From positions 1-64,000 of IMG/VR virus record IMGVR_UViG_3300029951_000013: a stretch of 64,000 bases of DNA. One strand, given 5' to 3'. The position numbers were made by a program, and so were the translations under genes. Numbering within the stretch: the stretch's first letter is position 1; the number at the start of each line of letters is the position of its first letter. Under the pieces are notes generated by a model. That model made no database searches. It worked only from the letters and a program-made list of their open reading frames with translations, and had not been told where the DNA came from. Positions 1 to 64,000 of the stretch are shown one piece after another. This stretch comes from a virus.

Positions 1-104
1 CGCGCCGTCGGGATCTGAGGTCGAAGCCGTCGTCAAGGCAGCGCGAACGCTCGCCGACCAGCGACGCAAGGCGGAGATGACCACGCAGGGATCGAGGCTG
101 GCCG

Positions 105-2453
105 ATGACCAGCGCTGACGACTTCCTCGGCCTGGGCCAGCCGCACGATGCCACCGCGCCCGGTCCGTGGTTCCCCGCTCGCCACTCCGGCGAGTGCGGC
201 ACCTGCTTCATGGAGTTCGAGGAGGGCGACACAATCCGGGCCGACGGCGAGGGCGGCTGGGAGGCGCAGGACCACGGGCACGACGAGGAGATCCGACACA
301 CCGACGCACCGCGCGTCCAGGTGCTGGAGCCGGTCCCGACCGCGCCAGGAGAACAGAACGACCGCACACCCGACCACCGACCAGAGGACGAGACCGTGAA
401 CGAGGATGCGCAGAGCGAGCTGGACCAGGACGAGGAGCGGCTGGCCGTGGCGAAGTCGGACGGGAAGGTGCAGTGCTCGCTGTGCCCGCGCCGGTTCGTG
501 CCGACCAAGAGCGGCAAGGTGCGCAGTCACAAGGCGCTGGATGCTGTCACCGGCCGATCGCTGGAGGACGTCTGCGACGGCAGCGGCGAACCGCCGCGCG
601 AAGTGCTCGCAACCGCTGCCGCAGAGGGGGAGCCCAACGCCCTCGCACAGATGGAGGCGCGCATCGCCGCCGGCCCCCAGCCGGGCCCGAACCCGCACCG
701 CGCGCCGTTGCCGACCGCGCGGACGGAGGAGGGCTGGGGCGCGCCTGTCGCGCCGCTCCCGATCGCTGATCTGGAGACCGAGGTGGATCCGGACCTCGGC
801 GTGCCGCTCGCGGCTACTGCACCACCCAGCCTGTGGCCGGACTCCGCCCCCGGCGACGACACTCCGCCGTGGGACGAGGCGCAGCAGGTGGACCCCCGCG
901 ACCCCTGGTCCACCTGGAGGAACCGGGCTCAGGCGGTGAAGACCCACGCGGAGGCCGCAGTTCTCTACCGCGAGGCCGTCACTGCCGGAACCACGGAGGC
1001 GTTCCGCACGGAACTGGCCGCACTCATGAACGAGGCACTGGAGCGGCCGGGTCCGGCCGCCGTCGAGGCCGCGACCGGCACGCCGCTGCTCGGCTACGGC
1101 ACCGGCAAGGACCCGGAGGACGACGACCTGGTGGAGCAGCTGGGCCCGTGGATCCAGGCGCAGGAGGTGCGGACCCGCGCGGAGGCGGCGGCCCTGTACG
1201 CCGAGGCCAGGGCCAACGAGGCCTCGCCCGCACAGCTGGCCGCCCTGGCCGAGGTGATGGGCAGGGCACTGGAGCGTACGGTGCCCGCTCCCCGGGCTGC
1301 CACCGTGGAGGCCGCACCCGCCGCGCTGAAGGAGCAGTCCGTGTCCACTGTCGACACCGCCGCGCAGGACTTCCTGGCCACAGCTGCCGCCGAGCAGCCC
1401 GAGCCGGCCCGGGACCGGTGGGGCCGCTACCTGCTGCTGCACCCGTGCACCGGCCAGCCGCAGGCGTGGACCCGGGCCACGACGTTCGCCAAGAGCTGCG
1501 CCGACACGTACGCCCTGAGCCAGTGGGGCGCCCGGATGACGGTGGTCGGACTGACCAAGCGGGACGACCTGCTAGCCCTGGCCCACGGCAAGGACGTCTC
1601 CAAGGACAAGAAGGCCCTGGACAGGATCGTGGAGGACGCCAAGTCGGCGGCCGGCGACAAGGTGGCCGCCAACAAGGGCACCGCGCTCCACTCCTTCACC
1701 GAGCTGGTCGACACCGGCCGCGGCACCGTGGCGGACGTCCCCGAGGCGCAGCGCGCCGACGTCTCTGCCTACCGGGCGGCGATGGAGGACGCCGGGCTGG
1801 AGGTGGTCCTGGCCGAGCGCATCACGGCGGTCACCAATTTCGACGTGGCCGGGACCTTCGACCGGGTCCTGCGGCTGACCCGGGACCTGCCCGGGATCGG
1901 CCAGGCCGGGGACTACGTCATCGGCGACCTCAAGTCCGGCCGGGACCTGTCCTACGGCTGGGGCGAGATCGCCGTCCAGCTGGCGGTCTACGGCCACGGC
2001 GTCAACGAGGCCGGAGTTTGGGACGCCGTGGCTGGGCGCTGGGAGCGACTGCACCTGACGGTTCGTGAAGATGTCGGCATCGTCATGCACCTCCCGGTCG
2101 GAAAGGCCGAGTGCACGCTGTACCGGGTCGACCTGGCCGAGGGCTGGCGGGCCAGCCGGCTGTGCGCGGACGTCCGCGAGTGGCGCAAGGCGAAGGACCT
2201 GGCCGCGCCGATCAGTGTGGCGGAGGCTGCTCCGTCCATGGCCTCGGTGACCGCGATCGCTCCGGCCCAGTCGGTGGTGCGGCAGCCGTCCTGGGAGGAG
2301 CGCTTCAGCGCGGTGCAGTCGAAGCAGCAGGCCGCCGAGCTGTACGAATCCGCTCGGAGCGACCTAGAGGTTCGCCGGACGCCCGACCGGTTGAAGGGCC
2401 TGGTGGAGCTGGCCCGGCAGCAGCTGGAGAGGCTCAGCGAAAAGGCCGGATGA
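105..2453 (+). CDS. Phage exonuclease, PD-(D/E)XK (RecE/Cas4-like), with N-terminal Cys/His motifs and helical repeats
   Basis: C-terminal TFDRV...IGDLKSG...QLAVY nuclease motifs; RDRWGRY..TRATT block; CxxC motifs near the N-terminus; next to an SSB-like gene. Confidence 0.8.
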   Translation: MTSADDFLGLGQPHDATAPGPWFPARHSGECGTCFMEFEEGDTIRADGEGGWEAQDHGHDEEIRHTDAPRVQVLEPVPTAPGEQNDRTPDHRPEDETVNEDAQSELDQDEERLAVAKSDGKVQCSLCPRRFVPTKSGKVRSHKALDAVTGRSLEDVCDGSGEPPREVLATAAAEGEPNALAQMEARIAAGPQPGPNPHRAPLPTARTEEGWGAPVAPLPIADLETEVDPDLGVPLAATAPPSLWPDSAPGDDTPPWDEAQQVDPRDPWSTWRNRAQAVKTHAEAAVLYREAVTAGTTEAFRTELAALMNEALERPGPAAVEAATGTPLLGYGTGKDPEDDDLVEQLGPWIQAQEVRTRAEAAALYAEARANEASPAQLAALAEVMGRALERTVPAPRAATVEAAPAALKEQSVSTVDTAAQDFLATAAAEQPEPARDRWGRYLLLHPCTGQPQAWTRATTFAKSCADTYALSQWGARMTVVGLTKRDDLLALAHGKDVSKDKKALDRIVEDAKSAAGDKVAANKGTALHSFTELVDTGRGTVADVPEAQRADVSAYRAAMEDAGLEVVLAERITAVTNFDVAGTFDRVLRLTRDLPGIGQAGDYVIGDLKSGRDLSYGWGEIAVQLAVYGHGVNEAGVWDAVAGRWERLHLTVREDVGIVMHLPVGKAECTLYRVDLAEGWRASRLCADVREWRKAKDLAAPISVAEAAPSMASVTAIAPAQSVVRQPSWEERFSAVQSKQQAAELYESARSDLEVRRTPDRLKGLVELARQQLERLSEKAG

Positions 2454-2484
2454 GGTTTAATTAAATCGCTAAACAGGGTATGCT
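2454..2484 (+). promoter_or_regulatory. Putative promoter (TTTAAT-17-TATGCT) overlapping operator-like GGTTTAATTAAATC
   Basis: AT-rich island; TAnnnT -10 at 2479-2484; motif shared with 3447, 6327, 14190 and 17344. Confidence 0.55.
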
Positions 2485-2578
2485 CAGACCAGATTGAAGC
2501 GGTACCGGGGACCAGCTTTCAACGCCGCTGGTCTTAAACGAACCGGCTCAATAGGACGCCCGGTACCACTGCACGACA

Positions 2579-2646
2579 GGCCGCCGCTCACGGCAGCGGG
2601 CCCGGGGAATCGGGTGCGGGGGTTCAACTCCCCTGACGGCCACGCA
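2579..2646 (+). ncRNA. tRNA-like element (acceptor stem plus T-arm, no canonical anticodon arm)
   Basis: GGCCGCC/GACGGCC stem with one mismatch; GGGGG-TTCAACT-CCCCT T-arm; ends A-CGCA. Confidence 0.5.
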
Positions 2647-2829
2647 GCACCGCACTGCCAGACGTGCGCAGGTCGAACGCGAAGCGGACGGCACTCACCT
2701 CCAGCAGTGCGATGCTCGAACCGGCAGCTGACCGGCAGACGGCCCGCCACGACGAGGGGCGTCCGGTCGATCGGCTGCCGGAGCCCGCCAACCGACAACG
2801 GAGCACCCCAGCCACCGATCAAAGGACCA

Positions 2830-3405
2830 ATGACCATGACCGAGACGTACAGCCCCAGCGCCGCCGACGCGGTCGCCGCAGCGTTCCTCACGCGCGGCAA
2901 GACCGTCAGCGCGCAGTTCCCCCGGGTCGGCCACACGGTCGAGGGCACCATCACGGACTTCCGGATGAGCCTCCAGACCGACATGAAGACCGGCGACCAG
3001 ATGTACTGGGTCGGCAAGAGCCCCACCAAGGCGTCCGAGACCCCCGACAAGAAGGGCACCGGCCTGCGGCCGGTCGAGCAGCTCCTGATCGACATGCAGT
3101 GTGTGCCGACCGGAGTCAAGTGGGAGGGCCTGGAGTACGAGGAGGTCCACATCGAGGAGGACGACGGCATGCGCACTCTGTACGTGAAGGGTGCCGTCCA
3201 GGCCGCCGTCGCCAAGGCGATCAAGGACTCCGGCGGCGCTCTGGAACGCGGTGCCTACCTCAAGGTGACCCGGGGTCCGAACGGCAAGAACGAGCGCGGC
3301 GAGCGCAAGTTCTCCTACACCGCTGAGTACACCCCGGCGGCGAAGAACCCGAAGGCGGCCGAGCAGTTCCTGTCCGCCGCCGGCGACGACAACCCGTTCG
3401 CGTAG
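2830..3405 (+). CDS. Single-stranded DNA-binding protein (actinophage type)
   Basis: AAAGGA RBS before ATG 2830; beta-rich body; acidic/aromatic tail DDNPFA; follows the exonuclease. Confidence 0.65.
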   Translation: MTMTETYSPSAADAVAAAFLTRGKTVSAQFPRVGHTVEGTITDFRMSLQTDMKTGDQMYWVGKSPTKASETPDKKGTGLRPVEQLLIDMQCVPTGVKWEGLEYEEVHIEEDDGMRTLYVKGAVQAAVAKAIKDSGGALERGAYLKVTRGPNGKNERGERKFSYTAEYTPAAKNPKAAEQFLSAAGDDNPFA

Positions 3406-3446
3406 CGGCCGGCCCTGCGGCAGCGTCCTCCTTTTCAAGGAGTCAC

Positions 3447-3477
3447 TGTTTGCATAAATCGCCCCGACCCCTACCAT
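3447..3477 (+). promoter_or_regulatory. Putative promoter (TTTGCA-17-TACCAT) overlapping operator-like TGTTTGCATAAATC
   Basis: Shares TTTRNNTAAATCGC with the sites at 2456 and 6329. Confidence 0.5.
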
Positions 3478-3642
3478 GACAACAGGCGGGAGACCGCTGG
3501 AACCGTGGACGTGACCGACCGGACTCCATTGCCGGTGGGTCCGCAGAAGCCCCGTCACGGACTCCATCCCCCGGAGTCCCGTGGCGGGGCTGTCTTATGA
3601 TGATCAGGAAAGACCACCGACCAAGTTAGGGAGTTGAACGGC

Positions 3643-4101
3643 ATGGCGACTGTTGTATGGCCTACCGGGGACCAGGCCGGTGGGCGGGGTGACTGGATCT
3701 TTGTCGATCTCAGCGGTCGGCTCACCAAAGTGGCCGGCAGGTTCCTGGGGTTCGGCACCTCGTACAAGCCGGACCACATGTACCACAAGGGCCAGGAGTA
3801 CGCCGACAAGCGGCAGCGGTGCTCGCGCTGCCGCTGGATGGAGGTCAGGCTCTTCTCCGAGACCGGTTCCGGCCGCTACCTGCTGGTCACCCGGGGGGCC
3901 TCGGCGGTCCCCGGCGAGACCGAGCGGGTTACCTGCACTCTGGTGCACGGGCCGTTCCAGGCCGTGGAGGCGGCGACCACCCGGCGCGAGGAGCCCGGCG
4001 CCGAGCCGTTCCTGATCAAGCCCGCCGCCATGGCGCTCGCGCAGGCGGCGCAGTACGACGACGCTCTCAAAGAGGCCTATGTCAACCGCGCCGTAGCGTG
4101 A
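3643..4101 (+). CDS. Hypothetical protein with CxxC
   Basis: GGGAG RBS and upstream GACCACCGACCA motif; CSRC. Confidence 0.6.
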   Translation: MATVVWPTGDQAGGRGDWIFVDLSGRLTKVAGRFLGFGTSYKPDHMYHKGQEYADKRQRCSRCRWMEVRLFSETGSGRYLLVTRGASAVPGETERVTCTLVHGPFQAVEAATTRREEPGAEPFLIKPAAMALAQAAQYDDALKEAYVNRAVA

Positions 4102-4126
4102 GACCCAGCGGATACCGGAGCACACG

Positions 4127-4843
4127 ATGACGACCACAGACGAGAGGCGGTCCCACGGGAGGCCCCGCCCCGAGGAGACCATCCAGCGCGACCAGGCGAT
4201 CCTGGACCGGCTCCGGCAGGAGGGGCCGCAGACCACGGGCCAGCTCGCTGAAGCCCTGAGCGTCAGGGAGTCCCTGGTGGACGTGGCGCTGGGGCGGCTG
4301 CACAGCGCACGGGAGGCCCACCGGCGCCGGGAGATCCACGACGGCTCGTTCCAGACCTTCTGGCACGCGGGCTGGGACGAGGACGCCCAGCCGCGCAAGC
4401 GCCCGCGCCCGCAGAGGGTCGGCCGGGACCAGGTCGTCCTGGACCGCCTCCAGGAGCACGGACCGCGCCGGGTGGACCGGCTCGCCCGCGAGCTGTCCAT
4501 GGAGGAGTCCCTGGTGGAACTCAGCCTGAAGCGGCTCAAGGCCGCGGGAAGGGCCCACTGGGTGATGGACGCGGACGACGATCCTGTCTGGACCGCCGGC
4601 AGGGAGGTCAAGCCGCGCGGCCGGCCGCGGTCCCCGGAGACCATCCGGCGCGACCGGGACGTCCTGGGCCAACTGGTCCAGGGTGGGCCGCAGACCAGGA
4701 ACCAGATCGCCGAGGCCCTGCGCACCAAGCAGTCCCTGGTGTACCTCTCCCTGGGGCGCCTGCGCGGCGACGGCGCGATCCGCAAGTGCGCTGGTGAGGG
4801 TGCTTTCACCATCTGGTCCGCAGACGGGACGTGCGACGGATGA
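4127..4843 (+). CDS. Protein of three tandem winged-HTH-like units, candidate regulator
   Basis: Three repeats of RPR..E/Q...RD..IL..L...GP.....LA..L...ESLV.L.L.RL. Confidence 0.7.
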   Translation: MTTTDERRSHGRPRPEETIQRDQAILDRLRQEGPQTTGQLAEALSVRESLVDVALGRLHSAREAHRRREIHDGSFQTFWHAGWDEDAQPRKRPRPQRVGRDQVVLDRLQEHGPRRVDRLARELSMEESLVELSLKRLKAAGRAHWVMDADDDPVWTAGREVKPRGRPRSPETIRRDRDVLGQLVQGGPQTRNQIAEALRTKQSLVYLSLGRLRGDGAIRKCAGEGAFTIWSADGTCDG

Positions 4844-5127
4844 CCGCGCCGACGCAGGCCGACTGCACGGCCCTCCTCCAGAACGGCGGCCGGAGACTGC
4901 ACACCGGCCTCTGGGAGATCGGCAGCTACGCCTATACCGAGGCGGACGCGCTGGCGCTGGCCGAGCTGTGCCTCCGGCTGGGCCAGCCGCTGTCGGCGGC
5001 GATCACCGCACGGATGTTCCTCGCCGTCGTGCGCCGCCTCGACGCGGTGGAGGCGGCGCTGCCGTCGCAGGTCCCACCGGATCACTGGGGGCCGGCACCG
5101 GACCCGTCGTGTGATCGGAGCCACTGA
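4840..5127 (+). CDS. Hypothetical protein
   Basis: Start and stop overlap both neighbouring genes. Confidence 0.5.
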   Translation: MTAPTQADCTALLQNGGRRLHTGLWEIGSYAYTEADALALAELCLRLGQPLSAAITARMFLAVVRRLDAVEAALPSQVPPDHWGPAPDPSCDRSH

Positions 5128-5774
5128 TGGGCCAGCACCGGACCAACCGCACTCCCCCTCTGACCGTGAGCGTCGCGATACCCACGATCCCCGGGCGCGA
5201 GGCGCTGCTCCGCCGGGCGGTCGCCTCGGTCCACGCCCAGGAGCGCCAGGCCGACGCCATCCTGGTCGAGCGGGACGCCGGGCGCACCGGTGCCGCGCAG
5301 GCCCGGAACCGTCTGCTGGAGCGGTGCACCACCGATGTGGTCGCGTGGCTGGACGACGACGACCTCCTGCGGCCGAACCACCTCAAGGCCTGCCTGAGGG
5401 TCCTGACCAGCAGCCCTGGGACGGACCTCGTCTATCCGAGGCCCAGAATGTCCGGCGGCCAGGACCCCACCGCGACCACCTACCGCGGCCGGTTCCCGGT
5501 CGAGCCCTGGGGCATCCGCTGGCAGCCCGAGCTGGAGCGGCACCTGCGCACCCACGGCTCCTTCATCCCCATGACGCACCTGGTGCGCACCGACGCCGTC
5601 CGCAAGGCAGGCGGCTTCCCCGAGGGCCGCACCCTGCCGACCGGCCGCTACCAGGGAGAGGACGAGCGGTACCTGATCGCGCTGCTGGACACCGGTGCCC
5701 GGTTCGGACACCTGGATGCGGTGACATGGACCTGGACGGTCAACCCGGACAGCACCGCCGGGAGGCCCGCGTGA
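5127..5774 (+). CDS. Glycosyltransferase family 2 (GT-A)
   Basis: VSVAIPTI, ARNR, WLDDDD and EDE motifs. Confidence 0.85.
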   Translation: MGQHRTNRTPPLTVSVAIPTIPGREALLRRAVASVHAQERQADAILVERDAGRTGAAQARNRLLERCTTDVVAWLDDDDLLRPNHLKACLRVLTSSPGTDLVYPRPRMSGGQDPTATTYRGRFPVEPWGIRWQPELERHLRTHGSFIPMTHLVRTDAVRKAGGFPEGRTLPTGRYQGEDERYLIALLDTGARFGHLDAVTWTWTVNPDSTAGRPA

Positions 5775-6223
5775 ATGCCGCCGTCCGGTTCGCTGCCGCA
5801 TACGCCGCTCTCACCGCCTCGCACAAATTTGCGGATCACTGGATCCAGGTCGACGCGCAGGCCACCGCCAAGGGCGACCCCGGCACAGCAGGGCGTCTTG
5901 CGTGCGCGTCCCATATCGCCACGTACACCGTGACGCAGGGTCTCGCACTGCTGGCTGCCGACAGACTGCTCGGCCTACGTCTCAGCCCGGGACGTACTGC
6001 CGCCGCGCTGGCCGTCTCAGCCGGGACGCACTATGCGGCAGACCGTCAGGCGGGACACTGGCGGGACGAGGCACCACGCGGGGTTGCCCGCCTCGCCACA
6101 GCCACCGGGCACGCGAGCTGGCTCCAACGGGACCCGAATTCCCCCTACCTGCTCGACCAGGCATGGCACGAAGGATGGATCTTCATTGCCGCTCTGGTTG
6201 CAGCAGGACGCGGGACAGGCTGA
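5771..6223 (+). CDS. DUF3307-like membrane protein
   Basis: H..ADHWIQ...K, H...Y, THY..D and DQAWH motifs; GTG overlaps the upstream stop. Confidence 0.7.
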   Translation: MNAAVRFAAAYAALTASHKFADHWIQVDAQATAKGDPGTAGRLACASHIATYTVTQGLALLAADRLLGLRLSPGRTAAALAVSAGTHYAADRQAGHWRDEAPRGVARLATATGHASWLQRDPNSPYLLDQAWHEGWIFIAALVAAGRGTG

Positions 6224-6326
6224 GACGCTGGACTGAGACACCGTGGGACAGGGCCGGGACGCGCAACGCGTCCCGGCCTTCAATGCGTCCCGGGACTCGC
6301 TGGACACGGCGTCTCAGTTGGTCTAG

Positions 6327-6340
6327 GATTTAACTAAATC
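6327..6340. promoter_or_regulatory. Palindromic operator candidate GATTTA-AC-TAAATC, upstream of a TACGAT -10
   Basis: Perfect 6-2-6 inverted repeat in an AT-rich intergenic patch. Confidence 0.6.
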
Positions 6341-6372
6341 GCTTAGTTACGATCACGGACCAGGAGGACCCC

Positions 6373-7134
6373 ATGGTCAGAGCTGCAGCACGGCTGGAGA
6401 CGCCGAGGTATCGCGCCCTGAGCCGGTCCGTCCGGCAGCGTCTCGCGCCCTACCCCGGCGGACCTGAACGGTGGATCTGGGTTCCAGTGGACCTGGACGG
6501 GCAGTGGGAGCCGCTGGCCCGGGACAGGGCCGCCGCCCCGTCCCTCTGGGAGATCGTCAGGAAGGGTGTCAGCCGGGTCACGGTAGAGATCGACGCCTGC
6601 AACCGGTACCCGGCGGAGCAGTGGGAGGTCGGGGTGATCGGCATCCGTCATCGCACTGAGACCGAGGTCTACACCGGTGCCCGCAACTACGTGCAGAGCC
6701 TCCTACTGTTCCTGGACGTCTCGCTGACACTGGGACAGCGTCCCGGCGACAGCCTGTCGGAGACGCGTCCCAGCGTCCCGTCTTCGGCCGTCCCGTTTCA
6801 GCGCGACGCTGGGACGCGTCCCGGAACGAGGTCGATCGGAGACGTCCCACGTGGGACGCACCCGCCGGTCGTCTACGTGCTGCGCAACGGGACGCGCGTC
6901 AAGATCGGGACGACCACCCACCTGCGCAACAGAGTGCACCGTCTCGCGTTGCGTCTCGATGACGTGGTGTTCGCCATGGACGGCGGCCGGGAACTGGAGC
7001 AGGCGTTGCACCAGCGTTTCGCCGCACAGCGTGTCGGGGACACCGAGTGGTTCACCGAGACGGGCGCTCTGGCAGCCTTCATCGCAACGCACAGCGGTGA
7101 GACGCACCGCGGCGAGACAGGAGTGTCCCAGTGA
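6373..7134 (+). CDS. T5orf172/GIY-YIG-domain protein
   Basis: C-terminal VVYVL..G.RVKIGTT...R...LE..LH.RF...R...EWF; AGGAGG RBS. Confidence 0.8.
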   Translation: MVRAAARLETPRYRALSRSVRQRLAPYPGGPERWIWVPVDLDGQWEPLARDRAAAPSLWEIVRKGVSRVTVEIDACNRYPAEQWEVGVIGIRHRTETEVYTGARNYVQSLLLFLDVSLTLGQRPGDSLSETRPSVPSSAVPFQRDAGTRPGTRSIGDVPRGTHPPVVYVLRNGTRVKIGTTTHLRNRVHRLALRLDDVVFAMDGGRELEQALHQRFAAQRVGDTEWFTETGALAAFIATHSGETHRGETGVSQ

Positions 7135-8069
7135 TGTGGCGTCGCAAGAACCGTCCCAGCCAGTCGGCTACCGAAACGGAAGCGAAGTCCTACCGGAAGG
7201 ACCGGTTCGTTCGGTCCGCTTCCGAAACGGAGACCGGACTGGGCTGGGTCGATCTGCTGACCGACTGGGGCCGCCCGCTGGTTGCTGCCATCGTCCTGGT
7301 CATGTGCGCCCCCGGAGAGCATTTCCTGGCTCGGCTCGCGGGTTGGAACCAGTGGCTGGCCTGGGGCATGCCCGCTGTCCTGACTGCCTACGCGGGCATC
7401 GCCGCCGTCGTAGCAGCCAAACGGCCTCGGAAGACCGAAGGCAAGGCCACCGCCGTCGCCGGCGCGGTCGTTTCCGTCCTGCTGGCTATGGCTGCCCAGC
7501 CGGTGGCGCACCTGCTGATGCTGACCGGTCCTTGGGACACTCGGCACACCGTCACGCTGGTCGTCTCGTGCATTCCGTCCCTGGTGCTGGGACACCTGCT
7601 CCACCTCGCGGCGTCCCAGAAATCGAAGCGCGCCCCGTCCCAGCGTCGCACCGCAGTCGTCCCGTCCCAGAACGGCGTCGCAGCCGCAGCGTCTCCGGGA
7701 CGCGACGCCGTCTCAGCATCCGTGTCTCGCCGAGCTGTCTCTGAGACGCCTCGGGCCGATAAGCGTCTCAGCACTGAGACGCCGCTCGCGCAGATCGAAG
7801 GTGTCCCCGAGACGCCGAGTGTTGCGGAGACGCTGTCCCACTTTCCGGCTGGGACGGGGAGCGTCTCGGAGGACGACCTCCTCACCACGGCTGAGGCGGC
7901 GCAAGCTGCGTCCCAGGCGCGCGGTGAGACGGTCAAGCCGTCCACGGTCCGCACCTGGAAGAGCCGGGGTCACCTCACCCCGGCAGTCGATGAGGACATG
8001 ACGCTCTACCGTCGCGGCGACGTTCTGGCCTACGCGACACGCAACACCGTCCCGGTCACCGGCGACTGA
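7131..8069 (+). CDS. DUF2637/Spd-like membrane protein with C-terminal excisionase/MerR-type HTH
   Basis: Four hydrophobic segments, a low-complexity linker, then LLTTAEAA...VKPSTVRTWKSRGHL..LYRRGDV. Confidence 0.7.
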   Translation: MMWRRKNRPSQSATETEAKSYRKDRFVRSASETETGLGWVDLLTDWGRPLVAAIVLVMCAPGEHFLARLAGWNQWLAWGMPAVLTAYAGIAAVVAAKRPRKTEGKATAVAGAVVSVLLAMAAQPVAHLLMLTGPWDTRHTVTLVVSCIPSLVLGHLLHLAASQKSKRAPSQRRTAVVPSQNGVAAAASPGRDAVSASVSRRAVSETPRADKRLSTETPLAQIEGVPETPSVAETLSHFPAGTGSVSEDDLLTTAEAAQAASQARGETVKPSTVRTWKSRGHLTPAVDEDMTLYRRGDVLAYATRNTVPVTGD

Positions 8070-8107
8070 GACGCACTCGACCATCTGACCAGAGAGCAGG
8101 CCGACCA

Positions 8108-8539
8108 ATGACCACGCCGTCCATGACCAAGAACGCCGCTCCGCAACAGCAGGGCAACACCGGCTCCAGCCGTCTCAACGCGCTGATCCAGGCGCTGGAG
8201 ACGGTGCAGATCGAGAACCAGTACGACCTGCACGAGTTCTGCGAGGCGCTGCGGGGCCTGGGCCACAGGCTCGCGGTGGAGACCATGATGGGCTCCCACG
8301 AGCTGGAGGCCGGGCTCAAGGAGCAGGCCAAGGCGGACGCCACTCTCGGTATCCCGGGCTTCGACTCGCGCCGGGCCATCCGGGGCACGATCCGCCAGTT
8401 CAAGTCCTGTGCGGACCACTTCGCCTCGGCGGCCGGGTGCGCCGCCGCCGGCTGGACCTCCTTCGAGAAGAACTTCGACCAGGCCCTGTCCCGCAAGCCG
8501 AAGGCCGCCAAGCGCGGCGGCTTCAAGATCGAGGGGTGA
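8108..8539 (+). CDS. TraA-like plasmid transfer protein (putative)
   Basis: Small helical ORF directly upstream of traB, as in Streptomyces plasmids. Confidence 0.45.
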   Translation: MTTPSMTKNAAPQQQGNTGSSRLNALIQALETVQIENQYDLHEFCEALRGLGHRLAVETMMGSHELEAGLKEQAKADATLGIPGFDSRRAIRGTIRQFKSCADHFASAAGCAAAGWTSFEKNFDQALSRKPKAAKRGGFKIEG

Positions 8540-8548
8540 GGTGCGGAC

Positions 8549-10576
8549 ATGACTGCCAAGATCGTCAATCACGTCGAGGAGAAGGTCCGAGAGAACAGCG
8601 CGCCGTGGCTGACCTGCGCGGCAGCCATGCCCGTCGCCTTCGTCACGCACGCCGCCTGGGGTGGGGACCCGGCCATGCAGGACGTCATCGCCGCCAGCGT
8701 GCCGGTCATGGCGGGGTGGACCTACCACACCTGGAGCCGCCGCCACGAGCACACCCGGGCACTGGCCACGATCATCGCGGCCTCCGTCACCGGTTGGACG
8801 GCGCTGGCCACCTCCATCTCCCCGTGGACCCCCGGCATGGTGGATTCCTGGTTCATCGGGGGCACCCTGCTCAGCATCATGTGGAACACCCGGCACCTGG
8901 CCCACAAGCCCGCTGCCGAGAGCGACAGGACTTCGGCGCGCGAGGATGGCCTGACCGAGGCCGTAGGCGGCTCGTTGAAGGGCAGCAAGGTCCGCAACAT
9001 CAAGACCAAGCTGGGTCGCGTCGAAGCGGACATCCAGCTCAGCCCAGGTGAGACGGTCGACGGCGTCCAGATGGACAAGGGCCGGATCGCCTCCGTCGCC
9101 AAGGTGGGGACTGAGGAGGTCTCCGTCATCGGCGAGAGGGGCCGGGCCGACCGCCTCAAACTGGTCTTCCAGGCCAACAGCACTCTGGAGCGAGTGGTGC
9201 GCTGGAAAGGCCCGTCCGCTCCGGGGAAGTCCATCGCGGACGCCCCGCTACGGATCGGCGAGCGGGCCGACGGCAGTCCGCTGGAGCTGTGGATCGTCGG
9301 CAAGGACGACGACGAGGACCCCCGATCCCTCCCGCACACCCTGGTCACAGGCATGACAGGCTCCGGCAAGACTGAGACCGTCAAGACAGCGATCATCGAC
9401 ATGCGGTCCCGCACCGACGTGGTCCCGGTGGTCGGAGACCCGGCCAAGTTCGCCCAGTCCTTCGGCGAGATCGCCGACATGCTGGGTATCGCGGCCGTCA
9501 ACAAGCAGCAGTGCGCCCAGCTGATCCGGAACCTGCCCGGAACCATCGCCTACCGCGCCGAACTGCTGGGCAACCTGGTCCGCTCGGACGGCGGGATCGG
9601 CTATCCCCAGTGGGAGCCGGAGTGCTGGACCGAACACGGCATCCCGCTGGTGTTCATCGACATCGAGGAAGCCACCGACATGGTGGGCGAGGACATGGAC
9701 GAGCCGCTGCGGAAGGCGCGTTCGGTCGGACTCCCCCTATCGGTGTCCTTGCAGGTCGCGGTGTACCGCAACCTGGCCCGGGAGACCCGCGGCCAGTTCG
9801 CCAATGCCCTCGCGCACGGCTGCAAGGAAGACCTGGACGCCAAGTTCGCCCTGTCCTCGGCCACGCGTGAGGCGGGGGCCGACCCGACCAAGTGGGGCGC
9901 CGACAGCCCGGGCTCGCTGTACGCCGAGCTGATCGGCACGCCGGTCGAGAAGTGGCCGGTGGAGGCCCGGAACTACCGCTTGACCAGGGAGGAGAAGCAG
10001 GCGGAGAAGGAAGCCAGCCGGGCGACCTGGGCCACCCTCGACCCGGGAACCGCCATGGTCCTGGGTCGGGGCATCCCAATGCCGGACGCGAAGATCACCA
10101 CCATGCTGCCGCCGGTTCCGACCGACGTACCGGCCACGGCTTACCCGGCTGGAATGGCGATGCTGCACAGCCTGGCAGGGGGCACGGCTGAGGAGCCGGA
10201 AGAGCCCGCCACCGACCTGACCAGGGTCGACACCGAAGAAGGAGACATGGACATCACCCGGAAGCTGGCCCGGCCCACCGGGGAGCCGGTCGCCCTGTGC
10301 GGCCCCTCCGAGAAGGTGCGCATGACCACCGATGCCGCCCGCGCCCTGGTCGAGCAGCGGATCGACGTGCTGGAGGCCAGCAACCGGATGGAGGTCGGCT
10401 ACGACGACCTGGCCGACCTGGCCAGTCTGACCGGGCGCCGCCCTAACTGGGTCTACGACGAACTCCACCGGCTGGTCGAGTCGGGCCGCCTCAAGGAGGG
10501 CGCGAGCGCCAAGCCGCCGTACCTGATCTGCGGCAGCGGCAAGGTGCTCCAGTTCCAGGGCCACGGGTCACGGTGA
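8549..10576 (+). CDS. traB: TraB-like FtsK/SpoIIIE conjugative DNA translocase
   Basis: N-terminal TM helices; Walker A HTLVTGMTGSGKT; Walker B FIDIEEA; KARSVG..L.VSLQ; C-terminal wHTH. Confidence 0.85.
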   Translation: MTAKIVNHVEEKVRENSAPWLTCAAAMPVAFVTHAAWGGDPAMQDVIAASVPVMAGWTYHTWSRRHEHTRALATIIAASVTGWTALATSISPWTPGMVDSWFIGGTLLSIMWNTRHLAHKPAAESDRTSAREDGLTEAVGGSLKGSKVRNIKTKLGRVEADIQLSPGETVDGVQMDKGRIASVAKVGTEEVSVIGERGRADRLKLVFQANSTLERVVRWKGPSAPGKSIADAPLRIGERADGSPLELWIVGKDDDEDPRSLPHTLVTGMTGSGKTETVKTAIIDMRSRTDVVPVVGDPAKFAQSFGEIADMLGIAAVNKQQCAQLIRNLPGTIAYRAELLGNLVRSDGGIGYPQWEPECWTEHGIPLVFIDIEEATDMVGEDMDEPLRKARSVGLPLSVSLQVAVYRNLARETRGQFANALAHGCKEDLDAKFALSSATREAGADPTKWGADSPGSLYAELIGTPVEKWPVEARNYRLTREEKQAEKEASRATWATLDPGTAMVLGRGIPMPDAKITTMLPPVPTDVPATAYPAGMAMLHSLAGGTAEEPEEPATDLTRVDTEEGDMDITRKLARPTGEPVALCGPSEKVRMTTDAARALVEQRIDVLEASNRMEVGYDDLADLASLTGRRPNWVYDELHRLVESGRLKEGASAKPPYLICGSGKVLQFQGHGSR

Positions 10577-10814
10577 GTTGACGCCCTCTCGTACACGGCT
10601 CCGGTCGTGTTCGGGAGAGTGGCAATCCGCCACATATCCGGACATTACGGCACCGGAAACTGAACCAGTCTCGTTCAGGGACAAATGATCACAGACCAGG
10701 ATCTTACGGCGTGTCCGTTCGGTACGTCCGGAGCGCCGGAAACCGCCTCTGACCTTAGACAGTCATGTGTTTCCGTTCGATGCCGTGCGCCGAAACGGAG
10801 AGGACCGAACTTCC

Positions 10815-11027
10815 ATGATCCGCTTTCTTGCCGCAGCCGTCCACGGAGCCGCCGCTCTGGCGCTCCTGCTGATAGCCGCCGCAGCGCTGACCGCCATGAG
10901 CGCGGGCTGGGGCTTCCTCGCCCTGGCGCTGTGCGTCGTCTTCGCCGACCAGCTCCTGCTCTGGCCGCTGTGGGCCGCCACCGGCCGCGACCCGGGCTGG
11001 CACCCGGTACGCGGCTGGATCCGGTGA
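10815..11027 (+). CDS. Small membrane protein (Spd-like)
   Basis: Two hydrophobic segments; GAGAGG RBS; downstream of traB. Confidence 0.55.
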   Translation: MIRFLAAAVHGAAALALLLIAAAALTAMSAGWGFLALALCVVFADQLLLWPLWAATGRDPGWHPVRGWIR

Positions 11028-11155
11028 CGCGCTGGCGGCCCGACTCCCACAAGGGCGGCCGTCGGGCCTCCAAGGCGGGGATCTTCCTCGGCCGCACGAT
11101 CCTCGTCCTGTGCTTCGTCCTGCTCCCCTTCGTCCACCACTGAAAGGAACGACCC

Positions 11156-11662
11156 GTGACCACTGACCAGAACGCCGACCGCCTCCCGGTACGCACTGCC
11201 GACCCCGGCCCGCTGGCGCAGTTCGACCGGCGCGGCTTCCCGCTCCTGCCGCTGCCGGAGCCCGACGGGGTTATGAACGGCACCGGCCCGGAGCAGCACG
11301 TCCACATCCACCACCACTACGCCTCCGAGGCTCTGACACAGCAGCCGGTCCGATCGGACGACCAAGCGGGCTGGCTGCTGCTCAACCGGATGGCGCCGTA
11401 CTTCATCGCCGCCGCCCTGGTGGTCTTCCTCGTCGGCGGCGTCATCGCGGTTCTGGCCTACGTCTTCACCTTCGTCATGGCCGTGCTGGTCGTCCTGATT
11501 CACAGCCTGGTCGCTGTCACGGTCACCGCGGTCGTCGCCCTGGGCGGGGTCGCGCTGCTGGCCGGGGTCCTGCGGCCCCTGTTCACCGGCCCGAGCATTA
11601 CCGTGCAGGGGAGCAGGAACCGGGTCGACTCGGCCCCCCTGTCCCGGAACGGAGCGAAGTGA
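11156..11662 (+). CDS. Membrane protein (Spd-like)
   Basis: AAAGGA RBS; HVHIHHHY then a long hydrophobic stretch. Confidence 0.6.
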   Translation: MTTDQNADRLPVRTADPGPLAQFDRRGFPLLPLPEPDGVMNGTGPEQHVHIHHHYASEALTQQPVRSDDQAGWLLLNRMAPYFIAAALVVFLVGGVIAVLAYVFTFVMAVLVVLIHSLVAVTVTAVVALGGVALLAGVLRPLFTGPSITVQGSRNRVDSAPLSRNGAK

Positions 11663-12369
11663 CCGGAAGAATGATCGTGGTCGTCCCCACCCGGGGGCGG
11701 CCGGACAACGCGGCCCGCCAGCAGGAAGCCCTCCGGCTGGCGGGCACGTCCGTAGCGGACACCGTCTATGTCGTGGACCACGACGACCCGGCGGTCCTGG
11801 ACTACTGCCGTCTGGGACTGCCCAAGATCGACATTCTGGACAGCGGTCCGGGCGGGACAGGCATGGTCGCGGCCCTGAACGCCACGGCGGTGCGGTACGC
11901 CGACGCCTACGAAGCCGTCGGGTTCATGGGCGACGACCACCTCCCGCGCACCGCCGGCTGGGACGTGCGGATCCTGGAGGCGTTCGCGGCCGAGGTCCCC
12001 GGAGAGTGGAGTCCGGGGGTGGCCTACGGCAACGACCTGCTCCAGGGCGCGAACCTGCCGACGGCCGCATTCCTCCCGTCCATGGTGGTCAGCGCCCTCG
12101 GCTACATGGCGCCGCCTGTGCTGAAGCACCTCTATGTCGATAATTTCTGGATGGAGTTGGGCCGACGGCTCAGCGGCCTGACCTACCTGGACGACGTCGT
12201 GATCGAGCACATGCACCCGATCGCCAACAAGGGCGCCTGGGACGCGGGGTATACCCGGGTCAACGCCTCGGCCGTCGACACCGCCGACCGGCTGGCTTGG
12301 GAGCAGTTCCGCGACAACGGCGGGATGGACGCGGCCGTGGCCCGGATCCGGGGGGTGTACGGACTGTGA
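11659..12369 (+). CDS. Glycosyltransferase family 2
   Basis: VVVPTRGRP, VVDHDD, FMGDD, YVDN and IEHMH motifs. Confidence 0.85.
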   Translation: MTGRMIVVVPTRGRPDNAARQQEALRLAGTSVADTVYVVDHDDPAVLDYCRLGLPKIDILDSGPGGTGMVAALNATAVRYADAYEAVGFMGDDHLPRTAGWDVRILEAFAAEVPGEWSPGVAYGNDLLQGANLPTAAFLPSMVVSALGYMAPPVLKHLYVDNFWMELGRRLSGLTYLDDVVIEHMHPIANKGAWDAGYTRVNASAVDTADRLAWEQFRDNGGMDAAVARIRGVYGL

Positions 12370-12962
12370 GCAGCGCGACTGTCTCCGTAGTGATCCCGAC
12401 CATCGCACCGCGCCGGGCCCTGCTGGACCGGGCGGTCGAGAGCGCGCAGCTCCAGACGCTCGGACGCGATGCCGTGGACATCATCGTGGTCGAGGACAAG
12501 CAGCACCTGGGTGCTGCGGCTACGCGGAACCGGGGGCTCAGCTTCGCTGAGACGCCGTGGACCGCCTTCCTGGACGACGACGACACCCTAGAGCCCGAGC
12601 ACCTGGAGAAGCTGCTGGCCTATGCGCAGCGCCTCGACGCCGACCTGGTGTACCCCTGGTTCCACCTGCCGAACGGCACGGACCCGTTCCCGGACCGGTT
12701 CGGGGTGCCGTTCGACGCCGCCGAGCTGGCCCGGCGGAACTACATCCCGGTCACCGTGCTGGCCAGGACCGTGGCGATCCAGGCTGTGGGCGGCTTCCGA
12801 GCGCTCAATACGTCTACGGAGCCCGGGGCCTCCCCCTGTGAGGATTGGGGCTGTTGGCAAGCCATGCTTGCGGCCGAGGCGCGGTTCGTCCACCTGCCGG
12901 AGCGCACCTGGACCTGGAACTGGCACGGCAGGAACACCAGTGGAAGGGGTGATCGGTGGTGA
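12366..12962 (+). CDS. Glycosyltransferase family 2
   Basis: VSVVIPTI, TRNRGL, FLDDDD, EDW; paralogous to 5127-5774. Confidence 0.85.
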   Translation: MSSATVSVVIPTIAPRRALLDRAVESAQLQTLGRDAVDIIVVEDKQHLGAAATRNRGLSFAETPWTAFLDDDDTLEPEHLEKLLAYAQRLDADLVYPWFHLPNGTDPFPDRFGVPFDAAELARRNYIPVTVLARTVAIQAVGGFRALNTSTEPGASPCEDWGCWQAMLAAEARFVHLPERTWTWNWHGRNTSGRGDRW

Positions 12963-13065
12963 GGACGCTTATCTTCCGCTGGTTCGTCTGCCCGCTGATC
13001 GGCCACGGCCCGGTGATCGACCCGTTCGCCTCGTCCACCTGCCGGGACTGCCTCAGGAGGTTCAG

Positions 13066-13992
13066 ATGAAGGCCCTGGTCTTGGGCGACAAGGGGTTCCT
13101 CGGCCGCCACTTCGCCGCCGAGCTGGAGCGGTGCGGCTACGACGTCGTCGGCCTGGACACCAAGCGCAGCCCGGCGCAGGACTGCCGGCCCTGGTTCAAC
13201 TCCAGTGCGGCGGCACGGGCCGGGTACTTCGACCTGGTCGTCCACGCGGCGGCGGTCGTCGGCGGCCGGGCGAAGATCGACGGTACTCCGCTGGCCACGG
13301 CGGTGAACCTGAGCATCGACGCCGAGATGTTCCGATGGGCAAGCCTCGCGCGGCCGGGCCGGGTGGTCTACTTCTCCTCTTCGGCCGCCTACCCGGTCGA
13401 CTATCAGACTGAGCACGGCCACAAGCTGCTGTACGAGCACGCGCTGAACACCAGGGACCATCCGGAGTACACCGTCGGGTACCCGGACCAGGTGTACGGC
13501 TGGACCAAGGTCGTCGGCGAAGTGCTGGCCGGGAAGCTGCGCGAGGCTGGTGTCCCGGTCACCGTGGTCCGGCCGTTCTCCGGCTACGGCACCGACCAGG
13601 ACGACGACTACCCGTTCCCGTCGTTCATCCGACGGGCGCGCGAACGGGGCCGGGCCGACGGCGGAGTGTTCCGGATCTGGGGCGACGGCGGGCAGGTGCG
13701 CGACTTCATCCACGTGGACGACATCGTGGCCCGGACGCTGGCGGTAGCCGAGGACGGCGCGGCGGAGCCGGTCAACCTGTGCACTGGGCGGGCGGTCAGC
13801 TTCAACCAGCTGGCCCTGGTCGTCTGCCAGGAGGCCGGCTGGGACGACCCGGAGTACACACACCTGCTGGACGCGCCGGTCGGAGTCCGGTACCGGGTGG
13901 GCGACCCGTCCCGGATGCGGCGGCTGACGGGCGACTCCCCGTTGATCAGTCTGGAGACTGGCATACGCCGGGCGCTGGACGCCAGCTCCTGA
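13066..13992 (+). CDS. NAD-dependent nucleotide-sugar epimerase/dehydratase
   Basis: GDKGFLG, SSSAAY, YGWTK, IWGDG.QVRDFIHVDD; AGGAGG RBS. Confidence 0.9.
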   Translation: MKALVLGDKGFLGRHFAAELERCGYDVVGLDTKRSPAQDCRPWFNSSAAARAGYFDLVVHAAAVVGGRAKIDGTPLATAVNLSIDAEMFRWASLARPGRVVYFSSSAAYPVDYQTEHGHKLLYEHALNTRDHPEYTVGYPDQVYGWTKVVGEVLAGKLREAGVPVTVVRPFSGYGTDQDDDYPFPSFIRRARERGRADGGVFRIWGDGGQVRDFIHVDDIVARTLAVAEDGAAEPVNLCTGRAVSFNQLALVVCQEAGWDDPEYTHLLDAPVGVRYRVGDPSRMRRLTGDSPLISLETGIRRALDASS

Positions 13993-14004
13993 ACGCCGCT
14001 CTAT

Positions 14005-14037
14005 CGAACCCCCGACCCCTCCTGGGCCGGGGGTTCG
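14005..14037 (+). terminator. Stem-loop terminator candidate
   Basis: CGAACCCCCG...CGGGGGTTCG just after the epimerase stop. Confidence 0.55.
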
Positions 14038-14144
14038 CGCATGCCTTGACACCGCATCGAATTCCGAGCAGGCCCGGCGGAGAATCGTCCCGATAGAGTC
14101 TCTTCGCCCGGAAGCCTAAAGAATCTTGATATATCCCTATCGTT

Positions 14145-14217
14145 GCAGCTCAGAGCGTTGCAGTTGGGTTGACGGCTTCATTGGGTCATGAGATAGTTAA
14201 ATCAAGCAAGAGAGAAC
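14145..14217 (+). promoter_or_regulatory. Strong sigma70/HrdB-type promoter, copy 1 of a 73-bp direct repeat
   Basis: TTGACG(14169)-17-GATAGT(14192); 72/73 identical to 17299-17371. Confidence 0.8.
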
Positions 14218-14246
14218 AAAACGAACACCGACCAAAGGAGAGCCCG

Positions 14247-14768
14247 ATGAGCACTTACGAGATCACTGTCAACTACACGTTCGACAGCGCTTCCAAGACC
14301 GTCGTGTACGCGACCAACGCCGAGAGCATCAACGAGGCCGAGCAGAAGATCTCCGCAGACTTCACCCGCACGCACATCGCCGGAATCGAGTTCACGACCT
14401 CCTCCCGCTTCATGCCCGAGTTCGCCGCAGTCCCCAGTACTGCCCGTCAGATCGAGTCCGGGATGCGCATCGACCTGACCGGGACCGACTCCGCCTCCCC
14501 CGCGCGTGACTCCGGGATCGACCGTCGCATCGTCCGCAGTGTGCGACAGGGACGCAAGTACACCTATCTGACTCTCGCGAACTACTCGATCGTGCGTCTG
14601 CTGCTCGACGCCCCCGTGAACACTCTGATCGAGACCCAGTTCTGCTCCGAGTGCACCGCAGAGCTTCCCGTCACCGAGATGACCCACGACGACGAGAACG
14701 ACCTGTACTTCTGCGCCGCTCCCGACAACGACCGCCCGTTCTGCGCTGACCTTCCTGCGAGCGTCTGA
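14247..14768 (+). CDS. Hypothetical early protein (SH3-like segment and C-terminal Cys cluster)
   Basis: AAAGGAG RBS; first gene after the promoter. Confidence 0.7.
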   Translation: MSTYEITVNYTFDSASKTVVYATNAESINEAEQKISADFTRTHIAGIEFTTSSRFMPEFAAVPSTARQIESGMRIDLTGTDSASPARDSGIDRRIVRSVRQGRKYTYLTLANYSIVRLLLDAPVNTLIETQFCSECTAELPVTEMTHDDENDLYFCAAPDNDRPFCADLPASV

Positions 14769-14779
14769 CCCGCACACAG

Positions 14780-15080
14780 CCCCGCGTCGTGAACCCGACG
14801 TAGCCGCGAAAGCAGCGCGAGGCACTTGATCAACAGCCAGAAAGAAAGTCGCCGGCGACAGAGAGCCGGACATCGCAGAGATAAGGCCCCCGAAAAGGCT
14901 AAGGCTGCGAGGGACGGGAGAGCCGGCGAACCCGGTAGGCGTCCATGAAGAACAGCGCGACCGGCCGACGACGTAGCGAGCGTCCGCCGAGGGAGACCAG
15001 CAACCTCCTGAACCACCGTTGCACGACCTGCGACAGACTCCCGCCCGAGGCGTATCGAGCCCGGCGGTTCCGAGTGTCGC
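14780..15080 (+). ncRNA. Putative large multi-branched structured RNA
   Basis: Many nested stems with purine-rich loops; no RBS-led ORF. Confidence 0.5.
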
Positions 15081-15089
15081 CCGCACCAA

Positions 15090-15141
15090 GCCCCTGGACA
15101 CGCCGCGAGGGTGCCCGATCGAATCGAGCCCGGGGCACGCA
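15090..15141 (+). ncRNA. Minimal tRNA-like element
   Basis: GCCCCTG/CCGGGGC stem; GCCCG-ATCGAAT-CGAGC T-arm; ends A-CGCA. Confidence 0.4.
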
Positions 15142-15170
15142 CCGACCGACCACTGACCAAGGAGCAGACC

Positions 15171-15344
15171 ATGAAGGCACGCAAGGGGTGGAAGGCGATC
15201 GACAGCACCGGGACCAGCGGGTTCGGCGACTGCCCGAAGTGGGCTGAGGTGTGCCGCAGGGGCGGCATGACCGTGGTCCCGGTCCGGATCTACGGCAAGG
15301 GCGCGTGGCCCTGCGGATCCTGCCTCTACGGCCTCGTCCACTGA
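15171..15344 (+). CDS. Small Cys-containing hypothetical protein
   Basis: Start-associated motif plus AAGGAG RBS. Confidence 0.65.
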   Translation: MKARKGWKAIDSTGTSGFGDCPKWAEVCRRGGMTVVPVRIYGKGAWPCGSCLYGLVH

Positions 15345-15348
15345 ACCG

Positions 15349-15558
15349 GTGAGCTACCCCGGCATGTTCGACGCCTCGTCCCGGACCGTGCGCGAGGTCC
15401 GGCCCGGGATGCACGTCGACCTTCCCCGCCTCGGCCGCGTCCGCATCGCTGACGTGGACCACCGGCGCAGCCGCAGTGCCTCCTACCTCACGCTGGCGAA
15501 CGGCGAGACTGTCCGTCTCGCGTCCAGCCGCCGCGTTACCGTTCTGTCCGACCACTGA
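15349..15558 (+). CDS. Small SH3-like hypothetical protein
   Basis: Shares GM..DL...YLTLAN...VRL with 14247-14768. Confidence 0.55.
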   Translation: MSYPGMFDASSRTVREVRPGMHVDLPRLGRVRIADVDHRRSRSASYLTLANGETVRLASSRRVTVLSDH

Positions 15559-15598
15559 CCCGCCCCGCCTTTGCACGTCCTCGACCAAGGAGCAGTCC

Positions 15599-15946
15599 AT
15601 GCGTATCACCCAGAGCCTCGTCCGAGAGATCGCCGACCACGCCGAGAAGTTCACCGGTGGCCGGTTCCGGATGCAGGCCATCGGCGGCGACATCGGGTAC
15701 GGCACCCGCTACATCGACGGTGTCGAACAGCTGGTCTGGCTCGGCAAGCACGGCAGTCGCGAAGCCGCCGCCTACTACATCGGCGCGATGCTCGGCTGGG
15801 CCCGGGAGACCGGGACGATGATTCCCGACGACGTCCGCCGCCTGTGCCAGTCCGTCCAGGATGAGTACCGTCGTACGCCCTCCGCTGAGCGCGAGGAGGA
15901 GCGCGGACGCGAGACCGCCGGGTACAGGGCTCAGTCCCGCCGCTGA
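15599..15946 (+). CDS. Hypothetical protein
   Basis: CGACCAAGGAG RBS. Confidence 0.7.
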   Translation: MRITQSLVREIADHAEKFTGGRFRMQAIGGDIGYGTRYIDGVEQLVWLGKHGSREAAAYYIGAMLGWARETGTMIPDDVRRLCQSVQDEYRRTPSAEREEERGRETAGYRAQSRR

Positions 15947-16068
15947 CCGATCCAGCCGCCGCTCATCGACTGACCCAGGAGAACTGACCATGGCACAGAG
16001 CGCGCTAACCCGTTGTCAGTGCCCTCTGGCACCGTGAGACCGACGACCATCCGACCGAGGAGCACAGA

Positions 16069-16401
16069 ATGATCACTACCAGTTACGGCAGCTGGAACAA
16101 CCACACCCGCTACAACACGAGCCCGGGTGCGGACATCCTCGACGTCGTCAACGGCGGCGGCAGCGAGTGGGTGGAGCGCATGCAGGCCAGCGGTGCCCTC
16201 GACGCGGTCGAGACCGAGTGGCGCGCAGCCATCCAGGCCGCGCTGCCCGAGGGCGTCACGCTGATCGGGGACGAGTTCATCGGCCCGCACTCCTCCGACC
16301 CGGCGTACACCGAGGCGATCCGGGAGAGCGACTTCAAGGAGATCATCGACGGCATCGACCTGAACGCGATCATCGAGCGCCACGACGTCGACAACGCCTG
16401 A
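16069..16401 (+). CDS. Acidic hypothetical protein
   Basis: GAGGAG RBS; typical codon bias. Confidence 0.7.
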   Translation: MITTSYGSWNNHTRYNTSPGADILDVVNGGGSEWVERMQASGALDAVETEWRAAIQAALPEGVTLIGDEFIGPHSSDPAYTEAIRESDFKEIIDGIDLNAIIERHDVDNA

Positions 16402-16490
16402 CCGGCCAGTCCCGCGCCGTGCACTACGGCGTACGCAGCGAAGCAGCGCGGGGCACGCAAGATCCGACCACCGACCGGGGAGTACCGACC

Positions 16491-16718
16491 ATGCTGAATG
16501 TCGTCCAGGACACCCACTCGTACGACCCGTCCTCGAAGCACGCTTATTTCGAGGAAGCTGGCGTCACGTTCGAAGTCCGGTTCACCGTGGGCATTGGGTA
16601 CCCCGGCTCCGTTAAGGCGCTGCACCCCTACGAGCACCTCGGGATGATCGACTGGGGCGACGAAAGCCGTGCCCGAGAACTCGCACGCACCTACCTGGCT
16701 GCTCGCTCCACGCACTGA
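16491..16718 (+). CDS. Hypothetical protein
   Basis: Start-associated motif plus GGGGAG RBS. Confidence 0.6.
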   Translation: MLNVVQDTHSYDPSSKHAYFEEAGVTFEVRFTVGIGYPGSVKALHPYEHLGMIDWGDESRARELARTYLAARSTH

Positions 16719-16755
16719 CCTGTTCGACCCGACCACCGACCAAGGAGTATCGACC

Positions 16756-17211
16756 ATGCAGACCCAGATCACCGACGACCTGCTGACCAAGTCCGTCCGG
16801 GCCATCACCCTGCGCGCGCCGTGGTCCGACTTGACCGCGCTGCGCGTCAAGGGGATTGAGAACCGAAGCTGGAGCACCAACTACCGCGGCCTGGTCCTAC
16901 TGCACTCCGGGCTCGCGGTCGACCGCCTGGCGTTCCGTGAAGCGCACGTGACCGCAGCGCTGCCCGCCGGCTACGACCCCGCGGCCAACGCCGGACGCGT
17001 CCTCTCCCTGAACCAGCTGGTCGACGTACACAAGGACACGGGCTGCTGCCGCCCGTGGGGCGAGGCCGGCGCCTACCACTTCGTCTGGGGGGAGGTCGTC
17101 CCGCTGCCCCGGCCGGTGCGCACCCGGGGCTTCCAGCAGCTGTGGATCCCCAAGGCGGACCTGCTGCTGGGCATCGTCGCCGAGACCGAGCGCGCCCGGC
17201 GCACCGCCTGA
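16756..17211 (+). CDS. ASCH-domain protein
   Basis: AITLRAPW......KGIENRSWST.YRG.VLLH and RGFQQLW motifs. Confidence 0.85.
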   Translation: MQTQITDDLLTKSVRAITLRAPWSDLTALRVKGIENRSWSTNYRGLVLLHSGLAVDRLAFREAHVTAALPAGYDPAANAGRVLSLNQLVDVHKDTGCCRPWGEAGAYHFVWGEVVPLPRPVRTRGFQQLWIPKADLLLGIVAETERARRTA

Positions 17212-17231
17212 CGCCGCATCGACGGTGCAGT

Positions 17232-17267
17232 GCCCCGAGACCGCTCCGGTGGTTTCGGGGCTTTCTT
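17232..17267 (+). terminator. Intrinsic terminator
   Basis: GCCCCGAGACC...GGTTTCGGGGC followed by TTTCTT. Confidence 0.75.
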
Positions 17268-17298
17268 GCTTAAAGAATCATGGACTTTCTGTAAAGTA

Positions 17299-17371
17299 GC
17301 AGCTCAGAGCGTTGCAGTTGGATTGACGGCTTCATTGGGTCATGAGATAGTTAAATCAAGCAAGAGAGAAC
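17299..17371 (+). promoter_or_regulatory. Strong promoter, copy 2 of the 73-bp direct repeat
   Basis: TTGACG(17323)-17-GATAGT(17346). Confidence 0.8.
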
Positions 17372-17431
17372 GAACGCAAGACCCAGAGCGAACGGGAGGC
17401 ATCCGTGAATCGGGTGCTGAACGAAGCGCCA

Positions 17432-17454
17432 CTCCTTGAGAACTGAACAGCGCG
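17432..17454 (+). promoter_or_regulatory. rrn-leader boxA-like element
   Basis: CTCCTTGAGAACTGAACAGCG resembles, from memory, the actinobacterial rRNA leader motif TTCCTTGAGAACTCAACAGCG. Confidence 0.6.
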
Positions 17455-17563
17455 TCCTTCCTCACCGAAGCGACAAAGACCGGACGTAGCGAGCCGGTCA
17501 GTCCGAAGTAGGTCCCCGGGGCGCGTGAGCCTGCACAACCGACCACCGACCAAGGAGAACCGC

Positions 17564-17773
17564 ATGCCGAAGTTCCAGTACCAGCCGGAGACCACCGCGT
17601 ACTACGCCGACCGCGTCGCCAAGGAGCTGGCCGCCGGCCGGTTCGTGGAGACCACCTTCGACCCGGAGGACGGGAAGATCACCGGTCTGGTCGGAGTCGA
17701 TCCGCACACCCCGTTCGCCGACCAGATCACCGCGAAGGCCGAGCGCCGCGCCGACACGCGCGACGCCCGCTGA
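17564..17773 (+). CDS. Hypothetical protein
   Basis: Start-associated motif plus AAGGAG RBS. Confidence 0.65.
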   Translation: MPKFQYQPETTAYYADRVAKELAAGRFVETTFDPEDGKITGLVGVDPHTPFADQITAKAERRADTRDAR

Positions 17774-17787
17774 ACCACCCGCACAAC

Positions 17788-17863
17788 GCCCCCGCCAGAG
17801 TGATGACTCCTCAGGAGAACAGCGTCGGACTCCAGCCCGTTCGAGTCGGGCCGGGGGCACGCA
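17788..17863 (+). ncRNA. tRNA-like element with no recognisable anticodon arm
   Basis: Perfect GCCCCCG/CGGGGGC acceptor stem; GCCCG-TTCGAGT-CGGGC T-arm; 72 nt to the discriminator A, then CGCA. Confidence 0.6.
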
Positions 17864-17907
17864 GTACCGCACGACCGATCAACGACCACTGACCAGAAGG
17901 ACCCGCC

Positions 17908-18255
17908 ATGCAGATGACCCCGCGCACCGCGCGCGTCCACCGCGCCGCCGCCCTGCTGCGCGCCCGCCGCTTCACCGCGAGCCTGCGCAAGGGCCGCTCG
18001 CTCGCCACCCACGTGATCGCCGCCGGGGTGACCGACCCCAAGGCCGTCTCCGCCGTCGCGGGCGGACTGCGCTCCGCTGCCCAGCGCCTGGGCGTCGCCC
18101 CGGTCCGGACCGCGCGCACCCGCCGCACTGTCAGGGGCCGCAGCCGCCTGCGCCGCGTCCAGCACTTCACCGCCGCTCAGGTCGCCCGCCTCGCCGCCTC
18201 GTACAAGCCACGCAAGCCGGAGTACGTTGCGGCTGTCATCCTGCTCACCGCCTAG
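17908..18255 (+). CDS. Basic hypothetical protein
   Basis: Start-associated motif plus AAGGA RBS. Confidence 0.65.
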   Translation: MQMTPRTARVHRAAALLRARRFTASLRKGRSLATHVIAAGVTDPKAVSAVAGGLRSAAQRLGVAPVRTARTRRTVRGRSRLRRVQHFTAAQVARLAASYKPRKPEYVAAVILLTA

Positions 18256-18348
18256 GAGCCGACCGTGACCACCACCGACCTCACCACTCTGCCCGTTTCC
18301 AGCGGCCCGACCGCCCGCCCGCGCACCGCTCACCGCCAGGAGCCCCCG

Positions 18349-18504
18349 ATGCCCACCACCGTGACCGTAACGATCTCGCTCGCAGACCTCGAAGCTCTCC
18401 TGCTCGATCTGGAAACGGCTGGCCTGCCCAGCCTGACCACCGCCGACGGAACCGACCGCACCATCAAGGCCCTCACGAACGCCTGGAAGGAAGCGGTCCG
18501 ATGA
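18349..18504 (+). CDS. Small hypothetical protein
   Basis: AGGAG RBS; coupled to the next gene. Confidence 0.5.
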   Translation: MPTTVTVTISLADLEALLLDLETAGLPSLTTADGTDRTIKALTNAWKEAVR

Positions 18505-19133
18505 CGAAGCTCACCGCGCCTCAGCAGGCTGCGATGAAGAGGCTGAGCGAGAAGGGCGTCCTGCACGCGTACAACGGCGTCAGCCGCACCACGATCAAGC
18601 GGCTGGAGACCCTCGGCCTCGTCACCGTGACGTGGTCCGTGAACACCTGGACCAACTACCGCAGCCACCGATCACACTCACAATGCGACTGGACTGCCCG
18701 CCCCACCACCGACCCACCGCCTTTGTGGAATCGCCTGGAACCCGGTCACTACGTCCGTTACGCCAGCGATGGCGTCACCGTCCAGGCCCGCATCGTCCGC
18801 GAGCCCGAGCTGCGCGCCGGCGGCCTCCTCGGCCCGGACCGCTGGACCGCCTGGATCCTCCCGAGCCACGGCGGATGGAACGCCTCCCGGCCAGGCCTGC
18901 GCACCATCAAGGACGCGCAGGCCTGGATCGAGCAGTCACTCCCCGAGGCTGAGGCTGAGATCGCAGCCAAGCGCGCTGCTGGGCAACTGATCGAGCAGAT
19001 CGTCTGCGGTGACGGCGGCGACGAGATGGGCTGCGCCGACTGCGCCGTTGCCCCCAACGACTCCTGGCCCTACGGCTCGGATGTGTGCGGCGAGTGCTGG
19101 GACCGCGCCCTGGCCGAGCTGAAGGACACCTGA
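18501..19133 (+). CDS. Hypothetical protein with wHTH-like N-terminus and C-terminal CxxC pair
   Basis: LTAPQQAAMKRL...RTTIKRLETLGLV; CADC...CGEC. Confidence 0.6.
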   Translation: MTKLTAPQQAAMKRLSEKGVLHAYNGVSRTTIKRLETLGLVTVTWSVNTWTNYRSHRSHSQCDWTARPTTDPPPLWNRLEPGHYVRYASDGVTVQARIVREPELRAGGLLGPDRWTAWILPSHGGWNASRPGLRTIKDAQAWIEQSLPEAEAEIAAKRAAGQLIEQIVCGDGGDEMGCADCAVAPNDSWPYGSDVCGECWDRALAELKDT

Positions 19134-19381
19134 TGCCCGCCAAGCGCCGCACCCCGTACCAGATGACCCACGCACCCGTCCGGGTCTCCATGAACTTCTG
19201 CACCGGCACGGAGCTGGACAGCAGCAAGCGCTTCTGTGCCACCTGCGAGCGCCCTCTCAAGCGACGCGTCCCCCACCACCCCCGCATCAACGGCGCGTTC
19301 GGGTGGACCGCGCACTACAGGGACGGCAGCACACGAGAACTCGCACCCGGGGGCGTCCCCGACCTCGCGCGCCCCGCCTGA
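19133..19381 (+). CDS. Hypothetical protein with CxxC
   Basis: TGATG coupling. Confidence 0.5.
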   Translation: MPAKRRTPYQMTHAPVRVSMNFCTGTELDSSKRFCATCERPLKRRVPHHPRINGAFGWTAHYRDGSTRELAPGGVPDLARPA

Positions 19382-19435
19382 CCGCCGCCTAGCACACCCG
19401 CCCGCCCACCCGCCGCTCACCGATCGGACTCCGCC

Positions 19436-19699
19436 GTGAACACACCTCCGACCAACCAGCAGGCCGCCGAGGTCGAGCGCGCCCGCGTCTACACCCCTGC
19501 GGGTCGCATGGCGCACCTGCTGCGGCCGCTCGACTCCCCCAACTCCACCGTCCCGTCCCTGTGCGGGCGCTGGCCGGGCGCCGGGGACTTCTGGCTCGGC
19601 ACTGGCAGCCAGCGGGAGCGCGAAGAGGCCGCCAAGCGCCCCCTGTGCACGCAGTGCGAGCAGCGCGCCATGACCCCGACCCTCATCCGAGAGATCTGA
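19436..19699 (+). CDS. Small Zn-finger-like protein
   Basis: AH..SLCG...LCTQC. Confidence 0.55.
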   Translation: MNTPPTNQQAAEVERARVYTPAGRMAHLLRPLDSPNSTVPSLCGRWPGAGDFWLGTGSQREREEAAKRPLCTQCEQRAMTPTLIREI

Positions 19700-19755
19700 C
19701 ACCGACCGCCTAGTCCGCCCGCCCGCGCACCACCCCGACCCAGGAGACCACCACT

Positions 19756-20124
19756 ATGACCAGCCTGACCGAACTCGCCCTTGCCGCCTACGAAGAGAAC
19801 ACCCGCGTCCTCGACGAGCAGGCGGCCGTCTTCGACGCGGAAGCCGACGAGGCCACGATCAAGGACGCCACCGCCTACGCCCGGCGCATCCTCTGCGCCG
19901 ACATCGCCCTGGTCTTTGACGTCATCGACCCGCTCGACCCCGACGGCGTCGCAGCCGAGGCCAACTTCCCCGGGCGTCCGGGCTTCAGTATCCGCTTCAC
20001 CGCCGCCGACGAGACGGCCCTGTACCTGATCCGGCCCTGCGCGCACTGCGGCCACGTTCGCGAAGACCGGATCCGAAGCCTTCCTGGTCTCGGCGAACTG
20101 CTCGCTGAGGGCCCGACCCGCTGA
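19756..20124 (+). CDS. Hypothetical protein
   Basis: AGGAG RBS; CAHC. Confidence 0.65.
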   Translation: MTSLTELALAAYEENTRVLDEQAAVFDAEADEATIKDATAYARRILCADIALVFDVIDPLDPDGVAAEANFPGRPGFSIRFTAADETALYLIRPCAHCGHVREDRIRSLPGLGELLAEGPTR

Positions 20125-20205
20125 CCCCAGCCCGGCTGCCCGTCCCGCACGGGCAGTCTCCCCCGCTGTCTAGCCCCCGCCGCGCCACACCCACCGGAGA
20201 CCAGC

Positions 20206-20658
20206 ATGCCGATCCACCTCCCCGCCCCAGCCCACCAGGTTGGCGGCCCCGATGGCCAGGGCTGGAACCGGATCAATCTCGGCTCCTTCGCCAGTGACGA
20301 ATGCGCGCTCAGACCGCTCGACTACAGCCACTACCGCGAGTCCCAGGACACGCGACGATCCCACTACGGCGGCTACGACTCCTGCATCAGCGGCGGCAAA
20401 TGCGAGGGCTGCCCGGTCTTTGAGCGCCACGAAACCATGCGCGCCTTCACCGACCGCGTCCTCGTCCGGATCGACCGCAACGGCACCCCATGGCTCATGG
20501 ACCACCCGGAGAAGGGCTGGTCGTCCCTCGGCCTGCGATGGACATGGGGACGCCTCGCCGTCCTGACCGGCTGGTACCCGGCCGAGAAGTACTCCGATGA
20601 GCACGGCGACGGCTTCTGGCTCGACCGCGCCGACGACAATCCCGCTCCCTCGATCTGA
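20206..20658 (+). CDS. Hypothetical protein, Cys-containing
   Basis: GGAG RBS; typical codon bias. Confidence 0.6.
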   Translation: MPIHLPAPAHQVGGPDGQGWNRINLGSFASDECALRPLDYSHYRESQDTRRSHYGGYDSCISGGKCEGCPVFERHETMRAFTDRVLVRIDRNGTPWLMDHPEKGWSSLGLRWTWGRLAVLTGWYPAEKYSDEHGDGFWLDRADDNPAPSI

Positions 20659-20673
20659 CCGGGTCCGGCCTCT

Positions 20674-20856
20674 GTGACCGCACCGATAGCCGGCCTGCCG
20701 ACGGACCCGCACCGGGCGCACCTGCTCGACATGCGGCTCCGCTGGCAGGCCGACCACCACCAGCAGAACGGCCAGCGCTGCCTGGCCCAGTCCCTGCGCT
20801 TCCGGGCCGACACCGCCTGGAAGCGCTACCTCAAGACCGGGAGGTACCCCGCATGA
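20674..20856 (+). CDS. Small hypothetical protein
   Basis: Coupled to the next ORF (ATGA). Confidence 0.4.
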   Translation: MTAPIAGLPTDPHRAHLLDMRLRWQADHHQQNGQRCLAQSLRFRADTAWKRYLKTGRYPA

Positions 20857-21050
20857 ACAAGCTGGAGACCGAAGCCACCGAGACCGGATACTCCCACGGT
20901 CACGCTCACGCCAACTACGTGACCGCGTACGGCGGCGACCCGCACACTGAGCCCGACGTCCCGTCCCGGTTCGCGTCTGTGGCGACGTACTTCACCGCTG
21001 CCTACGAGGACGGCGTCCAGGCGTACCTGGACGAGGCTTACGACGACTGA
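20853..21050 (+). CDS. Small acidic hypothetical protein
   Basis: GGAGG RBS. Confidence 0.6.
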   Translation: MNKLETEATETGYSHGHAHANYVTAYGGDPHTEPDVPSRFASVATYFTAAYEDGVQAYLDEAYDD

Positions 21051-21063
21051 GGAGAGGTTTTTC

Positions 21064-21306
21064 ATGATCGAGACATTGACCCCGATCGACCGGTCCGACA
21101 TCCGTCCCGGTGACGTGATCCAAGGTGTCGTCAAGAGCAGCATTCGCAACCGGACTGTTCGGTTGCGCGTGGACCGCGAACCCTGGGCGGTCGGACCCAA
21201 CAACACCTGTGTCACCGACGGCCGCTCCATCGAAGCTCTGATCACATCCACGCTGCACCTGGTGGACGGCGACTTCGAGACTACAAAGCTTCACGTACTG
21301 GACTGA
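21064..21306 (+). CDS. Small hypothetical protein (SH3-like start)
   Basis: GAGGAGAGG RBS; DIRPGDVI. Confidence 0.6.
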   Translation: MIETLTPIDRSDIRPGDVIQGVVKSSIRNRTVRLRVDREPWAVGPNNTCVTDGRSIEALITSTLHLVDGDFETTKLHVLD

Positions 21307-21325
21307 CCGCACGACCTGATCCACA

Positions 21326-21414
21326 GGACCGGCCCCGACGCGTGGCGGAGGGGCACCCGGAGAGACGGCACCGTACTGCACGCCGCGAGCCGGGTTCGAA
21401 TCCCGGCCGGTCCC
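21326..21414 (+). ncRNA. tRNA-like element, non-canonical D and anticodon region
   Basis: Perfect GGACCGG/CCGGTCC acceptor stem; CCGGG-TTCGAAT-CCCGG T-arm. Confidence 0.6.
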
Positions 21415-21452
21415 CTCCGCACGACCCGACCACCGACCAGAAGGAACACCTC

Positions 21453-21704
21453 ATGCTCGAACTCTCACCGGAGCAGATCGCCGTTGCCGAGCTGAACGGC
21501 TGGGACCTGGAGGAAGTCGCCCGCAACCAGGAGCGCAACCTCCGGATGTACGGACTGATGCGCAAGCACAGCAAGATGGCACTGCTGGGCATGGCCTACC
21601 GTGGCGGCCTCGCCGACTTCAACAGCCCCGCGAAGTGGACCAAGCAGGAACTGGCCGCCGTGGTGGCGGACCAGGAGTTCCGGAAGAGGGAGGTGCAGTC
21701 GTGA
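21453..21704 (+). CDS. Hypothetical protein
   Basis: Start-associated motif plus AAGGA RBS. Confidence 0.65.
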   Translation: MLELSPEQIAVAELNGWDLEEVARNQERNLRMYGLMRKHSKMALLGMAYRGGLADFNSPAKWTKQELAAVVADQEFRKREVQS

Positions 21705-22021
21705 GCGACACCGTGCGCGAGACGACCGCAGAGGTCCGCATCAACTTGGACCGCAGCGGTCCGGCCCGCAAGCTCAAGGGGCCGTCCGACGGCCAGCGCA
21801 CCGTCTACGGGCTGCGCATCCGGTACGCCCGGGGCAACCGGTCATCTGACTGGCGCAACTCAGCCGGAGAGCAGGTGGACAGGGCCGACGTCATTGCGGA
21901 GTGCCAGTACGACGCCTTCGCGGTCGTGGGCGACTTTCCGCAGTGGCTCACCGACCTGGTGGAACAGCACCGCCCCGTCGCCCTGCTCGACTCCGTGCCG
22001 AAGCTGGAAGGCCGGGGATGA
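21701..22021 (+). CDS. Hypothetical protein
   Basis: GGAGG RBS; GTGA coupling. Confidence 0.6.
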   Translation: MSDTVRETTAEVRINLDRSGPARKLKGPSDGQRTVYGLRIRYARGNRSSDWRNSAGEQVDRADVIAECQYDAFAVVGDFPQWLTDLVEQHRPVALLDSVPKLEGRG

Positions 22022-23061
22022 ACGGACGGACCGTCAACCGGAACTGCGGGGACGGGGATAACCCCGCTGACACTGTCAAGGGGATGACGGACGCCGAACT
22101 GGCTGCCGGGATCGTTGACCCCTGGATCACCACTGTGACGCACCTGGCTCTGATCCGGGAGCGGACCGCGCGAGCCGAAGGAGTGAAGATGGACCAGCCG
22201 ATCACCGACGAGGAACGCGCCTGGGCGCAGGGAGTGCTGGACGCGGGCGATGACACCAACGTCCACCTGCTGTCGTACTGCCGGTTCCTGACCAACCCGG
22301 CCCCGGGCACGACGCCGGTGCGCAACGACCGGGGCGGCATCACGGGCTACGCCGACCAGGCGGTCACTGACGAGATCGCCCGGCTGCGCGCCAAGGAGGC
22401 CGAGCACCTGGCCGCCGCTGAGGCGGTGGCCGAGCCCGAGTTGAAGGGCGGACACAACGCGGTCGCCCAGAACTACCGGCTTGCCCGCATGACCCGGGAG
22501 ACCGACGCCGCGTACGCCGCGCAGACCTTCGAGCTGGACGCGGTCGACTGGTACCGGTTGTGCCCGGAGGAACTGCGCCAGGCCTACACGGGCAAGTCCC
22601 AGGGCATGTGGCCGCACCAGCGCGCTGGGAAGGACGCCCAGGAGATCTACACCTACGAAAAGCAGCTGATGGCGCTGGTCCACAAGGATCTGTCCAAGCG
22701 GAAGCTGAAAGAGGACACCGCCGCGCGGGCCAAGACCCTGACGGACGGGGAACTGGCCGCCGAGATCACCCGGAGCGAGGAACTCGACACGATCGTGTTC
22801 CTCGCCCTGGTGAAGGAACGCGACGCCCGGACCAAGCGTGCACGTGCCGCGCGTACCCGGAGCCAGAACAAGCCCGCGTCCCCGGCCCCGTTCACCGAGG
22901 ACGAGGAGCTGTTGCTCGCCAGCACCGCCGCCCAGACCGCGAAGATGACGCTGGCCGAGCTGCGCAAGCACCGCACCGCCTTCGCGGACGGGAGCACGCG
23001 CGGCGACCAGCTCAAGTACGTGGCCGTGGTCCGTGAGCTGACCCGGAGAGGCGGGAGCTGA
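22018..23061 (+). CDS. Hypothetical protein with repeated (M/L)TD.ELAA helical motif
   Basis: ATGA coupling; MTDAELAA, LTDGELAA, MTLAEL. Confidence 0.6.
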   Translation: MNGRTVNRNCGDGDNPADTVKGMTDAELAAGIVDPWITTVTHLALIRERTARAEGVKMDQPITDEERAWAQGVLDAGDDTNVHLLSYCRFLTNPAPGTTPVRNDRGGITGYADQAVTDEIARLRAKEAEHLAAAEAVAEPELKGGHNAVAQNYRLARMTRETDAAYAAQTFELDAVDWYRLCPEELRQAYTGKSQGMWPHQRAGKDAQEIYTYEKQLMALVHKDLSKRKLKEDTAARAKTLTDGELAAEITRSEELDTIVFLALVKERDARTKRARAARTRSQNKPASPAPFTEDEELLLASTAAQTAKMTLAELRKHRTAFADGSTRGDQLKYVAVVRELTRRGGS

Positions 23062-23112
23062 TGCTGTCGAACACCGGCCGGATTGAGCGACGCGAGGCTG
23101 AGGCGGCACAGC

Positions 23113-23343
23113 ATGGCTGACACCGTGCACCCGCTGCCGCCGGGCACCCGGATCCGGCACGTCGGCCAGGAATGGGCCCGGACTGCCACCGCGACGGTCC
23201 TGGACTGGACGGGCCCCTACGCTGACGGCAGCTACGAGTACCGCGTCCGGGCCGGCGTGGATATCTCCTGCCGCACCGGCCCGCACAACCCGGAGACGCG
23301 GGAGACCCGATGGTCCTCGCTCTCCGTCCGTACCGCCACCTGA
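23113..23343 (+). CDS. Small hypothetical protein
   Basis: GAGG RBS; PLPPGTRIRH start. Confidence 0.5.
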   Translation: MADTVHPLPPGTRIRHVGQEWARTATATVLDWTGPYADGSYEYRVRAGVDISCRTGPHNPETRETRWSSLSVRTAT

Positions 23344-23364
23344 GCGCCCGCAGATACGGACGCA

Positions 23365-23440
23365 GCCCGGCCGGGGGCCGAACCCCGGCCGGGCGCTCCG
23401 GCCCCGCAGCGATGACTTTCTCACCCCTCGCTGCGGGGCC
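23365..23440 (+). other. Two adjacent strong GC hairpins
   Basis: GCCCGGCCGGGG/CCCCGGCCGGGC and GGCCCCGCAGCGA/TCGCTGCGGGGCC. Confidence 0.6.
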
Positions 23441-23480
23441 GTACCAATGAGACCACTGACCACCGACGAGGGAGTACAGC

Positions 23481-23687
23481 ATGACCGTCCTGGAGGAGTT
23501 CAACACCCATCTGCGACAGTGCCCCGGCTGCGTCGCCGTCCTCGACGGGGACGGCGAGATCGTCCCCGCCCGGCTGTGCCGGCACGCGGAGCGCATGCAG
23601 CAGACGCTGGAGTGGAGTTCGGCGCGCATCAGCGCCGCCGCTGACCGGCTGCTGACCCGGCTGACCGGGACGGAGCCGGCCCGGTGA
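23481..23687 (+). CDS. Small hypothetical protein
   Basis: Start-associated motif plus GGGAG RBS; H...CPGC. Confidence 0.55.
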   Translation: MTVLEEFNTHLRQCPGCVAVLDGDGEIVPARLCRHAERMQQTLEWSSARISAAADRLLTRLTGTEPAR

Positions 23688-24382
23688 CCGCGACCGTGCC
23701 GCGCGAGACCCTCAGCCTGGGAGCCAGAACCTTCCTGCGCACTCTGCTGGGGGCCGGGTGCGGCACGGTGGAGGGCTACTACCGCCACCGGATGCGCCTG
23801 CACGAACTGGCCTGCTCGCGCTGTGCGGCGGCTTTTGCGGAGCATCCAGGGCTGCCGCCGGTCCACCGGGACACCTGCGGCACTGAGAAGGGCTGGAGAG
23901 CGCACAGGTACCGGTCCGAACTCCCCTGCGGGCCCTGTGCACAGGCGCGGAAGGGGCACACCGTCCGGTACTGCGGCACCGAGAAGGGCTGGATGCTCCA
24001 CCGCCGGACCGGTGAGAAGCCCTGTCCGGACTGCCGTCAGGCCTTCAACGCCCGCAGGGGGACGCGCCGTGCCGGTGCACGCGCGGGACAAGAGACAAGA
24101 CGCCCGACCACTGACCAGAAAGGTTCTGCCATGAGCCAGAACACCATTCCCGTCCAGGCTGCCGGTCTGCGCAAGGGGGACGTCCTGTTCCAGCCGATCC
24201 CGACCGGGGTCCGGCCGGTGACCGTCGTGGACGTCGTGCGCACCGAGGTCTACCGCAAGGGCCTCCGGCTGCTCGGCGTGGAGATCCTCGGGGAGGAACT
24301 CGTCTCCGACGAGGGAAACCTCCGCAGCCGGGCGGTTCGGATCCTCTCCGGGGAGCGGGTGCTGTGGGACGTCCGGCGCTGA
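23684..24382 (+). CDS. Protein with three CGT..G...H....E..C..C repeats, in frame with a probable separate gene starting at 24131
   Basis: Repeats visible in the translation; internal start motif and RBS before ATG 24131. Confidence 0.6.
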   Translation: MTATVPRETLSLGARTFLRTLLGAGCGTVEGYYRHRMRLHELACSRCAAAFAEHPGLPPVHRDTCGTEKGWRAHRYRSELPCGPCAQARKGHTVRYCGTEKGWMLHRRTGEKPCPDCRQAFNARRGTRRAGARAGQETRRPTTDQKGSAMSQNTIPVQAAGLRKGDVLFQPIPTGVRPVTVVDVVRTEVYRKGLRLLGVEILGEELVSDEGNLRSRAVRILSGERVLWDVRR

Positions 24383-24690
24383 CCGCCCGGGAGCGCGAGG
24401 TGATCCAGCGCGCGGCCCTGGGAGAGACCTACCCCCAGATCGGTCGCGCGTTGGGCATCAGCGCAGGCACAGTAGGCGCGCACGCGTCCCACGCCATGGC
24501 CAAACTGGGCGCGCGCAGTATCGCGCACGCCGTCCACCTGGCTGACCTTCAAGGACTGATCAGTCCGCACGGCTGCGGGCACCCGGACACCTACTGGTGG
24601 CACCTGCGGCACGGAGAGACCACTGACGATGCCTGCAAAGCGGCACATGCCGCTCTGCGCAAGCAACAGAGGAATCACTCCGCCGCCTGA
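24364..24690 (+). CDS. LuxR-type HTH regulator with C-terminal Cys/His motif
   Basis: LTAREREVI...GETYPQIG..LGISAGTV..H.....KLGARS. Confidence 0.85.
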   Translation: MGRPALTAREREVIQRAALGETYPQIGRALGISAGTVGAHASHAMAKLGARSIAHAVHLADLQGLISPHGCGHPDTYWWHLRHGETTDDACKAAHAALRKQQRNHSAA

Positions 24691-24732
24691 CATCCTGGCG
24701 GAATCGTTCCGACGAACAGAGACGAGGAACAC

Positions 24733-25215
24733 ATGACCGAAACCACCGACCGTGCCGAACTGCGGACACAGACCTGTCCGGCGGATCGGCACGAGCCGTG
24801 GACGACCTCCTGCACCGGGATCCAGGACTGCCCCTGGTGCCAGGTGGATGAGATGGCCGCCGCTCAGGCCCGGCTCGTCAAGCTCCTGCGCGAGCGGCAG
24901 CGCTGGCAGAACGGCCGCCTGGTCGCTGAGAGCAGCCCGGAGCCCCGGGAGGTCCGCAAGGCGTTCGGCTGGCCCGCCCCGCAGCCGGCGCACATCAGCC
25001 GGGAGACGGCCAACCACGTGCTCTACCACTTCGGTTCCGGCGGATACCCGGCAGGCAGTTTCACCACCAACCTGATCCACCTCCTGGCCACGGCCCAGGG
25101 ACCGAACGCTGTGCGGCTCGCGGAGACCTTCCCGGAGCACGCCGCGGCCATGCGGCTCGCCTCGGACGTGGAAGACGGGGCCGACCAACTGCGTGCCATC
25201 GCCACCGGGGCGTGA
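24733..25215 (+). CDS. Hypothetical protein
   Basis: GAGGA RBS. Confidence 0.6.
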   Translation: MTETTDRAELRTQTCPADRHEPWTTSCTGIQDCPWCQVDEMAAAQARLVKLLRERQRWQNGRLVAESSPEPREVRKAFGWPAPQPAHISRETANHVLYHFGSGGYPAGSFTTNLIHLLATAQGPNAVRLAETFPEHAAAMRLASDVEDGADQLRAIATGA

Positions 25216-25251
25216 CAGGGCGTCAACTCGGAGGGGAAGGACCACTGACCA

Positions 25252-25455
25252 ATGACCATGACCTGCTGCCCCTACGGCAGCGCCACCGTGTACCGCAGTC
25301 CAGGCGGTGACAACGATGCCCTGCGCCTGGCCGACCGGAAGGCGGCCGAAGAGGGCGGCGGGGCGCACGTCCACATGGATGCCGCTTCGGCCATCTTCGT
25401 CGTTGTCCGGGCTCTGCCCCGGCAGGCCGTCTATCTCGCCGCTCTTCGGTGCTGA
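25252..25455 (+). CDS. Small hypothetical protein
   Basis: GGAGGGGAAGG upstream. Confidence 0.45.
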   Translation: MTMTCCPYGSATVYRSPGGDNDALRLADRKAAEEGGGAHVHMDAASAIFVVVRALPRQAVYLAALRC

Positions 25456-25673
25456 CCGTGAGGTACCGTCTGCGCGACTGGCTGCGCCTGCGCCTGCGGA
25501 GGCAGCGCACCTACCGCTGTGCCGATCCGGGCTGCCATGTGGTCGCCCGGATCGGCACCCGGGCCGACCCCGCTATCTCCCGCAGGATCATGGAGGTGGT
25601 GGCGGCCCACCGCCTGCACCCGCCGCTGACTGAAGCTATGCGGAGGATCCGGGACAACAGGGGGTCTTCGTGA
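25449..25673 (+). CDS. Small hypothetical protein
   Basis: YRC..PGC...H motif. Confidence 0.45.
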   Translation: MLTVRYRLRDWLRLRLRRQRTYRCADPGCHVVARIGTRADPAISRRIMEVVAAHRLHPPLTEAMRRIRDNRGSS

Positions 25674-25923
25674 CCTTCCCTGGACTTCTCGGCCGCAAGT
25701 CCCCGGCGTGAATCCGTCGGCCCACTACCAGTCCTGCACCGTTTCCAATTCCTCGAACATTGTTTCCACTCGTTCGAGGAATCCACCGGATGTGTCCGAC
25801 TCTGCCCGTATCCCGACTGACGAATTCATGCCAACCACTACATCTGGTGTCCGCTGACCCCATGACAACTCGCGTCGCAGGGAGCACAGTTTGTTCACAG
25901 CACCTTAAGAGAGGCCCTACCTC

Positions 25924-26175
25924 ATGGAGATCAGCAGAGAACCGTACCGCTTCAGTCCGGACCAGACCGGGGTCCTCCTCCCACCTGCGCACGACGTCCT
26001 CGGACTTCCGTACCGGGGGGCCTACCTCGCCTGGGAGGACCATCTCGCCAGCTGTCCGCCGTGCGCCCACCGATCCCTGTGGGCCGAGAACGCCTGGTGC
26101 GAACGGGGCACCGCCTTGCAGTTGCAGGCCTCCACCGCACTGGCCCGCCAGCGCACTCTTGCGCACGCGAACTGA
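25924..26175 (+). CDS. Small hypothetical protein
   Basis: GAGAGG RBS; H...CPPC...C. Confidence 0.5.
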   Translation: MEISREPYRFSPDQTGVLLPPAHDVLGLPYRGAYLAWEDHLASCPPCAHRSLWAENAWCERGTALQLQASTALARQRTLAHAN

Positions 26176-26180
26176 CCGCC

Positions 26181-26657
26181 GTGGCCCGATCACTGACGAC
26201 ACGACACGCACCCTCCGACTGGGTGCACCGGTCCCGCTGCCGGGAGCTGGACCCGAACGAGGCAGACCTCCTGTTCTTCCCTCCCCGGGAGAACGAGGCA
26301 GCGGCCCAGGACGCCCGGGAGACCGTGTGCAGCCTGTGCCCAGTCTTCGATGAGTGCCTCGCCTACGCCCTCGTCCACCGGACCACCGGGGTCTGGGCGG
26401 GTACGACGACTGACGCCAGGACACGCATGCTCAAGACCCGCACACGGGTCAAGTGCGCGGTGTGCCGGGCCCCGGACCCGGTGCCGCTGACCGACACCCG
26501 CAGGGGACGCCAAGTCGCCTGGCAGGTATGCCTGTGCTGCGGGGCGTCCTGGCAGGCCGACCGGCGCACGCTGCCTCCGATGCAGCGGACGCAGGGCAGC
26601 GGGCGGTCCCCCGCTGCTGCCCCGGCTTCTGAGCCGTCTTGGGCGGAGGCCGGGTGA
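26181..26657 (+). CDS. WhiB-family transcription factor with extra C-terminal Zn-ribbon
   Basis: W...RC...FF...VC..CPV...CL.YAL...GVWAGTT...R, then CAVC...CLCC. Confidence 0.85.
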   Translation: MARSLTTRHAPSDWVHRSRCRELDPNEADLLFFPPRENEAAAQDARETVCSLCPVFDECLAYALVHRTTGVWAGTTTDARTRMLKTRTRVKCAVCRAPDPVPLTDTRRGRQVAWQVCLCCGASWQADRRTLPPMQRTQGSGRSPAAAPASEPSWAEAG

Positions 26658-26836
26658 CGGCCGCCCGCAGTGCGGCAGAACTGGTGGCCGAGGCCGCCGA
26701 GTTACACGAACTGCTCGACCGCAAGCGCACCGAACCCGGCCGCTGCCGCTGGAGCGTCCGCCAGTTGGACGCCCTGGCCGGCCGGATCACCGAGGTGGAG
26801 CTTCAGGCACTGGTCCTGGCAGCGACTCCGGCCTGA
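26654..26836 (+). CDS. Small hypothetical protein
   Basis: GGAGG RBS; GTGA coupling. Confidence 0.45.
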   Translation: MTAARSAAELVAEAAELHELLDRKRTEPGRCRWSVRQLDALAGRITEVELQALVLAATPA

Positions 26837-27897
26837 GCCCGCTCCAGCCGCAGTGCCTCGTCCCACACCTCCGCCCACCGCCACGCCTGCTGTTCGATCC
26901 TGAGCCCGTCTACAGCTTGCCGACCCTGGTCGGACAGCTCTAGGCGGGCTCTTTCGTCTGTCCGCAGCAGGTTCAGCTTCTGGTACCAGGTCCGGGGGCG
27001 CTCGGCGAGCAGGCCCGCCCCCAGTGCGTGGATGCGCGAGTACTCGATCCGGGGCGATGCCACCCACGGCACGCCCAGCGCGGACATCTCCAGCGGCTTG
27101 AGCCAGGACTTCGCCCGGTTGAACTTCGTGTCGGCCAGCGGCGCGATGCCGATGCCGATCCGGTTGACCGCCGCCGCCCATTCGTTGATGGACGGCGGAG
27201 CCTCGCCGGTGGGGTCGGCTCCGATGCCGAAGGCCGTGCCGCAGCCGTCCGGGATGCCGGTGACGTGGAACCGGCCGCCGTCGGCCCGGACCCGGGCCAT
27301 CGCCCCTCCCATGACCTGCGGGTCGTCCGGGTGGCTGGGTAGGTACGCGGGCCAGCCGACCAGGTCCGAGTCGGTGTGGGGCTGGCCGAAGTAGTGCTCC
27401 GGCAGGTAGTTGTAGAGGACCCGGCCGCGGCCGTGCCGGGCGTAGACGTCCAGCAGCGCCGGCGTGGAGACGGTCACCAGCGTGGCGTCCCGGCAGGCGT
27501 CCGCCAGGTACGCCCAGGAGTGCCGCCTGCTGTTCCTCGACTGCGGCAGTTTGGCGTACTTCGGGTGCATCGACTCGTAGGCCGGGTTCGCCGGGTTGAT
27601 CGAGGACAGGTCGTCGTCTATGTCCACGACCACGGCGATGCCCTTGGCCCGCAGGATCGGCACCGCCTGGGCCAGCCACGGGTGGGTGACCCGCTGGAGC
27701 ACGACCACGTCCATCTCGCCGGGGTCGACCAGGACGTCCTCGACCCCGTCCCGGTCGTTGACGACCAGCCTGATGTCCCGCTCGTCGGGGGCCAGCACCC
27801 GCACGTCATGGCCCTGCCGGGCCAGCACTCCGGCGGGCCAGATGATCCGGAAGTGGCCGCAGCCGAAAGTGTCCGCGGGGTAGCAGGTGACGCGCAA
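26803..27897 (-). CDS. GT-B fold (GT4-like) glycosyltransferase
   Basis: GCGHFRI.WP, VVLQR, DIDDD, TVST..L, IGIAPLADTKFNRAKS.LK.LE..ALG.P. Confidence 0.85.
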   Translation of the reverse strand: MRVTCYPADTFGCGHFRIIWPAGVLARQGHDVRVLAPDERDIRLVVNDRDGVEDVLVDPGEMDVVVLQRVTHPWLAQAVPILRAKGIAVVVDIDDDLSSINPANPAYESMHPKYAKLPQSRNSRRHSWAYLADACRDATLVTVSTPALLDVYARHGRGRVLYNYLPEHYFGQPHTDSDLVGWPAYLPSHPDDPQVMGGAMARVRADGGRFHVTGIPDGCGTAFGIGADPTGEAPPSINEWAAAVNRIGIGIAPLADTKFNRAKSWLKPLEMSALGVPWVASPRIEYSRIHALGAGLLAERPRTWYQKLNLLRTDERARLELSDQGRQAVDGLRIEQQAWRWAEVWDEALRLERAQAGVAARTSA

Positions 27898-27946
27898 AGC
27901 CGGCTCCTTGGTCAGTGGTCGGTGAGGGGGCGTGCAGTGCCCCGGA

Positions 27947-28270
27947 TCAGTCCGGCGCGGGAGTGTACGGCGCCGGTGCCGGGGGCACGTCCGGGTACGA
28001 CGACGGGTCGTCCAGGAACGCCGTGTAGGCGGCGCTGATCTGCGCGGTGGTGATCGCCCCGCCGTCCACCAGCATCTTCACCAGGACGCAGACCATCCCC
28101 ATGATCAAATTGAGGACGATCCGGTCCTCGGTGCTCTCGACAGCGATGTCCTCGCCCAGGGCCCGCCCGACCGCGACGGCCACCGGCCGCAGGGCGTCCA
28201 CGTACTGGCGTACCGTCAGCGATCCCGTGGCGCCGGAGCTGGCCGCCGACAGGTCCACCGTCCGGCTCAC
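27947..28270 (-). CDS. Hypothetical protein (tail-distal)
   Basis: GTGA coupling to the upstream gene. Confidence 0.55.
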   Translation of the reverse strand: MSRTVDLSAASSGATGSLTVRQYVDALRPVAVAVGRALGEDIAVESTEDRIVLNLIMGMVCVLVKMLVDGGAITTAQISAAYTAFLDDPSSYPDVPPAPAPYTPAPD

Positions 28271-28791
28271 AGGGGTATCACCGTGATCCCCCGATTGGAG
28301 AAGGTGCCGGTGCCGGTGCCGGTGCGGTACACCGCTGTGAAGGTGTTGGAGCCAGGAGTCAGGGCGTTGATCAGGAAGAGGCCGCCGGCCTGCTGCTGGG
28401 AGCTGCCGACCGCCCGGGAGTCGGCACTGCTGATAGAGCTGCTGCCGGTGACCGTGAAACTCATCAGCGCCGCGTTGGCCGAACTGGAGCATGTGCAGTT
28501 GGCCAGGATGTGCACCAGGGCGTTGGCCCCGGTCACCGCGGTGACCGAGGGCCCCGAGGTAGAGCCCAGGTTCGTGTAGGAGCTGGACGTGGTGGTATCG
28601 GACGTCGTCACGATGGCGGATGTCGGGGTCCGGGCAGCCAGGGTGTTCGGCCCGGTGGCGACCAGGATCTGCCCGGTCGCGGTGACCAGCGCCGGACCGG
28701 TCTGGTTCAGGTTGTCTCTGATGTTCGCATTGAACTGGGCGGCGGTGAACACACTGCCCGCCACCGCAGTCATTGGCGAGGTCCAGGCGAT
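28267..28791 (-). CDS. Minor tail protein, probable ATC start
   Basis: (I/M)AWTSPMTAVAG.VFTAAQFN..IRDNL N-terminus; Ser/Thr-rich. Confidence 0.65.
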   Translation of the reverse strand: MAWTSPMTAVAGSVFTAAQFNANIRDNLNQTGPALVTATGQILVATGPNTLAARTPTSAIVTTSDTTTSSSYTNLGSTSGPSVTAVTGANALVHILANCTCSSSANAALMSFTVTGSSSISSADSRAVGSSQQQAGGLFLINALTPGSNTFTAVYRTGTGTGTFSNRGITVIPL

Positions 28792-28824
28792 GAGGACCGC
28801 CCCCTCTCTCTGGCTGTAGGAGGG

Positions 28825-29058
28825 CTACTTGGCCGAGCCGGTCGCCTGCGCCGGGCCCGCGTTCGCCGCAGTGCCGCGCGCCGGCTTCGCGGCGGGTGCC
28901 TTGGCGGCGTCGGGCCGATCGGCGTTGACATCGGCCTCCAGACCGACTATCCGGGCGTCCAAAGCCTCCAGCTTCGCGTCGATCCCGGCAGCGTGCTCCC
29001 CGATCAGCTTGCGGACCCGGTCGTCCACCCACTCTTCGAGCTTCCCCTGTGCGGACAT
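28825..29058 (-). CDS. Small coiled-coil protein
   Basis: AGGAGGAG RBS. Confidence 0.6.
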   Translation of the reverse strand: MSAQGKLEEWVDDRVRKLIGEHAAGIDAKLEALDARIVGLEADVNADRPDAAKAPAAKPARGTAANAGPAQATGSAK

Positions 29059-29116
29059 GCGCTCCTCCTGCGGTCGTTCCCGCCAGGATGCCACGCGGTG
29101 GGAGGCGGGCTGTCCG

Positions 29117-29482
29117 CTAGGCGACGCCGTGCTCCCGGCTCTCCGCGCGCAACTGCTCCAGAGTCTGGCCGTGCTCGATCCGGAAGCCGACCGCTCCCGC
29201 GTGGTCGGCCGGGTACCAGTTCCGGGTGGACGGGATCGGCCGCCGGCCCAGCAGTTCGACCACGGCGTCCATGAAAGGCTGCGGCGGCCATTCGATCCGG
29301 GCCGCCTGTCCGCAGTAGGAGCACAGGAACGCGGGCTTGCGCACGTCGCGGGGGTTGCCGGGCCCCGCCGGGCAGCCGGGGCGTCGCAGGCCGAACAGGT
29401 ATTCGGCGTTGGCGCAGCCCTCGCGCGGGCAGTCTGCCGTCCACTCGCCGCTGTAGAGGTAGGCGCGCGCGGTCTCCGCCAT
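29117..29482 (-). CDS. Zn-binding hypothetical protein
   Basis: W.ADCP..GC.NA...CSYC...RNWYP; TGATG coupling. Confidence 0.65.
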   Translation of the reverse strand: MAETARAYLYSGEWTADCPREGCANAEYLFGLRRPGCPAGPGNPRDVRKPAFLCSYCGQAARIEWPPQPFMDAVVELLGRRPIPSTRNWYPADHAGAVGFRIEHGQTLEQLRAESREHGVA

Positions 29483-32373
29483 CAGGTCCCCAGGAGGTTG
29501 ACGTCGAACTGGCCGTTGGTCGGCGAGTCGAACACGAACACGGTAGCGGCACTGTCACTGGACGGGGGGTCGAAGACACCCGCGTCGAAGCCCGCACCGC
29601 GCTGGTCGAAAGTGAACGGGTTGGTGCTTGCGTACGGTGCGGCCTCGCAGCCGAGGACCACGGCGTGGACCGGGGGCAGTCCGGGCTCGTTCATGCGCTG
29701 AACGGTGTGAGTGATCGTTTCTACAAAGAAGTCGCTGTTCAGGCCCAATTCGTCGTTCTCGATAGAGACCATGTCCGAGATCTGGCGGCCGACCACCTGC
29801 ATGTAGTGGACCGGGTCGCCTGAGACGACGCGCAGTTGGACGGTAGGGCGGCGCTGGGCGTAGTGCAGGAGGATGATCTCGCCGATGGCGTTGGCGTCCT
29901 CGACCCCGGCCCAGGGACACGACCCGGTGTAGTCCTGCTCGCCGTGCTCGGCCATGCTCCCGGTGTCCTGCTGGAGGACGGCCACCGTGGTCACCACGGG
30001 CACCGTGTACGCCTGGAGCTGCATCCCGGTGACGACGATGTCCCCGCCGACGGCCTGGACCATCACCGTCACTGCCGCGCCGGAGGTCTGGCTCAGTGTG
30101 ACACTCGCAGTCCCGGCACCGGTAGAGGTGACCTGGTAGTCGGTCCCGGCTACGGGGATCTGCGCCATCAGGAACGGATCGCTGGTCTGGACGGCCAGCA
30201 GCAGGGAGGTCCCGTTGCTGATGGCGTAGGTCGACGTGGTGGACCAGACCGGGGACAGGGCCTGGGCGACCGCCCGTTGGCCCACGGAGAACGGCACACT
30301 GTTGACGATCTCCAGCCAGCCGTCGTCATAGGTGAACGGCGGTGTGAACGACAGCCCGGTGGGCGCCGGGGAGGCGCAGTCGAAGGCCTCGCCCGCCTGG
30401 AAGTACCCCTGCGGGGTCTGGCACCGGGGGTTGAGCAGCCGGTGGTCGCGGTCCTGGAAGGTGAAGGTCCCGTCGGGGGCGATGAAGGCGATCGACGGCG
30501 GTCCCTCCGATGCCACCAGGTCGTTGATGGCGCTGCCCGCAGCGGACGAGGCCGTGCCGTCCAGCCACCACCAGGGCATCACGGTCGCCCCCGGGTCGAC
30601 GTTCCGGGGCCCGGTCCAGCCGACCGCGTCCAGGATGTGGTTGACCGCGTCCCCGGTCCGGATGCCGGAGTACAGCGGAGTTATGATCTTGGTGGCCTGG
30701 AACAGGCCCTCGTCGTCCAGCAGGGTGAAGGCCACTGTGCGGTTGCTCTTGTCGGCGGTGACCGTGTAACCGTTGATCTGTCCGTGGAACAGCGGGTAGG
30801 CGGTGCCGGCGAACGTGACGAACCCCGCGGTGGGCCTGGCCGAGTCCAGTGTCCCCGCCAGCGGGGAGGACGACCAGCTCGGGGAGTAGGTGCGGTGGCT
30901 GTTGTTCAGCGTGTAGCTGGCGCTGCCGAGCTGCGCCGGGGTGGTCTGCCGCTGCTGGTCCCTGCCGTAGGTGAACGTGATGCCCGGATCGAGCAGGTCA
31001 GGCAGGATGTCGTTGCCCGGCTCGATCCGCAGGCCCGTCGCGGGCAGGGTCGGGTCCAGCAGCATCAGGCCCCACACGTAGTAGGCAGCCGAGGAAGCGG
31101 GTGTGCCGCTGTGCCGGGCCCTGGCGACCCCGGAGGAGGCCCCGGCCGGAGCCGTGAAGGCCTGGACCGACCGGGTCCAGGCCCCGGTTCCGACAGGGTT
31201 GGCAGACCCGGTGCTGGTGCTGATGAATGCCCCGGTGCTGGTGTACCAGTCGATGCAGGCCTGGATGTCGGTCCAGCCCGGAGGCGAGTAGACCCAGCAG
31301 TCCGCGGCGTAGCTGTTCCCGGGGACGACGGAGCCGGCGGGCGTGGGGGCCAGGTTGACCCCTCCGGTTGCCGAGGTTCCGTTGGGGGTTACCAGAGCGC
31401 AGGGCACCGCGGGTGAGAACGGCACGGTGTGCGCGGCCGAGGTGCGCCGCATCCACTGGAGGGTGCAGTTCGAGGGGTTCCAGCCGGACAGCCCGTAGAC
31501 CGGGTACGGGTTGGTGCTCAGGACAGCGCCGATGAAGTCGAAGCCGTTCAGGGACCAGTCGGTGGCCCAGGAGTACTGCGGATAGCCCTGGGTGGTGCAG
31601 ACGGTCGACCAGGGCTGCGCGACTGCGATCACAGCGGCAGCCGGGACAGTGCCGGAGGCGGAGGCGGTCTGCGCGAAGGCGGTGGTCTCTCCGGCGGAGG
31701 ATCCGGGCACGATGCTGACGGCCAGCATGACGTCGCCCATAGACGTCCCGTTGTGGACTGCCGTGGTCTGCCGCTGGGTCTGCACTCCAGCAGAGAGGGA
31801 GCCGCTGTCCGCCAGGAAGTAGGACAGCTCGTTCGCCTGGCTGGAGTTGATGCGGACCGTGTCCGCCGGGGAGACCGAGCAGGTGGTCCCGGGCCCGTTG
31901 CGGAACCGCAGGGTGAGCACCCACTCACCGGCCTGGGAGGTGGTCAGCTGCGGATGCGCCTGCGCATCGGCCCCGCCGGCCGTGACGGTGTAGGCCCGGT
32001 AGTTGTCGATGGGGCCGCTGGCGCTGACCCCTGAGTACGCCCAGATGAACGCCGCTACCGTGGGGTCTCCCTTCGGCCAGGAGTCCTCGGCGTCCAGGTA
32101 GATGAACTGCTCTACGCCTTCGGTGCCGTCGGCGATCCGGTAGTAGACCGCCGCCATGGCGGGGGCCAGGGAGCCGCCGGAGGTGCCGGAGCGCCAGCGG
32201 CCCAGGAACGTCCAGCCGAAGGGCGGGCGCTCGTTGGCGTTGCAGTCGAACTGCAACGCCATCAGGAGCAGGTTGCCCGCGACGAAAGTCGGCGGAGTGG
32301 GTACGGACAGCGCTCCGGAGACCGGGGCGTACGCGGTGGCCACCGCGCCGATGGACTGGAAGGCGACGGCCAC
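29482..32373 (-). CDS. Large minor tail protein with carbohydrate-binding-like module
   Basis: Follows the tape measure gene; beta-rich; CBM-like central segment. Confidence 0.75.
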   Translation of the reverse strand: MAVAFQSIGAVATAYAPVSGALSVPTPPTFVAGNLLLMALQFDCNANERPPFGWTFLGRWRSGTSGGSLAPAMAAVYYRIADGTEGVEQFIYLDAEDSWPKGDPTVAAFIWAYSGVSASGPIDNYRAYTVTAGGADAQAHPQLTTSQAGEWVLTLRFRNGPGTTCSVSPADTVRINSSQANELSYFLADSGSLSAGVQTQRQTTAVHNGTSMGDVMLAVSIVPGSSAGETTAFAQTASASGTVPAAAVIAVAQPWSTVCTTQGYPQYSWATDWSLNGFDFIGAVLSTNPYPVYGLSGWNPSNCTLQWMRRTSAAHTVPFSPAVPCALVTPNGTSATGGVNLAPTPAGSVVPGNSYAADCWVYSPPGWTDIQACIDWYTSTGAFISTSTGSANPVGTGAWTRSVQAFTAPAGASSGVARARHSGTPASSAAYYVWGLMLLDPTLPATGLRIEPGNDILPDLLDPGITFTYGRDQQRQTTPAQLGSASYTLNNSHRTYSPSWSSSPLAGTLDSARPTAGFVTFAGTAYPLFHGQINGYTVTADKSNRTVAFTLLDDEGLFQATKIITPLYSGIRTGDAVNHILDAVGWTGPRNVDPGATVMPWWWLDGTASSAAGSAINDLVASEGPPSIAFIAPDGTFTFQDRDHRLLNPRCQTPQGYFQAGEAFDCASPAPTGLSFTPPFTYDDGWLEIVNSVPFSVGQRAVAQALSPVWSTTSTYAISNGTSLLLAVQTSDPFLMAQIPVAGTDYQVTSTGAGTASVTLSQTSGAAVTVMVQAVGGDIVVTGMQLQAYTVPVVTTVAVLQQDTGSMAEHGEQDYTGSCPWAGVEDANAIGEIILLHYAQRRPTVQLRVVSGDPVHYMQVVGRQISDMVSIENDELGLNSDFFVETITHTVQRMNEPGLPPVHAVVLGCEAAPYASTNPFTFDQRGAGFDAGVFDPPSSDSAATVFVFDSPTNGQFDVNLLGT

Positions 32374-32376
32374 GGG

Positions 32377-35300
32377 TCACGGCCCCGTCAGGGACCGCAG
32401 GCGGCCCTTTTGCTTGGCGGCCTGGAGTGCGCTGATCATCCAGTTCTCCAGCTCCTGCTGGCTGCCGATGGGCCCGTGGAAGTGGAAGTTGTAGGTGTCT
32501 CCGCCGCCCGCCGACTCGCCGGGGCCGACGACCCGCTCCGGCTTGCCGGTGCCGTTGTGGGCCACCGTCGTGCCGGGCATGAGCCAGCCGCCCTTGTCGT
32601 ACCAGTTGTCGGCGACCTCGTGGGACCAGGCCGCCGCCGGACTGCCGTACCGCTGGGCGATGTAGTCCTCGCCCCAGGCGACCTGGGCCTTGTAGTCTCC
32701 GAGTGCGTACGGGTGGCCGTGGCCGAGCGCCTGGGGGATTCCGTAGGCTCCTGAGCTGGCGTTCACCGCATTGGGGTTCCACCCGCTCTCCTGGTTCCAG
32801 AGCTTGATCAGCGGGCCCATCTGGTTGGACCCCCAGCCGTGGCCGGCCAGCAGGCTCTGTGCGAACTGCTGGATGGGGCCCACGGCGGTCCCGGAGAAGC
32901 CTCCGGAGTTGGTCGTCATCGCCGCGTACAGCGAGGACGCACTGGTCTGCGCGAGCTGGGAGACGGCCGACAGGACGGCTGCGCTGATCTGGGTGGCCGT
33001 GGGGCGTGCCACACGGACGTCGAAGCCGCCGACCGGGCCGCCGGCGGCGAAGGCGGGCAGTGTCCCGGCCACGGCCGCGCCGCGCATGTTCGCCACGGCT
33101 CCGTGGCCGCCCGCCGACTGCACCTCGGCAGCCGTCCACATGTGCTCTCCGTTGGAGCCCAGCATCACCACGCTGTCCGAGGTGGCCGTACCGGGGCCGC
33201 GCACGGGGCCGCCGCCGGCCAGCCCGGGCAGGCCCTTCTTGCCGGTGTTCGCCGCGGCGGCGAAGTCCACCGACGCGGTGAAGGTCTTGTTCCGGATCCC
33301 GCCCATGGAGGCGTTCACATCGTTCTTGAACGAGTTGATCGCCGCCGCCGCCGTCTTCAGCTTCCCGCCCAGGCCGGGCACCCAGCCGAAGGCGTCTGCG
33401 GCCCCCTTGACGATGACCTCGGCCACCTCCAGCCACAGGTCGATGATGAAGTTGAAGTACGGCTCCAGGACTTTCGACCACATGAACTTGGCGGCGGTCT
33501 CAATTCCTGAGAAGGTATCCTCGACTATCGAGCGGAAGGTCTGGCTGTGCTCCCAGGCCTCGTAGAAGCCGACCCCCAGGGCGACCAGTGCGATGACCAC
33601 AAGTCCGATGGGGTTGGCGTCCAGGACTACGTCCAGTGCGCCCTGCGCGATCGACAGCGCCCCGGTAGCGATAGTGGCGACTCCCTGGGCCCCTGCGAGG
33701 ACAAGCGTCTTTGCAGCAGCCAGAGCCGTTCCGTCAGCCAGGGCGGTCATCGCTCCGGCGAGGCCCTCCCAGATAGCGATCCCGATAAGGCGGACCCGGA
33801 GCACCAGCAGGCTGTCGTTGAACAGGTACGTCTTAACCGCGGCCAGGGCAGTCCCGTCGGCCACGGCGGTCACGGCCCCGGCGATGCCGTCCCACACGGC
33901 CATCGTGATCAGCCGGCCGCGCAGGACGAGCAGGCTGTCATCGAAGAGGTACGTCTTCACGGCGGCCAGAGCGGTGCCGTCGGCCAGGTTGGTGACCGCG
34001 GTGGTGATCCCGTCCCACACGGATACCGCGATCAGCCTGCCGCGCAGAACGACCATGGAGTTGCCCAGGTTGAACACCGCGGTGGAGATGCCGTCCCAGA
34101 CGGCCATGCCGATCAGCCGGCCGCGCAGGACGAGCATCGTGTTGCCCAGATTGGTGACCGCAGTGGTGATCCCGTCCCACACTGCGATGGCGATGAGCTT
34201 GCCGCGCAGCACGAACATGCTGTCGCCTACGCCGCCGACCACACCGGCGAGGTACGTCCATGCGGCAGAGACGGTCCCGCGCAGTTTCGTCGCTCCGGAG
34301 GACAGGCTGTCACTGATGATCAGCCATCGGAGGTACATCGTGTCCATCACGCCCTGGACCGCGGCTACCCCGCCCTGGATCCCGGACCAGATGAGGGCGG
34401 ACTGCTGGAACGGGAACTTGACGATGCTGACAGCCAGACTGGTGATCGCCATGATTGGCTTGATCACCGCGAGAGCGGTCAGCCGGACTTCCAGCGGGAT
34501 GAGGGCCAGTTCGACAAAGTTGTCGATTGCACCCTTGTTGGTGTCGATGAACTGCGACAGGTGCACCAGGGCCGGTCCGAGTGTGTTCGCCAGGATCCCG
34601 GCGATGCTCTCGATGGCCTGGAACCCGGTGCCTCCCAGGTAGAGCAGCACGGGGGTGGCGGCGACCGACAGGTTGGTGAATGCGGTGCCTACGTCCTGGG
34701 CTGCGGTCGCGAAGTCCAGGAGGATCTTCTGGGTCTGGGAGCCGAAGGACTTCCCCAGCTGATCCGCTATGGACGTACTGGTCAGCGGCATCCCGGACAG
34801 GCCCCCGGCCAGCGGCAGTCCGACCGGGGCCTTGGCCGAGGACAGGTCCGTGTTGGTGGGGGCCTTCGGTGCCAGGTTCGAGCTGAAGGTCCCGAACAGG
34901 GTGTTGGGGTCGACCAGGGCGGCTGCCTTCGCCTTGGTCTGCGTCAGGCTGCCGATGAAGCCGTTCAGGAACCCCTCAGCGACGTGCGTGTCCTGCTCCA
35001 GCTGACTGACCGGGATCAGGTTGCTCAGGTCCGAGGTGAAACGGGCCAGCAGGGGGAGGCCGGACTCGTTGACGAACGAGAAGAACTGGGTGGTGACCGG
35101 GATCAGCTTCTCGCCGATCGAGATGGCCGCCGACTGGACGTTGCTCTCGAAGATCTTGATCTGCGCCGACATGGTCGCCTGCTGCGCGGCCTCGGCGGCA
35201 GCCAGGTTGCCCGACGTTGACTGGATCTGCACCAGTTTCTTCTGGAGGGTCGAGTAGTTGTTGACCATCGTCAGGATGGCCGAACTCGACCGACCGCCGC

Positions 35301-36156
35301 CGAACGCCTTGCTCAGCAGGATGGCCTGCTGGGACAGCGACAGGCCCGACTTGTCCAGGGCCGTCTTCAGCAGGCCGATGGTGCCGACCAGGCCCGCCGG
35401 GGAGCGCATCTCGTTGGCCAGCTGGAGGCCCGTCAGGCCGATCGTGGCCAGCTGCTTGGACGCGACGGAGGACGGGGCCGCCAGCAGGGACAGGCTCATC
35501 TTGAGCCTGGTGGCCGCGTCGGTGGCCGGGACGCCCTCGTCCGTCATCAGCGCGAGGGACGCGCCGATCTGGGACAGGCTCACGCCGAACGTCTTGGCGG
35601 CGGGCAGGATCCCGGTGCCGATGGCGGAGACGAAATCCGTCATCTTCATGTTGCCCGCGCCGATGATGGCGTTGACAGTCCCGGCAGCCATGGCGAAGGT
35701 CTGCGCCCCGGCGATGCCCGAACGCCAGGCCCCGGCCAGTGCGTTGGTCGTGGCCTCCAGGTTGCTGCCGCCGACCGCCGCCAGGTCGGACGCCTGCTTC
35801 AGGTCGACCATCGCCTGGGTGTTGTCCAGGCCCACGGACTTGAGGTGGTACAGCGCCTCGGCGAGCTGGTCGGGCCCCTGCTGGACGTCCTTCATGCCGA
35901 GCACAGCGGTGGTCAGCGTCTTGACGTCCTTGGCGGACCCGCCTGCCTGGGTCTGGATCGTCTTCATGACGTTGTTGAAGGTGTTCGCCATCACCACGGT
36001 GGTGGCCGCCGCGGCGCCGAGCGCCAGGACACCGACGGCCGCCCCGGCGGCGACTTTGCCGAACCCGCCCAGGGACTCCTCCGCGGCGGCGGTGTCGGCC
36101 GTCATGGTGATGTACCCCATGCCGAGCAGCGTGCCGCGCCCGATGCTAAGCGCCAC
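32377..36156 (-). CDS. Tape measure protein with C-terminal lytic transglycosylase-like domain
   Basis: 1259 aa, Ala/Gly-rich, periodic Trp repeats; QESGWNPNAVN.SSGAYGIPQAL...YI..RYG. Confidence 0.92.
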   Translation of the reverse strand: MALSIGRGTLLGMGYITMTADTAAAEESLGGFGKVAAGAAVGVLALGAAAATTVVMANTFNNVMKTIQTQAGGSAKDVKTLTTAVLGMKDVQQGPDQLAEALYHLKSVGLDNTQAMVDLKQASDLAAVGGSNLEATTNALAGAWRSGIAGAQTFAMAAGTVNAIIGAGNMKMTDFVSAIGTGILPAAKTFGVSLSQIGASLALMTDEGVPATDAATRLKMSLSLLAAPSSVASKQLATIGLTGLQLANEMRSPAGLVGTIGLLKTALDKSGLSLSQQAILLSKAFGGGRSSSAILTMVNNYSTLQKKLVQIQSTSGNLAAAEAAQQATMSAQIKIFESNVQSAAISIGEKLIPVTTQFFSFVNESGLPLLARFTSDLSNLIPVSQLEQDTHVAEGFLNGFIGSLTQTKAKAAALVDPNTLFGTFSSNLAPKAPTNTDLSSAKAPVGLPLAGGLSGMPLTSTSIADQLGKSFGSQTQKILLDFATAAQDVGTAFTNLSVAATPVLLYLGGTGFQAIESIAGILANTLGPALVHLSQFIDTNKGAIDNFVELALIPLEVRLTALAVIKPIMAITSLAVSIVKFPFQQSALIWSGIQGGVAAVQGVMDTMYLRWLIISDSLSSGATKLRGTVSAAWTYLAGVVGGVGDSMFVLRGKLIAIAVWDGITTAVTNLGNTMLVLRGRLIGMAVWDGISTAVFNLGNSMVVLRGRLIAVSVWDGITTAVTNLADGTALAAVKTYLFDDSLLVLRGRLITMAVWDGIAGAVTAVADGTALAAVKTYLFNDSLLVLRVRLIGIAIWEGLAGAMTALADGTALAAAKTLVLAGAQGVATIATGALSIAQGALDVVLDANPIGLVVIALVALGVGFYEAWEHSQTFRSIVEDTFSGIETAAKFMWSKVLEPYFNFIIDLWLEVAEVIVKGAADAFGWVPGLGGKLKTAAAAINSFKNDVNASMGGIRNKTFTASVDFAAAANTGKKGLPGLAGGGPVRGPGTATSDSVVMLGSNGEHMWTAAEVQSAGGHGAVANMRGAAVAGTLPAFAAGGPVGGFDVRVARPTATQISAAVLSAVSQLAQTSASSLYAAMTTNSGGFSGTAVGPIQQFAQSLLAGHGWGSNQMGPLIKLWNQESGWNPNAVNASSGAYGIPQALGHGHPYALGDYKAQVAWGEDYIAQRYGSPAAAWSHEVADNWYDKGGWLMPGTTVAHNGTGKPERVVGPGESAGGGDTYNFHFHGPIGSQQELENWMISALQAAKQKGRLRSLTGP

Positions 36157-36529
36157 CCGGGGTCACCCCCATCGCGCTCAGGAAGCTGGACGAGGCCTCT
36201 TCCTCATCGGTCCACCAGCCGGGGGCCCGTGGATCGCGGGTACTCTCGCGCTGGTCCTGTACGCGGTCCACGCGCCAGACGTCCACCAGGAGGTCGTTGT
36301 CGAGGGCCCGCTGAGCGTCCTGCACGGTCCCTCCCTCCGCCGCCGACTGCCCTTCGTAGAGCGTGTAGTAGACGAGGTTCAGGAACTGGTCGAGGGGGAG
36401 TTCGCGGAGATCGATACCCCTCCCTGCGTACTTTCCGTCGAGAAGGTGCCAGACTCCAGGCCTGACTGCCCATCCGGCGAGTTGTCGGATGGCTGCGTAG
36501 GGCGCAGCCCGTACTCTCCAAACAGCCAC
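36146..36529 (-). CDS. Tail assembly chaperone, downstream (-1 frame) part
   Basis: Overlaps the upstream chaperone in the -1 frame and abuts the tape measure gene. Confidence 0.6.
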   Translation of the reverse strand: MAVWRVRAAPYAAIRQLAGWAVRPGVWHLLDGKYAGRGIDLRELPLDQFLNLVYYTLYEGQSAAEGGTVQDAQRALDNDLLVDVWRVDRVQDQRESTRDPRAPGWWTDEEEASSSFLSAMGVTPGGA

Positions 36530-36819
36530 ATGGCTATGTCGTTGAGCTGGCCCAGGTCGACCGGCCGGTCGTTGTCGCCCAGCCGCTCATCAAACCGGAC
36601 GTACGACTCCTTCTGGAGGCAAAGCTGCATGACCTCGCGGCACGCCTCGTATTGGGCCTCGACACCGCCCGCGCTCTGGGCGGACAGGATCGCCGTGTTG
36701 ACCTTGGTCACATAGCCGATCAGGGTCTTGGCGGCCATGCCCGGATAGGCGTGGAAGGTCTCACCCTCCAGCGTGAAGGAGATGTCATCGCGGGTCCTGC
36801 TGAAATCCTTGGTCGGCAT
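36379..36819 (-). CDS. Tail assembly chaperone
   Basis: Position; TACCGT -10 six nt before ATG suggests a leaderless transcript. Confidence 0.7.
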   Translation of the reverse strand: MPTKDFSRTRDDISFTLEGETFHAYPGMAAKTLIGYVTKVNTAILSAQSAGGVEAQYEACREVMQLCLQKESYVRFDERLGDNDRPVDLGQLNDIAMWLFGEYGLRPTQPSDNSPDGQSGLESGTFSTESTQGGVSISANSPSTSS

Positions 36820-36856
36820 GCGTTCACGGTAGAGCTGCGAATTCCATGATCGTTCC

Positions 36857-37240
36857 CTAGAGGTCGACTTCCTCCATCGCCCTGGTCAGGAACGGGTTGG
36901 CCTTGGTCCCCGGGTGGTGTACGACGGGTCCGAAGACCTGGCCGCTCGACACGTTCCTCAGCGGCCAGGAGCCCTTGCTGCGGATGATGTGCGGCCGGGT
37001 CCCCTCGTTGACGAACACCGTGGCCGGGTGGGTGCTGCGGATCACCACGGTGGTGCCGAGGATGTTGCCGGTGTAGTCCGAGCTGATGCCCTTGCGCATG
37101 CCCTCTGGGGCCAGTTCCTTGGCCCGCTTGGCGACGGCCTGGCCGCGCAGGATCATCCGGCGGCCGACGGCCCCGGTGGGGCTGCGGAGCATCCGGCGGA
37201 TGGCGATCTGGTCCATCTCGATGCGGATGTGCTCAGCCAC
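36857..37240 (-). CDS. HK97 gp10-like tail completion protein
   Basis: FVNEGTRPH.I...V.HPGTKANPFL..A. Confidence 0.8.
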   Translation of the reverse strand: MAEHIRIEMDQIAIRRMLRSPTGAVGRRMILRGQAVAKRAKELAPEGMRKGISSDYTGNILGTTVVIRSTHPATVFVNEGTRPHIIRSKGSWPLRNVSSGQVFGPVVHHPGTKANPFLTRAMEEVDL

Positions 37241-37748
37241 GGGGCATCCCCACCAGGAAGCGCAGTTCCGTGCCGACGCAGCCGCCCTCGGGCCCCATGG
37301 TGGCCTGCTGGTCGATCACGTAGTCGATGAGGTCGTTGTCGCCCTTCTCCTGGCACAGGAACGCTGCCGAGGTGGTCAGCACAGTCCAGGCGTCCCCGAG
37401 GAGAGTCTGAGCAGCCGTCGTCATGGCCTGCTCAGTGGGGTAGATCGTGGTGTTGTTCTGCGGTACCGGGGCGCAGCGGATGATCTGCACCACGTATTCC
37501 GCCACCTCCCAGGCTGGCTGGCAGCTGCCGACGACCTCGGTCTGCTGCTCGGGGAAGCGGTCGGAGAGGTAGATCCGGTCGACACTGATGGCCAGCATGC
37601 CGCAGTCGCAGGCGTCCCACGGGATCGACCCGGGCACCATGCAGGCCCTCTGGACCGCGACCGGCAGCGCCGCCTGAATCAGGGTCAGCAACGCGGTACC
37701 CAGGTCGAAGAACTTGATGGCGCCGGTCTCCGGCGCGGTGGTGGTCAC
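37233..37748 (-). CDS. Tail terminator / minor tail protein
   Basis: PG.IPWD.CDCG.L...GP.GGCVG; position. Confidence 0.6.
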   Translation of the reverse strand: MTTTAPETGAIKFFDLGTALLTLIQAALPVAVQRACMVPGSIPWDACDCGMLAISVDRIYLSDRFPEQQTEVVGSCQPAWEVAEYVVQIIRCAPVPQNNTTIYPTEQAMTTAAQTLLGDAWTVLTTSAAFLCQEKGDNDLIDYVIDQQATMGPEGGCVGTELRFLVGMPRG

Positions 37749-37975
37749 GGTGTTCCCGTGGATCCGCTGAGTACCTCGGCGGCCAGCTTGTCGATCACCG
37801 CGTTGCTCAGGCCCTTGCAGGCGGCGGGCTCGGTTCCGGTGACGCCCTGCTCCCCGGCCTTGAGTTCCTGGACCAGTGCCGCCTTGCAGGCGGACTGGCT
37901 GGGTGCCGGGCTGCTGCCGCAGGCAGCCAGCAGCGGTAGAACGGCGATGACGAGGAGCAGAGCAGCGCGCTTCAT
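37745..37975 (-). CDS. Small lipoprotein
   Basis: MKR, hydrophobic stretch, LAAC lipobox; GGAGG RBS. Confidence 0.7.
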   Translation of the reverse strand: MKRAALLLVIAVLPLLAACGSSPAPSQSACKAALVQELKAGEQGVTGTEPAACKGLSNAVIDKLAAEVLSGSTGTP

Positions 37976-38033
37976 CCGTGCCTCCGGGAGTGGGTGACGG
38001 TCCGGGAGGGCCAGTGTCGCAGCCGGGTCCATT

Positions 38034-38843
38034 TCACGTCCCGGTCCTCCGCACGCGTGGCCGGTCCACGCTGTAGACCCGGGCCCGGCTCTGGAGCATG
38101 TTCGGGTTCTCGGAGGCCAGGAACAGGTCGCACAGGTACAGCCCGGTCCGGCCTTCGTTGATGATCGAGTTGATGTCCGGGAAGGTCATCGTCACACCCT
38201 GGCGAGCGAGGTTGGTCACCGTGGTCGGCAGGTGGCAGTCCCCGTCGCCGGTGATGGCGGCGATGATCTCGCAGGCGAGCTGGCCGACCGCCAGTTGACC
38301 GCTGACCGGGACGGCCAGGCCGTAGTCGGCGGTGACCGACCAGGTGCCCGGCTGGCTGTCGGCCAGCGCCAAGTTGTTGCACCGGGGCCAGTGCCCGCCG
38401 TCGGTGCGGACCACGATCCGGTTGTTATCGAGCCGGTAGGCGGAGGAGTCCAGGACCGCCCCGTCCACCAGGATCTGGGTGATGTCGGCGACCTCGGCCG
38501 GAAGGTAGAACTCCGGGACGAAGGCACAGGAGCAGCTGTCCCCGCAGGACCCGCAGCCCATGGGGAACCAGTAGGAGAAGTCCCAGGCGGCGGTGGCCAA
38601 TGGTGCCCCGTAGGAGGCCCAGGGCACCGCGTACGCCCCGCCGTCGCCGGGGCCGCCGTCGTAGTCCTCGCGGCGGCACGGCCGCAGCGTCACCGAGCAG
38701 GTGCCGAACCGGCGCCCCGACAGCGACCACAGGATTCGTGTCGCGCTCTGCACGGCGTAGCCGGTCACAGTCGGGGAGGCCGTGGAGACGTCGCACGACC
38801 AGTACACGGGCCACGGTGAGCAGGGCCCTGCGTCCAAGGTCAT
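38034..38843 (-). CDS. Head-to-tail adaptor
   Basis: LW.LSGRRFG.C...RPC; LACE; RQGVT; TGL...D.F....NP. Confidence 0.75.
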   Translation of the reverse strand: MTLDAGPCSPWPVYWSCDVSTASPTVTGYAVQSATRILWSLSGRRFGTCSVTLRPCRREDYDGGPGDGGAYAVPWASYGAPLATAAWDFSYWFPMGCGSCGDSCSCAFVPEFYLPAEVADITQILVDGAVLDSSAYRLDNNRIVVRTDGGHWPRCNNLALADSQPGTWSVTADYGLAVPVSGQLAVGQLACEIIAAITGDGDCHLPTTVTNLARQGVTMTFPDINSIINEGRTGLYLCDLFLASENPNMLQSRARVYSVDRPRVRRTGT

Positions 38844-38859
38844 GGCCTGGCTCCTCTCA

Positions 38860-40755
38860 TCACGCCGCCATCAGGGCGAACAGGCTCTGGGTGATCCGAC
38901 GGGCCAGGTAGGCGTGCCCGGCGTCGTTCGGGTGGACGTTGTCGGTCGCGTTCACGTAGGTCGAGGCGTTCGCGGCGGTGATCCAGGGCCCGCTGGTGAA
39001 CACCTGGGCCCCGGCGGCGTTGTAGACGTTCCCGGTGATCGGGCTGACGAACGGCAGCCCGGCCGCCAGCGCCGCAGCCTGGAGGGTGCTGTCCGTGGCG
39101 GTGACCGAGGGCGCCGCGGTGCCGCTGGGCGACCAGCAGCCGAACACGGTGACCGCCGCGTTCGGGGCCGCCGCCTTCAGGTCGGTGTAGACCTGCGCGG
39201 CGGCTGCGGAGATGGCCGGCTGGCTGCCGGTGTTGTCGTTGTAGCCGCCCCAGACGATCAGCCGGTCGAAGGCGTAAGGTGCGATGTCCTGGGCTATGCG
39301 CACGTCGAAGACCGCGTACGCGCCCGGCGTGATGTAGCCGGTTCCGCCGCGCGCCTGGTCCCAGACGTCGGTGCAGCCGAGCAGCCGGGCCGCCCGCAGC
39401 AGCCAGGTGCCGCTGCCCGCACCGGTGTTGTAGGCGGAGCCGTCGGTGATGGAGTCGCCCAGGACGCCGAGACGGCCGCCGAGCGAGGCGACCTGCCAGG
39501 CGGTGCCGGTAGCGCCCAGGAACAGACCGCCGAACGGCATCGACAGGAAATCGAACCGGATCCGGCGCGGCGCGGCCGACCCGAGGTCGAACTTGAGGGT
39601 GTACCGGCTGCCCGCGGTCACCGCGCCGGTGGCCTGCATGAGGTCGGTGACCTTGCGCCCGTCGATGGACAGCCGGTACATGGTGGCGCTGCTGATGTAC
39701 TTGAACAGGATCTCGACCAGCTGCGCGTCGGTGGCGAACTCGACCGACCAGACAGCCTGGCCGGAAGCGTACGTGTTCGGGTACTTGCTCAGCGGCAGGT
39801 ACATCGTGGTGTCGGGGAACGCCGCCCCGAAGGCGAAGTCGCCGGCACCCAGGTAGGTGAAGGGCCCGGTGTTCGGCGCCATCAAGGCCTGGGCGCCGCT
39901 GATCGTACTGGTGGACCCGAGGGTGGTCGTGATGACCGGAGCGGTCCCGGCGTACAGCGAGTCAGCCGTCACCTGGTCGGGCAGGTCACGGCGGCGCCAG
40001 GCCGTCGTGCCCACGTACCGGGCGTCCGAGGTGGCCGGATAGTCCACCAGGGAGGTGAGCGACGGGCGCACCTCGCGCAGGAAGGACGTGCCGTTGCCGA
40101 CCAGCTCCATGCTGCCGTACTGGTGGGTGAGCGAAGGGTTCACCGTGCCGTCGACCGTGCCGACCACGCTGACCGCGTTGGCGGTGCTGTCCATCTTCTT
40201 GACGGTCAGCCGGATGCCCGCCGCGGGCGCGGGGAGGACGACGGCCACCGGCTGGGATGCGGCGCTGACCTCCAGCACCTGCCATGCGGACCCGGTGACG
40301 GTCGGCGTGCTGGCCGACACCACGGTGGAGACGGGGGTGCCGTCCAGGTTGGCCAGCGCCGCAGCGGGGTTGCCGACGTCGGACAGGTCGTTGGCGGCTG
40401 CGAGGTACACCGTGGGGGCAGGCACGTTGAAGGGGTCCTCCGTGTACTGGACCTGGAAGTTGATCGGCACGCTGGTGATCCGGTTGGTGCCGTTGTCGGC
40501 CCAGAAGTACGCGGTGTACCGGCCTTGGGTGGAGAACTCCCCGCCGGCCCAGGTGTATGTCACCTGGCCCTCGGGACCGCTGGTGACCTCTGCCGTGCCA
40601 CTGAAGGGCGGCCCGTCGTGCTCCTGGCAGGTGAACGCGGCGGAGTAGCCCTCGGACAGGTCGATCGGGACCCCGGTGCTGTCCAGGAAGGAATAGACCA
40701 GCGGAGGCGGCACGTCGCCCAGTGCGTAGGTGCCCAGAGCAACCGATGCTGTCAT
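38860..40755 (-). CDS. Virion-associated SGNH/GDSL esterase with N-terminal BppU-like domain
   Basis: LGDSITDG, GGTGY, GGYND and DNVHP catalytic blocks. Confidence 0.8.
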   Translation of the reverse strand: MTASVALGTYALGDVPPPLVYSFLDSTGVPIDLSEGYSAAFTCQEHDGPPFSGTAEVTSGPEGQVTYTWAGGEFSTQGRYTAYFWADNGTNRITSVPINFQVQYTEDPFNVPAPTVYLAAANDLSDVGNPAAALANLDGTPVSTVVSASTPTVTGSAWQVLEVSAASQPVAVVLPAPAAGIRLTVKKMDSTANAVSVVGTVDGTVNPSLTHQYGSMELVGNGTSFLREVRPSLTSLVDYPATSDARYVGTTAWRRRDLPDQVTADSLYAGTAPVITTTLGSTSTISGAQALMAPNTGPFTYLGAGDFAFGAAFPDTTMYLPLSKYPNTYASGQAVWSVEFATDAQLVEILFKYISSATMYRLSIDGRKVTDLMQATGAVTAGSRYTLKFDLGSAAPRRIRFDFLSMPFGGLFLGATGTAWQVASLGGRLGVLGDSITDGSAYNTGAGSGTWLLRAARLLGCTDVWDQARGGTGYITPGAYAVFDVRIAQDIAPYAFDRLIVWGGYNDNTGSQPAISAAAAQVYTDLKAAAPNAAVTVFGCWSPSGTAAPSVTATDSTLQAAALAAGLPFVSPITGNVYNAAGAQVFTSGPWITAANASTYVNATDNVHPNDAGHAYLARRITQSLFALMAA

Positions 40756-42674
40756 GGCTCGTTCCCCGCGATCGTCGTGGACGGCTCCCTGCCCGAGACG
40801 GCCGTGACGGGCTCCCGGCCCTGGACTCTGGTCCGTGCCGCTGTGACGGGCCATCTCGACAGGACGCCGAAGGCTGTGCCGGAAACCGCCGCTGCCAGGG
40901 CCGTTCCCACGATAGCCGTGCTCGAAGGCGCGCTCGTCCCGACCGCTGAACTGGTGCTCGGGAGCACGGTCACGCCGGACAGCCCCGTGAGAGCGGTGCC
41001 CTGCGCCTGCGCCGTCCCGGCCACCGCCACCGAGGCCGACCCCGCGGTGGGCAGGTACGCCGTGCCAGTGGCCGTAGCCGTGGAAGCCGTGGCGCCGGTG
41101 GACATCCCAGGGGCGTACGCCGTGCCGGTTGCTGCGGCGGGACCCGGCTGGACAGAAGTCCCCGGCGCGGGCTGCCCGGCAGCCCCGGTCACTGCCGCTG
41201 ATCCGGCCAAGGCACCCAGCGCGACCGCAGCCGGGTAGGCGGCGCCCAAGACTCCGGCTGTGCCGGCAAGGACACTCGGAGCAGCGGCACCCGGACAGGC
41301 CGTGCCGGTCACCGCTGCCGCCGTGGCGAGGGCACCCAGGGCGACCGTGCTCGAGTAGGCCGCACCGGCCGCAGTGGCGGTTCCCGCAGTTCCCGTGGCC
41401 GAGACGGAAGCTGCGGCCACCGCCGCGTAGGCCGTGCCGGTGGCCGCAGCCGTCTCCGCCGTGGCCGTGCCGGGGACGGAGGCGCTGCCGGTCGCGGGAT
41501 AGGCCGTGCCGGTGGCCGCGGCCGATCCAGCGGAGACGGCCAGGGCTGCGGCCACCGGCACGCCGGTCCCGGTTGCACCCGCGGATCCGGCAGGGACGGC
41601 CAGGGCAGGGCTCGGCTGCAAGGCGGTACCGGTGGCCGCACCGGTCCCGGCGGAGACGGTCACCGCGGTTCCCGGCGGCCAACCGGTACCGGTGCCGGCC
41701 GCCGACCCGGCGGAGACCGCCAGCCCGGCGGCCGGTGCGGAGCCTGTCCCTGTCGCAGCAGCGGACCCCGCGGAGGCCGTCAGTGCCGCAGTGGTGGCCA
41801 GGCTCACTCCGACGGCCTGGGCTACCCCCGCGAGCCCGGTGACGGGCGTCGAGGTTCCGGCGGAGACGGTGTAGGCCGTGCCTGTGGCAGGGGCAGATCC
41901 GGCGGAGACCTGCACGCCACTGTTCGGCGCCAGGCCCGTGCCGGTGGCCGCCGCAGACACGGCAGAGGCGGCCAGTCCGGTGCTCGGCGCGAGGCCGGTC
42001 CCCGTGGCAGCTGCGGATCCGGCGGAGACCGCCAGACCCAGGGGCGAGATCACGATCGCGGCCATGACGGCGTCCGCCAAGGACTGGGACGCGGTGGACG
42101 TCCAGGTGGCGCTGCCCACCGGCGCCGCGCCGCTGGTGTCGAAGACGGCGATGCTCGCGTCCGCCGAGCCGGTGTTGCCGGTGGCGGCGCGCGAGGCGGT
42201 GCCGACCGGCACGGTCCAGGTGGAGGTGATGGTGGACGCGCGGTCGGCGAAGATCTGGACGACCCAGTCACCCGTCCCGATACTGGTGACCGAGGGAGTG
42301 GTGTGCGTGGTCGAGGCCCCGGACTGCGCAACGGCCGCTGAGGCCTCGACCGGCGCGGAGGTCGAGGTCCCCGAGTAGGCGAGGCAGGCCAGGAGCAGTT
42401 TGGAGACGGGCGAGATCGTCCAGGTGTAGGAGGACGGCTCGGAGGCGGCGATCCGGTAGAACGCATCGACGGTGCAGTTCACGGCCGTGACCGGGAAGTT
42501 GGGGATGCGTGTCCAGCCGGAGGCGACGGTGACCGCCGAACCGGCGGTGTTGAGGACGGCCACCGTCAGCAGCAGGTTCCCGTTGGCGGTGCCCGACGGC
42601 ACGGCGACAGCCAGGGAGGAGGTGGTGTTGGCAACGGCGACGTCGGCGTTTACCGGGGCGATCGTCACGGCCAC
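40752..42674 (-). CDS. Ala/Thr/Gly/Ser-rich repeat structural protein (fibre or decoration)
   Basis: Globular N-terminus then many AVSAGSAAATGT-type repeats of about 20 aa. Confidence 0.7.
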   Translation of the reverse strand: MAVTIAPVNADVAVANTTSSLAVAVPSGTANGNLLLTVAVLNTAGSAVTVASGWTRIPNFPVTAVNCTVDAFYRIAASEPSSYTWTISPVSKLLLACLAYSGTSTSAPVEASAAVAQSGASTTHTTPSVTSIGTGDWVVQIFADRASTITSTWTVPVGTASRAATGNTGSADASIAVFDTSGAAPVGSATWTSTASQSLADAVMAAIVISPLGLAVSAGSAAATGTGLAPSTGLAASAVSAAATGTGLAPNSGVQVSAGSAPATGTAYTVSAGTSTPVTGLAGVAQAVGVSLATTAALTASAGSAAATGTGSAPAAGLAVSAGSAAGTGTGWPPGTAVTVSAGTGAATGTALQPSPALAVPAGSAGATGTGVPVAAALAVSAGSAAATGTAYPATGSASVPGTATAETAAATGTAYAAVAAASVSATGTAGTATAAGAAYSSTVALGALATAAAVTGTACPGAAAPSVLAGTAGVLGAAYPAAVALGALAGSAAVTGAAGQPAPGTSVQPGPAAATGTAYAPGMSTGATASTATATGTAYLPTAGSASVAVAGTAQAQGTALTGLSGVTVLPSTSSAVGTSAPSSTAIVGTALAAAVSGTAFGVLSRWPVTAARTRVQGREPVTAVSGREPSTTIAGNEP

Positions 42675-42692
42675 CTCCGATCAGGGAACGGA

Positions 42693-43184
42693 TCAGACCG
42701 TGAAGGTGAAGATCCCGGATCCGCTGAAGTTCAGGGAGAAGGTCCCTGAGGTGACGGACTGCGCCCCGCCGAAGTAGTTGAAGCAGACGCCCTGCTTGGC
42801 CACGGTGCCGCCGGTGATGGCGGAGTCGTAGACCAGGGTCCCGTAGATGTTGGCCATGGTGCAGGTGGCCGAACCAGCGATGTTCGAAGCCGAGTAGGTG
42901 ACCGTGCCCGCGCTGCCCGCCACAGCGCCGCCGCTCAGGGCGACGCCTCCGGCGACCCACTGGGTACCGTTGGCCACCTCGTTGGCGGTGACCCATTGGC
43001 CGGTGTTGTAGCCGCTCAACGCTGCGGCCACGGTCCGGTCCGGCGTGCCGGTGTTGTTGAACAGGGCGGCCTTGACCGTGTCGGCGACCAGGCCGGCGTA
43101 GCTGGTCGGCATGCTGGCGGTGTTAGCCAGCATGGGGTTGACCACCCAGGCCTGGAAGATGTTGCTGGAGGACCATCCGGACAT
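42693..43184 (-). CDS. Putative structural protein
   Basis: DTVKAALF...NEV...AGG..L...FGG.QSVT.GTF...GIF. Confidence 0.65.
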   Translation of the reverse strand: MSGWSSSNIFQAWVVNPMLANTASMPTSYAGLVADTVKAALFNNTGTPDRTVAAALSGYNTGQWVTANEVANGTQWVAGGVALSGGAVAGSAGTVTYSASNIAGSATCTMANIYGTLVYDSAITGGTVAKQGVCFNYFGGAQSVTSGTFSLNFSGSGIFTFTV

Positions 43185-43185
43185 C

Positions 43186-43494
43186 TCAGGCCACCGTCCC
43201 TTGTGCCGTCGGCACGTTCACCATCACGTCGTTGCTGCCGTCCGGCCGCTCAGTGACGACGGCCATGACCGGACGCCCCTCGCCGTCGAAATGGACCAGC
43301 TCACTGCCCACGTAGTCCTCGCGCTCCACCGCGATGACGCGGCCCAGGAAGCCGTCCAGGACCATCGGCGCGAGCAGCCCTCGCAGGCCGCCGCAGTTGT
43401 GGTAGCGGTTCGGCTTCCCGGCCGTCACCGCGGTCGTGGTGCAGTTCGGGCAGGTCCAGTGCTGCTCCGGAGGCTGGAGGATCACGGCACTCAC
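43186..43494 (-). CDS. Zn-binding hypothetical protein
   Basis: WTCPNC...H.C..LRGL.APM...EREDY. Confidence 0.6.
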   Translation of the reverse strand: MSAVILQPPEQHWTCPNCTTTAVTAGKPNRYHNCGGLRGLLAPMVLDGFLGRVIAVEREDYVGSELVHFDGEGRPVMAVVTERPDGSNDVMVNVPTAQGTVA

Positions 43495-43503
43495 TGCGGC
43501 CCC

Positions 43504-44196
43504 CTACAGGTAGAGCGGGTTGCAGGCGGGCGCGGGCGGCGCGACCGAGGTGATGCTCCAGTACCAGTGGTCGGCGGCCTGGGCGGCGAAGCCCGGCGGC
43601 AGGTAACTGGTACTGCTCTGGTTCGAGGGCTTGCCCCAGCCCACCGTGGGTGCCAGGGACACCGCCCGGGTCTCCGCCGTGATCGTCAGCGTCGACTTGT
43701 CGTTCAAGATCGTGTAGGCCCCGAGCTGGGCGGCGCCGACGTTGGGCCACGCGTTGTAGATGTACTGCTGGGCGCCGTTGATGTCGCAGGAGTACTGGCC
43801 GGCGATCCTCTGCCAGACCTCCAGGGACCAGCGGTTGGTCATCTGGCCCTCCTGCCCGGCGAAGCCGTAGCCGGTGGCACCGTTGCTGGAGGTCAGCTCG
43901 CGCATGGAGGCCATCCAGGAGGCACCGGTCTGGTTCGTCTCGCAGAAGTCCATGACCAGCTCGTAGCGCTTGAGGACCGCGTCGTCTATCTGGTTGACGC
44001 AGGGCGTGCCGTCGGCGGTGACCTCGAAGAACTCGACCCCGGCCTGGTACTGCGGGGTCATCGCCACCTGGACGAAGCCCTTGGAGGTGATCACGTTCCC
44101 GCCGGTGCCCGTGATCGGGTTGCCGCAGGTATCGAGCGCGATCATTCGGTAGACGGTGCCCTTGATCGGGACTACACAGCTAGCTGTGGCTGACAT
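43504..44196 (-). CDS. Major tail protein
   Basis: G...R...LD.CG.P...GFV.V...A.G..C; position after the capsid genes. Confidence 0.7.
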   Translation of the reverse strand: MSATASCVVPIKGTVYRMIALDTCGNPITGTGGNVITSKGFVQVAMTPQYQAGVEFFEVTADGTPCVNQIDDAVLKRYELVMDFCETNQTGASWMASMRELTSSNGATGYGFAGQEGQMTNRWSLEVWQRIAGQYSCDINGAQQYIYNAWPNVGAAQLGAYTILNDKSTLTITAETRAVSLAPTVGWGKPSNQSSTSYLPPGFAAQAADHWYWSITSVAPPAPACNPLYL

Positions 44197-44205
44197 CTTC
44201 ACCCC

Positions 44206-45111
44206 TCACGTGGGCACGCCGAGTTCTATCTGAGCCGCCAGGTGGCAGCACTCGAAACCGATTGCATACGTACGAAAAGCCTGGGCCTTGACGGTGTTCT
44301 TGGCCCGGTCGAAGGTCTCCGGCATGTGGCGGACGGTCACATCCGACCGGTAGCCGAAGACTGCGCCGGTGGCGTAGAGCCACGCGTACCCGGCGGCCGG
44401 GGCGGCTCCGGCCGGGGAGGTCCCCGGGTAGCCGCCGCCGACGACGACCTTGTTCCCGGCGGCGGTGTACAGCATCCCGTCGTCCTTGCTGATCATCACT
44501 AGCTGCCAGGCCCTCAGCGTGGACAGGGCCAGGCGCGGGACATGGATGACGCCTTGGCCGCCGTAGCAGGAAGCAAGAGCGGTCTCCAGCTGGCCCATCG
44601 CTGTGGCCGCGTCCACCCCGGTCCCGGTGACGACCGGGCTGGCGGCGGTCTGGATCAGGATCCCGTTGGCGTCGTCCAGCACGGTGTTGGAGGACAGGTG
44701 CGGCCACACGGTCGCCTGTCCCCCGGACACGCCGGTCCAGAACGCCTGCTCGACCGTGAACGGCTCCATGCGGGCCAGGTTGGTCTCCGCCAGCGCCCGG
44801 GCCCCGAGCGAGTCCAGGCCGACCGGCGAGGCGTCGAACTCCGCGTAGATCGTGAACGGCGTCGCACCTCGGACAGTCTGGGTGACGTCGCTGGCGACCA
44901 GCGGCGGAGCAGAGGGCGCCCCGCCGGTGCCGGTGACCGCTATGCAGTCGTCATAGGTGGTCGACCCGATGGGGGACGGGCAGATGTCCACCCAGGTGAT
45001 GCCGTTCTGCCAGTGCGGGTCGGTCGCGGTCCGCTGCTGGATGGTGTCCCACAGCCCGAACGGAAGCGTGGTGAAGTCCGGGCCGTCGACTATCTGCCTT
45101 GCTCCGGCCAT
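44206..45111 (-). CDS. Minor capsid / structural protein
   Basis: HWQNGI.W, PFTIYA, G.IH, YATG.V motifs; directly after the capsid gene. Confidence 0.65.
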   Translation of the reverse strand: MAGARQIVDGPDFTTLPFGLWDTIQQRTATDPHWQNGITWVDICPSPIGSTTYDDCIAVTGTGGAPSAPPLVASDVTQTVRGATPFTIYAEFDASPVGLDSLGARALAETNLARMEPFTVEQAFWTGVSGGQATVWPHLSSNTVLDDANGILIQTAASPVVTGTGVDAATAMGQLETALASCYGGQGVIHVPRLALSTLRAWQLVMISKDDGMLYTAAGNKVVVGGGYPGTSPAGAAPAAGYAWLYATGAVFGYRSDVTVRHMPETFDRAKNTVKAQAFRTYAIGFECCHLAAQIELGVPT

Positions 45112-45150
45112 GGCTCACTCCTCCCGCTCGGACTGTGGACTGACAGCGGA

Positions 45151-46953
45151 TCAGAGGTTGGGCTGGCCGCCGGTAGCGAGGCTGGCGACGCCCTGGCCGC
45201 TGACCATGAAGGTCAGCGTGTAGAGGCGGGACTCGTGGCCGACCTTGGCCACCAGGTGCGCCTCTTCTGCCCAGGCCGCGGTGAAGTCGTTCTCCGCGTT
45301 GAGGATGGAGTCCCGGATCACGCCGAGGTCCAGGCTCAGACCCGTGCCGTGCAGGAACGTCCCGGCGGCGTACATCATGAACTGCACCGTGGTCGGCCAC
45401 GCGGTCATCTGGGCTGCGGCCTGCCCGAACTGGCTGGCACCGCGCACCTGCCAGTCGCTGACGAACTGGACGGCCACGCCGCGGGTGGCGAACATGGCGA
45501 TGATCGCCGAGTCCGGGACCGACAGGGTGGAGTCGTCGCCGTAGGTGCGCCAGGTCAGGTCGGCCCGGATCGCAGCCAGCACCCACGTGGGGAGCACAAC
45601 CTCCAGGACGGCAGTGTCGCTCATGCCGAACCGGTTGCGGTAGTCGACCGCAGCCAGCTCGATGCCGTTCATGACGCCCTGGAAGGCGGGGACGGTAGCG
45701 CTGGCCGGAAGGGCTGCGGTGACGGTGGACGCGGCGGACATCAGCGAGATGAGCCTGGCGTTGATGACGTGAGCGTAGGCGTTGCGCAGCAGCCGCAGGA
45801 AGTTCTGCGCGGCCTCGGGGTACGCGCTGTCGGTCAGGTTGCCCGCGGTGAGCGTGATGCCGTAGACCTCAAGGCGCGAGTTGCTGAAGCTGGCGCAGGG
45901 TACCCGCAGGGTCGGCTTGTTGATCGAGCCGGTGACGGTGTTGATGTCGTCGGTCTCGCTCCACAGCCACGGGTCGCTCGTGTTGGCGAAGGTGGCCGCG
46001 AAACCGCCCATGCCGGTCGCCGGGTTGCTCCCGCCTGCGGTGAAGAACACGTCCTTGATGGACGGGCTGGTCGGGAATTGGATGCCGCCACGGCTGATCC
46101 CGACGGTCGGCAGGTCGATGATCCCGCTCGGCACGTCGGAGATGTTGAACAGGTCGTAGTAGATCTCGCTGGGCGCGCACCATCCGCCGCCGGCAAGGAG
46201 TGCCTGCTGCTTGTCGCCGCCGGTCAGCTCCCGGACCAGGCGGTCGATCTGCGCCGGGCCCGTGCGCTCGTCCACCGTGTGGGTGAACTGGTTCTGGATC
46301 GAGGCGACGGGGTAGCGCGCGGCGCCCTGGCCCTGGGCCGTGGTCGGGATGTTGCTGGCCCGCTGGATGAACGCGTCAGCCATCGCCTCCATCGAGACGA
46401 CCACGCCGCCGGAGGCCACGCCGCGCTTCGGAATATCCACCGAGGCAGTGATCACCTTGAGGTTCGCCTTGGCCGGGGCGACGCCCGGGTCCGGCGCGAA
46501 CTGCCTCGAGGCGCTGAGGCTGGCGGCCTGGCGGACCACGTCCGCCGGGCTGTTGCCGCCGCGTCCGCTGCCCATCGCGGCGACCAGGCCCTGGGTGACA
46601 CCGCGGGCTGCCGCAGCAGCGACGGCCTCCAGGTCGCCGGTGGTCTGCGATGCGGCTGCCGGATCGGCCGGCCCGTGGACCCGCTCGCTCAGCTTGGCCA
46701 TCGCCTGCGCGGCGGTGTCCTTGGCCGCGGTGGCCTTCAGTTCGGCACGCACGTCGCGGACGCGCAGCTCCTCGTTGATCCGGTCCAGGTCGTCGGCCAC
46801 CGAAGTGGCCTGCTGGAGGATCTCCGGGGTCAGGTCGTCCTGGCCGTGGACCCGCTCGAACGCGGCGACAGCCTGGTCCCGCAGGGCGGCCAGTTCGGCG
46901 TCACCCATGAGGGTGAGTTCGAGAGGGCAGGAAAAGACTTCGTCTCCCGACAC
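45151..46953 (-). CDS. Major capsid protein with N-terminal scaffold-like region
   Basis: AGGGWCAPSE.YYD, DLP.V...RGGI, K....VPC, AYPE; GGAGG RBS before GTG 46953. Confidence 0.88.
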   Translation of the reverse strand: MSGDEVFSCPLELTLMGDAELAALRDQAVAAFERVHGQDDLTPEILQQATSVADDLDRINEELRVRDVRAELKATAAKDTAAQAMAKLSERVHGPADPAAASQTTGDLEAVAAAAARGVTQGLVAAMGSGRGGNSPADVVRQAASLSASRQFAPDPGVAPAKANLKVITASVDIPKRGVASGGVVVSMEAMADAFIQRASNIPTTAQGQGAARYPVASIQNQFTHTVDERTGPAQIDRLVRELTGGDKQQALLAGGGWCAPSEIYYDLFNISDVPSGIIDLPTVGISRGGIQFPTSPSIKDVFFTAGGSNPATGMGGFAATFANTSDPWLWSETDDINTVTGSINKPTLRVPCASFSNSRLEVYGITLTAGNLTDSAYPEAAQNFLRLLRNAYAHVINARLISLMSAASTVTAALPASATVPAFQGVMNGIELAAVDYRNRFGMSDTAVLEVVLPTWVLAAIRADLTWRTYGDDSTLSVPDSAIIAMFATRGVAVQFVSDWQVRGASQFGQAAAQMTAWPTTVQFMMYAAGTFLHGTGLSLDLGVIRDSILNAENDFTAAWAEEAHLVAKVGHESRLYTLTFMVSGQGVASLATGGQPNL

Positions 46954-47051
46954 AACAGCCTCCAAGGCGGGCGGGGTGGCATCTGCCCGAACCGTACGCC
47001 CGACCTTGGAAATAGCAAGGAGAAGCTTTTCACTTCACCGAATCGGTGAAA

Positions 47052-47195
47052 TTAAAGCGCTGCGACCTCAGAATTGTCGGATGTCTCTTGGGGGTCCCCC
47101 GCTGCCTCCGGGCCTGCCGCCTGCTGGATCGGCGCTGGTGCCTGGACGGGCGGTGTCTGGTACGGCGGGGGCAGCTGGTTGCCGCAGTTGCACAT
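47052..47195 (-). CDS. 47-aa MCNCG protein (not in the ORF track)
   Basis: AGGAGG RBS; MCNCGNQLPPPYQ... Confidence 0.6.
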   Translation of the reverse strand: MCNCGNQLPPPYQTPPVQAPAPIQQAAGPEAAGDPQETSDNSEVAAL

Positions 47196-47204
47196 CGTGT
47201 CCTC

Positions 47205-47318
47205 CTAGACCGTGCGCTCGGTGAAGCGGAAGATCCGGGTGCCGAACTGCCACCAGGACGCCTTCCGCCGGGTGTTGCTGGCCACATCGAAGTACTCGGT
47301 GCGGTAGTAACCGATCAT
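47205..47318 (-). CDS. 37-aa hypothetical protein (not in the ORF track)
   Basis: ATGA coupling; MIGYYRTEYFDV... Confidence 0.45.
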   Translation of the reverse strand: MIGYYRTEYFDVASNTRRKASWWQFGTRIFRFTERTV

Positions 47319-50300
47319 GCGTCCGCCTTCACTCGTTTGGCCAGCATCTCCAGGACCCGGCGCATCGCCATCTGGTCCAGGTCGTGCTCGCTGGGTCCAG
47401 CCACGCCCGGCGCCACGGTGGGCTGACCTGCGGCGACCAGCGCCACCTGGGCCCCGGCGGAGACCCGGGCGCGCATACGCGGCACCGGGAACCCCGGCAC
47501 GTTGACGGCCAGCAGGCCGACCAGGCGCAGCTTGCCGCCGATGCGCCGCCAGTCGCCGGACACCTGGCCCGCCGCACGCAGTGCCGCCACCTTCCCCGCG
47601 TCCGCGTCAGCCCGGATCGAGCCGGCGACCCAGATGCCGTGGACGTCGTTGCCCACGACCACGTCGGCCACTGCCCATCCGGTGTGGTCGTAGTGCTCCT
47701 TGGCCGCCTGGGCCCCGACGTTGAGGCTGGCGTGGCCGGTGCCGACGGTGATCTGGCCGACGGAGGCGGTAGTGCCGTCGTCCAGGCCGACCTCCCCGGT
47801 CATGTAGTAGGCGTGGTAGTCCTCGCGCGGCGGCTGGACGCACTGCCCGGTCTGGCCGATGTGGCAGGTCCCCCACTGCGCGGCGTGGCCGTAGATCCGG
47901 CCGGAGTCGGACACGGTGATCGGGGTGGGCACCGACAACCCCGGGTCGGCGAACCACTCGGCGGGCGGAGTGTAGACGCCGAGGGAGGCGGTGACCGCCC
48001 CGGTCTCGTCAGGCTCCTCGACCTGGGCGGCCTCCCACTCGGCCGGGTCCATCGCGCCGCCGGCCACCACAGCGCCGGTGTCGGCGTCGGTGAGCTGGAT
48101 GTACGCGTCCTTGAACGCGGGTATGTCGCACAGGGTCGCCGCGCGGATCTGGCCGCCGTGGAAGATGACCTTCTCCGGCTGGGCGAAGAGCATGGCGAAG
48201 ATGTCCTCTTCGTCGTCGCCCTCGTTGTTCCGCTCGGGCCAGACCATCTCGATATCGGCATCGCCGATCGAGTCGGCGTCGATGCTGACTCCGCGGACGA
48301 AACGGCCCGCGATCTTGTCGCGCGCGGCCACGCCGTTCGGGTCGGAGAGGTCGAGGACGCCGGTGGCCTGGATCTGGTTGCCGACCCGCTGGATCGTGTC
48401 GATCCGGCCGACGTTGACCGCTACCGTCCTCGGCTCCCCGCCGTGGGAGTCCTGGATGTTCCAGCGCAACGGGATCGGCGGGTCCTGCCAGGTCAGCGCG
48501 TCCGGCGCGAACTCGCGGCCGTCGCCGGTGGTCACGCCCTCCACCGCGAGGACACCCGACCACGGCGCGGTCGGACCGCCGGGCGCGATGACCGGAGCAG
48601 GCTGGATCGCCGGGGCTCCGGTGGCTGCTGCGGCCTTGAGGTTGTCCGGCACCGGCTCCTTGATGGCGTTGTAGTGCGCCACCAGGTGGGACTTCGCCGC
48701 CGCGACGGCCGCCGGGCTGTGCCCGGTCAGGCTGCTAAACCGGCCTGCTGCCGCGGCCAGTCCGGCGCGGTTCAGCTCGCCGTCCGGGTCGTGGTGCGGC
48801 AGGAAGCACTCCTCCTCGGGAGTCCCGTTGCCGGGGTCGCAGGCGGCCGACGCCGTCTTGTACTGCACGGGGGTGAAGTTCGAGGGACTGCCGTCCCAGG
48901 GTGCGTCGCTGACGGTGTTGCTGGAGCCGAAGTGCGCAGCGTCGTCCGGGCACTCGGCGCAGGGCGCACCGCCGCTGTCGGACATGCCGCTGGGGGCGGT
49001 GCTCCCGTCCGGCTTGTTCTTGCTCAGCCGCTTGTCCTTGGCGGTCCCCTTGTTCGGCTTGCCGCCGAGCTCTTCCTCAACAACGGTGGTCACGGGCGTA
49101 CCCTCCTCGGCGGATGCCAGCATCCCCTGGTCCCAGACAGCGTAGATCGTGCCCCGGCAGTTACCGCCCCCTAGGCAGTCGGCATAGCCGCCGCCCGGGT
49201 AGGCGTCCTCGGCGTCGTCCAGCGAATTGAACGCCTTTCCGTCGACTGATTGACAGGGCTGACATGTCCGGTCGTCCAGAATCTCGGTGGCGTAGTAAGT
49301 GGCTGGAGGCGCGGCTTCCAGCACGGCGATGCGTCCGGCGTTCTGGGCAGCCGACATGGCCTCGCCCAGCCACTGCTTGTCGAAAGCGTCGGACAGGCCC
49401 TGTAGTGCCAACTCCACCTCGGACGCGAGCCTGATCCCGGAGAGGACGCTGAACAGGCCCATCGCGCGGTGCTTCGCGGCCTGCACCAGCCGGTTGCCCA
49501 TGGTGTCGGCGGCGATGGACGCCACCTGGCGCAGCAGGTCGAGACCGGCCAGCGCAGCGACCCGGCCCGGTTCCAGACTCCAAGGCGGGACGTGGACGCC
49601 CTGCTGCTCGGCCTCCTGCTGCTGCGCCACCCCGGCGGCCTGCGCAGTAGTGCGCATCCGGCCGTACAGGGTGTCGGCGGCCGTGTCCGTGGTGATGGAC
49701 AGCGTGGACAGGGCATCAGTGCCGCCGGCCAGGATCTGGTCCTTGATCTGGGTGCGCCAGTCGGCGGTGACCGCCTGCCAGTCCGTCAGGGCCCCGTTCA
49801 CGGCCTGCTGCCAGCTGCGCTGGTGTGCCGCGAAGTCGACGCGTGCGGCCAGCTCGGTGGCGTTCGGCAGGCGGCGGAACTCGTCCGGGCGCTTCGCCCG
49901 CTTCGGCTTAGCGGCGGCGGTGATCGCGGTGCCGGTCGCGGCCAGGCTCGCGGTCAGCGGGATGTCCGTGTCCTCGTTTCCGAAGCTGACGCGGATCCGG
50001 TCGAACGTCACCGGGCCGAGTTTCGCCTCCAGCGTGGAAGCCAGGCTCAGGTCGTCGGTGTAGGCAGCGCAGATGTGCGCCACCCACGGACTGTGCTGGT
50101 CCGGCAGCGGAACCGGATCGCCGCCGCGCTGCTGGTGGAGCATCAGCGCGTCCTGGACCGCCATGGCCGCCAGCTGGTGGAAGTCGTCCAACGGGCAGTC
50201 CGCAGCGTCGGCGTCCGGGTTGTCGCCGACGTTCCAGACCCAGGACGCGCCCGGGCTGTCGCCGTTCCAGTGTCCGATGCCGAAGACCTTGGTGGTGACT

Positions 50301-50632
50301 TGGTCCTGGTCGCCGGGGTACTGGTGCAGGGCGGCGATGATGTTCTGCTGCACTTCGGGCGGGAACGCCGAGGCGTCACCGCCGAGGAACATCAGCGTGC
50401 AGTGCAGCTCAGCCGCCACCTCGCCGCCCTTGACCGCGAGCCGCTTGGCATCGGCTGGAGTCGGCATCAGTGCGATCATGGCCCCGGAATGGGCGTCCGC
50501 GCCGGCGTCGGACGCCAGCATCCGGCGGCCGTGGGCGGACTGTACGTGGTGGCCGCGCTGATGGAGCTGCTCGACCACCGGCTGGCCGTCCCGGGTGCCG
50601 ATACGCAATCGGGACGGTGTTCCCTCAGACAT
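47315..50632 (-). CDS. Fusion of 2H phosphoesterase, MuF-like head morphogenesis domain and capsid maturation protease-like domain
   Basis: LHCTL and AHIC 2H motifs; EILDDRTC.PC..VDG...C.GG.NCRG; EG..TGDGR, GVSID, CHIG, SGDWR. Confidence 0.75.
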   Translation of the reverse strand: MSEGTPSRLRIGTRDGQPVVEQLHQRGHHVQSAHGRRMLASDAGADAHSGAMIALMPTPADAKRLAVKGGEVAAELHCTLMFLGGDASAFPPEVQQNIIAALHQYPGDQDQVTTKVFGIGHWNGDSPGASWVWNVGDNPDADAADCPLDDFHQLAAMAVQDALMLHQQRGGDPVPLPDQHSPWVAHICAAYTDDLSLASTLEAKLGPVTFDRIRVSFGNEDTDIPLTASLAATGTAITAAAKPKRAKRPDEFRRLPNATELAARVDFAAHQRSWQQAVNGALTDWQAVTADWRTQIKDQILAGGTDALSTLSITTDTAADTLYGRMRTTAQAAGVAQQQEAEQQGVHVPPWSLEPGRVAALAGLDLLRQVASIAADTMGNRLVQAAKHRAMGLFSVLSGIRLASEVELALQGLSDAFDKQWLGEAMSAAQNAGRIAVLEAAPPATYYATEILDDRTCQPCQSVDGKAFNSLDDAEDAYPGGGYADCLGGGNCRGTIYAVWDQGMLASAEEGTPVTTVVEEELGGKPNKGTAKDKRLSKNKPDGSTAPSGMSDSGGAPCAECPDDAAHFGSSNTVSDAPWDGSPSNFTPVQYKTASAACDPGNGTPEEECFLPHHDPDGELNRAGLAAAAGRFSSLTGHSPAAVAAAKSHLVAHYNAIKEPVPDNLKAAAATGAPAIQPAPVIAPGGPTAPWSGVLAVEGVTTGDGREFAPDALTWQDPPIPLRWNIQDSHGGEPRTVAVNVGRIDTIQRVGNQIQATGVLDLSDPNGVAARDKIAGRFVRGVSIDADSIGDADIEMVWPERNNEGDDEEDIFAMLFAQPEKVIFHGGQIRAATLCDIPAFKDAYIQLTDADTGAVVAGGAMDPAEWEAAQVEEPDETGAVTASLGVYTPPAEWFADPGLSVPTPITVSDSGRIYGHAAQWGTCHIGQTGQCVQPPREDYHAYYMTGEVGLDDGTTASVGQITVGTGHASLNVGAQAAKEHYDHTGWAVADVVVGNDVHGIWVAGSIRADADAGKVAALRAAGQVSGDWRRIGGKLRLVGLLAVNVPGFPVPRMRARVSAGAQVALVAAGQPTVAPGVAGPSEHDLDQMAMRRVLEMLAKRVKADA

Positions 50633-52490
50633 GAGCGCGGCCGTTCACCCGGCTGTGCGGAGTGACCAGGGTGGACTCCATGGCCGTCGTGTCCAGATAC
50701 GGCGACAGGCCGTCCAGGCGCACGCGGCCGAAGGCGTCCAGGTGGCACAGGTAGGTGCCGGGCGTTCCGGGGATCGCCGCCGGGGCGTCCTGCATCACCG
50801 CCTCGGTGAAGGGGCACGAATAGGAGTGGTCCCGGCAGACATCGGGGTGCCGCAGGTCCCAGCGTCCGTCCAGCCGGAACAGCACCGCGTGCTGGACCTT
50901 CCCCTGCCGCACCCGCCGCGCCAACTCCGGGTTGACCGCCGCCGCTTGGGTCGGCGGCCCTGCGGCGGGAGCCGGGGCAGCGGGCACCGTCGGTCCGGCG
51001 GGCGGCGTGTGCTCGTCCGGCTCGCCGGTCTGGCCGGGGGCCGGGATGACGCCCTGGATCTCCTGCGCCGCGCCCGGGCCGGAGGTGGCCGGGGTGACCA
51101 GCTCGGTGCCGGTCAGGACGTCCAGCGCACCGGGGGCCGCGCCGTGCGCGAGCCGGATCAGGGATTTGAGGCCCTGGTCCCGCAGATCCTGCGGAGTCGG
51201 TGCGTCGTCCTCGCTCATACCGATCTCGCGCCGGTACGCCTGCCCGCTCAATTCCAGCCGGTCGTAGGCGTTCTGAGCGTTGATGCTCTTGTCCGGACGG
51301 AGTGTCAGCTCGGACAGGTCGTACCAGACGACGATGCTGGGGTCGGTCACGCCAGCGGCTGCCAGCAGGGGCTGGAGGTAGCCTGTGGTCAGTGCGGCGC
51401 AGATGATCTCAGCCAGCGGAGCTATGTGGACCTTGAGTCCGGACTCCTCGACGGCCCACGCCGACCAGTGGTTACTGTCGCCCAGGCCGAGCATGACGTC
51501 CGAGGGGATGTCGAGCTGGGTGGCCACGCGGCGTATCGCCTGATCCCGCTTGTTGATCACCTGGTCGTCTATCTTGAGGGTGAAATCCAAGTGCTGGACG
51601 TCCTTGACCCACTCCGCCGGTACCCGCAGCGGGATCGGGATCACAGCGGATGCGGTTCCCGGCGTCTTGATCGCCTCGGCGGCGACCGTGATCCACTCCT
51701 CCATGAAGGGGTCTTCGGCGTCGGCGAACTCCTCGCGCGCCGGGAAGGACACCTCCTCCGGCAGGATCAGTACTCCCGCTGAGGCGAGGCGGCTCAGGTA
51801 CTGTGCCGTGATGTGCCGGTTGACCAGCTCCAGCTCCCGCATGGCGGTCAGCGCGGACCGGGCTGGGCTGGTGGCTAGGTGGTAGAAGCGGTCGTGTGGA
51901 CGCCACACCCGGATCGGGACCATGGAGTCCTCGGCCAGGGGCCGCCAGACCGTCCCCAGGTTCGGGTTGTTCTCGTCGGTGACCTCGTAGCCAGTCCGCC
52001 CGGTCACCGCGCCCACCGCGCGGACCTCGTCCACCGCGCGCACCTGCCAACGGTAGAGGCCGTTGACCTTCTCGCCGATCAGGTACCCCTCGCCGGGGAC
52101 CGAGAGCTGGACCGTGAGCCGCTTCATGATCTCGGACCGGCCGCCGATGCCGTTGCCGAGCTGCTGGATCAGGTCGGCGGCCGGTCCGGTGTCCAGGACG
52201 GTGGGCTCGTCGTTGCCGGGCTCCATCTGGCCCGCCCGGAGCCGTACCCGGGACAGCATGTTGGCCAGCCAGCTCACCCCGTAGTTGAACTCCCCCAGGG
52301 TGTCGAAGTACCCCCACACCTCGTTCTGCCAGCGGTCGGTGTGGCGCATGAACTGGGCGGAAGGCCCGGCGGCCGGGACGGCGGCGGCGGTGACCGCGGA
52401 CGGTTCGGCTGCGGCGGTCAGAGACGCGGGCTCAAGCCCGGCCTCGTCGGGCAGCATCCGCCGGTACCCGACGTTGTGGTACCAGGCCAT
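50625..52490 (-). CDS. Portal protein
   Basis: WQ.E.W..FD..GE, VWRPH.R....TSP.R, SRLA.AG.L, NHWSAW; GGAGG RBS. Confidence 0.85.
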   Translation of the reverse strand: MAWYHNVGYRRMLPDEAGLEPASLTAAAEPSAVTAAAVPAAGPSAQFMRHTDRWQNEVWGYFDTLGEFNYGVSWLANMLSRVRLRAGQMEPGNDEPTVLDTGPAADLIQQLGNGIGGRSEIMKRLTVQLSVPGEGYLIGEKVNGLYRWQVRAVDEVRAVGAVTGRTGYEVTDENNPNLGTVWRPLAEDSMVPIRVWRPHDRFYHLATSPARSALTAMRELELVNRHITAQYLSRLASAGVLILPEEVSFPAREEFADAEDPFMEEWITVAAEAIKTPGTASAVIPIPLRVPAEWVKDVQHLDFTLKIDDQVINKRDQAIRRVATQLDIPSDVMLGLGDSNHWSAWAVEESGLKVHIAPLAEIICAALTTGYLQPLLAAAGVTDPSIVVWYDLSELTLRPDKSINAQNAYDRLELSGQAYRREIGMSEDDAPTPQDLRDQGLKSLIRLAHGAAPGALDVLTGTELVTPATSGPGAAQEIQGVIPAPGQTGEPDEHTPPAGPTVPAAPAPAAGPPTQAAAVNPELARRVRQGKVQHAVLFRLDGRWDLRHPDVCRDHSYSCPFTEAVMQDAPAAIPGTPGTYLCHLDAFGRVRLDGLSPYLDTTAMESTLVTPHSRVNGRAHV

Positions 52491-52703
52491 AGCACTGTCC
52501 TCCCGCCGGTCCGGTTGGGCCCAAGGTACCGCCGGTTCCGGGGGCGATCGTCCCGGGCGCGATAGCGGCACCGCAGTCCCGGTCCGGCGCTGCGCTTGCC
52601 CGGGTACTGGGCGATCCACCAGACTCAGGGCAGTGCCCTTCCTGCACTGGCTCGGAATCGGGATGACAGGGCGGGACCACCGTGTTGGCGCACGGCCCGC
52701 CGG

Positions 52704-52737
52704 GAGCCGGCACCCCTGCAAGGGTGCCGGCTCTTTC
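52704..52737. terminator. Strong stem-loop
   Basis: GAGCCGGCACCC-6-GGGTGCCGGCTC then TTTCC. Confidence 0.55.
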
Positions 52738-52747
52738 CGTAGGCGTC

Positions 52748-52775
52748 GCTCTCGATAATCTGCCTTATCGAGAGC
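52748..52775. other. dif/loxP-like recombination site
   Basis: GCTCTCGATAA-TCTGCC-TTATCGAGAGC, perfect 11-6-11 inverted repeat 53 bp upstream of the recombinase. Confidence 0.75.
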
Positions 52776-52828
52776 CAGAATCAGCGTGTTTCTGCGATTC
52801 GATCAATCAGACCTGAGACAATCAGGTC

Positions 52829-53833
52829 ATGACACCAGGCGAACTGACCCTCTTCGGATCATCAGATCACGCGCAGGCCCTGGCAGACCGGGCTCTGTCC
52901 GACCGGACGCGCGACCGCCTGGAGCGGTCGGTGCCGGAGAACACCCGGCGAGCCTACGCCCGGCAGTGGACCCAGTTCGCGAACTGGTGCGCGGCGCAGG
53001 GCCGTACCGACCTCCCGGCCACCGGGCACACCCTGGCCGAGTACACCGGCCACCTCGCCGACCTCGACCGGGCGCCCGCGACGATCGAGCAGGCGATCGC
53101 CGCCGTCCGCACCGCGCACCGCACCGCCGGGTACCGCCAGCAGCCGGACACCTGTGACGCCCTGGCCGTCCTCAAGGTCCACAAACAGGACCGGGCGGAA
53201 GCCGGCAAGCGGAAGCGGAAGGCGCCCCCGGTCACCCTGGAGCCGCTGCGCGCCATGGTCGAAACTACCGACCCGGGCACCCTCGCCGGGAAGCGGGACC
53301 GCGCGCTGCTCGTCCTCGGCTTCGCCATGATGGCCCGCCGCTCCGAGCTGGCCGTTCTGCGCATCGCCGACATCAGGTTCACCGATGACGGGCTCACCGT
53401 CACCGTGCGGGCCAGCAAGACCGACCAGGACGCCGAAGGCGTCGAGGTCAACATCCCGGCCGGCGTTCACCCCGACACCGACCCCGTCCGGGTGGTCCGG
53501 GCGTGGCTGGCCGCCCTGGCCGGACTCGGGGTGACCGGGGGATCGCTGCTGCGCAGCGTCGACCGCTGGGGACGGCTCGGTGCGAGCATGACCGGCGAGG
53601 CCGTCAACGAGGCAGTACAGCGGCGGGCCGCTACGGCGGGTCTGGAGGACGCCGGGGCCTACAGCGCCCACGGCCTGCGGGCGGGCGGGCCCACCGAGGC
53701 CGCCCGGGCCGGGCACCCGGTCAGCTTTATCGCCGAGCACGGCCGCTGGTCCAAATCGTCGCCGGTGGTGTACGAGTACGTCCGCGCGGTAGACAAGTGG
53801 CGGGACAACCCGATGCGCGGGATCGGTCTCTGA
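52829..53833 (+). CDS. Cre-like tyrosine recombinase
   Basis: NTRRAY, RDRALL..GF...RRSEL, SKTDQ, HGLRAG, HGRW, YEY; no arm-binding N-terminal domain. Confidence 0.92.
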   Translation: MTPGELTLFGSSDHAQALADRALSDRTRDRLERSVPENTRRAYARQWTQFANWCAAQGRTDLPATGHTLAEYTGHLADLDRAPATIEQAIAAVRTAHRTAGYRQQPDTCDALAVLKVHKQDRAEAGKRKRKAPPVTLEPLRAMVETTDPGTLAGKRDRALLVLGFAMMARRSELAVLRIADIRFTDDGLTVTVRASKTDQDAEGVEVNIPAGVHPDTDPVRVVRAWLAALAGLGVTGGSLLRSVDRWGRLGASMTGEAVNEAVQRRAATAGLEDAGAYSAHGLRAGGPTEAARAGHPVSFIAEHGRWSKSSPVVYEYVRAVDKWRDNPMRGIGL

Positions 53834-53896
53834 CTGTCAGCTCCTCCTGACATCCTGAACCCGTTCTTCGAACCGCATGAAGTGGAGACAGACCTG

Positions 53897-54439
53897 ATGG
53901 ACGACGAACCGCGCGGTGCCCGTACCCACGCCATCCCATTGCCGCAGGCCCGGCAGGTCAAACGGGCGATCAACTCCCTGGACCTCGGCCTGGAGGTGCG
54001 CAGGCCGCCCGGCACGGTCCACCCGATGGGTGATCGCGGCGAAGCGGCGCAGTACCTCGGGATGCTGAAAGCCGTCGTGGCCCAGATGGAGTACGGCCTG
54101 CGGGGCGGCCCGCTCCAGAACGACGTGCAGAAGGGCTGGTTCCAGGGTTTCGACCGGGAGACGCCGCCCATCCTGGCGAACATCGCCTCGCAGGTACGGG
54201 AGTTGTCCGCGTTCGCCCGACAGGGCATCCTCCAGGTCCCGCACGCCTCGCAGCAGATGGGCGTCGCCGCTGCGGCTCTTCTGGCTGCGGCTCACGCGTT
54301 CGCCGCTGCCGCCGAGATCGCGGTGGGCCTCGACTCACCGAACTTCGATGAGAACAAGGTGGTCAGGCAATCCGAGCAGATGTACGAGGCGTTCAGTGTG
54401 CTCGCCGAGTACGTGGCCCAGAAGATGGACGGCCTCTGA
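53897..54439 (+). CDS. Hypothetical protein
   Basis: GGAG RBS; typical codon bias. Confidence 0.55.
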   Translation: MDDEPRGARTHAIPLPQARQVKRAINSLDLGLEVRRPPGTVHPMGDRGEAAQYLGMLKAVVAQMEYGLRGGPLQNDVQKGWFQGFDRETPPILANIASQVRELSAFARQGILQVPHASQQMGVAAAALLAAAHAFAAAAEIAVGLDSPNFDENKVVRQSEQMYEAFSVLAEYVAQKMDGL

Positions 54440-54445
54440 CCGGGG

Positions 54446-54733
54446 CTATTCCCGGGTGCCGACAGACTGCAACGCCGCGCGGTGCGCGTCCTGGACGTCC
54501 CGCGCGGTGAGCCTGTCGTCCGGGTGGTGCTTGCGGCAGACCGTATGGCCGCCGGCTGTGGTGTGGCGGCCGAGCCGCCAGCAGCCGTGGACCTCGCAGT
54601 TGTGCTTGCGCAGGACCATCAGCAGACCGCCGATGATGGTGATCTCGCCGAGGTCCGAGCCGATACCGGACCAGAACGAGTAGGCGTGCCCGGCGGCATT
54701 GGTGATGCCGAACCAGATCAGGAGTCCGTGCAC
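54446..54733 (-). CDS. Small membrane protein with C/H cluster
   Basis: YSFWSGIGSD, TM segment, HNC...GCWR.G.H...C.KHHP. Confidence 0.6.
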   Translation of the reverse strand: MHGLLIWFGITNAAGHAYSFWSGIGSDLGEITIIGGLLMVLRKHNCEVHGCWRLGRHTTAGGHTVCRKHHPDDRLTARDVQDAHRAALQSVGTRE

Positions 54734-54734
54734 G

Positions 54735-54992
54735 TCAGCCTCCCGGGAGGATCAGGCCGTTCATCTTGGCCACCTCGGCGCGGATCTGGTCGGCCCAGCG
54801 CAGGGCGTCGTCCTTGGCCAGCAGCACCGAGACGGTGGTGTTGGGGACGCGCACCGCCAGGGCCAGCCGCTGGCCGCCGAGGGTCGGCACCACCTCGGTC
54901 ACCAAGAAGGCGGGCACCTCGCCGACGAAGGGGTGGTCCAGGTCGCGCCAGGATCCCGGCTGGGCCCCGGTCACGAGCGGAGGAGTTGTCAT
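54735..54992 (-). CDS. Hypothetical protein
   Basis: ATGA coupling. Confidence 0.5.
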   Translation of the reverse strand: MTTPPLVTGAQPGSWRDLDHPFVGEVPAFLVTEVVPTLGGQRLALAVRVPNTTVSVLLAKDDALRWADQIRAEVAKMNGLILPGG

Positions 54993-55393
54993 CGGCCACC
55001 GTCCACGTAGAGACCGACCGGGTATCGGACATGCGTCGAGTCGTACCGCTTGTTGGCGTCGGACATCCGCTGGATCTGGAAGTCGACCGGCAGTCCGGTT
55101 CGCTGCCTGCCCAGTTCGGACAGGGCCGCGCACATCAGCGACCACATCGGATTCGTTCGAGACGGCTTGACCAGCTTCGGGAACAGCGCGTCGAACTGGG
55201 CGTCCGGCAGAATCAGCCGAAGGTCGACGTCTCGCCACGTCGTGCTAGTGGCTGACGAGCCAACGAGCATCGGGAACGAGTCGAAGGCGTCGTTGACCTC
55301 GCGACCGAACGCGTCCAGATGAAGTGACGCGGGCATTCCGACGCCGATGGGGCCGACACCTCGGCTCGGGCTGCGGCGTTCGGTACCTGTCAC
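54989..55393 (-). CDS. Minimal nucleotidyltransferase-fold protein
   Basis: LVGSS.....WRDVDLR and a later VDFQ acidic residue (GS..DxD..D). Confidence 0.7.
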   Translation of the reverse strand: MTGTERRSPSRGVGPIGVGMPASLHLDAFGREVNDAFDSFPMLVGSSATSTTWRDVDLRLILPDAQFDALFPKLVKPSRTNPMWSLMCAALSELGRQRTGLPVDFQIQRMSDANKRYDSTHVRYPVGLYVDGGR

Positions 55394-56013
55394 TTCGCCA
55401 GCACCGCCTGGAAGAGGCCGACCTGCTCGTGCCGTTCGATCTGCCAGCCCGCCCGGCGCAGCAGCGCAGCGTAGCCGTCCATGTCCCAGGCCCAGGCGTG
55501 CTCGGGGCAGTGGTTGCCGGGCCCCTCGTTCCACGGGCTGGAGCACACCAAGCGCTTCGACCCGGCACGCACCCAGCGCAGGACGTCCTCCGGGTCGGCA
55601 ACGTGCTCCAGCACCTCGGTCATGACCGAGACCTCCCCTAGAGCCGCCTCGGACCGGCCTGCACCGAAGACGTCCAGGAGTTCGGCGTCCACCCCGCGCT
55701 CCCGCCAGCCGGCTTCGTTGGACGGCTGGAAGTCGTAGCCCCAGTGCAGTTGATCCGGCATCCCTTTGAGCAGGGAGAGAAGTCCGCCGTCTCCGCATCC
55801 CAGATCGGAGACGGTGACCCAGCCGTCCTGGCCCTCAGGGCGCGAGATGTCAGCGTGCAACTCGTAGACCGCCTGCCGGACGAACCCGGCGGCCGTCTCC
55901 AGCCGTGGCCGGTGGTGGTCCTGCTCCAGGTGCGGGGCCCGCTCGCGGTCGGCGTGGAACTGGGCGGTGGAGACGTGCGGCACCTCTTCGGTGAACAGCC
56001 GGTGCTCGGTCAC
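55390..56013 (-). CDS. Class I SAM-dependent methyltransferase
   Basis: DLGCGDGG; EVLEHVADP. Confidence 0.85.
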   Translation of the reverse strand: MTEHRLFTEEVPHVSTAQFHADRERAPHLEQDHHRPRLETAAGFVRQAVYELHADISRPEGQDGWVTVSDLGCGDGGLLSLLKGMPDQLHWGYDFQPSNEAGWRERGVDAELLDVFGAGRSEAALGEVSVMTEVLEHVADPEDVLRWVRAGSKRLVCSSPWNEGPGNHCPEHAWAWDMDGYAALLRRAGWQIERHEQVGLFQAVLAK

Positions 56014-56185
56014 GCGACCCACTTCCCGATGATGGCGAGGATCTCGGCAGGGTCCACCAGATCAGCAGTCGTCCAGTTCCCGTCATCATCCGGCACCTGG
56101 TGCTCCCGGCACAGTCCGATCACCTGATTCAATGCCCCGGCCAGACCAGACTGTCCTGCTACCGCCGTGGGCCCTGCTCGCTCCG

Positions 56186-56371
56186 TCATGGCGCGGCGTC
56201 CTTCGTCTTGTCGGGCCTGCCACCAGGACAAGTCGTACCGCCTTCGGCGGTCTGGCGGTTGTGCGCCGTGATCCGGGCCTCGCGCGGCCCGAGGGTCCGC
56301 ACATCACCGCAGACTGGGCAGTAGAACCGGCGCAGGATCCCGCGCGGTCGGCGCGCGTAGGTCTGGGTCAC
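56186..56371 (-). CDS. Small Zn-ribbon protein
   Basis: CPVCG...H...CPGG. Confidence 0.5.
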   Translation of the reverse strand: MTQTYARRPRGILRRFYCPVCGDVRTLGPREARITAHNRQTAEGGTTCPGGRPDKTKDAAP

Positions 56372-56901
56372 AGCGACCGCCCGGTCTTCAGGTCGACCGG
56401 GTCCAGAACGGTCCTCAGTCGGTAGAGGTCGCCCGGCGTGGCGTAGCCCGGCCAGCGGCCGTCGGCGAAGAGGTGCCAGCCGCCGTCGGCCGCCGCGCGG
56501 TCGGCCAGCTGGGAGCAGATCATGTGGCCTGTATCGCCGATGTACTCCCGTAGCCCCGGTGCCGGGAGGTGCAGCCGGTGTGCGGCGATCGCGGCGTAGT
56601 CGAGGAACGAGTACGGCACGCCGAGGTACGCCTCTGCTGCTGCGGCCACGGCCGACCCGTACTGGACCGGGCAGTGCAGCCAGGCCACCGTGTTCGAGGC
56701 GTACTCGGCCAGGGCCGCCTTGCGCGCGCCGCTGGGTTCGGCTTCCACGATCCAGCCGTTCCCGGTGTAGACGAACGCGTGTTCGTAGTTCACAAAACCG
56801 TCACCGTCGAGCCACTGAGCAGCCCTGATGCCCAGGCCCACGCCACTCTGGATCTGAGTCAGCCCGATGTCCCCCGGACTCGGCGTGTAGAGGTCGACCA
56901 C
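56368..56901 (-). CDS. Permuted NlpC/P60 (YiiX-like) hydrolase
   Basis: PGDI, HAFVY.G.G.IVEA, G.PY, ICSQL, TPGDL. Confidence 0.8.
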   Translation of the reverse strand: MVDLYTPSPGDIGLTQIQSGVGLGIRAAQWLDGDGFVNYEHAFVYTGNGWIVEAEPSGARKAALAEYASNTVAWLHCPVQYGSAVAAAAEAYLGVPYSFLDYAAIAAHRLHLPAPGLREYIGDTGHMICSQLADRAAADGGWHLFADGRWPGYATPGDLYRLRTVLDPVDLKTGRSL

Positions 56902-56916
56902 GGTGCGCTCCCAGTC

Positions 56917-58095
56917 TCAGATGTTGTCGCCGTCGGCGACGTAGACGAACCGCAGGGACGAGGCATCGGCCCCGTCAGTCACCAGGAAGGTGGCGGCCGT
57001 CCTGTTGTTCTTCCTGGTGCAGCCCTCGTACAGAGCGAGCTGCCGGACCAGCGGTGCCGTGGCGTGGTAGGCGTGCTTTCCGGTCAGGTCGCAGTTCCGG
57101 TAGGCCACCATGCCCGGGTTGGTGTAGTCCGAGGTGACCAGGGCACTGCTGAACGGCTCGAAGCCGAGCGCGGTGTCCGAGCAGCCGTCGAAGACGACCT
57201 GGCCGTTCCACAGGGAGGTGATGACCCGGTGGGTGGCGTTGCGCAGCTCGAACCGGACGTCCCGGACGGCCAGCTTCTGGACGGAGTCGGCATGGCCCGC
57301 TACCGGGAAGTCGAAGAACTGGCTGATTCCGCCGTCGGCCCGGGTGCCCTCCAGGATGTAGCTGCCGCCCTGGCACTTCACGAAGCCGCCGCGGTCCATC
57401 CGGATGAAAGTGCCCGAATTGAACTCGATCTTGCAGTCGTTGAACCAGTAGTTGAGGAACTGGTCCTGCTGGCTGATCGCAGGCTGCATGCCGCCGTAGA
57501 GGAAGGCGATGCCGTAGTCCCCGCCGACCTGGCAGTTGTTCCAGCCGAACTCCGAGTTGAGGTTGTTGCCGTCCAGGCCGATGCCGTAGTTCCAGGTGCC
57601 GCGCCACTCGACGTTGTCGAAGCCCCAGTCCTGGGCCCCGGTGCTGGCGTAGCTGTAGAGGAACTCCGCACCGGAGGCCGCGCCCCGGAAGGAGCAGTCC
57701 CTGATCCGGACACCCATCCAGCGGTCCTGGTTGACGAACAGTGGACCGGGGCCGGTCTTGACGATCTCGCTGGTCCGCTTGCCGAGGCCGGTGATGGTCA
57801 GGCCCTCGGCCCGGCCCGGCTTGGCGACCATGATGGTGCCGGACACCGGGTAGGACGCACCGGACAGCAGGACCACGGCCGTGCACACCGGTACGCTGCC
57901 GCCCTCGTCGGAGGCGAGGGACCCCTCCAGGTCGTCCATCAGAGCGGTGAAGGCGGCGGTCCAGTCGACCGGATCCTGCCCGCCCGCCACGTAGTCCTCA
58001 GGGCGAAGCACCAGGGCCTGGCGGCCCAGCAGGGTCTGGACGGTCGACGTCAGTGCGGCGAAGTCGGCTTCGGTCGGTACGGATACGGCGCTCAT
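56917..58095 (-). CDS. Beta-helix (pectin lyase-like) protein, possible depolymerase
   Basis: Repeating F.NC/DC.F strands after a DWTAAF..L motif. Confidence 0.6.
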   Translation of the reverse strand: MSAVSVPTEADFAALTSTVQTLLGRQALVLRPEDYVAGGQDPVDWTAAFTALMDDLEGSLASDEGGSVPVCTAVVLLSGASYPVSGTIMVAKPGRAEGLTITGLGKRTSEIVKTGPGPLFVNQDRWMGVRIRDCSFRGAASGAEFLYSYASTGAQDWGFDNVEWRGTWNYGIGLDGNNLNSEFGWNNCQVGGDYGIAFLYGGMQPAISQQDQFLNYWFNDCKIEFNSGTFIRMDRGGFVKCQGGSYILEGTRADGGISQFFDFPVAGHADSVQKLAVRDVRFELRNATHRVITSLWNGQVVFDGCSDTALGFEPFSSALVTSDYTNPGMVAYRNCDLTGKHAYHATAPLVRQLALYEGCTRKNNRTAATFLVTDGADASSLRFVYVADGDNI

Positions 58096-58499
58096 GACCA
58101 AGTCCTGGAGGCGAGTAGGGCGGCGGCGGCCCACACAGCGGGGGCGACCAGCCAGGGATCGGGGATGCCGGTGGTCAGCGCGACCGCGGCGGTGAGTGCC
58201 CCGGCCAGCCACCCCGAGCAGCACCAGGGGCAGCTGACCAGTTCGGCCAGCCAGTGGGGAGACCAGTCCGCCCGGTTGACGTAGCGGTTCTCTACGCCGT
58301 CGACCGCCTGGTGGACGAACGGCTCCCCGTCTCCGGCCGTTCTCCGGAGCAGCGCCCACTCTGGTTCAGTCAGTGGCCGCCAGCCGCCTGCAAGGCGGTC
58401 GCGCACCCACAGCACCGGCGGGAAATCGTCCTTCGTGACGATCCGCGCGGCCCGGTAGGTGGTAAGCGCCATCAGGACCAGGAGGAGTGGCAGGCTCAT
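58092..58499 (-). CDS. DUF1360-like membrane protein
   Basis: YR..RIVT.D...R...ELV.CPWC.S.W. Confidence 0.75.
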   Translation of the reverse strand: MSLPLLLVLMALTTYRAARIVTKDDFPPVLWVRDRLAGGWRPLTEPEWALLRRTAGDGEPFVHQAVDGVENRYVNRADWSPHWLAELVSCPWCCSGWLAGALTAAVALTTGIPDPWLVAPAVWAAAALLASRTWS

Positions 58500-58807
58500 A
58501 CGGCTTCCCTCAGACCGGGGCACTGAGCGGCCAGTTCGCCGTCCGCCCAGGAGTGCTGCGCGTGGACCTCTTCGGCGTACCAGCGGGGACAGGGCAGCGC
58601 CAGCATGTCGCTGCTCCGGCGCTGGGAACGCATGTGCTGGTTCAGAGGCCATCCCTCGGAGTCCAGGTGCGCGCCGCGGTTCCGGTTGAAGTCGGCCAGG
58701 GCCTGCTCCGGATCGACCGCACTTCCGGCAGCGCAGGCAGGAGGCTCGGCACTACGCCCTGCGTACTTCTCCTGGATGTGGCGGAGCCCCCGCTGGAGGG
58801 CGCTCAC
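58496..58807 (-). CDS. Hypothetical protein
   Basis: Coupled to both neighbours. Confidence 0.45.
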   Translation of the reverse strand: MSALQRGLRHIQEKYAGRSAEPPACAAGSAVDPEQALADFNRNRGAHLDSEGWPLNQHMRSQRRSSDMLALPCPRWYAEEVHAQHSWADGELAAQCPGLREAV

Positions 58808-59169
58808 GCCTGGACGGCTGGTGCCGGTGCAGGCGTGCGCTTCACCAGGGTCACCGGGGTGACGTGGCCTCGGGAGATCAGCATCAGGAGCGCGAGGACG
58901 AGGCCGTTGACGGCCCCGACGACCCCTGGGCTGATGGAGAAGTGGAAGGTGGCCAGCAGGTCGACGGCGGCCACGACCAGGCCGGTGAAGGCGGTAGGTG
59001 CCAGCGGCCGGGTGAGGACGGCGGCCACGACGGCGAAGACAGCGGTGATGATCGCGGTGATGGCCCCGGCCTGGTCGGTCGTCAGACCGACGTTCAGGGT
59101 CACCACCACGGAGAGCACGGCGGATATGAAGGTGGTGATCAGGACAGGCTCGTTGCCCAGCGGCTTCAT
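58804..59169 (-). CDS. Holin-like multi-TM protein
   Basis: EPVLI start, four TM segments, R..VTP end; AAGGA RBS. Confidence 0.6.
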   Translation of the reverse strand: MKPLGNEPVLITTFISAVLSVVVTLNVGLTTDQAGAITAIITAVFAVVAAVLTRPLAPTAFTGLVVAAVDLLATFHFSISPGVVGAVNGLVLALLMLISRGHVTPVTLVKRTPAPAPAVQA

Positions 59170-59226
59170 CGGGATCCTTCTCTCGGTTGGCAGCAGTATG
59201 ACCCGAGTGTTTTCAAGATCTGTCCG

Positions 59227-61599
59227 CTAGCCGATGGCCCGGGAGGCAGCCTTGCTGCCGAGGCCGGACCGGCCGGTACCCCTGGAAGTGGTGTGCACCA
59301 GTTTCTGCCCCCAGGCGTTCCAGACGCTGTTGTGCACCAGGATCCCGTTGGCGAAGAACTCCGGAACTTCCTCCACCGTCAGGTCATAGACCGGCCGCCT
59401 TCCTACGGGCTCGGAGATGCGCTCCACAGGAGTTGGAGCAAGTCGCGGGCACGGGCCGGTACTTGCTCTGCATGAACCCGGCGCCGCAGACGGGGCATTC
59501 AGCAGGCACCCTGTACCGGTCAGCCCGGTCGGACATACGCCGGTTGCAGGCTCGGGAGCAGTGCCGCGACTCTCCGGCATGCCGGGTCGAGTAGGTCTTT
59601 CCGCAAGCCTCGCAGGCCGAAGTGCGGGCCTCCCGGTTCGCGTAGCTGGCAGTAGCCTGCTGGGAATGCCAGGTCCGGCCTTCGTCACTCCGGTGCCAGT
59701 CCACGGCGAGGCCCCGGATAGCGTCCAGGTGGGCCAGCCACTCGGCGCTTCCCCGGTCGAAGTCTCCGGGATGTATCCGGGAATGCTCAAGGCGGGTGAC
59801 GCACTGGAGGTTGGACGGGTCGTTGTTGAGAGGATCGAAGTCGACGTGATGGATGACGCAGCCGCGAGGTACACCGCTCGCTCCGTGAGCCGCCTTCCAC
59901 ACCTCGGTATGGAGTTGACCGACGCCCCGAAGCCGTTTCCCGTCGGCGTAAGCGGTGTAGTAGACCCGGGCCGACCTGTGTCCAGATGCCGGATTCCGGC
60001 TGTAGGTGATGCCGTTGAAGACCACGGACTCCTTCTCGGATGCCATGCCCCCAGTCTATCGCCCCAGACTATGGCGTCCAGTCTTACGAACCCTTTGCCG
60101 AGCACCCAGACCCGATGGTTGGCCGTCCCGGTAAGGGGGCCCGCAGGGGTGTCCACGCGGATGACCTCCTCGCTGGAGGACGTCATCCAGGAGCGCAGAA
60201 CGCGCCGCCAGCCCTGTCGCGTCATTACCTGGTCGTCCGTAGTCACCGCTTCGATCGGGACCGGCCCCCGGCGGGTGGTGACCAGGGTCCCCGCTACAAG
60301 GCAGGCGTCCAAGTGGTCCGGAGACCAGTCGAGTTCGGGGTACCAGGTGGTCATCTGATCTTCCAAAACTTCGAAGACGCCGGCATGCCTCCAATACCCC
60401 TGTGAGGTCAGAGCGCTGACAGGCTGCGCCCGGATCGCCTTGCCCCGGGTGGCCGTCACGATCCGGATGGGGATGTTCACCCCCATGGCCTCGGCGGCCG
60501 TCCGGAGAGTCGAGACGCACATGGCCCCGCCGTAGTTGGTCTCCACGAAGATCTCGTCCGCGTTCCAGTCCACGGCCGCACTGACCGCCTTCCGGCCCCA
60601 CCCGTCCGGAGACAGGTGGCAGCTCCGGTCGTCCAGGACGAAGCCCTGGTGGCGGGCCCTGGACGGAGGGAGCGTCAGACCTTCCTCAACGGGCATCACC
60701 GGAGGCAGTAGCAACCTCTTCGACTTGCCTACCACGATGATCCCCTGCTCCCCGGCTCCACCTGACGGGTCTACTCCGATCGAGATGCGGCCGAGATCCG
60801 GGACCGACCCTGCGTCGATGCGGGCGGCATCAATCGTGGACCGCTTCCACAGGGCGTTCTCGTCCTCGTCAATCACCAGGCCCAGGAGTTCCTGCCGACC
60901 GAGTTGCGTCCCGCCGTACGCGTCCTCCAGTGCTTCCCTGATCGACAGCGGCAAGTGCGGGTTGTCGTACATGGACGCCCGCGTAACGACGGTGTCCCGG
61001 ATGCCGTTCGCTGCCAGTTTCCGGATCAGGTCCCGGGGCTTGGGTGTGGTGGACCCGACCCAGTGCGGGTGCGGCCCGGCGCGCAAGCCGAACCTCATGT
61101 GGTCCCAGGCGTCCGCCAGGTACCGCCAGGCAGCTAGCTCCTCAGCCCAAACAGAGCACCGGTTCCCGCCAGAGCGGAGGCGCTCCACGTCATCGGCACT
61201 GTTGGCGCCGAACAGCTTGGCCTCGGAACCGTTCGGCCAGATCACGGTGAGCCCGCCGGGCCGCTGCACCATCCGGGCCGTCGGGTCGTGGGCGCGTATT
61301 CCGGACGGCCCTGCGAAGCAGGATGTGGCGGCATCGCCCAAGGTCGGCGCGATGATGCCGACCCAGTGCGGGACGGGGCCGGGCAGGCATGCGGGGCCCT
61401 TGACGTGCTCCACGATGTGGTTGGCGCAGACGTCCGTCTTCCCGGCACCGCGTCCGGCGAGCAGCAGCCAGCCGTACCAGTCCCCCGGCGGGGTCACCTG
61501 GTGCGGCAGCGGGGTCCAACGCGGCGAGCGCAGCTCGGCGACCCGCTGGGCCAGCAGGTCGGCCGCCTTGCGGGCGACTATCTCAGCGTCACCGGGCAT
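59227..61599 (-). CDS. terL: Terminase large subunit containing an intein
   Basis: AGRGAGKT Walker A, WAEE Walker B, TTPKP, GVDPS, ETNYGG; spliced product restores SPDHLDA|SVW. Confidence 0.92.
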   Translation of the reverse strand: MPGDAEIVARKAADLLAQRVAELRSPRWTPLPHQVTPPGDWYGWLLLAGRGAGKTDVCANHIVEHVKGPACLPGPVPHWVGIIAPTLGDAATSCFAGPSGIRAHDPTARMVQRPGGLTVIWPNGSEAKLFGANSADDVERLRSGGNRCSVWAEELAAWRYLADAWDHMRFGLRAGPHPHWVGSTTPKPRDLIRKLAANGIRDTVVTRASMYDNPHLPLSIREALEDAYGGTQLGRQELLGLVIDEDENALWKRSTIDAARIDAGSVPDLGRISIGVDPSGGAGEQGIIVVGKSKRLLLPPVMPVEEGLTLPPSRARHQGFVLDDRSCHLSPDGWGRKAVSAAVDWNADEIFVETNYGGAMCVSTLRTAAEAMGVNIPIRIVTATRGKAIRAQPVSALTSQGYWRHAGVFEVLEDQMTTWYPELDWSPDHLDACLVAGTLVTTRRGPVPIEAVTTDDQVMTRQGWRRVLRSWMTSSSEEVIRVDTPAGPLTGTANHRVWVLGKGFVRLDAIVWGDRLGAWHPRRSPWSSTASPTAGIRHLDTGRPGSTTPLTPTGNGFGASVNSIPRCGRRLTERAVYLAAASSITSTSILSTTTRPTSSASPALSIPGYIPETSTGEAPSGWPTWTLSGASPWTGTGVTKAGPGIPSRLLPATRTGRPALRPARLAERPTRPGMPESRGTAPEPATGVCPTGLTGTGCLLNAPSAAPGSCRASTGPCPRLAPTPVERISEPVGRRPVYDLTVEEVPEFFANGILVHNSVWNAWGQKLVHTTSRGTGRSGLGSKAASRAIG
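59329..60303 (-). mobile_element. Intein (325 aa) in TerL
   Basis: N-terminal CLVAGTLV, block B T.NH, C-terminal VYDLTVE...FFANGILVHN followed by Ser. Confidence 0.9.
59384..60046 (-). CDS. HNH endonuclease with Zn fingers, nested out of frame in the intein
   Basis: LH..VW...G...IHHVD.DPLNN.P.NLQ.V...EH..IH; four CxxC/CxxxC motifs. Confidence 0.85.
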   Translation of the reverse strand: MASEKESVVFNGITYSRNPASGHRSARVYYTAYADGKRLRGVGQLHTEVWKAAHGASGVPRGCVIHHVDFDPLNNDPSNLQCVTRLEHSRIHPGDFDRGSAEWLAHLDAIRGLAVDWHRSDEGRTWHSQQATASYANREARTSACEACGKTYSTRHAGESRHCSRACNRRMSDRADRYRVPAECPVCGAGFMQSKYRPVPATCSNSCGAHLRARRKAAGL

Positions 61600-61619
61600 G
61601 GGCCCATGATGCCCGTGGA

Positions 61620-62087
61620 TCAGGCCTCGGCCTTCCGGCGGCGCTTCCGCTCGTGCCGGTGCCTGCCCTTCTCGGCCGCACTGATCTTCCGACGGGTGGC
61701 CGCTGACAGGTGGTGGTGGCTCTTGCTGCGCCGGGACTCCCGGGCCCGGCGCTTGCCCTTCTCTGCCAGACTGATCTTCCGGCGGGTGGCCGCAGACTCC
61801 CGGTGACCCCTGTGCGGGTGCCGCTTGCCTAGGCGCTCCGCCCGCTCCTTCGCCCGGGTCGCCAAGGACTGCTTGTGCCCCTTGTGCGGGTGCTTTCTGC
61901 CGAGGCGCTCGGCCCGCTCCTTGGCCCGGGTGGCCGCCGAGGCCTTGTGGCCGCGGTGCGGGTGGTGCCTGCCGCGCTCGGCCGCACTGATCTTCCGGCG
62001 GGTGGCCGCAGACTCCGGCCGCCTGGCACGCCGGGCGCGGTGCGGGCCATCAGGCAGGGTCCCCGGTATCGGATATGACCTCGCCAT
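61620..62087 (-). CDS. Very basic protein of NUMOD3-like repeats (start uncertain)
   Basis: Five repeats of S.ATR.K followed by ISAAE.G or ERAERLG. Confidence 0.6.
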   Translation of the reverse strand: MARSYPIPGTLPDGPHRARRARRPESAATRRKISAAERGRHHPHRGHKASAATRAKERAERLGRKHPHKGHKQSLATRAKERAERLGKRHPHRGHRESAATRRKISLAEKGKRRARESRRSKSHHHLSAATRRKISAAEKGRHRHERKRRRKAEA

Positions 62088-62643
62088 CGATCGCTGACAG
62101 CTTCGCCTGGGCAGCCTCCAGGGCGACCATCCGCTGCCTGGGGTCCAGGTTGATGGCACCGAGCCCGGCCAGGATCGCCTCCACCACGACGGTGGCCTCC
62201 AGGTCGGTGCGCTGCTCGAAAGCTATGGTCAGCGACGGAGAGGCGTCCAGGCCGTGGCGTTTGGAGTACCGCTCGCTGATCCGGCCGAGCCGGTCGATCG
62301 CCGCCATGTTGGGGCCGAAGTCACGGACCGGGTTTCCGTCGCGGTCCGTGACGACCTTTCCGCCCTGGATGAGCGGATGGCGGCCGGCGAGGATGGCGTA
62401 CAGGGTGCGCCGCATACCGTCGTCGCGCTCGTCCTCGATCTGGCGCAGCATCTCGACACTCTCGGCGAGTTCGGCGCGGTGCTGCGCCAGGGCCCGGGAT
62501 ATGTCCATGTACGCGGCGGCTTTGTCACCGTGGTAGTGCTCCGCCATCTGGTCGGCGATCTGCTGGTAGGTGAAGCCGCTGCGCTTCAGCTCGATGGCCT
62601 TGGTCCGCCGTGCCGCCAGGTGCGCCTGGTCTCCGGTGCCCAT
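62050..62643 (-). CDS. Terminase small subunit (HTH)
   Basis: AIELKRSGFTYQQIAD...AIDRL..I.ER.SK..GLD; AGGAGG RBS; TACACT -10 upstream. Confidence 0.75.
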   Translation of the reverse strand: MGTGDQAHLAARRTKAIELKRSGFTYQQIADQMAEHYHGDKAAAYMDISRALAQHRAELAESVEMLRQIEDERDDGMRRTLYAILAGRHPLIQGGKVVTDRDGNPVRDFGPNMAAIDRLGRISERYSKRHGLDASPSLTIAFEQRTDLEATVVVEAILAGLGAINLDPRQRMVALEAAQAKLSAIDGEVISDTGDPA

Positions 62644-62706
62644 GGGGAACCTCCTGGTCGGGGTCGCCCTTAGTGTAGGAGCGACCGCGCGGACGGAAGG
62701 ACGCTG

Positions 62707-63675
62707 ATGGGGATCTACGGTGCCGACTGGGCCGACTACCAGTCCGCCAGGCCCTCGACCGCCGGACTGGCCTACGGCTTCACGAAGGTCAGTGAGGGCC
62801 TGGGCTACGTCAACCCGGAATGGGCCTCGCAGTACCGCACCGCCGTAGCGGCGGGACTCGTGCCGGGGAAGTACCACTATCCCCACATGGCCAACGCGGC
62901 CTCGGCCGAAGTCGACTACTTCCTGGCGCACGCCGACGTGCGGCCCGGTGACCTACTGGCTCTGGACTGGGAGGGCAACGGCCCCGGCGAGGCCAACGCC
63001 GGGCTGCCGGACTCACAGCTGGCCGCCTTCAAGGACGACTGGCTGGCCGAAGCCAAGGCCCGCTGCCCGGAGAACCCGGTGGGCCTGTACTGCGACAAGT
63101 CCTTCTGGCTGGACATCGATACGACGTCCTACTGCCAGGACTTCCTGTGGATCGCCACCGCCGGCGTGGCCGCCGGCGAGCCCGGCATCCAGTACCCCTG
63201 GCTGTTCCACCAGTACGGCACCGCCGCCGGAGCGGACGCCGACTACTGCCACCTGCCGTCCGCCGCGGCCCTGCGCGCCTGGGCCGCCACCTTCCAAGGA
63301 GTACCCCCCGTGGCCCAGACCCTGACCCCTGAAGACCTGACCGCCCTCCAGAACCTGATCATGTCCGGGCCCGTCCGGGACAACCAGGCGTTCGCCGACC
63401 TCTACTGGCTCAACAGGGCCCTGGACCCGTCCATCACTTTGTCGGCCGCTGCCGAGGCGACCGGCGTGGGCCAGCAGGTCGTGGCGATCCGCAAGGTGCT
63501 GGCCGGCCAGCAGGCCGCGCAGACTGCCGCGCTGGCCAGGGTCGAGACGGCGCTGGCCGCCCTCCAGGCTGCCGTGGGCGCGGGGGGCACCCTGACCGAG
63601 GCCCAGGCCACCGCTGCGGCGCAGGCCGGGGCCACCGCTGCTCTCGGCATCCTGGGAAAGGACCTGAGCGCCTGA
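62707..63675 (+). CDS. GH25 muramidase endolysin
   Basis: G.D.A.YQ, K.SEG..Y.NP, G.YHY, LDWE, LWIA, W.FHQY. Confidence 0.9.
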   Translation: MGIYGADWADYQSARPSTAGLAYGFTKVSEGLGYVNPEWASQYRTAVAAGLVPGKYHYPHMANAASAEVDYFLAHADVRPGDLLALDWEGNGPGEANAGLPDSQLAAFKDDWLAEAKARCPENPVGLYCDKSFWLDIDTTSYCQDFLWIATAGVAAGEPGIQYPWLFHQYGTAAGADADYCHLPSAAALRAWAATFQGVPPVAQTLTPEDLTALQNLIMSGPVRDNQAFADLYWLNRALDPSITLSAAAEATGVGQQVVAIRKVLAGQQAAQTAALARVETALAALQAAVGAGGTLTEAQATAAAQAGATAALGILGKDLSA

Positions 63676-63682
63676 GTCCGGA

Positions 63683-63728
63683 CAGCAAGGAGCCCTGCCT
63701 CATCCCAACCAGGCAGGGCTCCTTGCTG
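63683..63728. terminator. Hairpin between convergent genes, probable bidirectional terminator
   Basis: CAGCAAGGAGCCCTGCCT...AGGCAGGGCTCCTTGCTG, perfect 18-bp stem. Confidence 0.75.
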
Positions 63729-63754
63729 ACTGTGTTCCTCGACCAGGGCCGAGC

Positions 63755-63979
63755 CTACTCCTGGAGGAAGCCCGCATGCACGACAAACGAGTTCTTCGCC
63801 TCCCACAGGCTGCGCAGCCCGGCGGTCAGCTCGGGGCCGTCCGGCAGCAGGTCGACCATCTGCTGCGCCAGGTCGTGGCACGGCTTGCTGACCGCCTGGA
63901 GGTGCGGCGGAAGGTGGTCGTAGGCGAACATGCGGCTGAAGTGCTTCGTTCCGGCGTGCCGGTCGGGTGCGATGTCCAT
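63755..63979 (-). CDS. Small helical-hairpin protein, possibly Acb2/Tad1-related
   Basis: FAYDHLP.HLQ.VSKP...LA......PDGPE...GLR.L.EAK. Confidence 0.55.
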   Translation of the reverse strand: MDIAPDRHAGTKHFSRMFAYDHLPPHLQAVSKPCHDLAQQMVDLLPDGPELTAGLRSLWEAKNSFVVHAGFLQE

Positions 63980-64000
63980 CAGGACAGACCCGCCTTGGAT

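Follow-up and report, generated by a model that had tools for sequence, protein, structure and literature searches.

What could be the role of intergenic structures that resemble one half of a tRNA but are unable to decode? This question is raised by the early region of a Streptomyces-type actinobacterial phage or phage-plasmid, studied here in the 64,000-nucleotide stretch (the window) that makes up positions 1 to 64,000 of IMG/VR record IMGVR_UViG_3300029951_000013 and belongs to a genome of 88,895 bp. A sequence-only reading of this DNA had described a family of four elements, each with a 7-bp acceptor-like stem stacked on a 5-bp T-stem, as well as a fifth stem, and had proposed that they are processing signals or released decoys. 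In a tRNA, maturation enzymes recognize just this portion, the acceptor stem together with the T-arm beneath it. All coordinates and sequences given in that reading match those that we re-read, but only three of the four elements withstand closer scrutiny.

The element el1 (2579..2646, plus strand) is a 63-nt top-half mimic at 2579–2641 followed by A-CGCA. Its acceptor stem, GGCCGCC/GACGGCC, has one mismatch (C.A), and the first T-stem pair of its T-arm, GGGGG-TTCAACT-CCCCT, is G.T. Mismatches are absent from el3 (17788..17863, plus strand; element 17788–17858), a 71-nt cloverleaf-like mimic with acceptor GCCCCCG/CGGGGGC and T-arm GCCCG-TTCGAGT-CGGGC that is likewise followed by A-CGCA. They are also absent from el4 (21326..21414, plus strand; element 21326–21413), an 88-nt mimic followed by C-CTCC, in which the acceptor GGACCGG/CCGGTCC and the T-arm CCGGG-TTCGAAT-CCCGG (GGTTCGAATCC) enclose an unrelated middle of 57 nt. 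The three middles are mutually unrelated, and yet G53-C61, T54, T55, C56, R57, and A58 are found in all of them. The T-arm motif GGTTCRANYCC of known t-elements is matched by el1 (GGTTCAACTCC) and el4 (GGTTCGAATCC), whereas in el3 (CGTTCGAGTCG) the loop and the G53-C61 pair are retained and the GG/CC on either side is absent. The stacked arrangement thus stands for el3, el4, and, with its single acceptor mismatch, el1, whereas it fails for el2.

At least these three elements are genuine look-alikes of a tRNA top half and are not tRNAs. ARAGORN called no tRNA gene, an Rfam scan at gathering cut-offs gave no match, and the tRNA model RF00005 (family cut-off 29 bits) had no match in the window's genome (G000) at E<=10, while the control was detected in 14 of 14 genomes. 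The expectation that the elements would not score as ordinary tRNAs is therefore borne out. When short stretches were scanned against Rfam, el3 had no tRNA match and el4 matched only tRNA-Sec, at 12.5 bits. An anticodon arm with 5 bp and a 7-nt loop is absent (in the fold of el3, a 4-bp stem closes a 12-nt loop, and those of el1 and el4 contain unrelated hairpins), and no D-arm with GG in its loop occurs in any of the window's elements. The earlier observations that the elements have no canonical anticodon arm and no encoded CCA are confirmed. A tmRNA was likewise neither called by ARAGORN nor matched by Rfam. The mascRNA-menRNA model (RF01684) can be aligned with the acceptor and T-arm of el4, but the score of 16.8 bits is below the cut-off of 42.5, and thus el4 is not a member of that family.

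The first alternative to be weighed is that the elements are plain GC-rich intergenic hairpins that resemble a T-arm and acceptor by coincidence and act, for example, as mRNA stabilizers, attenuators, or U-less terminators. A strict scan of the whole genome for a TTCRANN loop on a perfect 5-bp stem, abutting a 7-bp stem with at most one mismatch, returned el1, el3, and el4 on the plus strand and nothing else, with no match on the minus strand. Among 204 TTCRA sites (82 on the plus and 122 on the minus strand), only these three have a perfect 5-bp stem, although by our estimate about two would be expected from composition. Shuffled genomes averaged 0.855 strict matches, and 12 of 200 had three or more, so that a count of three in the whole genome exceeds chance only slightly and is not significant alone. 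Folding energies also leave room for coincidence. The z-scores of el1, el2, el4, and el5 are unremarkable, the folds of el1 and el4 are no better than those of shuffles, and the cloverleaf of el4 (z −0.23) is not its minimum-free-energy fold. The minimum-free-energy fold of el3 is a four-arm cloverleaf (z −2.17), which 4 of 200 shuffles equaled. Furthermore, plain hairpins occupy many other intergenic gaps of the window, and in another plasmid group one follows the homologue of the gene 5′ of el5.

The significance of the three elements lies in their location rather than in their count. All three perfect T-arms fall in the early intergenic gaps of the plus strand, which account for no more than 6.1 kb of the 177.8-kb two-strand space (<=3.4%), and all three share the invariant T-loop positions listed above. 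No U-tract follows any element. An intrinsic terminator, meaning a hairpin with a T-run, was sought at the elements and rejected; the only canonical site of this kind on the plus strand of 13900–22100 is at 17232..17261. With the evidence from relatives described below, coincidental hairpins are an unlikely, though still credible, explanation.

The remaining two elements are simpler. The stems of el2 (15090..15141, plus strand; element 15090–15136) each carry a mismatch, one in the closing stem GCCCCTG/CCGGGGC and one in the T-like hairpin with its loop ATCGAAT, and the fold z-score is +0.19. Because of these mismatches, and because a scan at this stringency yields 79 plus-strand and 76 minus-strand matches genome-wide, el2 is a weak candidate at chance level, and the proposed family of four is reduced to el1, el3, and el4. 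The fifth element, el5 (16409..16459, plus strand; stem domain 16409–16454), is a plain stem without a T-arm, in which a 9-bp acceptor-like closing stem is followed by A-CGCA. This 3′ edge had been noted before, and it is indeed present at el1, el2, el3, and el5. The longer sequence GGGGCACGCA is found three times, only at the 3′ edges of el2, el5, and el3 and never on the minus strand, and none of 300 shuffles reached three copies.

The surroundings of the elements are consistent with a role in long transcripts. All are on the sense strand between genes, 8–19 nt 3′ of stop codons and 30–190 nt 5′ of starts; el5, for example, begins 8 nt past the stop codon at 16399–16401 and el3 begins 14 nt past the one at 17771–17773. 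It had been observed that most elements sit just before a start-associated motif, and GACCACYGACC does occur 7–26 nt 3′ of el2, el5, el3, and el4. The plus-strand copies are at 15148..15159 (GACCACTGACCA, followed by AGGAG and ATG at 15171), 16466..16477 (ATG at 16491), 17884..17895 (ATG at 17908), and 21428..21439 (ATG at 21453). Also, el4 is flanked on the plus strand by a 10-nt direct repeat, CCGCACGACC, at 21307..21316 and 21417..21426. A promoter-like site, TTGACG-17-GATAGT, at 14169..14197 (plus strand) would give a transcript that includes el2 and el5, and its second copy at 17323..17351 (plus strand) would give one that includes el3 and el4. The leader that holds el1, between an exonuclease-like gene and an SSB-like gene, is headed by an operator/promoter-like sequence, GGTTTAATTAAATC ... 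TATGCT, at 2454..2484 (plus strand), which was picked out by visual inspection and from its resemblance to GGTTTAATTAA..GGGTATCAT of the relatives. Judging from this map of predicted promoters and terminators, the elements appear to lie inside polycistronic early operons and not at operon ends.

Related genomes provide the most informative comparison. The exonuclease-to-SSB-like leader was compared in 14 distinct genomes, comprising the window and its Streptomyces phage-plasmid relatives. The two flanking genes are syntenic (44–49% amino acid identity each), and el1 occupies the same position as its counterparts, after the operator/promoter. A tRNA-like RNA is present in nine of the 14 leaders, a canonical tRNA-Asn(GTT) followed by G-CGCA in one (L056), and el1 in the window, whereas three leaders carry none of these, so the element is dispensable. 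That this leader contains clear tRNA-like RNAs in relatives, or in one case a real tRNA, argues against coincidental hairpins. The RNAs of the nine genomes have canonical acceptor, D-, and T-arms and a long variable arm. Their top half (acceptor, D-, and T-arms) averages 90.5% pairwise identity, compared with 50.2% for the middle, or anticodon arm, whose length ranges from 27 to 55 nt. Compensatory changes convert the D-stem from GCTC/GAGC to ACTC/GAGT and alter the first T-stem pair, which is C-G, U.G, A-U, or G.U. A conserved top half with a drifting anticodon arm is the pattern predicted if only the top half is functional.

The sequence-only reading had looked to covariation in relatives for support, and this was obtained in part. 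Compensatory pairs exist in the relatives' RNAs, but a covariance model (R1) built from the nine leader RNAs finds no match to el1 at E<=10 and scores only 14.8 bits (E 6.3) on el4. No variants were found inside the window's elements in four metagenome runs, which therefore provide no covariation for these copies, and none of the sequencing runs listed as containing this DNA is an RNA run. Kinship with the relatives' RNAs would accordingly be one of position and shape only; for el1 any homology appears to be positional, and flanking genes give no support for el3 and el4. The relatives also share the order of tRNA-like RNA, short spacer, start-associated motif, Shine-Dalgarno sequence, and ATG. 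Since all five relatives' records exceed the Rfam tRNA cut-off and the window's genome (0 of 1) does not, the window holds the most reduced forms.

Such a series, running from real tRNAs (L056 and G408) through tRNA-like RNAs with odd anticodon arms to the window's top halves, is also what would be expected if the elements were decaying pseudogenes, now functionless, left over from phage tRNA genes. The lack of any tRNA match in the window's genome and the unrelated middles of its three elements fit this explanation as well. Neutral decay, however, should strike all stems equally, and two of the three elements keep perfect 7+5-bp stacks and canonical T-loops around an unrecognizable interior, just as the top half in relatives retains its identity and its compensatory changes while the middle drifts. 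We consider pseudogenes to be quite improbable.

A second tRNA-like family in the relatives invites another explanation, in which the elements are released as trans-acting small RNAs, either as decoys or sponges for molecules that read the acceptor and T-arm (CCA-adding enzyme, acceptor-end-modifying toxins, or RNase P) or as regulators on a tRNA scaffold. This family is 94.4% paired and has three pairs altered on both sides, which also counts in favor of the processing reading given below, and a 14-nt loop, CCTTGGTCGGTTCC, is invariant in 7 of 7 copies. Like the leader family, it possesses a D-arm with a GG loop. The loop is complementary to the start motifs ACCGACCAAGG and GGAACCGACCA(TG), found ahead of many start codons in the same genomes, which makes it plausible that a tRNA-shaped RNA acts in trans in this clade. 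In the window, el1 has on its T-loop side 11 nt of complementarity to the Shine-Dalgarno region of gene 3643, but about 3% of random segments have as much, the interiors of el2–el5 show only background complementarity to start regions, and no RNA bears the anti-start-motif loop. Furthermore, CCA is not encoded, and the lack of an anticodon loop makes the elements unsuitable for deceiving anticodon nucleases. Overall, a trans-acting role for the window's elements seems doubtful. An equally speculative extension, to which we assign a low probability, is that tRNA genes may have evolved in this clade into tRNA-shaped riboregulators, whose scaffold (acceptor, T-arm, and in some cases D-arm) would be excised from early transcripts and kept stable by the host's tRNA machinery, with the former anticodon arm as payload. 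The relatives' 14-nt-loop RNA might then act as an antisense RNA that controls the translation of at least 12 genes per genome, and the window's top halves might be the minimal scaffold, released to compete for enzymes or defense toxins that read the acceptor and T-arm.

Given that relatives carry fuller tRNA-like versions at comparable places, the elements are probably cutting or stabilizing marks in long early transcripts rather than working tRNAs. Our preferred, though tentative, reading is more specific, and we give it somewhat less than an even chance: el1, el3, and el4 would be tRNA-derived modules resembling t-elements, at which RNase P together with RNase Z or RNase E punctuates early polycistrons. 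Host RNase P would cut the acceptor stem at its 5′ base, and a second cut directly 3′ of the discriminator (A|CGCA) would be made by RNase Z or else by RNase E, which would cleave ahead of the C. The two cuts would divide the polycistron. The upstream message would end near its own stop codon, a small RNA of 63–88 nt would be released or retained as an end-cap, and the downstream message would begin 25–50 nt 5′ of the start-associated motif, Shine-Dalgarno sequence, and AUG. The simpler stems el2 and el5, with their common edge GGGGC-A-CGCA, may use the 3′ cut alone. The earlier proposal of processing signals is partly supported, in that el1, el3, and el4 are real, lie inside predicted operons, and have counterparts in relatives with a conserved top half, but not as regards el2 or kinship as judged by R1. 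A point against this reading is that the specificity domain of RNase P reads the tRNA elbow, which is missing from the window's elements because they have no D-arm.

Known systems offer parallels of differing closeness. Phage tRNA genes are co-transcribed with mRNAs, as in the T4 tRNA cluster, and the canonical tRNAs of this clade (L056 and G408) share with the elements the early-leader position, the acceptor and T-arm, and the same maturation enzymes, which would also serve the mimics; the elements differ in lacking the anticodon arm, D-arm, and CCA. The mascRNA/MALAT1-type 3′ module is another acceptor and T-arm mimic, which RNase P and RNase Z excise from its long precursor, but it belongs to a eukaryotic nuclear RNA. 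Forner et al. (2007; PMC1920247) describe plant mitochondrial t-elements as tRNA-like structures next to mRNA ends, for which cleavage by RNase P and RNase Z has been proposed or demonstrated. These share with the window's elements a non-canonical cloverleaf, the conserved T-arm motif, and a position inside longer transcripts, and the 'acceptor-stem-like stem-loops' of the same source are comparable to el2 and el5. Unlike them, the window's elements come from an actinobacterial phage or phage-plasmid, are known from sequence alone, have no D-arm, and precede a phage-specific start-associated motif. In Haloferax volcanii, t-elements upstream of 5S rRNA, also used to release crRNAs, are experimentally proven (PMC4326828). 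There, too, a tRNA-like precursor structure lets RNase P and tRNase Z set the ends of a neighboring RNA, but that system is archaeal and flanks stable RNAs, whereas the window's elements flank mRNAs. The acceptance of tRNA-like t-elements elsewhere as RNase P and RNase Z signals for mRNA ends counts in favor of the processing reading.

The principle of RNA processing by tRNA enzymes already has precedents in mitochondria, in archaeal rRNA operons, and in MALAT1. A literature search of incomplete coverage returned no description of tRNA-like punctuation in the early operons of actinophages. Elements of this kind could be of practical use as compact, host-processed punctuation parts for engineering Streptomyces operons, and the anti-start-motif loop of the relatives would be the first candidate partner for start-associated sequences. 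The series within the clade, which comprises real tRNA, tRNA-like RNA whose anticodon arm is free, and the top half alone, would show which part is kept once decoding has been lost. If the preferred reading is true, this bacteriophage uses the tRNA-maturation enzymes of its host as its own mRNA-processing machinery.

Three short intergenic elements in the early region of this phage genome resemble the top half of a tRNA, in that an acceptor-like stem is stacked on a T-arm. All five sequences singled out by the sequence-only reading were located at their assigned positions, on the + strand (el1, 2579-2641; el2, 15090-15136; el5, 16409-16454; el3, 17788-17858; el4, 21326-21413). The strict scanner looked for a TTCRANN loop on a five-pair stem in which G-U counted as a pair. 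A 7-bp stem with at most one mismatch was also required, its 3' strand directly abutting the T-arm and its 5' strand lying 10-110 nt upstream. Across the whole genome it returned three distinct + strand sites, corresponding to el1, el3 and el4, and none on the - strand. Similarly, a perfect 5-bp stem surrounds TTCRA at only three of 204 genome sites (82 +, 122 -), which are these same elements. The 7+5-bp stack is perfect in el3 and el4, and el1 carries one C.A mismatch. The minimum-free-energy fold of el3 is a four-arm cloverleaf (z -2.17; 4 of 200 shuffles were as stable), that of el1 is a closed three-hairpin domain (z -1.32), and the tRNA-like fold of el4 differs from its minimum-free-energy structure (z -0.23). 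A family of four such mimics had been proposed; three members stand, and el2 does not, since it needs a mismatch in both stems, has the loop ATCGAAT and a fold z-score of +0.19, and a scan relaxed to its stringency gives 79 + and 76 - matches genome-wide, which is the level of chance. El5 has a 9-bp closing stem and no T-arm.

The elements are not ordinary tRNAs, as had been expected. ARAGORN reported no genes, and a tRNA model search of the whole genome gave nothing at E<=10, with the positive control detected in 14 of 14 genomes. There were no Rfam matches at gathering thresholds. Relaxed ARAGORN thresholds produced 278 and 327 'genes', which is noise, and Rfam searches limited to short stretches yielded nothing beyond miRNA, tRNA-Sec and mascRNA matches below threshold, which align to the T-arm and acceptor (mascRNA, 16.8 bits against a cut-off of 42.5). 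The lack of an anticodon arm and of an encoded CCA was borne out, and a D-arm is absent too. When the 3' halves of el3 and el4 (24 nt each) were compared with three Streptomyces genomes, tRNA genes included, nothing matched within three mismatches, and thus recent capture from a host tRNA is not shown. An exact scan of viral contigs with the el4 3' half was also negative.

Coincidental hairpins must be weighed as an explanation for these sites. Dinucleotide-shuffled genomes contain on average 0.855 complete matches (both strands), and 12 of 200 shuffles reach three; therefore, the number of sites alone is not significant. El1, el3 and el4 are all on the coding strand, in intervals that separate early genes. 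Such intervals total at most 6.1 kb versus 177.8 kb of two-strand space, and even this figure is too high, since some of them are probably coding. This placement is the part that chance does not explain, and coincidence is judged unlikely.

A common A-CGCA tail was confirmed after el1, el2, el3 and el5. The 10-mer GGGGCACGCA has three copies in the genome, solely at the 3' edges of el2, el5 and el3. The - strand has none, and three copies were reached in 0 of 300 shuffles; however, 3,069 other 10-mers are likewise present at least three times in this biased genome. The trailers of el1 and el3 (2642-2656 and 17859-17873) both read ACGCAG[C/T]ACCGCAC, and a 10-nt direct repeat, CCGCACGACC, flanks el4 (21307-21316 and 21417-21426). 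Such features could be either a second signal beside the stems or a trace of module spread, and the C/A-rich composition of the spacers raises the likelihood that the repeats arose by chance. No variants inside the elements were seen in four metagenome runs containing the phage, so population data yield no covariation. Among the 24 runs matching 14200-22000, all are peat-metagenome DNA and no RNA runs are listed.

The elements are embedded in what look like early transcription units. Between 13900 and 22100, a promoter-like TTGACG-17-GATAGT occurs on the + strand at 14169-14197 and again at 17323-17351, and the single canonical terminator-like site lies at 17232-17261 (+). Each promoter-like sequence, together with a TAAATC operator half, belongs to a near-identical repeat of ~85 nt (~14110-14215 and 17265-17370) that appears to be a duplicated early promoter cassette. 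The first predicted operon contains el2 and el5 and the second contains el3 and el4, whereas el1 lies within a 376-nt leader, downstream of the operator/promoter-like GGTTTAATTAAATC...TATGCT. Only 8-19 nt separate the preceding stop codon from el5, el3 and el4, and none of the elements is followed by a T-run. The right-arm spacers that were inspected have a coding appearance.

The start-associated motif (GACCACYGACC) had been noted close to the elements, and it does lie 7-26 nt 3' of el2, el5, el3 and el4. The usual place of the form GACCACYGACCA is just 5' of the Shine-Dalgarno sequence, but several genes have it directly 3' of the start codon, where it would encode M-T-T-D-Q (372, 11158 and 25240 in the window; 75266 (-) and 87854 in the genome; GTG at 11156, ATG at 87852). 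Because it is found on either side of the start codon, the motif seems to act at the RNA level.

The window covers the first 64 kb of an 88,895-bp virus record (~69% G+C) assembled from peat metagenomes, with genes on the + strand to ~26.8 kb and then virion genes on the - strand. Its capsid protein is less than 30% identical to that of any named phage, and searches of a phage collection returned no matches, near or distant, for the DNA and none for the SSB-like protein; a plasmid collection gave patchy gene matches only. The closest relatives are 88-99-kb Streptomyces contigs, IMG/VR records and one plasmid (pS1D4-14.2), which share a syntenic backbone with the window at 40-60% amino-acid identity. 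The Streptomyces phage-plasmid pZL12 is similar in size to this record. Peat runs X10, X12 and X14 also contain 93-96-kb contigs, and thus related phage-plasmids may co-occur with this phage. Single-protein scans of viral contigs gave L001 alone, in an unrelated context, from one scan and nothing from another, and three records from the plasmid collection (L002, L067 and L068) were set aside as lacking synteny and any such element.

The leader between the exonuclease-like and SSB-like genes was compared in 14 distinct genomes (the window, R1-R3, pS1D4-14.2, G404-G408, L053, L057, L059 and L060; L058 duplicates L052, and L051 duplicates R3). Nine of these carry a tRNA-like RNA of 82-110 nt, here called family (a), with the acceptor GCGCGG/CCGCGC, U8 A9, a canonical D-arm (GCTC-AACYGG..-GAGC), the T-arm CCGGG-TTCGAGA-CCCGG and discriminator A. 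Its anticodon arm is replaced by a long hairpin that varies in sequence and length among genomes. El1 occupies the leader of the window, and no such RNA is present in the leaders of L053, L057 and L060. The remaining leader, in the distant relative L056 (G408), contains a canonical tRNA-Asn(GTT) at 1345-1418 (64.7 bits) followed by G-CGCA, the same tail that follows the window's elements. When 401 Streptomyces genomes were sampled with the relatives' leader element, G001 was the sole real match, the other 23 being short and weak.

Functionless tRNA remnants are another candidate explanation, and the pattern of change in family (a) bears on it. Pairwise identity among the nine members is 90.5% in top-half columns and 50.2% in the middle, which ranges from 27 to 55 nt. 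In one member the D-stem reads ACTC/GAGT in place of GCTC/GAGC, the T-stem opens with C-G (n=4), U.G (n=2), A-U (n=1) or G.U (n=1), and the variable-arm outer stems keep pairing despite sequence differences. This is the pattern that selection for the acceptor, T-arm and elbow leaves once the decoding part is released, and decay without function is accordingly rated improbable. A conserved hairpin, CCGGAGCC-N8-10-GGCTCC, adjoins the 3' side of the family (a) RNA in the relatives' leaders (for example, L022 19857-19885) and begins two bases past the discriminator.

Two further families occur in the relatives. Family (b) is a tRNA-like RNA of ~97 nt in seven relatives (L065 1501-1597; L011 18786-18883 (-); L021 12748-12846; L014 9203-9299; L064 and L063 (-); L069 about 404-500) that scores as tRNA above the Rfam cut-off. 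A 7-9-bp stem replaces its anticodon arm, with 34 nt in place of the anticodon loop. On a hand-written structure, pairing is 94.4%, against 25-54% for slid controls, and three pairs are altered on both sides. The loop CCTTGGTCGGTTCC is invariant in all seven copies, and its complement, GGAACCGACCAAGG, is a composite of ACCGACCAAGG and GGAACCGACCA(TG), which sit just 5' of many start codons in R1-R3. In these three genomes, with contexts read by eye, matches of at least 9 nt to GGAACCGACCAAGG number roughly 14-19 sites per genome, and one R2 start region matches all 14 nt. The sequences point to family (b) as a putative antisense RNA on a tRNA scaffold, directed at the start-associated sequences of the clade. 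Family (c) (R1 52148-52220 (-); R3 13522-13592; L062, that is, G406) is called tRNA-Gly(CCC) in one genome, scores 49 bits with its loop read as CUC in a second, and has a 6-nt anticodon loop in a third; its T-loop, ATCGTGA, carries A at position 54 and T at position 58, a swap of the two. After families (b) and (c) come a short spacer, the start motif of the clade, a Shine-Dalgarno sequence and ATG, in the order also seen 3' of el3 and el4. In pS1D4-14.2, locus tags skip one number at both tRNA-like RNAs (L022 19520-19935, RS00755 to RS00745; L069 365-542, RS01225 to RS01215), so both may already be annotated in RefSeq as RNA genes; RNA genes are absent from the plasmid table used here.

Given family (b), the window's elements might likewise act in trans, as small RNAs or decoys. 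In the window, the target-like motif is present at some starts, and no anti-start-motif RNA was found, since all candidates proved to be the reverse strands of genuine start regions. Complementarity between element interiors and start regions is at background, except that the el1 T-loop side, GTTCAACTCCC (2622-2632), is complementary over 11 nt to the Shine-Dalgarno region GGGAGTTGAAC (3626-3636) of the gene starting at 3643, a length that ~3% of random 55-nt segments reach with some start region. A role in trans is therefore held to be rather improbable.

The structures themselves are secure, as is the comparative pattern. A covariance model from the nine leader RNAs did not find el1 at E<=10 and gave el4 14.8 bits (E 6.3); its match at 26446-26540 (-), at 17.2 bits, shows nothing tRNA-like on inspection by eye. 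The relatives lack homologues of the genes that surround el3 and el4, and the homologue of gene 17908, where present, has a terminator and promoter upstream and no tRNA-like RNA. The nearest homologues of the protein encoded at 17908-18255 are 65-68% identical to it. Thus, the link consists of position (el1 only), shape and arrangement, and homology to the relatives' RNAs is not demonstrable at the sequence level.

RNase P, RNase Z and the CCA-adding enzyme need no more as substrate than an acceptor stem stacked on a T-arm. In plant mitochondria (PMC1920247) and Haloferax (PMC4326828), tRNA-like t-elements are documented as signals for RNase P/Z cleavage at the ends of mRNA or rRNA. The plant study used the search motif GGTTCRANYCC, which also fits el1 and el4, and bare acceptor-like stem-loops, which el2 and el5 parallel, were proposed there as signals as well (PMC1920247). 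The minimal-substrate rule and these known t-elements are the reasons for choosing punctuation as the reading: the elements would mark early polycistrons for cutting by RNase P and by RNase Z or E, a proposal made tentatively and falling a little short of probable. Mycobacterial RNase E prefers cutting before C.

Processing signals of this tRNA-like kind are already known. What appears to be new is the setting in actinophage or phage-plasmid early operons, the gradation that runs from a tRNA to a bare top half, and the coupling to the start-associated motif; a literature search of incomplete coverage returned no account of these. We infer every enzymatic step of the punctuation reading. RNase P would cut at the first acceptor-stem base, and RNase Z or RNase E would cut past the discriminator (A|CGCA). 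A stem-loop at the 5' end is known to protect mRNA, and in the relatives a cut at the family (a) discriminator would leave the downstream message with the CCGGAGCC hairpin as its extreme 5' end. The tRNA-like piece may also remain attached to one of the products and shield its end. In the window, such cuts would split the early polycistrons, so that the next message would begin 25-50 nt 5' of its start motif.

Follow-up and report, generated by a model that had tools for sequence, protein, structure and literature searches.

A plasmid-type tra module with dense motif arrays in the early region of a probable actinomycete siphovirus from peat

Virion genes and genome map

The window analysed here is a stretch of 64,000 nucleotides (positions 1 to 64,000) that makes up 72% of the IMG/VR virus record IMGVR_UViG_3300029951_000013. 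It carries a tra-like block bounded by glycosyltransferase genes, a set of virion genes, a Cre-like recombinase gene and an endolysin gene. Profile matches identified the terminase, portal, capsid, tail, adaptor and tape measure proteins, which is the full siphovirus morphogenesis set that the original prediction had described; all the parts it named were found at or near their predicted positions. The virion genes lie on the minus strand and comprise the portal (50625-52721; PF04860, E 2.1e-07; 56% identity to the annotated portal of pS1D4-14.2, the closest named relative), a MuF/protease fusion head protein of 1105 aa (47315-50632; phrog_859, phrog_18402 and phrog_2659), the major capsid protein (45151-46908; phrog_777, E 1.3e-108), the major tail protein (43504-44145; phrog_792, E 2.2e-27), the head-tail adaptor (38034-38843; phrog_783, E 2.3e-67), Neck1 (36857-37240; family match), the tape measure protein with a transglycosylase part (32377-36156; family match) and a 963-aa minor tail protein (29482-32373; phrog_24476). 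The head protein contains MuF/portal-associated and protease-like regions with an RNA-ligase/2H-like part at the N-terminus, and the minor tail protein aligns along its whole length, at 41% identity, with the product of the gene 3' of the tape measure in pS1D4-14.2. No sheath family was found among the matches of the scanned proteins. The large terminase TerL (59227-61599, minus strand), with T4-type N and C domains and an intein (Pfam Terminase_6N/6C, Hint), lies outside the span of the original prediction (5771-53833). A GH25 endolysin is encoded on the plus strand (62707-63675; PF01183, E 5.2e-21).

The map of the record is 88,000 bp and circular or concatemeric. Specifically, the record start (1-716, plus strand) has a diverged copy at contig positions 88001-88698, aligned from base 1 with 92% identity over 491 nt and 83% over 716 nt, which marks the junction of an 88,000-bp unit. 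The ends of the record are joined in the dominant Logan contigs from four peat metagenome runs, which contain 86901-88000 and go on with the window's version at 28 of the 28 places that differ; the loose end of these contigs is window position 717. The window is even in GC content, and the contig outside it encodes PolA, a D5-type primase-helicase and an SNF2 helicase. The element is known from metagenome assemblies only, and we consider it rather probable that the source is an uncultivated siphovirus of Streptomyces-like actinomycetes from peat, with an 88.0-kb genome and a complete tailed-phage gene set.

Genes of the tra block

The genes from 5127 to 13992 are all on the plus strand. The left bound is a GT2 glycosyltransferase (5127-5774) with weak GT family matches, a core gene of the lineage that is found upstream of traB in 30 of 33 distinct related loci (58-68% identity). 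The ORF at 6373-7134 ends in a T5orf172/MUG113 (GIY-YIG-like) domain (MUG113 E 3.8e-07, T5orf172 E 7e-05), which is fused into a membrane protein in another element, L026. The next gene (7131-8069) encodes a Spd-like protein, here called the anchor, consisting of TM helices, a disordered linker and a C-terminal BldC/Xis/MerR-like winged helix. One count gave four TM segments, and a hydropathy scan flagged five, two of them overlapping. In the structure model (mean pLDDT 58), residues 167-243 fell below 50 and residues 247-304 reached 82-87. The top fold match of the C-terminal domain was a BldC-DNA complex (probability 0.97, 36% identity over 52 columns), a weak match with an E-value of 0.35; the sequence search returned no match to the BldC class, the protein has no family in Pfam or NCBIfam, and no plasmid match was found for it.

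The traA-like gene (8108-8539) matched NF041213 plasmid_TraA (E 1.1e-12; 48 bits, cut-off 80), and its product shares 27% identity with the annotated TraA of a Streptomyces canus plasmid. The following gene, traB (8549-10576), encodes an FtsK-like dsDNA translocase of 675 aa, of which residues 10-651 matched NF041214 plasmid_TraB (E 1.9e-108; 364 bits, equivalog cut-off 800). Annotated plasmid TraBs from 52 plasmid records are 26-28% identical to it over about 95% of its length. Its Walker A motif is GMTGSGKT (residues 268-275), and the stretch VFIDIEE can be read as Walker B. The AF2 model places a motor between N-terminal helices and a C-terminal winged helix; FtsK motor domains were the top PDB matches (E 5e-15), followed by the conjugation coupling protein TcpA. 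The predicted traA-like and traB genes are thus present, both scoring below curated cut-offs.

After a lower-GC spacer (10577-10814) come small membrane proteins of 70 aa with two TM helices (10815-11027; Spd-like by position only) and of 57 aa with one TM helix by TM scan (10970-11143), whose ORFs overlap, so that possibly just one is real. A 168-aa protein with two TM helices (11156-11662; Spd-like by position) has weak homologues 3' of traB in 10 of 33 distinct related loci. Membrane genes of the predicted Spd-like kind therefore lie both 3' of traB (10815-11662) and 5' of traA (7131-8069). The right bound is a GT-A glycosyltransferase (11659-12369), whose pS1D4-14.2 homologue is annotated as glycosyltransferase family A, and beyond it lies an NAD-dependent epimerase/dehydratase (12622-13992; PF01370, E 1e-29).

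Operator, motif arrays and clt-like repeats

The operator GATTTANNTAAATC occurs in the window at four sites with at most two mismatches (2454, 6327, 14190 and 17344) against 0.07 expected, which bears out the claim that the tra block shares an operator motif with other phage genes. A promoter-like site, TGGACA-17-TAGGAT (6301-6340, plus strand), overlaps the operator palindrome GATTTAACTAAATC; it is the sole promoter-like site within 5700-12700, and the operator copy it overlaps is the one at 6327. The tra operon likely starts at this promoter.

We found a dense array of the motif G[GA]GACG (about CTGRGACGC) at 5907-8198, with 54 copies on both strands, some in palindromic pairs and others in same-strand runs. 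These are 54 of the 240 copies on the contig, concentrated in a 2.3-kb stretch 5' of traA/traB whose expected count is about 6. Equivalent arrays, with 25-68 hexamer copies each and lineage-specific motifs, lie upstream of traB in 34 of 34 distinct elements. The array motif tracks the C-terminal domain of the anchor protein, not the winged helix of TraB: xGGACA arrays accompany domain type 1 (26/26 elements), GRGACG arrays the Xis/MerR-like domain (4/4) and CGARAG arrays domain type 3 (2/2). On a quick TraB tree the eight motif classes require 12 changes, the minimum being 7. The DNA coding for the disordered linker contains part of the array, and since this part lies within the same gene, the covariation may in part reflect physical linkage. 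The arrays are presumed to be binding sites of the anchor's C-terminal domain.

The spacer directly 3' of traB is a candidate clt, with three copies of CGGAAAC and one of CGAAAC. Three of the ten contig copies of CGGAAAC fall within these 238 bp (p ~1e-6 before correction for about 224 words). The cluster is weak in the window, at 3-4 copies, and far stronger at the equivalent place in relatives, where for instance CTGACA occurs 8-10 times at a spacing of 10-13 bp. As in the relatives, the 17.3-kb S. canus plasmid with annotated traA and traB carries CCTGACAC eight times 3' of traB. This plasmid also has a membrane protein with 77% identity to the relatives' type over the N-terminal 242 residues, its own array (33 of 50 CGCGAC copies within 1 kb) and a GIY-YIG gene adjoining traR/traA. 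A link between the repeats 3' of traB and the TraB winged helix is discernible by eye, though confounded by phylogeny.

Conservation of the block in the lineage

The order GT2, tra, GT-A, epimerase is kept in pS1D4-14.2 and recurs in relatives; the GT-A and epimerase genes lie 3' of traB in most related loci and are transposed upstream in a few. The TraB subfamily comprises 266 proteins at E <=1e-20, and its carriers include 32 IMG/VR loci and four Streptomyces contigs. A capsid homologue (53-69% identity) accompanies traB in 25 of 33 records and in 20 of the 20 virus records with an estimated CheckV completeness of at least 90%. No att-like repeats flank the tra block (the best pair, 19 nt with one mismatch, has both copies within genes), and no integrase lies within it. 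As had been proposed, the block is not a separate insert: synteny is kept, its promoter carries the operator, and flanking att-like repeats are absent. The contig is not chimeric either: colinear blocks shared with pS1D4-14.2 take in 41 of its 109 proteins, and its ends join. The tra module is native to the phage genome and probably an ancestral core of the whole phage lineage.

Recombinase and plasmid-state genes

The tyrosine recombinase gene (52829-53833, plus strand) is Cre-like over its full length, with 17 of 17 PDB sequence matches being Cre or Tre (E ~1e-16). Aligned to Cre, it has R, K, H, R, W and Y opposite what we take to be the catalytic positions of Cre. A lox/dif-like site, GCTCTCGATAA-TCTGCC-TTATCGAGAGC (52748-52775), with perfect inverted arms of 11 nt and an asymmetric 6-nt spacer, is unique in the contig and lies 54 nt before the recombinase start codon. 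The predicted pairing of a Cre-like recombinase with a symmetric site is thus upheld. P1 Cre-lox circularises the genome or resolves multimers, and the recombinase and its 11-6-11 site probably serve genome circularisation or multimer resolution here. The gene is absent from pS1D4-14.2 and is not conserved in the lineage.

The original prediction saw no rep or par genes in the window, which is correct; the remainder of the contig adds the PolA, primase-helicase and SNF2 genes given above, and neither ParA (PF13614) nor ParB_N (PF02195) was found on the contig. The search for lysogeny or maintenance genes in the relatives covered three families, namely ParA, tyrosine recombinase and resolvase. 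Among the 20 near-complete relatives (CheckV completeness >=90%, an estimate), ParA occurs in 4, a tyrosine recombinase in 6, and 13 have none of the three.

Proposed mechanism and alternative readings

On balance, we favour a phage with an ancestral Streptomyces-plasmid-type dsDNA transfer module that would spread in virions as well as through direct DNA transfer. The module would run from the operator promoter through the GIY-YIG-like ORF, the anchor, TraA, TraB and the clt-like repeats to two or three small membrane proteins. The anchor's winged helix would most likely coat the array of about 54 sites in and around its own gene, thereby tethering a stretch of element DNA to the membrane. 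TraB, as a hexameric FtsK-like pump, would load at the clt-like repeats on the element DNA and, together with the anchor and Spd-like proteins, pump unprocessed dsDNA across the wall to an adjacent hypha or, alternatively, through cross-walls to neighbouring compartments. Such pumping by a phage-borne module would provide spread by direct transfer in addition to virions. We infer both virion and mycelial spread, as originally proposed, and this is now backed by the conserved cis-sites. The part of that proposal concerning a plasmid-phage stood as far as the native tra block and the Cre-like recombinase with its site are concerned; the plasmid state did not gain support, ParA and ParB_N being absent.

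Two readings that differ on when transfer would occur deserve weighing. The element may be a plasmid-prophage, a circular plasmid resolved by Cre/lox that conjugates between strains through TraB during lysogeny and forms virions only on induction; we hold this possible, if doubtful. The circular or concatemeric junction and the Cre-like recombinase with its adjoining site fit it, as do the deposition of pS1D4-14.2 as a complete plasmid with ParA and the occurrence of relatives as separate contigs of 92-96 kb in three Streptomyces draft genomes. However, headful-packaged, circularly permuted phage DNA predicts a circular map equally well, the contig lacks ParA and ParB_N, and only 4 of the 20 near-complete relatives carry ParA, 13 having none of the three families. 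In addition, the tra operon lies behind an operator common to other early-region promoters, and should this operator be the binding site of a prophage repressor, lysogeny would keep tra switched off. The other reading is a movement system, in which replicating genomes would cross to neighbouring hyphal compartments without virions during productive infection, as Spd/TraB spread plasmids once these have entered. TraA/TraB and the arrays occur in every member found, including the 13 near-complete ones with none of the three families, and the tra operon, with the shared operator at its promoter, belongs to the early region. We hold this reading, too, possible if doubtful; the absence count covers those three families, and CheckV completeness is an estimate.

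It is considerably less likely that anchor, array and TraB act in segregation, holding the element at the membrane and pumping it into spore compartments in a RacA-like or SpoIIIE-like manner as a substitute for ParAB. ParA is missing from most members, the weak fold matches of the anchor's C-terminal domain include RacA-DNA, and an excerpt of PMC4170104 has pIJ101 SpdA2/sps affecting segregational stability, not transfer. Yet the same genes and repeats occur on a small plasmid whose traA/traB are annotated for transfer, the TraB family is defined by transfer, and the reading requires stable lysogeny, of which most members show no sign. Finally, an inserted plasmid or AICE, or an assembly chimera, might be suspected from annotated TraB relatives lying solely on plasmids and from the lack of any tblastn match for traB in 50,697 phage records, but lineage-wide synteny, traB with a capsid gene in all 20 near-complete records, the missing att-like repeats and integrase, even GC and the joining ends bring it close to refuted.

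Comparison with known systems

The closest named relative, pS1D4-14.2 (NZ_CP041606.1), is a 98.8-kb 'plasmid' of Streptomyces sp. S1D4-14. The shared colinear proteins include TraB (41% identity), capsid (57%), portal, tail proteins, glycosyltransferases, primase/polymerase and helicase. It differs in having ParA, another tyrosine recombinase and a CGARAG array with another anchor C-terminal domain, and the annotation of its traB reads just 'hypothetical protein'.

The recombinase resembles P1 Cre in full-length similarity, catalytic-position residues and an adjoining inverted-repeat site with an asymmetric spacer. The site loxP is 13-8-13 and dif 11-6-11; the predicted site here has 11-nt arms and a 6-nt spacer, and the window's gene also differs in not being conserved in its lineage.

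The Streptomyces plasmid-phage pZL12 (phage ZL12) was reportedly described by Zhong et al. (2010, J Bacteriol). Like our element, pZL12 (GQ919031) is circular, about 90 kb long and equipped with siphovirus-type genes; its tra region includes an FtsK/SpoIIIE-like gene, and its Cre-like recombinase shares 33% identity with the window's. However, only 2 of 109 proteins are common at E <=1e-3, the capsid, portal and TraB proteins of the two elements are not related, and at E <=1e-5 the FtsK-like tra gene of pZL12 shows no relationship to the window's TraB. In pZL12, ParA, ParB and a GntR regulator lie in a plasmid-like arm, whereas our contig lacks ParA and has its tra genes embedded in the conserved early region of the phage. 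The precedent that had been drawn therefore holds as a functional analogy and not as homology. An excerpt of PMC3583192 cites pZL12 as conjugative.

Small Streptomyces plasmids of the pSN22/pSVH1 type share the traA-traB order, an FtsK-like TraB with a C-terminal winged helix, repeats 3' of traB, adjoining membrane proteins and a nearby GIY-YIG-type gene. The window differs in its 26-28% identity, with scores below the NF041213/NF041214 cut-offs, in its 88-kb phage genome, in a phage operator beside the tra genes, where no TraR (GntR) gene was noticed, and in placing the membrane/DNA-binding gene upstream of traA instead of downstream of traB. According to excerpts of PMC4170104 and PMC4447253, TraB hexamers recognise 8-bp clt repeats and Spd proteins mediate spreading across cross-walls; SpdB2 of pSVH1 binds DNA and interacts with TraB, and SpdA2 of pIJ101 binds a short motif inside its own gene. 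Going by these descriptions, the anchor protein combines traits of both. The same excerpts report SpdB2 binding as non-specific, unlike the array sites presumed for the anchor, and give 2-3 copies of sps in pIJ101, against the 25-68 hexamers per array here.

The small MerR-like winged helices of BldC, Xis and RacA were the top fold matches of the anchor's C-terminal domain, weak as noted. BldC forms head-to-tail oligomers on direct repeats whose number varies (PMC5859096), which would fit the same-strand motif runs in the window; the window's domain differs in being tethered to a membrane anchor, in its dozens of sites and in having no sequence match to that class. New with respect to these systems are the dense arrays upstream of traA/traB in every element, covarying with the anchor domain, and the clt-like repeats directly 3' of traB in relatives and in a 17-kb Streptomyces conjugative plasmid.

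Plasmid-type TraA and TraB in the viral genome

The gene at 8549-10576 matched the NCBIfam model plasmid_TraB (NF041214) with an E-value of 1.9e-108, residues 10-651 lying on model positions 3-624 of 639, and the gene at 8108-8539 matched plasmid_TraA (E 1.1e-12). Since the TraB score of 363.7 bits is below the NF041214 equivalog cut-off of 800, we assigned the protein to a distant subfamily and did not file it as a TraB equivalog. A tblastn search with TraB matched 52 plasmid records, 46 of them from Streptomyces, and many of the matches are annotated traB; identity was 26-28% across some 95% of the protein, the query was covered to 80% or more in 19 plasmid records, and no match was obtained among 50,697 phage records.

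TraB carries the Walker A motif GMTGSGKT at residues 268-275, and from the sequence we read a VFIDIEE stretch as the probable Walker B. The AF2 model, built from 26 homologues with a mean pLDDT of 75, shows four N-terminal helices, then the motor and, after a disordered linker, a winged helix at the C-terminus (helices 594-645, strand 658-660, pLDDT 83-89), a segment conserved across the 26 homologues. The best PDB matches of the model were FtsK motor domains (E 5e-15, TM by target 0.55), followed by the conjugation coupling protein TcpA. As modelled, the winged helix would fit clt recognition as in the plasmid TraB family.

The tra block as a native part of a phage lineage

The siphovirus virion gene set is complete in this genome by profile matches, comprising a T4-type large terminase with an intein (59227-61599; Hint_2 and Intein_splicing matches), the portal protein, a 1105-aa MuF/protease-type head protein (47315-50632), major capsid, major tail protein, head-tail adaptor, Neck1, tape measure, minor tail protein and a GH25 lysin. 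Among the 877 phage records with a matching capsid, none has one more than about 33% identical to the capsid of this phage, which is therefore far from cultured ones. Megablast of 26001-51000 gave no match in phages and one 0.8-kb match in plasmids, and Pfam and NCBIfam returned nothing usable for 22018-23061. Several features of the virion region are recorded here in their own right. In the head protein, the MuF/portal-associated and protease-like parts are preceded by a match of residues 29-228 to phrog_2659 (E 6.9e-21), whose annotation is RNA ligase. A 940-aa protein encoded at 38860-41682, in between the head and the tail genes, carries a GDSL lipase/acylhydrolase domain at its C-terminus and weakly matches BppU_N; it may be a virion-borne esterase. 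Tandem-like repeats occur inside the tape measure gene (33706-34219, units of about 123 nt at 77-90% identity) and at 61656-62016, upstream of the terminase.

A set of 5.8 billion proteins yielded 266 members of the TraB subfamily at E <= 1e-20, many of them on contigs of 60-100 kb. A search of genome contigs with the single TraB protein gave 278 pattern matches, none of which was a relative, and an alignment query was used instead; it returned 12 loci, namely four from Streptomyces (39-41% identity), six of Micromonospora type (28-30%) and two spurious short matches. The six of Micromonospora type are the loci L010-L015, on Micromonospora(ceae) contigs, and one genome contains three of them. 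In total, the alignment-based scans gave 32 IMG/VR loci and the four Streptomyces contigs, or 33 relatives once duplicates were removed, and every near relative with a name is Streptomyces. A capsid homologue (53-69% identity) was present in 25 of the 33 records and in all 20 virus records that are at least 90% complete, the record of locus L040 lying outside the genome set used for this count. Direct terminal repeats were found in nine records of the relatives.

GT2, tra, GT-A and epimerase follow one another in this order in pS1D4-14.2 (L032), the closest named relative, and in most loci, while in a few loci GT-A and the epimerase sit upstream of GT2 instead. With pS1D4-14.2 the contig has 41 of its 109 proteins in common, in colinear blocks. 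We considered whether the tra block is an AICE or another independent integrated element and rejected this, because it lacks an integrase of its own (profile searches found no recombinase within 5.8-12.4 kb), no flanking att-like repeats were found and its synteny is conserved. The lineage-wide synteny, the co-occurrence with the capsid and the lack of att-like repeats around the block together argue against both an independent insert and a chimeric contig, and the view in the original prediction that the tra genes are part of the phage stands. Its observation of an operator motif common to tra and phage genes held as well: GATTTANNTAAATC occurs four times against 0.07 expected, and one copy overlaps the sole promoter-like site ahead of the tra genes. 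In addition, a 76-nt direct repeat (97% identity) lies at 14142-14217 and 17296-17371, each copy holding one operator-like site.

The 88,000-bp map

The contig is a single IMG/VR virus record of 88,895 bases, classed as 'linear' and with a CheckV completeness of 100%. GC is 65-74% along the whole window, tRNAs are absent, and the sequence is present in 24 peat-metagenome runs of 2019, probably from one campaign, with six of these runs as possible sources of the record. The last 895 bases are colinear with the first 716, at 83% identity overall and 92% over the first 491, in an alignment that begins at base 1. We aligned Logan contigs of four runs to 86901-88895. The dominant contig of every run (at most 26,975 nt, with a depth of 69) passes 88,000 and then departs from the record at 39 places; all 28 substitutions checked carry the letters of window positions 128-453, and the loose end of these contigs is window position 717. 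The record's own tail was found only on short, low-depth contigs. These Logan contigs speak for a wrap-around into a low-depth variant, and we rejected the alternatives that the near-terminal repeat is a paralogue or that it is a genuine terminal repeat. Because the dominant contigs in all four runs cover the junction from the end into the window start, the genome map is circular or concatemeric, with 88,000 bp, and the record's tail is a minor variant. The junction fits a circle, a concatemer or circularly permuted, headful-packaged virion DNA alike.

A motif array upstream of traB follows the membrane protein

Within 5907-8198, upstream of traA/traB, lie 54 of the contig's 240 copies of G[GA]GACG, on both strands, where about 6 are expected. 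pS1D4-14.2 carries 31 copies of another motif, CGARAG, at the same place. After the duplicates L029 (of L006) and L037 (of L009) and the locus L045, which comes without upstream DNA, were dropped from the counts, 34 distinct elements were left, and in all of them the most locally enriched hexamer is found 0.3-2.4 kb upstream of traB, with up to 68 copies counted and a weakest p-value of 7e-11. The motifs across elements are GGGACA, CGGACA, AGGACA, GRGACG, CGARAG, GGCTCAGC and TCCGGA. These arrays overlap the gene of a membrane protein (7131-8069 in the window) made up of TM helices, a linker predicted to be disordered and a confident C-terminal domain. Since one motif on both strands of one reading frame gives different peptides, the constraint is on DNA and not on protein.

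The TraB winged helix was rejected as the reader of the upstream array, as the pairs L032/L038 and L035/L006 have near-identical helices and different motifs. The array motif follows the C-terminal domain of the membrane protein instead, although linkage within the same gene may contribute. The '…DSLKKAIQR'-type (type 1) domain is paired with xGGACA in 26 of 26 elements, assigned with a loose pattern that also fires in three type-2 proteins and once in L032 and that missed L027 and L048, which were classed by reading. The Xis/MerR-like domain, the type found in the window, goes with GRGACG in 4/4 and a third type with CGARAG in 2/2, and the GGCTCAGC and TCCGGA arrays are single cases of such pairing. 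The membrane part at the N-terminus changes irrespective of which C-terminal domain it is joined to. In a quick TraB tree, the eight motif classes need 12 changes (minimum 7), with GRGACG in three places.

The best fold match of the window's C-terminal domain was a BldC-DNA complex, a weak match (E 0.35, prob 0.97), followed by SoxR, RacA and mycobacteriophage Xis; a phmmer search of PDB sequences with the last 73 aa gave a chance match only. According to PMC5859096, BldC assembles into head-to-tail multimers on direct repeats whose number varies, which fits the same-strand runs in the arrays. Separately, L032 still has at about 8700-9300, beyond the type-3 membrane-protein gene and in a different frame, the coding sequence of a type-1-like 'DSLKKAIAR' tail, which looks like the remnant of a replaced C-terminal cassette.

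The small and integral membrane proteins encoded beside traB fit Spd by position. Pfam and NCBIfam gave nothing usable for the membrane protein and the small ORFs, and tblastn of 7131-8069 against plasmids gave no match. In portions of PMC4170104 and PMC4447253, Spd proteins, including the DNA-binding membrane protein SpdB2, are described as mediating spreading across cross-walls, and SpdA2 as binding a motif that lies within the gene encoding it.

Repeats after traB and a plasmid counterpart

A second set of repeats follows traB. At 13 of the 34 loci a single hexamer is repeated five or more times within 500 bp of the traB stop (p <= 1e-6), the remaining loci being weaker; an example among the relatives is CTGACA, with 8-10 copies at a spacing of 10-13 bp, mostly on one strand. 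The window has a weak cluster, with three copies of CGGAAAC and one variant in the 238 bp after traB (10577-10814). Judged by eye and confounded by phylogeny, our impression is that these repeats follow the TraB helix type. The repeat of the plasmid pSVH1 is GACCCGGA. TraB hexamers recognise 8-bp repeats in clt according to the same portions of PMC4170104 and PMC4447253.

The alternative N-terminal type of the membrane protein, seen in relatives, matches proteins whose genes adjoin traB on two small Streptomyces plasmids, at 77% and 66% identity over 242 and 277 N-terminal residues. The 17.3-kb S. canus plasmid NZ_CP108819.1 (L051) is arranged as GIY-YIG gene, GntR regulator, annotated traA and traB, repeats and membrane protein. 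Eight CCTGACAC copies stand directly after traB (6570-6680), 33 of the plasmid's 50 CGCGAC copies fall in 1 kb (7600-8600), in and after the membrane-protein linker, and the membrane protein ends in a type-1-like domain. Such site arrays are therefore not special to phages, and with the same genes and cis-sites on this small conjugative plasmid, the phage module, cis-sites included, is by sequence a plasmid transfer module.

Recombinase, maintenance genes and lifestyle

All 17 PDB sequence matches of the recombinase are Cre or Tre. Its R, K, H-x-x-R, W and Y align opposite what we take to be the Cre catalytic positions, and the crystallised Tre chain has F where, presumably, the Cre tyrosine stands. 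A site with perfect 11-nt inverted arms and an asymmetric 6-nt spacer (11-6-11), unique in the contig, lies 54 nt upstream of the gene. For comparison, loxP has a 13-8-13 and dif an 11-6-11 geometry, and P1 Cre-lox circularises the genome or resolves its multimers. By sequence the enzyme is a Cre-like recombinase with an adjacent lox-type site, at which it may recombine, in agreement with what had been proposed. It differs from the recombinase of pS1D4-14.2.

The window had been described as free of par genes, and the whole contig is likewise without a match to ParA (PF13614) or ParB_N (PF02195). The replication genes found are a phage-type PolA, a primase-helicase and a helicase. A protein at 70828-71487 is 34% identical to the annotated ParB/RepB/Spo0J of pS1D4-14.2 and is without a Pfam match; it is followed, within the stretch 69723-71487 (L003, 9723-11487), by an AAA/ABC-type ATPase fused to a GNAT acetyltransferase.

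What the module does was weighed with these genes in view. That it translocates the element's own DNA seems to us rather probable from sequence, and two readings of the context are about equally likely, each held at modest odds. In the first, the element conjugates as a plasmid. The original prediction of a phage-plasmid is upheld as to the complete virion gene set and the tra genes, and the circularity check that it proposed gave the circular or concatemeric map, which circularly permuted virion DNA would fit as well. The contig has neither ParA nor ParB_N. Among 20 near-complete relatives, ParA is present in 4, and three isolates carry the element as separate 92-96 kb contigs; together with pS1D4-14.2, this makes a plasmid state plausible for that subclade and a conjecture for the window's element. 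In the second reading, which we hold as tentatively as the first, the module moves DNA during lytic growth. A tyrosine recombinase is present in 6 of the 20 relatives, a resolvase in 1 and none of ParA, tyrosine recombinase and resolvase in 13. The tra module is wider in the lineage than any maintenance gene searched.

As a speculative proposal, a lineage of soil actinophages of 76-99 kb may use plasmid-derived TraA/TraB/clt/Spd as a viral movement system. Naked dsDNA phage genomes would then travel between adjoining hyphal compartments, and perhaps from mycelium to mycelium, with no need of virions, even in those members from which ParA, tyrosine recombinase and resolvase are all absent. The DNA would be kept at the translocation pore by the membrane-anchored DNA-binding protein together with the dozens of sites in its array; this possible cis/trans component, undescribed so far, would be common to phages and ordinary Streptomyces conjugative plasmids.

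Comparison with known systems

If the module works, viruses of mycelial bacteria gain a second, particle-free route of spread, which would bear on plaque and infection expansion in mycelia, on telling 'plasmids' from 'phages' in soil metagenomes and on gene flow among antibiotic producers. Spd proteins have long been obscure in function, and the link between the arrays and a membrane-anchored DNA-binding domain offers a concrete way to test how they engage DNA. Thoma et al. (2015), in the part consulted, suggested that SpdB2 homologues on some actinophages might aid the spread of phage DNA, and FtsK/SpoIIIE-like genes are noted in some isolated Streptomyces phages in a section of PMC13587820. 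In the openly available literature searched, main texts only, neither a TraA/TraB/clt module of a phage lineage nor the site arrays were found described.

To our knowledge, conjugating phage-plasmids are known from one Streptomyces case, pZL12. This element (GQ919031), which had been named as the precedent, remains one as a functional analogue, yet not in gene content: only 2 of the 109 contig proteins are in common, one of them the Cre-like recombinase at 33% identity. At least 33 related elements make up the lineage described here, and they have been seen only in metagenomes and, among isolates, as unannotated contigs or 'plasmids'. The lineage is unrelated to pZL12 and much larger, and its TraB system forms a conserved core gene set with matching cis-sites.

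Follow-up and report, generated by a model that had tools for sequence, protein, structure and literature searches.

The window, a stretch of 64,000 nucleotides, belongs to a contig of 88,895 bp which, judged from its gene content (portal, head and tape-measure genes together with traA-traB), is a Streptomyces phage-plasmid. The genes considered here precede and include traA and traB (Table 1). The gene of a multi-TM protein, which has a putative C-terminal HTH, comes to its end 39 bp ahead of traA; traA in turn precedes traB. Several small wHTH ORFs are found upstream, here and in related loci.

Table 1. Features of the traA-traB region and of the hexamer cloud
Feature	Position	Strand	Remarks
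Conserved small ORF	5771..6223	+	8 motif copies, all in the 3' two-thirds
Hexamer cloud	5907..8073	both	67 GRGACR/YGTCYC sites, core YGRGACGC
Intergenic gap	6224..6372		~6-7 motif copies
T5orf172/MUG113-domain protein	6373..7134	+	domain at residues 167-229; 25 motif copies
Multi-TM protein with C-terminal HTH (TM-HTH)	7131..8069	+	26 motif copies; putative SpdB2 analogue by position and architecture
Stretch coding four hydrophobic segments	7263..7616	+	hydropathy scan; homologous to the TM domains of related loci L002 and L044
Low-complexity linker, rich in SQ/VS/ET	7617..7868	+	densest part of the cloud; alignable to no related locus
C-terminal HTH module, 'type C'	7869..8066	+	possibly HTH_17/MerR-like (weak Pfam and Atlas leads)
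traA homologue	8108..8539	+	NCBIfam plasmid_TraA E 1e-12, under the curated cut-off
traB, FtsK-like dsDNA translocase with C-terminal wHTH	8549..10576	+	no motif enrichment

The label DUF3307, given to ORF 5771..6223 in an earlier note on this DNA, was not supported, no Pfam match being obtained even at E<=5. This ORF is kept in other Streptomyces plasmids, and its pCQ4 ortholog is identical at 98 of 150 residues. For the product of the following gene, both MUG113 (31.0 bits, cut-off 22.3) and T5orf172 (23.7 bits, cut-off 20) scored above the Pfam gathering score. Comparison of TraB with NCBIfam plasmid_TraB gave an E value of 1.9e-108 and 363.7 bits, the equivalog cut-off being 800; the TraB alignment shows conservation of the Walker A sequence GMTGSGKT and of a C-terminal block resembling a wHTH. 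By these profile scores, the protein would be a relative and not an equivalog.

The hexamer sites were counted with a regular expression between 5850 and 8150. Exactly 67 GRGACR/YGTCYC sites were obtained, as estimated in the earlier note (about 67 in about 2.2 kb), the first one at position 5907. In all 88,895 bp, 312 such sites are present, and the density outside the cloud (~2.8/kb) corresponds to ~6 expected sites per 2.17 kb. An unbiased k-mer ranking returned the same motif, widened to about YGRGACGC, which occurs 26 times within 5900-8080 (12 on the + strand, 14 on the - strand) and 17 times in the remaining 86.7 kb, a 61-fold density ratio. No comparable cluster was found elsewhere in the contig, groups of 3 sites in 60 bp numbering 4 outside the cloud against 11 inside.

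The sites fill all six strand/frame classes. Their spacing is irregular, many pairs being abutting or palindromic, e.g. GGGACGCGTCCC, and when regular iteron spacing or polarity was looked for among them, none was found. As had been described, the cloud is missing from the TM-coding stretch, with zero sites from 7152 to 7534. The cloud had also been said to stop at 8073: the last of the 67 sites indeed lies at 8068-8073, but the edge tapers, as traA contains two sites within its first 100 bp, at 8171 and 8198, and one more is located at 8487. In the T5orf172 gene, the copies are mostly located in the N-terminal half, which is not conserved, and the bias of the proteins towards ET, SQ, VS and GT reported earlier is visible in the translation. 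In the intergenic gap, two motif copies form a perfect hairpin, GGCCGGGACGCG-caa-CGCGTCCCGGCC (about 6252-6278); a sigma-70-like promoter match is present at 6301-6329 and a palindrome, GATTTAACTAAATC, at 6327.

The enrichment survived the correction for codon and amino-acid usage on which the earlier note had made its reading depend. Compared with 500 synonymous resamples drawn with the codon usage of the contig, the T5orf172 gene carries 25 sites against 6.3 ± 2.1 (maximum 14), the TM-HTH gene 26 against 8.3 ± 2.3 (maximum 15) and the conserved small ORF, scored over 5774-6223, 8 against 1.7 ± 1.2 (maximum 5). For the control genes, the observed and resampled values were 3 and 1.1 (traA), 2 and 4.4 (traB), and 2 and 1.4 (GT2). 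The excess over the synonymous expectation is 3-4-fold here and 4-10-fold in related loci. A stricter null, in which the maximum across all exact k-mers was taken for each of 200 resamples, was passed by T5orf172 (0/200 resamples reaching the observed value) and also by pWTY27 and pJV1. The TM-HTH gene taken alone failed it, 22/200 (k=6) and 14/200 (k=7) resamples reaching the observed value, because the motif is degenerate. In ORF 5771..6223, the copies are partly spelled with rare codons (CTA, CGT, GGA, TCA), and compared with the 8 sites of this locus the pCQ4 ortholog contains 0, so that the sites overwrite a conserved ORF. The enrichment of the cloud reflects selection at the DNA level.

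Several searches were carried out with the TM-HTH protein. In the Pfam comparison, its C-terminal ~70 residues matched HTH_17 with E=0.009 and 16.7 bits, under the cut-off of 27, and MerR_1 with E=0.09. Structural look-alikes of the C-terminal module in the Atlas included MerR and HTH_17 clusters, with TM values of 0.66-0.77 depending on the query. When the C-terminal alignment was used for a PDB profile search, spurious matches alone were returned and nothing relevant. The Pfam and Atlas leads point weakly to an HTH fold for the C-terminal module, and the positive-inside pattern would place this part of the protein in the cytoplasm. The PHROG matches of the protein are of unknown function. 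Neither tblastn against plasmids nor a pattern scan of viral contigs recovered a homologue. With residues 225-312 as query, the word-indexed protein search returned the protein itself alone, and BLASTP revealed no similarity to the pS1D4-14.2 analogue. The relatives of the locus were those reached via TraB synteny.

The comparison set obtained in this way consisted of 32 related loci of 14 kb each. In 30 of them, a comparable cloud occupies the 3 kb preceding traB, each locus having its own word (GGGACA, CGGACA, AGGACA, GAGACG, CGARAGC, GCTSAGC and others). The median log10 p of the top hexamer over the 32 loci was -23.4 in the upstream 3 kb, as opposed to -4.8 within the body of traB and -5.3 in the downstream control, with values below -10 in 30/32, 1/32 and 0/32 loci, respectively. 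In L020, the GGGACA copies sit in the linker of the TM protein and inside traB. The T5orf172 gene is missing from most of the cloud-bearing loci. Among the variants of the layout, L039 contains five 24-bp tandem units, the motif of pWTY27, pJV1 and L007 is mostly frame-locked inside charged repeats, and pJV1 and pWTY27 possess a second motif run within the SpdB2-like gene, separate from their mapped clt. The positional equivalents of the TM-HTH protein match Pfam DUF2637 in L005 (1.7e-9), L020 (1.9e-12), L047 (1.5e-14) and pWTY27 (1.2e-6), and the C-terminal HTH modules seen across the loci belong to several unrelated types.

The comparative test proposed in the earlier note, whether each homologous locus has its own enriched hexamer co-varying with the HTH recognition helix, had a favourable outcome: as far as these locus comparisons go, the word tracks the C-terminal HTH module of the multi-TM protein, whose gene immediately precedes traA, and not the TraB wHTH or TraA. 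Type A HTH modules go with GGGACA in 10/10 loci and the 'SIRAHRSAL' type with CGARAGC in 2/2. The type C module, present in our locus and in L039/L051, L041 and L044, is accompanied by GRGACG throughout, across three places in the TraB tree and two TM domains. Among locus pairs whose HTH modules are at least 60% identical, 0 have unrelated words. In partial Mantel tests, for which the k-mer vectors include the HTH-coding DNA itself, the motif was correlated with the HTH given the TraB wHTH (r=0.73, p=0.0005) and with the TraB wHTH given the HTH (r=0.30, p=0.004).

Of two other candidate readers, the TraB wHTH was set aside and TraA was rejected. For the TraB wHTH, the blocks of L033 (CGARAGC) and L003 (GGGACA) are 85% identical, and of the pairs whose wHTH identity reaches at least 70%, 4 have unrelated words. 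For TraA, the identity matrix showed that the L001 protein is 72-75% identical to those of GGGACA loci and 50% identical to that of L033.

The alignments also bear on the way the clouds change. Of the whole cloud region, nothing but the HTH module (7869..8066) can be aligned with L039, L041 and L044, which share the GRGACG word; linkers, gap and the N-terminal half of the T5orf172 gene are not alignable between these loci and ours, and carry the same word. There is site turnover without positional homology. When L033 was compared with L003, the flanks were 72-78% identical on both sides, with a homology break exactly over the linker and the HTH. On this evidence, linker, HTH and cloud behave as one cassette that is swapped between otherwise collinear backbones.

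Other observations count against the HTH as the reader, among them the weak leads to its fold, the non-specific DNA binding reported for SpdB2 of pSVH1 (PMC4447253) and the missing DUF2637 match of the TM domain. The same GGGACA word is found with type A and type B HTH tails, which are 17-28% identical, and within type C the recognition-helix residues vary while the word is constant. For type C, the independent contrasts number 2 if well-supported branches are counted and 3 over the full set of branches; they are all concordant, but too few for a sign test to reach 0.05. Moreover, as the HTH-coding DNA lies inside or adjoins the cloud, co-inheritance through linkage alone would give the same association between word and HTH.

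The cloud may be compared with cis-site systems already known, namely clt and SpdA-sps. SpdA2 of pIJ101 binds a palindrome within its own gene (PMC4170104), and TraB binds 8-bp clt repeats (PMC4170104, PMC4447253), both points being as stated in the earlier note. In SpdA2-sps, as is proposed for the present locus, a plasmid DNA-binding protein reads a short motif in or beside its own coding region, where the protein sequence is constrained; the effect of the SpdA2-sps system is on plasmid inheritance and not on replication (PMC4170104). However, sps is one conserved 12-bp palindrome, in 1-3 copies and common to many plasmids, whereas a 6-8-bp word per element is found here in 30-80 copies. Furthermore, SpdA is small and soluble and the protein encoded here is a predicted integral membrane protein. 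The sps palindrome CGTCACGTGACG gave 0 matches in the window with up to one mismatch allowed, while in the pJV1 control 4 half-site matches were recovered at about 6.7 kb.

The TraB-clt systems of pSVH1, pJV1, pIJ101 and pWTY27 likewise combine short element-specific repeats with the gene of an FtsK-like translocase, the clt repeats identifying the element's own DNA for transfer (PMC4447253, PMC4170104, PMC3583192). A clt, which is required in cis for transfer, consists of 4-9 same-strand repeats in ~50-175 bp, in most cases on the 3' side of the tra gene, and the mapped ones were found again within ~150 bp downstream of traB, with 9 repeats (+) in pJV1 and 4 (+) in pWTY27. In contrast, the cloud spans 2.2 kb, is non-polar with about half of the sites on each strand, lies 5' of traA-traB and occupies mostly coding DNA. 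Taking as clt same-strand 7-9-bp repeats within ~50-200 bp by a tra gene, the cloud does not qualify; nor does its word co-vary with the TraB wHTH, as would be expected of a repeat read by helix 3 of that wHTH.

On the protein side, the analogue is the spread protein SpdB2. That of pSVH1 is a four-TM, oligomeric protein which is needed for intramycelial spreading or pock formation, binds dsDNA, contacts the C-terminus of TraB and is also found on actinophages; its DNA binding is reported as non-specific, and the available text of PMC4447253 mentions no cognate site array for it (PMC4447253). Like SpdB2, our protein has four predicted TM helices and a putatively cytoplasmic C-terminal part, and its gene is located in the operon upstream of traB. 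It differs in its TM domain, for which no match to Pfam DUF2637 was obtained at E<=5.

Many short sites bound co-operatively, which mark and position DNA, are known from ParB-parS, the heptads of the pSM19035 omega protein, RacA-ram and Noc-NBS, the positioning being at the membrane or the pole for RacA and Noc. Here, by contrast, the proposed reader would itself be an integral membrane protein, and the sites overlie genes at irregular spacing. No ParB, RHH or RacA homology was found at this locus. In the available text of PMC4447253, PMC3583192, PMC11571958, PMC3429521, PMC9513070 and PMC4170104, no description of such clouds was found.

In our estimate, there is about an even chance that the sites of the cloud are the cognate array for the SpdB2-like membrane HTH protein, which would tether the element's own DNA at the TraB translocation complex. 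The four-TM protein (7131-8069) would read them through its C-terminal HTH, presumed to be cytoplasmic. If this protein is oligomeric in the membrane, it would expose many HTH heads of low specificity, and ~30 weak 6-8-bp sites per kb could provide avidity restricted to this 2-kb stretch. In this way, the DNA of the element itself would be kept at the membrane beside the TraB pore, for conjugative transfer, hyphal spread or segregation, and the exchange of HTH and site cloud as a cassette would make the capture specific to the element. Binding, oligomeric avidity and the tethering function are what we infer. That related elements have their own words matched to the HTH tail suggests an element-specific DNA-to-membrane tether, and the earlier reading as a whole, a cloud bound by the TM-HTH protein as a tether, is partly supported by these comparisons.

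Other readings were weighed against this one. The cloud might be an expanded clt, that is, TraB recognition sites read by the C-terminal wHTH and loading the translocase on the element. TraB proteins do bind clustered 8-bp repeats beside traB (PMC4447253, PMC4170104, PMC3583192); the core found here is about 8 bp and adjoins traA-traB, the L020 cloud lies in part inside traB itself, and the Mantel correlation left for the TraB wHTH points the same way. Downstream of our traB, no classical direct-repeat clt was seen, a search for a second one revealing scattered 2-copy repeats and four contig copies of CCGAAACGGA. However, words are unrelated where the wHTH recognition helices are near-identical (L033 vs L003, L001 vs L036), and our locus, L039, L041 and L044 share one word despite widely differing wHTH helices, the blocks being at most 45% identical. 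Moreover, the lack of polarity across 2.2 kb is unlike the mapped clt of pJV1 and pWTY27, which in both plasmids is distinct from the run in the SpdB2-like gene. An expanded clt is distinctly unlikely.

A reader encoded outside the cassette is improbable too, if somewhat less so. It could be a host factor, the T5orf172 protein, an upstream wHTH protein, or a regulator or partition protein whose gene lies elsewhere on the 89-kb element; the role of the array might be to silence the tra operon or to set its timing. The gap sites, which flank the promoter-like element and form a hairpin, would suit such a role, as would the small upstream wHTH ORFs of this and related loci, and the comparison spans 14-kb loci rather than whole elements. 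On the other hand, the word changes between backbones that remain orthologous on either side of the swapped cassette, most cloud loci do without the T5orf172 gene, 60+ sites through coding DNA are unlike an operator, and words differ among elements of the same genus, which argues against a host factor. We consider it very improbable that there is no dedicated reader and that the cloud is a by-product of low-complexity linker evolution, slippage, gene conversion or selection linked to restriction/modification. Much of the cloud is indeed in low-complexity coding sequence, and the tandem units of L039 and the frame-locked motifs of pWTY27, pJV1 and L007 are in line with such an origin. But the sites occur in both orientations, in all frames, in non-coding DNA and in a conserved, non-repetitive gene with rare codons; the excess over synonymous expectation and the retention of the word across non-alignable linkers also speak against it. 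GAGAC, GGGAC and CGTCTC presumably resemble type IIS restriction sites, although dense restriction targets would be costly and not useful.

Beyond this locus, the tethering by an SpdB2-like protein might be one instance of a general addressing system in TraB-type conjugative elements and phage-plasmids of actinomycetes, a possibility that we advance tentatively and with more doubt than confidence. An exchangeable cassette of HTH and word, housed in the SpdB2-like gene, would comprise tens of cognate 6-8-bp words over the linker and neighbouring genes. The membrane complex would capture its own DNA only, and the cassette would be a determinant of specificity or incompatibility diversifying by swaps, the frame-biased 7-mer runs of pJV1 and pWTY27 being a smaller form. 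In Streptomyces conjugation, dsDNA is moved by a single FtsK-like motor, and for SpdB2, among the spread proteins, DNA binding has so far been described as non-specific. If the tether exists, the spread machinery would gain a defined handle on DNA, in the form of a sequence-specific, membrane-anchored reader with a dense site array in its own gene, and the separate transfer of co-resident elements could be explained. From HTH cassette to word, a simple rule would then run across more than 30 natural variants. The cloud itself is a clear natural case of coding sequence rewritten to carry a DNA signal.

The earlier note had put the GRGACR/YGTCYC sites located 5' of traA-traB (hereafter the cloud) at about 67; exactly 67 were counted from 5907 to 8073. 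GRGACR sites number 312 over the whole contig (88,895 bp, 69% G+C, whose first 64 kb form the window), and their density outside the cloud, about 2.8 per kb, leads to an expectation of about 6 within it. An unbiased ranking of k-mer enrichment across the contig returned the same word, extended to approximately YGRGACGC, with 26 copies inside the cloud versus 17 in the other 86.7 kb (a 61-fold density ratio) and equal use of the two strands. No comparable cluster was found in the rest of the contig. Within the cloud, spacing is irregular, abutting or palindromic pairs are plentiful and no site polarity was found. As had been claimed, the TM-coding stretch is free of sites (0 in 7152-7534). The cloud had also been described as stopping at 8073; its last site indeed ends there, but the edge is a taper, and the first part of traA has two more.

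In order to separate the word from the encoded proteins, the amino-acid sequence of each gene was kept fixed and synonymous codons were resampled from contig usage (500 resamples per gene). All three cloud genes were above 500 of 500 resamples, so that the enrichment persists after correction for codon and amino-acid usage, and all six strand/frame classes are occupied by cloud sites. Under a stricter null, in which the best exact k-mer was taken from each of 200 resamples, the T5orf172 gene passed (observed value reached in 0/200); the TM-HTH gene, which encodes a multi-TM protein with an HTH-like C-terminal tail, failed when taken alone (22/200) because the word is degenerate. The clearest single evidence came from the small ORF at 5771-6223. 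Its pCQ4 ortholog, with 98 of 150 residues identical, lacks the word altogether, versus 8 copies in the window's gene, which are built from genome-rare codons (CTA, CGT, GGA, TCA) and a few conservative replacements. The excess of sites is no by-product of the encoded proteins.

Features of the element, with word sites observed and expected (± as obtained) under synonymous resampling
Feature	Position	Sites observed/expected	Remarks
Family-2 glycosyltransferase (GT2)	5127-5774	2/1.4	control
Conserved small ORF	5771-6223	8/1.7 ± 1.2 (counted over 5774-6223)	ortholog on pCQ4
Perfect hairpin	6252-6278		12-bp arms, two word copies; gap 3' of small-ORF stop
Promoter-like match	6301-6329		gap, adjoins hairpin
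Palindrome GATTTAACTAAATC	6327		gap, adjoins hairpin
T5orf172/MUG113 domain protein	6373-7134	25/6.3 ± 2.1	domain C-terminal; exceeds Pfam cut-offs
TM-HTH protein	7131-8069	26/8.3 ± 2.3	R/K-rich N-terminus, four hydrophobic segments, SQ/VS/ET-rich linker, conserved C-terminal 70 residues
traA		3/1.1	control
traB		2/4.4	control
Phage structural genes	26803-52802		portal, major head protein, tape measure with lysin-like part, MuF/protease-like fusion

By its gene content the element is a phage-plasmid, since phage structural genes, including those for portal, major head and tape-measure proteins, share one contig of a virus record with traA-traB. The latter pair is of the Streptomyces plasmid type (NCBIfam plasmid_TraB, E 2e-108; plasmid_TraA, E 1e-12; both under the equivalog cut-off). 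Among the named entries of the plasmid collection, pS1D4-14.2 of Streptomyces sp. S1D4-14 is the closest (TraB 41% identical), and a related TraB is encoded on IMG/VR contigs, at least 29 in number and 29-98 kb long. The earlier assignment of the small ORF to DUF3307 received no confirmation in the Pfam search.

Related loci were retrieved by TraB alignment (12 from genomes, 29 from IMG/VR and 13 from metagenomes, several being duplicates of one another). They share a gene order in which GT2 (60-64% identical) is followed by a variable stretch, a multi-TM protein with an HTH-like tail, traA and traB. For 32 loci, the most enriched hexamer in the 3 kb upstream of traB gave a median log10 p of -23.4 and was below -10 in 30/32, versus medians of -4.8 in the traB body (below -10 in 1/32) and -5.3 downstream of traB (0/32). 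The sole traB-body case is locus L020, where the cloud runs into traB: GGGACA copies at 6224-7601 reach into the gene, including the variable linker before the C-terminal winged helix (wHTH), with 11 copies in 7468-7601. As had been anticipated, homologous loci each have an enriched hexamer of their own, namely GGGACA, RGGACA, CGGACA, AGGACA, GAGACG, CGARAGC, GCTSAGC, TCCGGA or CCGGGAC. The excess persists upon synonymous resampling in relatives (L003, 30 versus 3.5 expected; L041, 12 versus 2.3).

Comparison of loci L033 and L003 revealed flanks that are 72-78% identical in DNA, one running through the TM-coding part and the other covering traA-traB; the similarity vanishes exactly across linker and HTH, the position of the cloud. 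The same break pattern was observed for L001/L036 and L039/L029. When the window was compared with L039, L041 and L044, the alignment within this cassette (cloud plus linker- and HTH-coding DNA) was limited to the HTH-coding piece 7869-8045, and the window's TM piece and T5orf172 C-terminal domain aligned with L044, L002 and L017. No alignment at all was obtained for the linker, the gap or the N-terminal half of T5orf172, yet these parts hold the same word at high density; cloud sites are therefore being renewed and not just passed on.

PMC4447253, PMC4170104 and PMC3583192 describe TraB proteins as reading 8-bp repeats (clt) through the wHTH, and TraB was for this reason the first candidate reader of the word. 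As a control, the mapped clt was recovered immediately 3' of the tra gene, as nine same-strand repeats in pJV1 and four in pWTY27, each set confined to a short stretch; the cloud does not resemble these. The TraB wHTH was set aside as reader, since the word does not follow it: the wHTH blocks of L033 (CGARAGC) and L003 (GGGACA) are 85% identical and differ little in the recognition helix, and the pair L001 and L036 gives the same picture. TraA was rejected as well, no co-variation with the word being seen among the loci. The cassette encodes only linker and HTH, and if the word is kept after the cassette enters a backbone with different TraB/TraA, the simplest reader would be one moved with the cassette.

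The earlier expectation that word and HTH co-vary was borne out in part: the membrane protein's C-terminal tail tracks the word, but recognition-helix residues vary inside type C. The type C tail (HTH_17-like; window, L039/L051, L041, L044) always accompanies GRGACG; its loci occupy three positions in a TraB tree from which the wHTH was left out, and two different TM domains are found with it. The type A tail ('IVPTLPG...SLKKAIQR') is found with GGGACA in 10/10 loci, and the 'SIRAHRSAL' tail with CGARAGC in 2/2, at two places within the type A clade. Among 28 loci, no pair of tails at least 60% identical had unrelated words, versus four pairs of TraB wHTHs at least 70% identical; GGGACA also accompanies tails merely 17-28% identical. 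A partial Mantel test of word against tail given wHTH yielded r=0.73 (p=0.0005), with k-mer vectors that include the HTH-coding DNA, and word against wHTH given tail yielded r=0.30 (p=0.004). The independent type C contrasts, three in total of which two fall on well-supported branches, are concordant and too few for a sign test. Linkage alone predicts an association of this kind, the HTH-coding DNA lying within or adjoining the cloud. The comparison spanned 14-kb loci, and a distant co-varying reader may also lie elsewhere on the element. Across the compared sequences the word tracks the HTH cassette; we infer the whole of the mechanism beyond this.

The TM-HTH C-terminal 70 residues gave sub-threshold matches to HTH_17 (E 0.009) and MerR_1 (E 0.09), and an Atlas model of the tail resembled MerR- and HTH_17-type clusters, which serve as leads only. 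Because positive charges precede TM1, follow TM4 and occur in the loop joining TM2 to TM3, the C-terminus would be cytoplasmic according to the positive-inside rule. The HTH heads would bind the word weakly; with about 30 sites per kb in the cloud versus about 3 elsewhere, an oligomer would gain avidity for the cloud stretch alone. Element DNA could in this manner be kept at the membrane next to the TraB pore, to serve transfer, segregation or spread through hyphae, and the cloud would work much as centromere or membrane-tether arrays do. Where elements reside together, their different words and the exchange of cassettes would prevent competition for one another's machinery.

By position and architecture, the TM-HTH protein corresponds to SpdB2, although the Pfam domain (DUF2637) is missing; several positional equivalents among the relatives are DUF2637 proteins. 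SpdB2 is described in PMC4447253 as a four-TM, oligomeric, pore-forming spread protein, also present on actinophages, which binds dsDNA and makes contact with the C-terminus of TraB; binding by pSVH1 SpdB2 is reported there as non-specific. The cloud resembles clt as an element-specific address adjoining traB, but lacks two defining features that were tested and thus falls outside that family. It resembles SpdA2-sps, where a protein binds a motif in its own gene, but is no member since the sps sequence is absent from the window. The parts of the literature searched held no description of such a site cloud. In the SpdB2-like genes (TM, coiled-coil, HTH) of pJV1 (666-1781) and pWTY27 (5597-6694), CGTGAGC occurs 12 times versus 1.1 expected synonymously and CGCGAAC 15 times versus 1.6, about 10x expectation, and under the max-k-mer null the observed values were reached in 0/200 resamples. 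Neither run coincides with the clt repeats mapped by experiment; both lie mostly on a single strand and are frame-biased in charged repeats, and the TraB control genes deviate somewhat too; as an extension of the cloud system they are a lead, not a result.

In L039, five tandem 24-bp units, each GAGACGC plus TGCAACGCAACG, lie upstream of the TM-HTH gene (4150-4270), and copies of a second word, TGCAACG, are interspersed among the cloud sites. Upstream of their clouds, L003 (3284-3748), L006 (3286-3744) and L001 (5006-5509) each have a small ORF ending in '..RPWIVGELKQLTDEGVL..', a segment that resembles the TraB wHTH; this ORF may be a free-standing paralogue of that DNA-recognition domain. 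L001, whose main cloud is CGARAGC, carries six same-strand CCGGGAC copies in 200 bp (5269-5471), which may be the remnant of a former GGGACA-type cloud; the locus also still encodes a type A tail, in a distinct ORF (6860-7270). Finally, the 88.9-kb contig has four copies of CCGAAACGGA (7171, 7222, 10790 and 80519). Two of them belong to the 5' end of the TM-HTH gene and another to an AT-richer non-coding stretch right after traB, and the sequence may be a second, small cis element.
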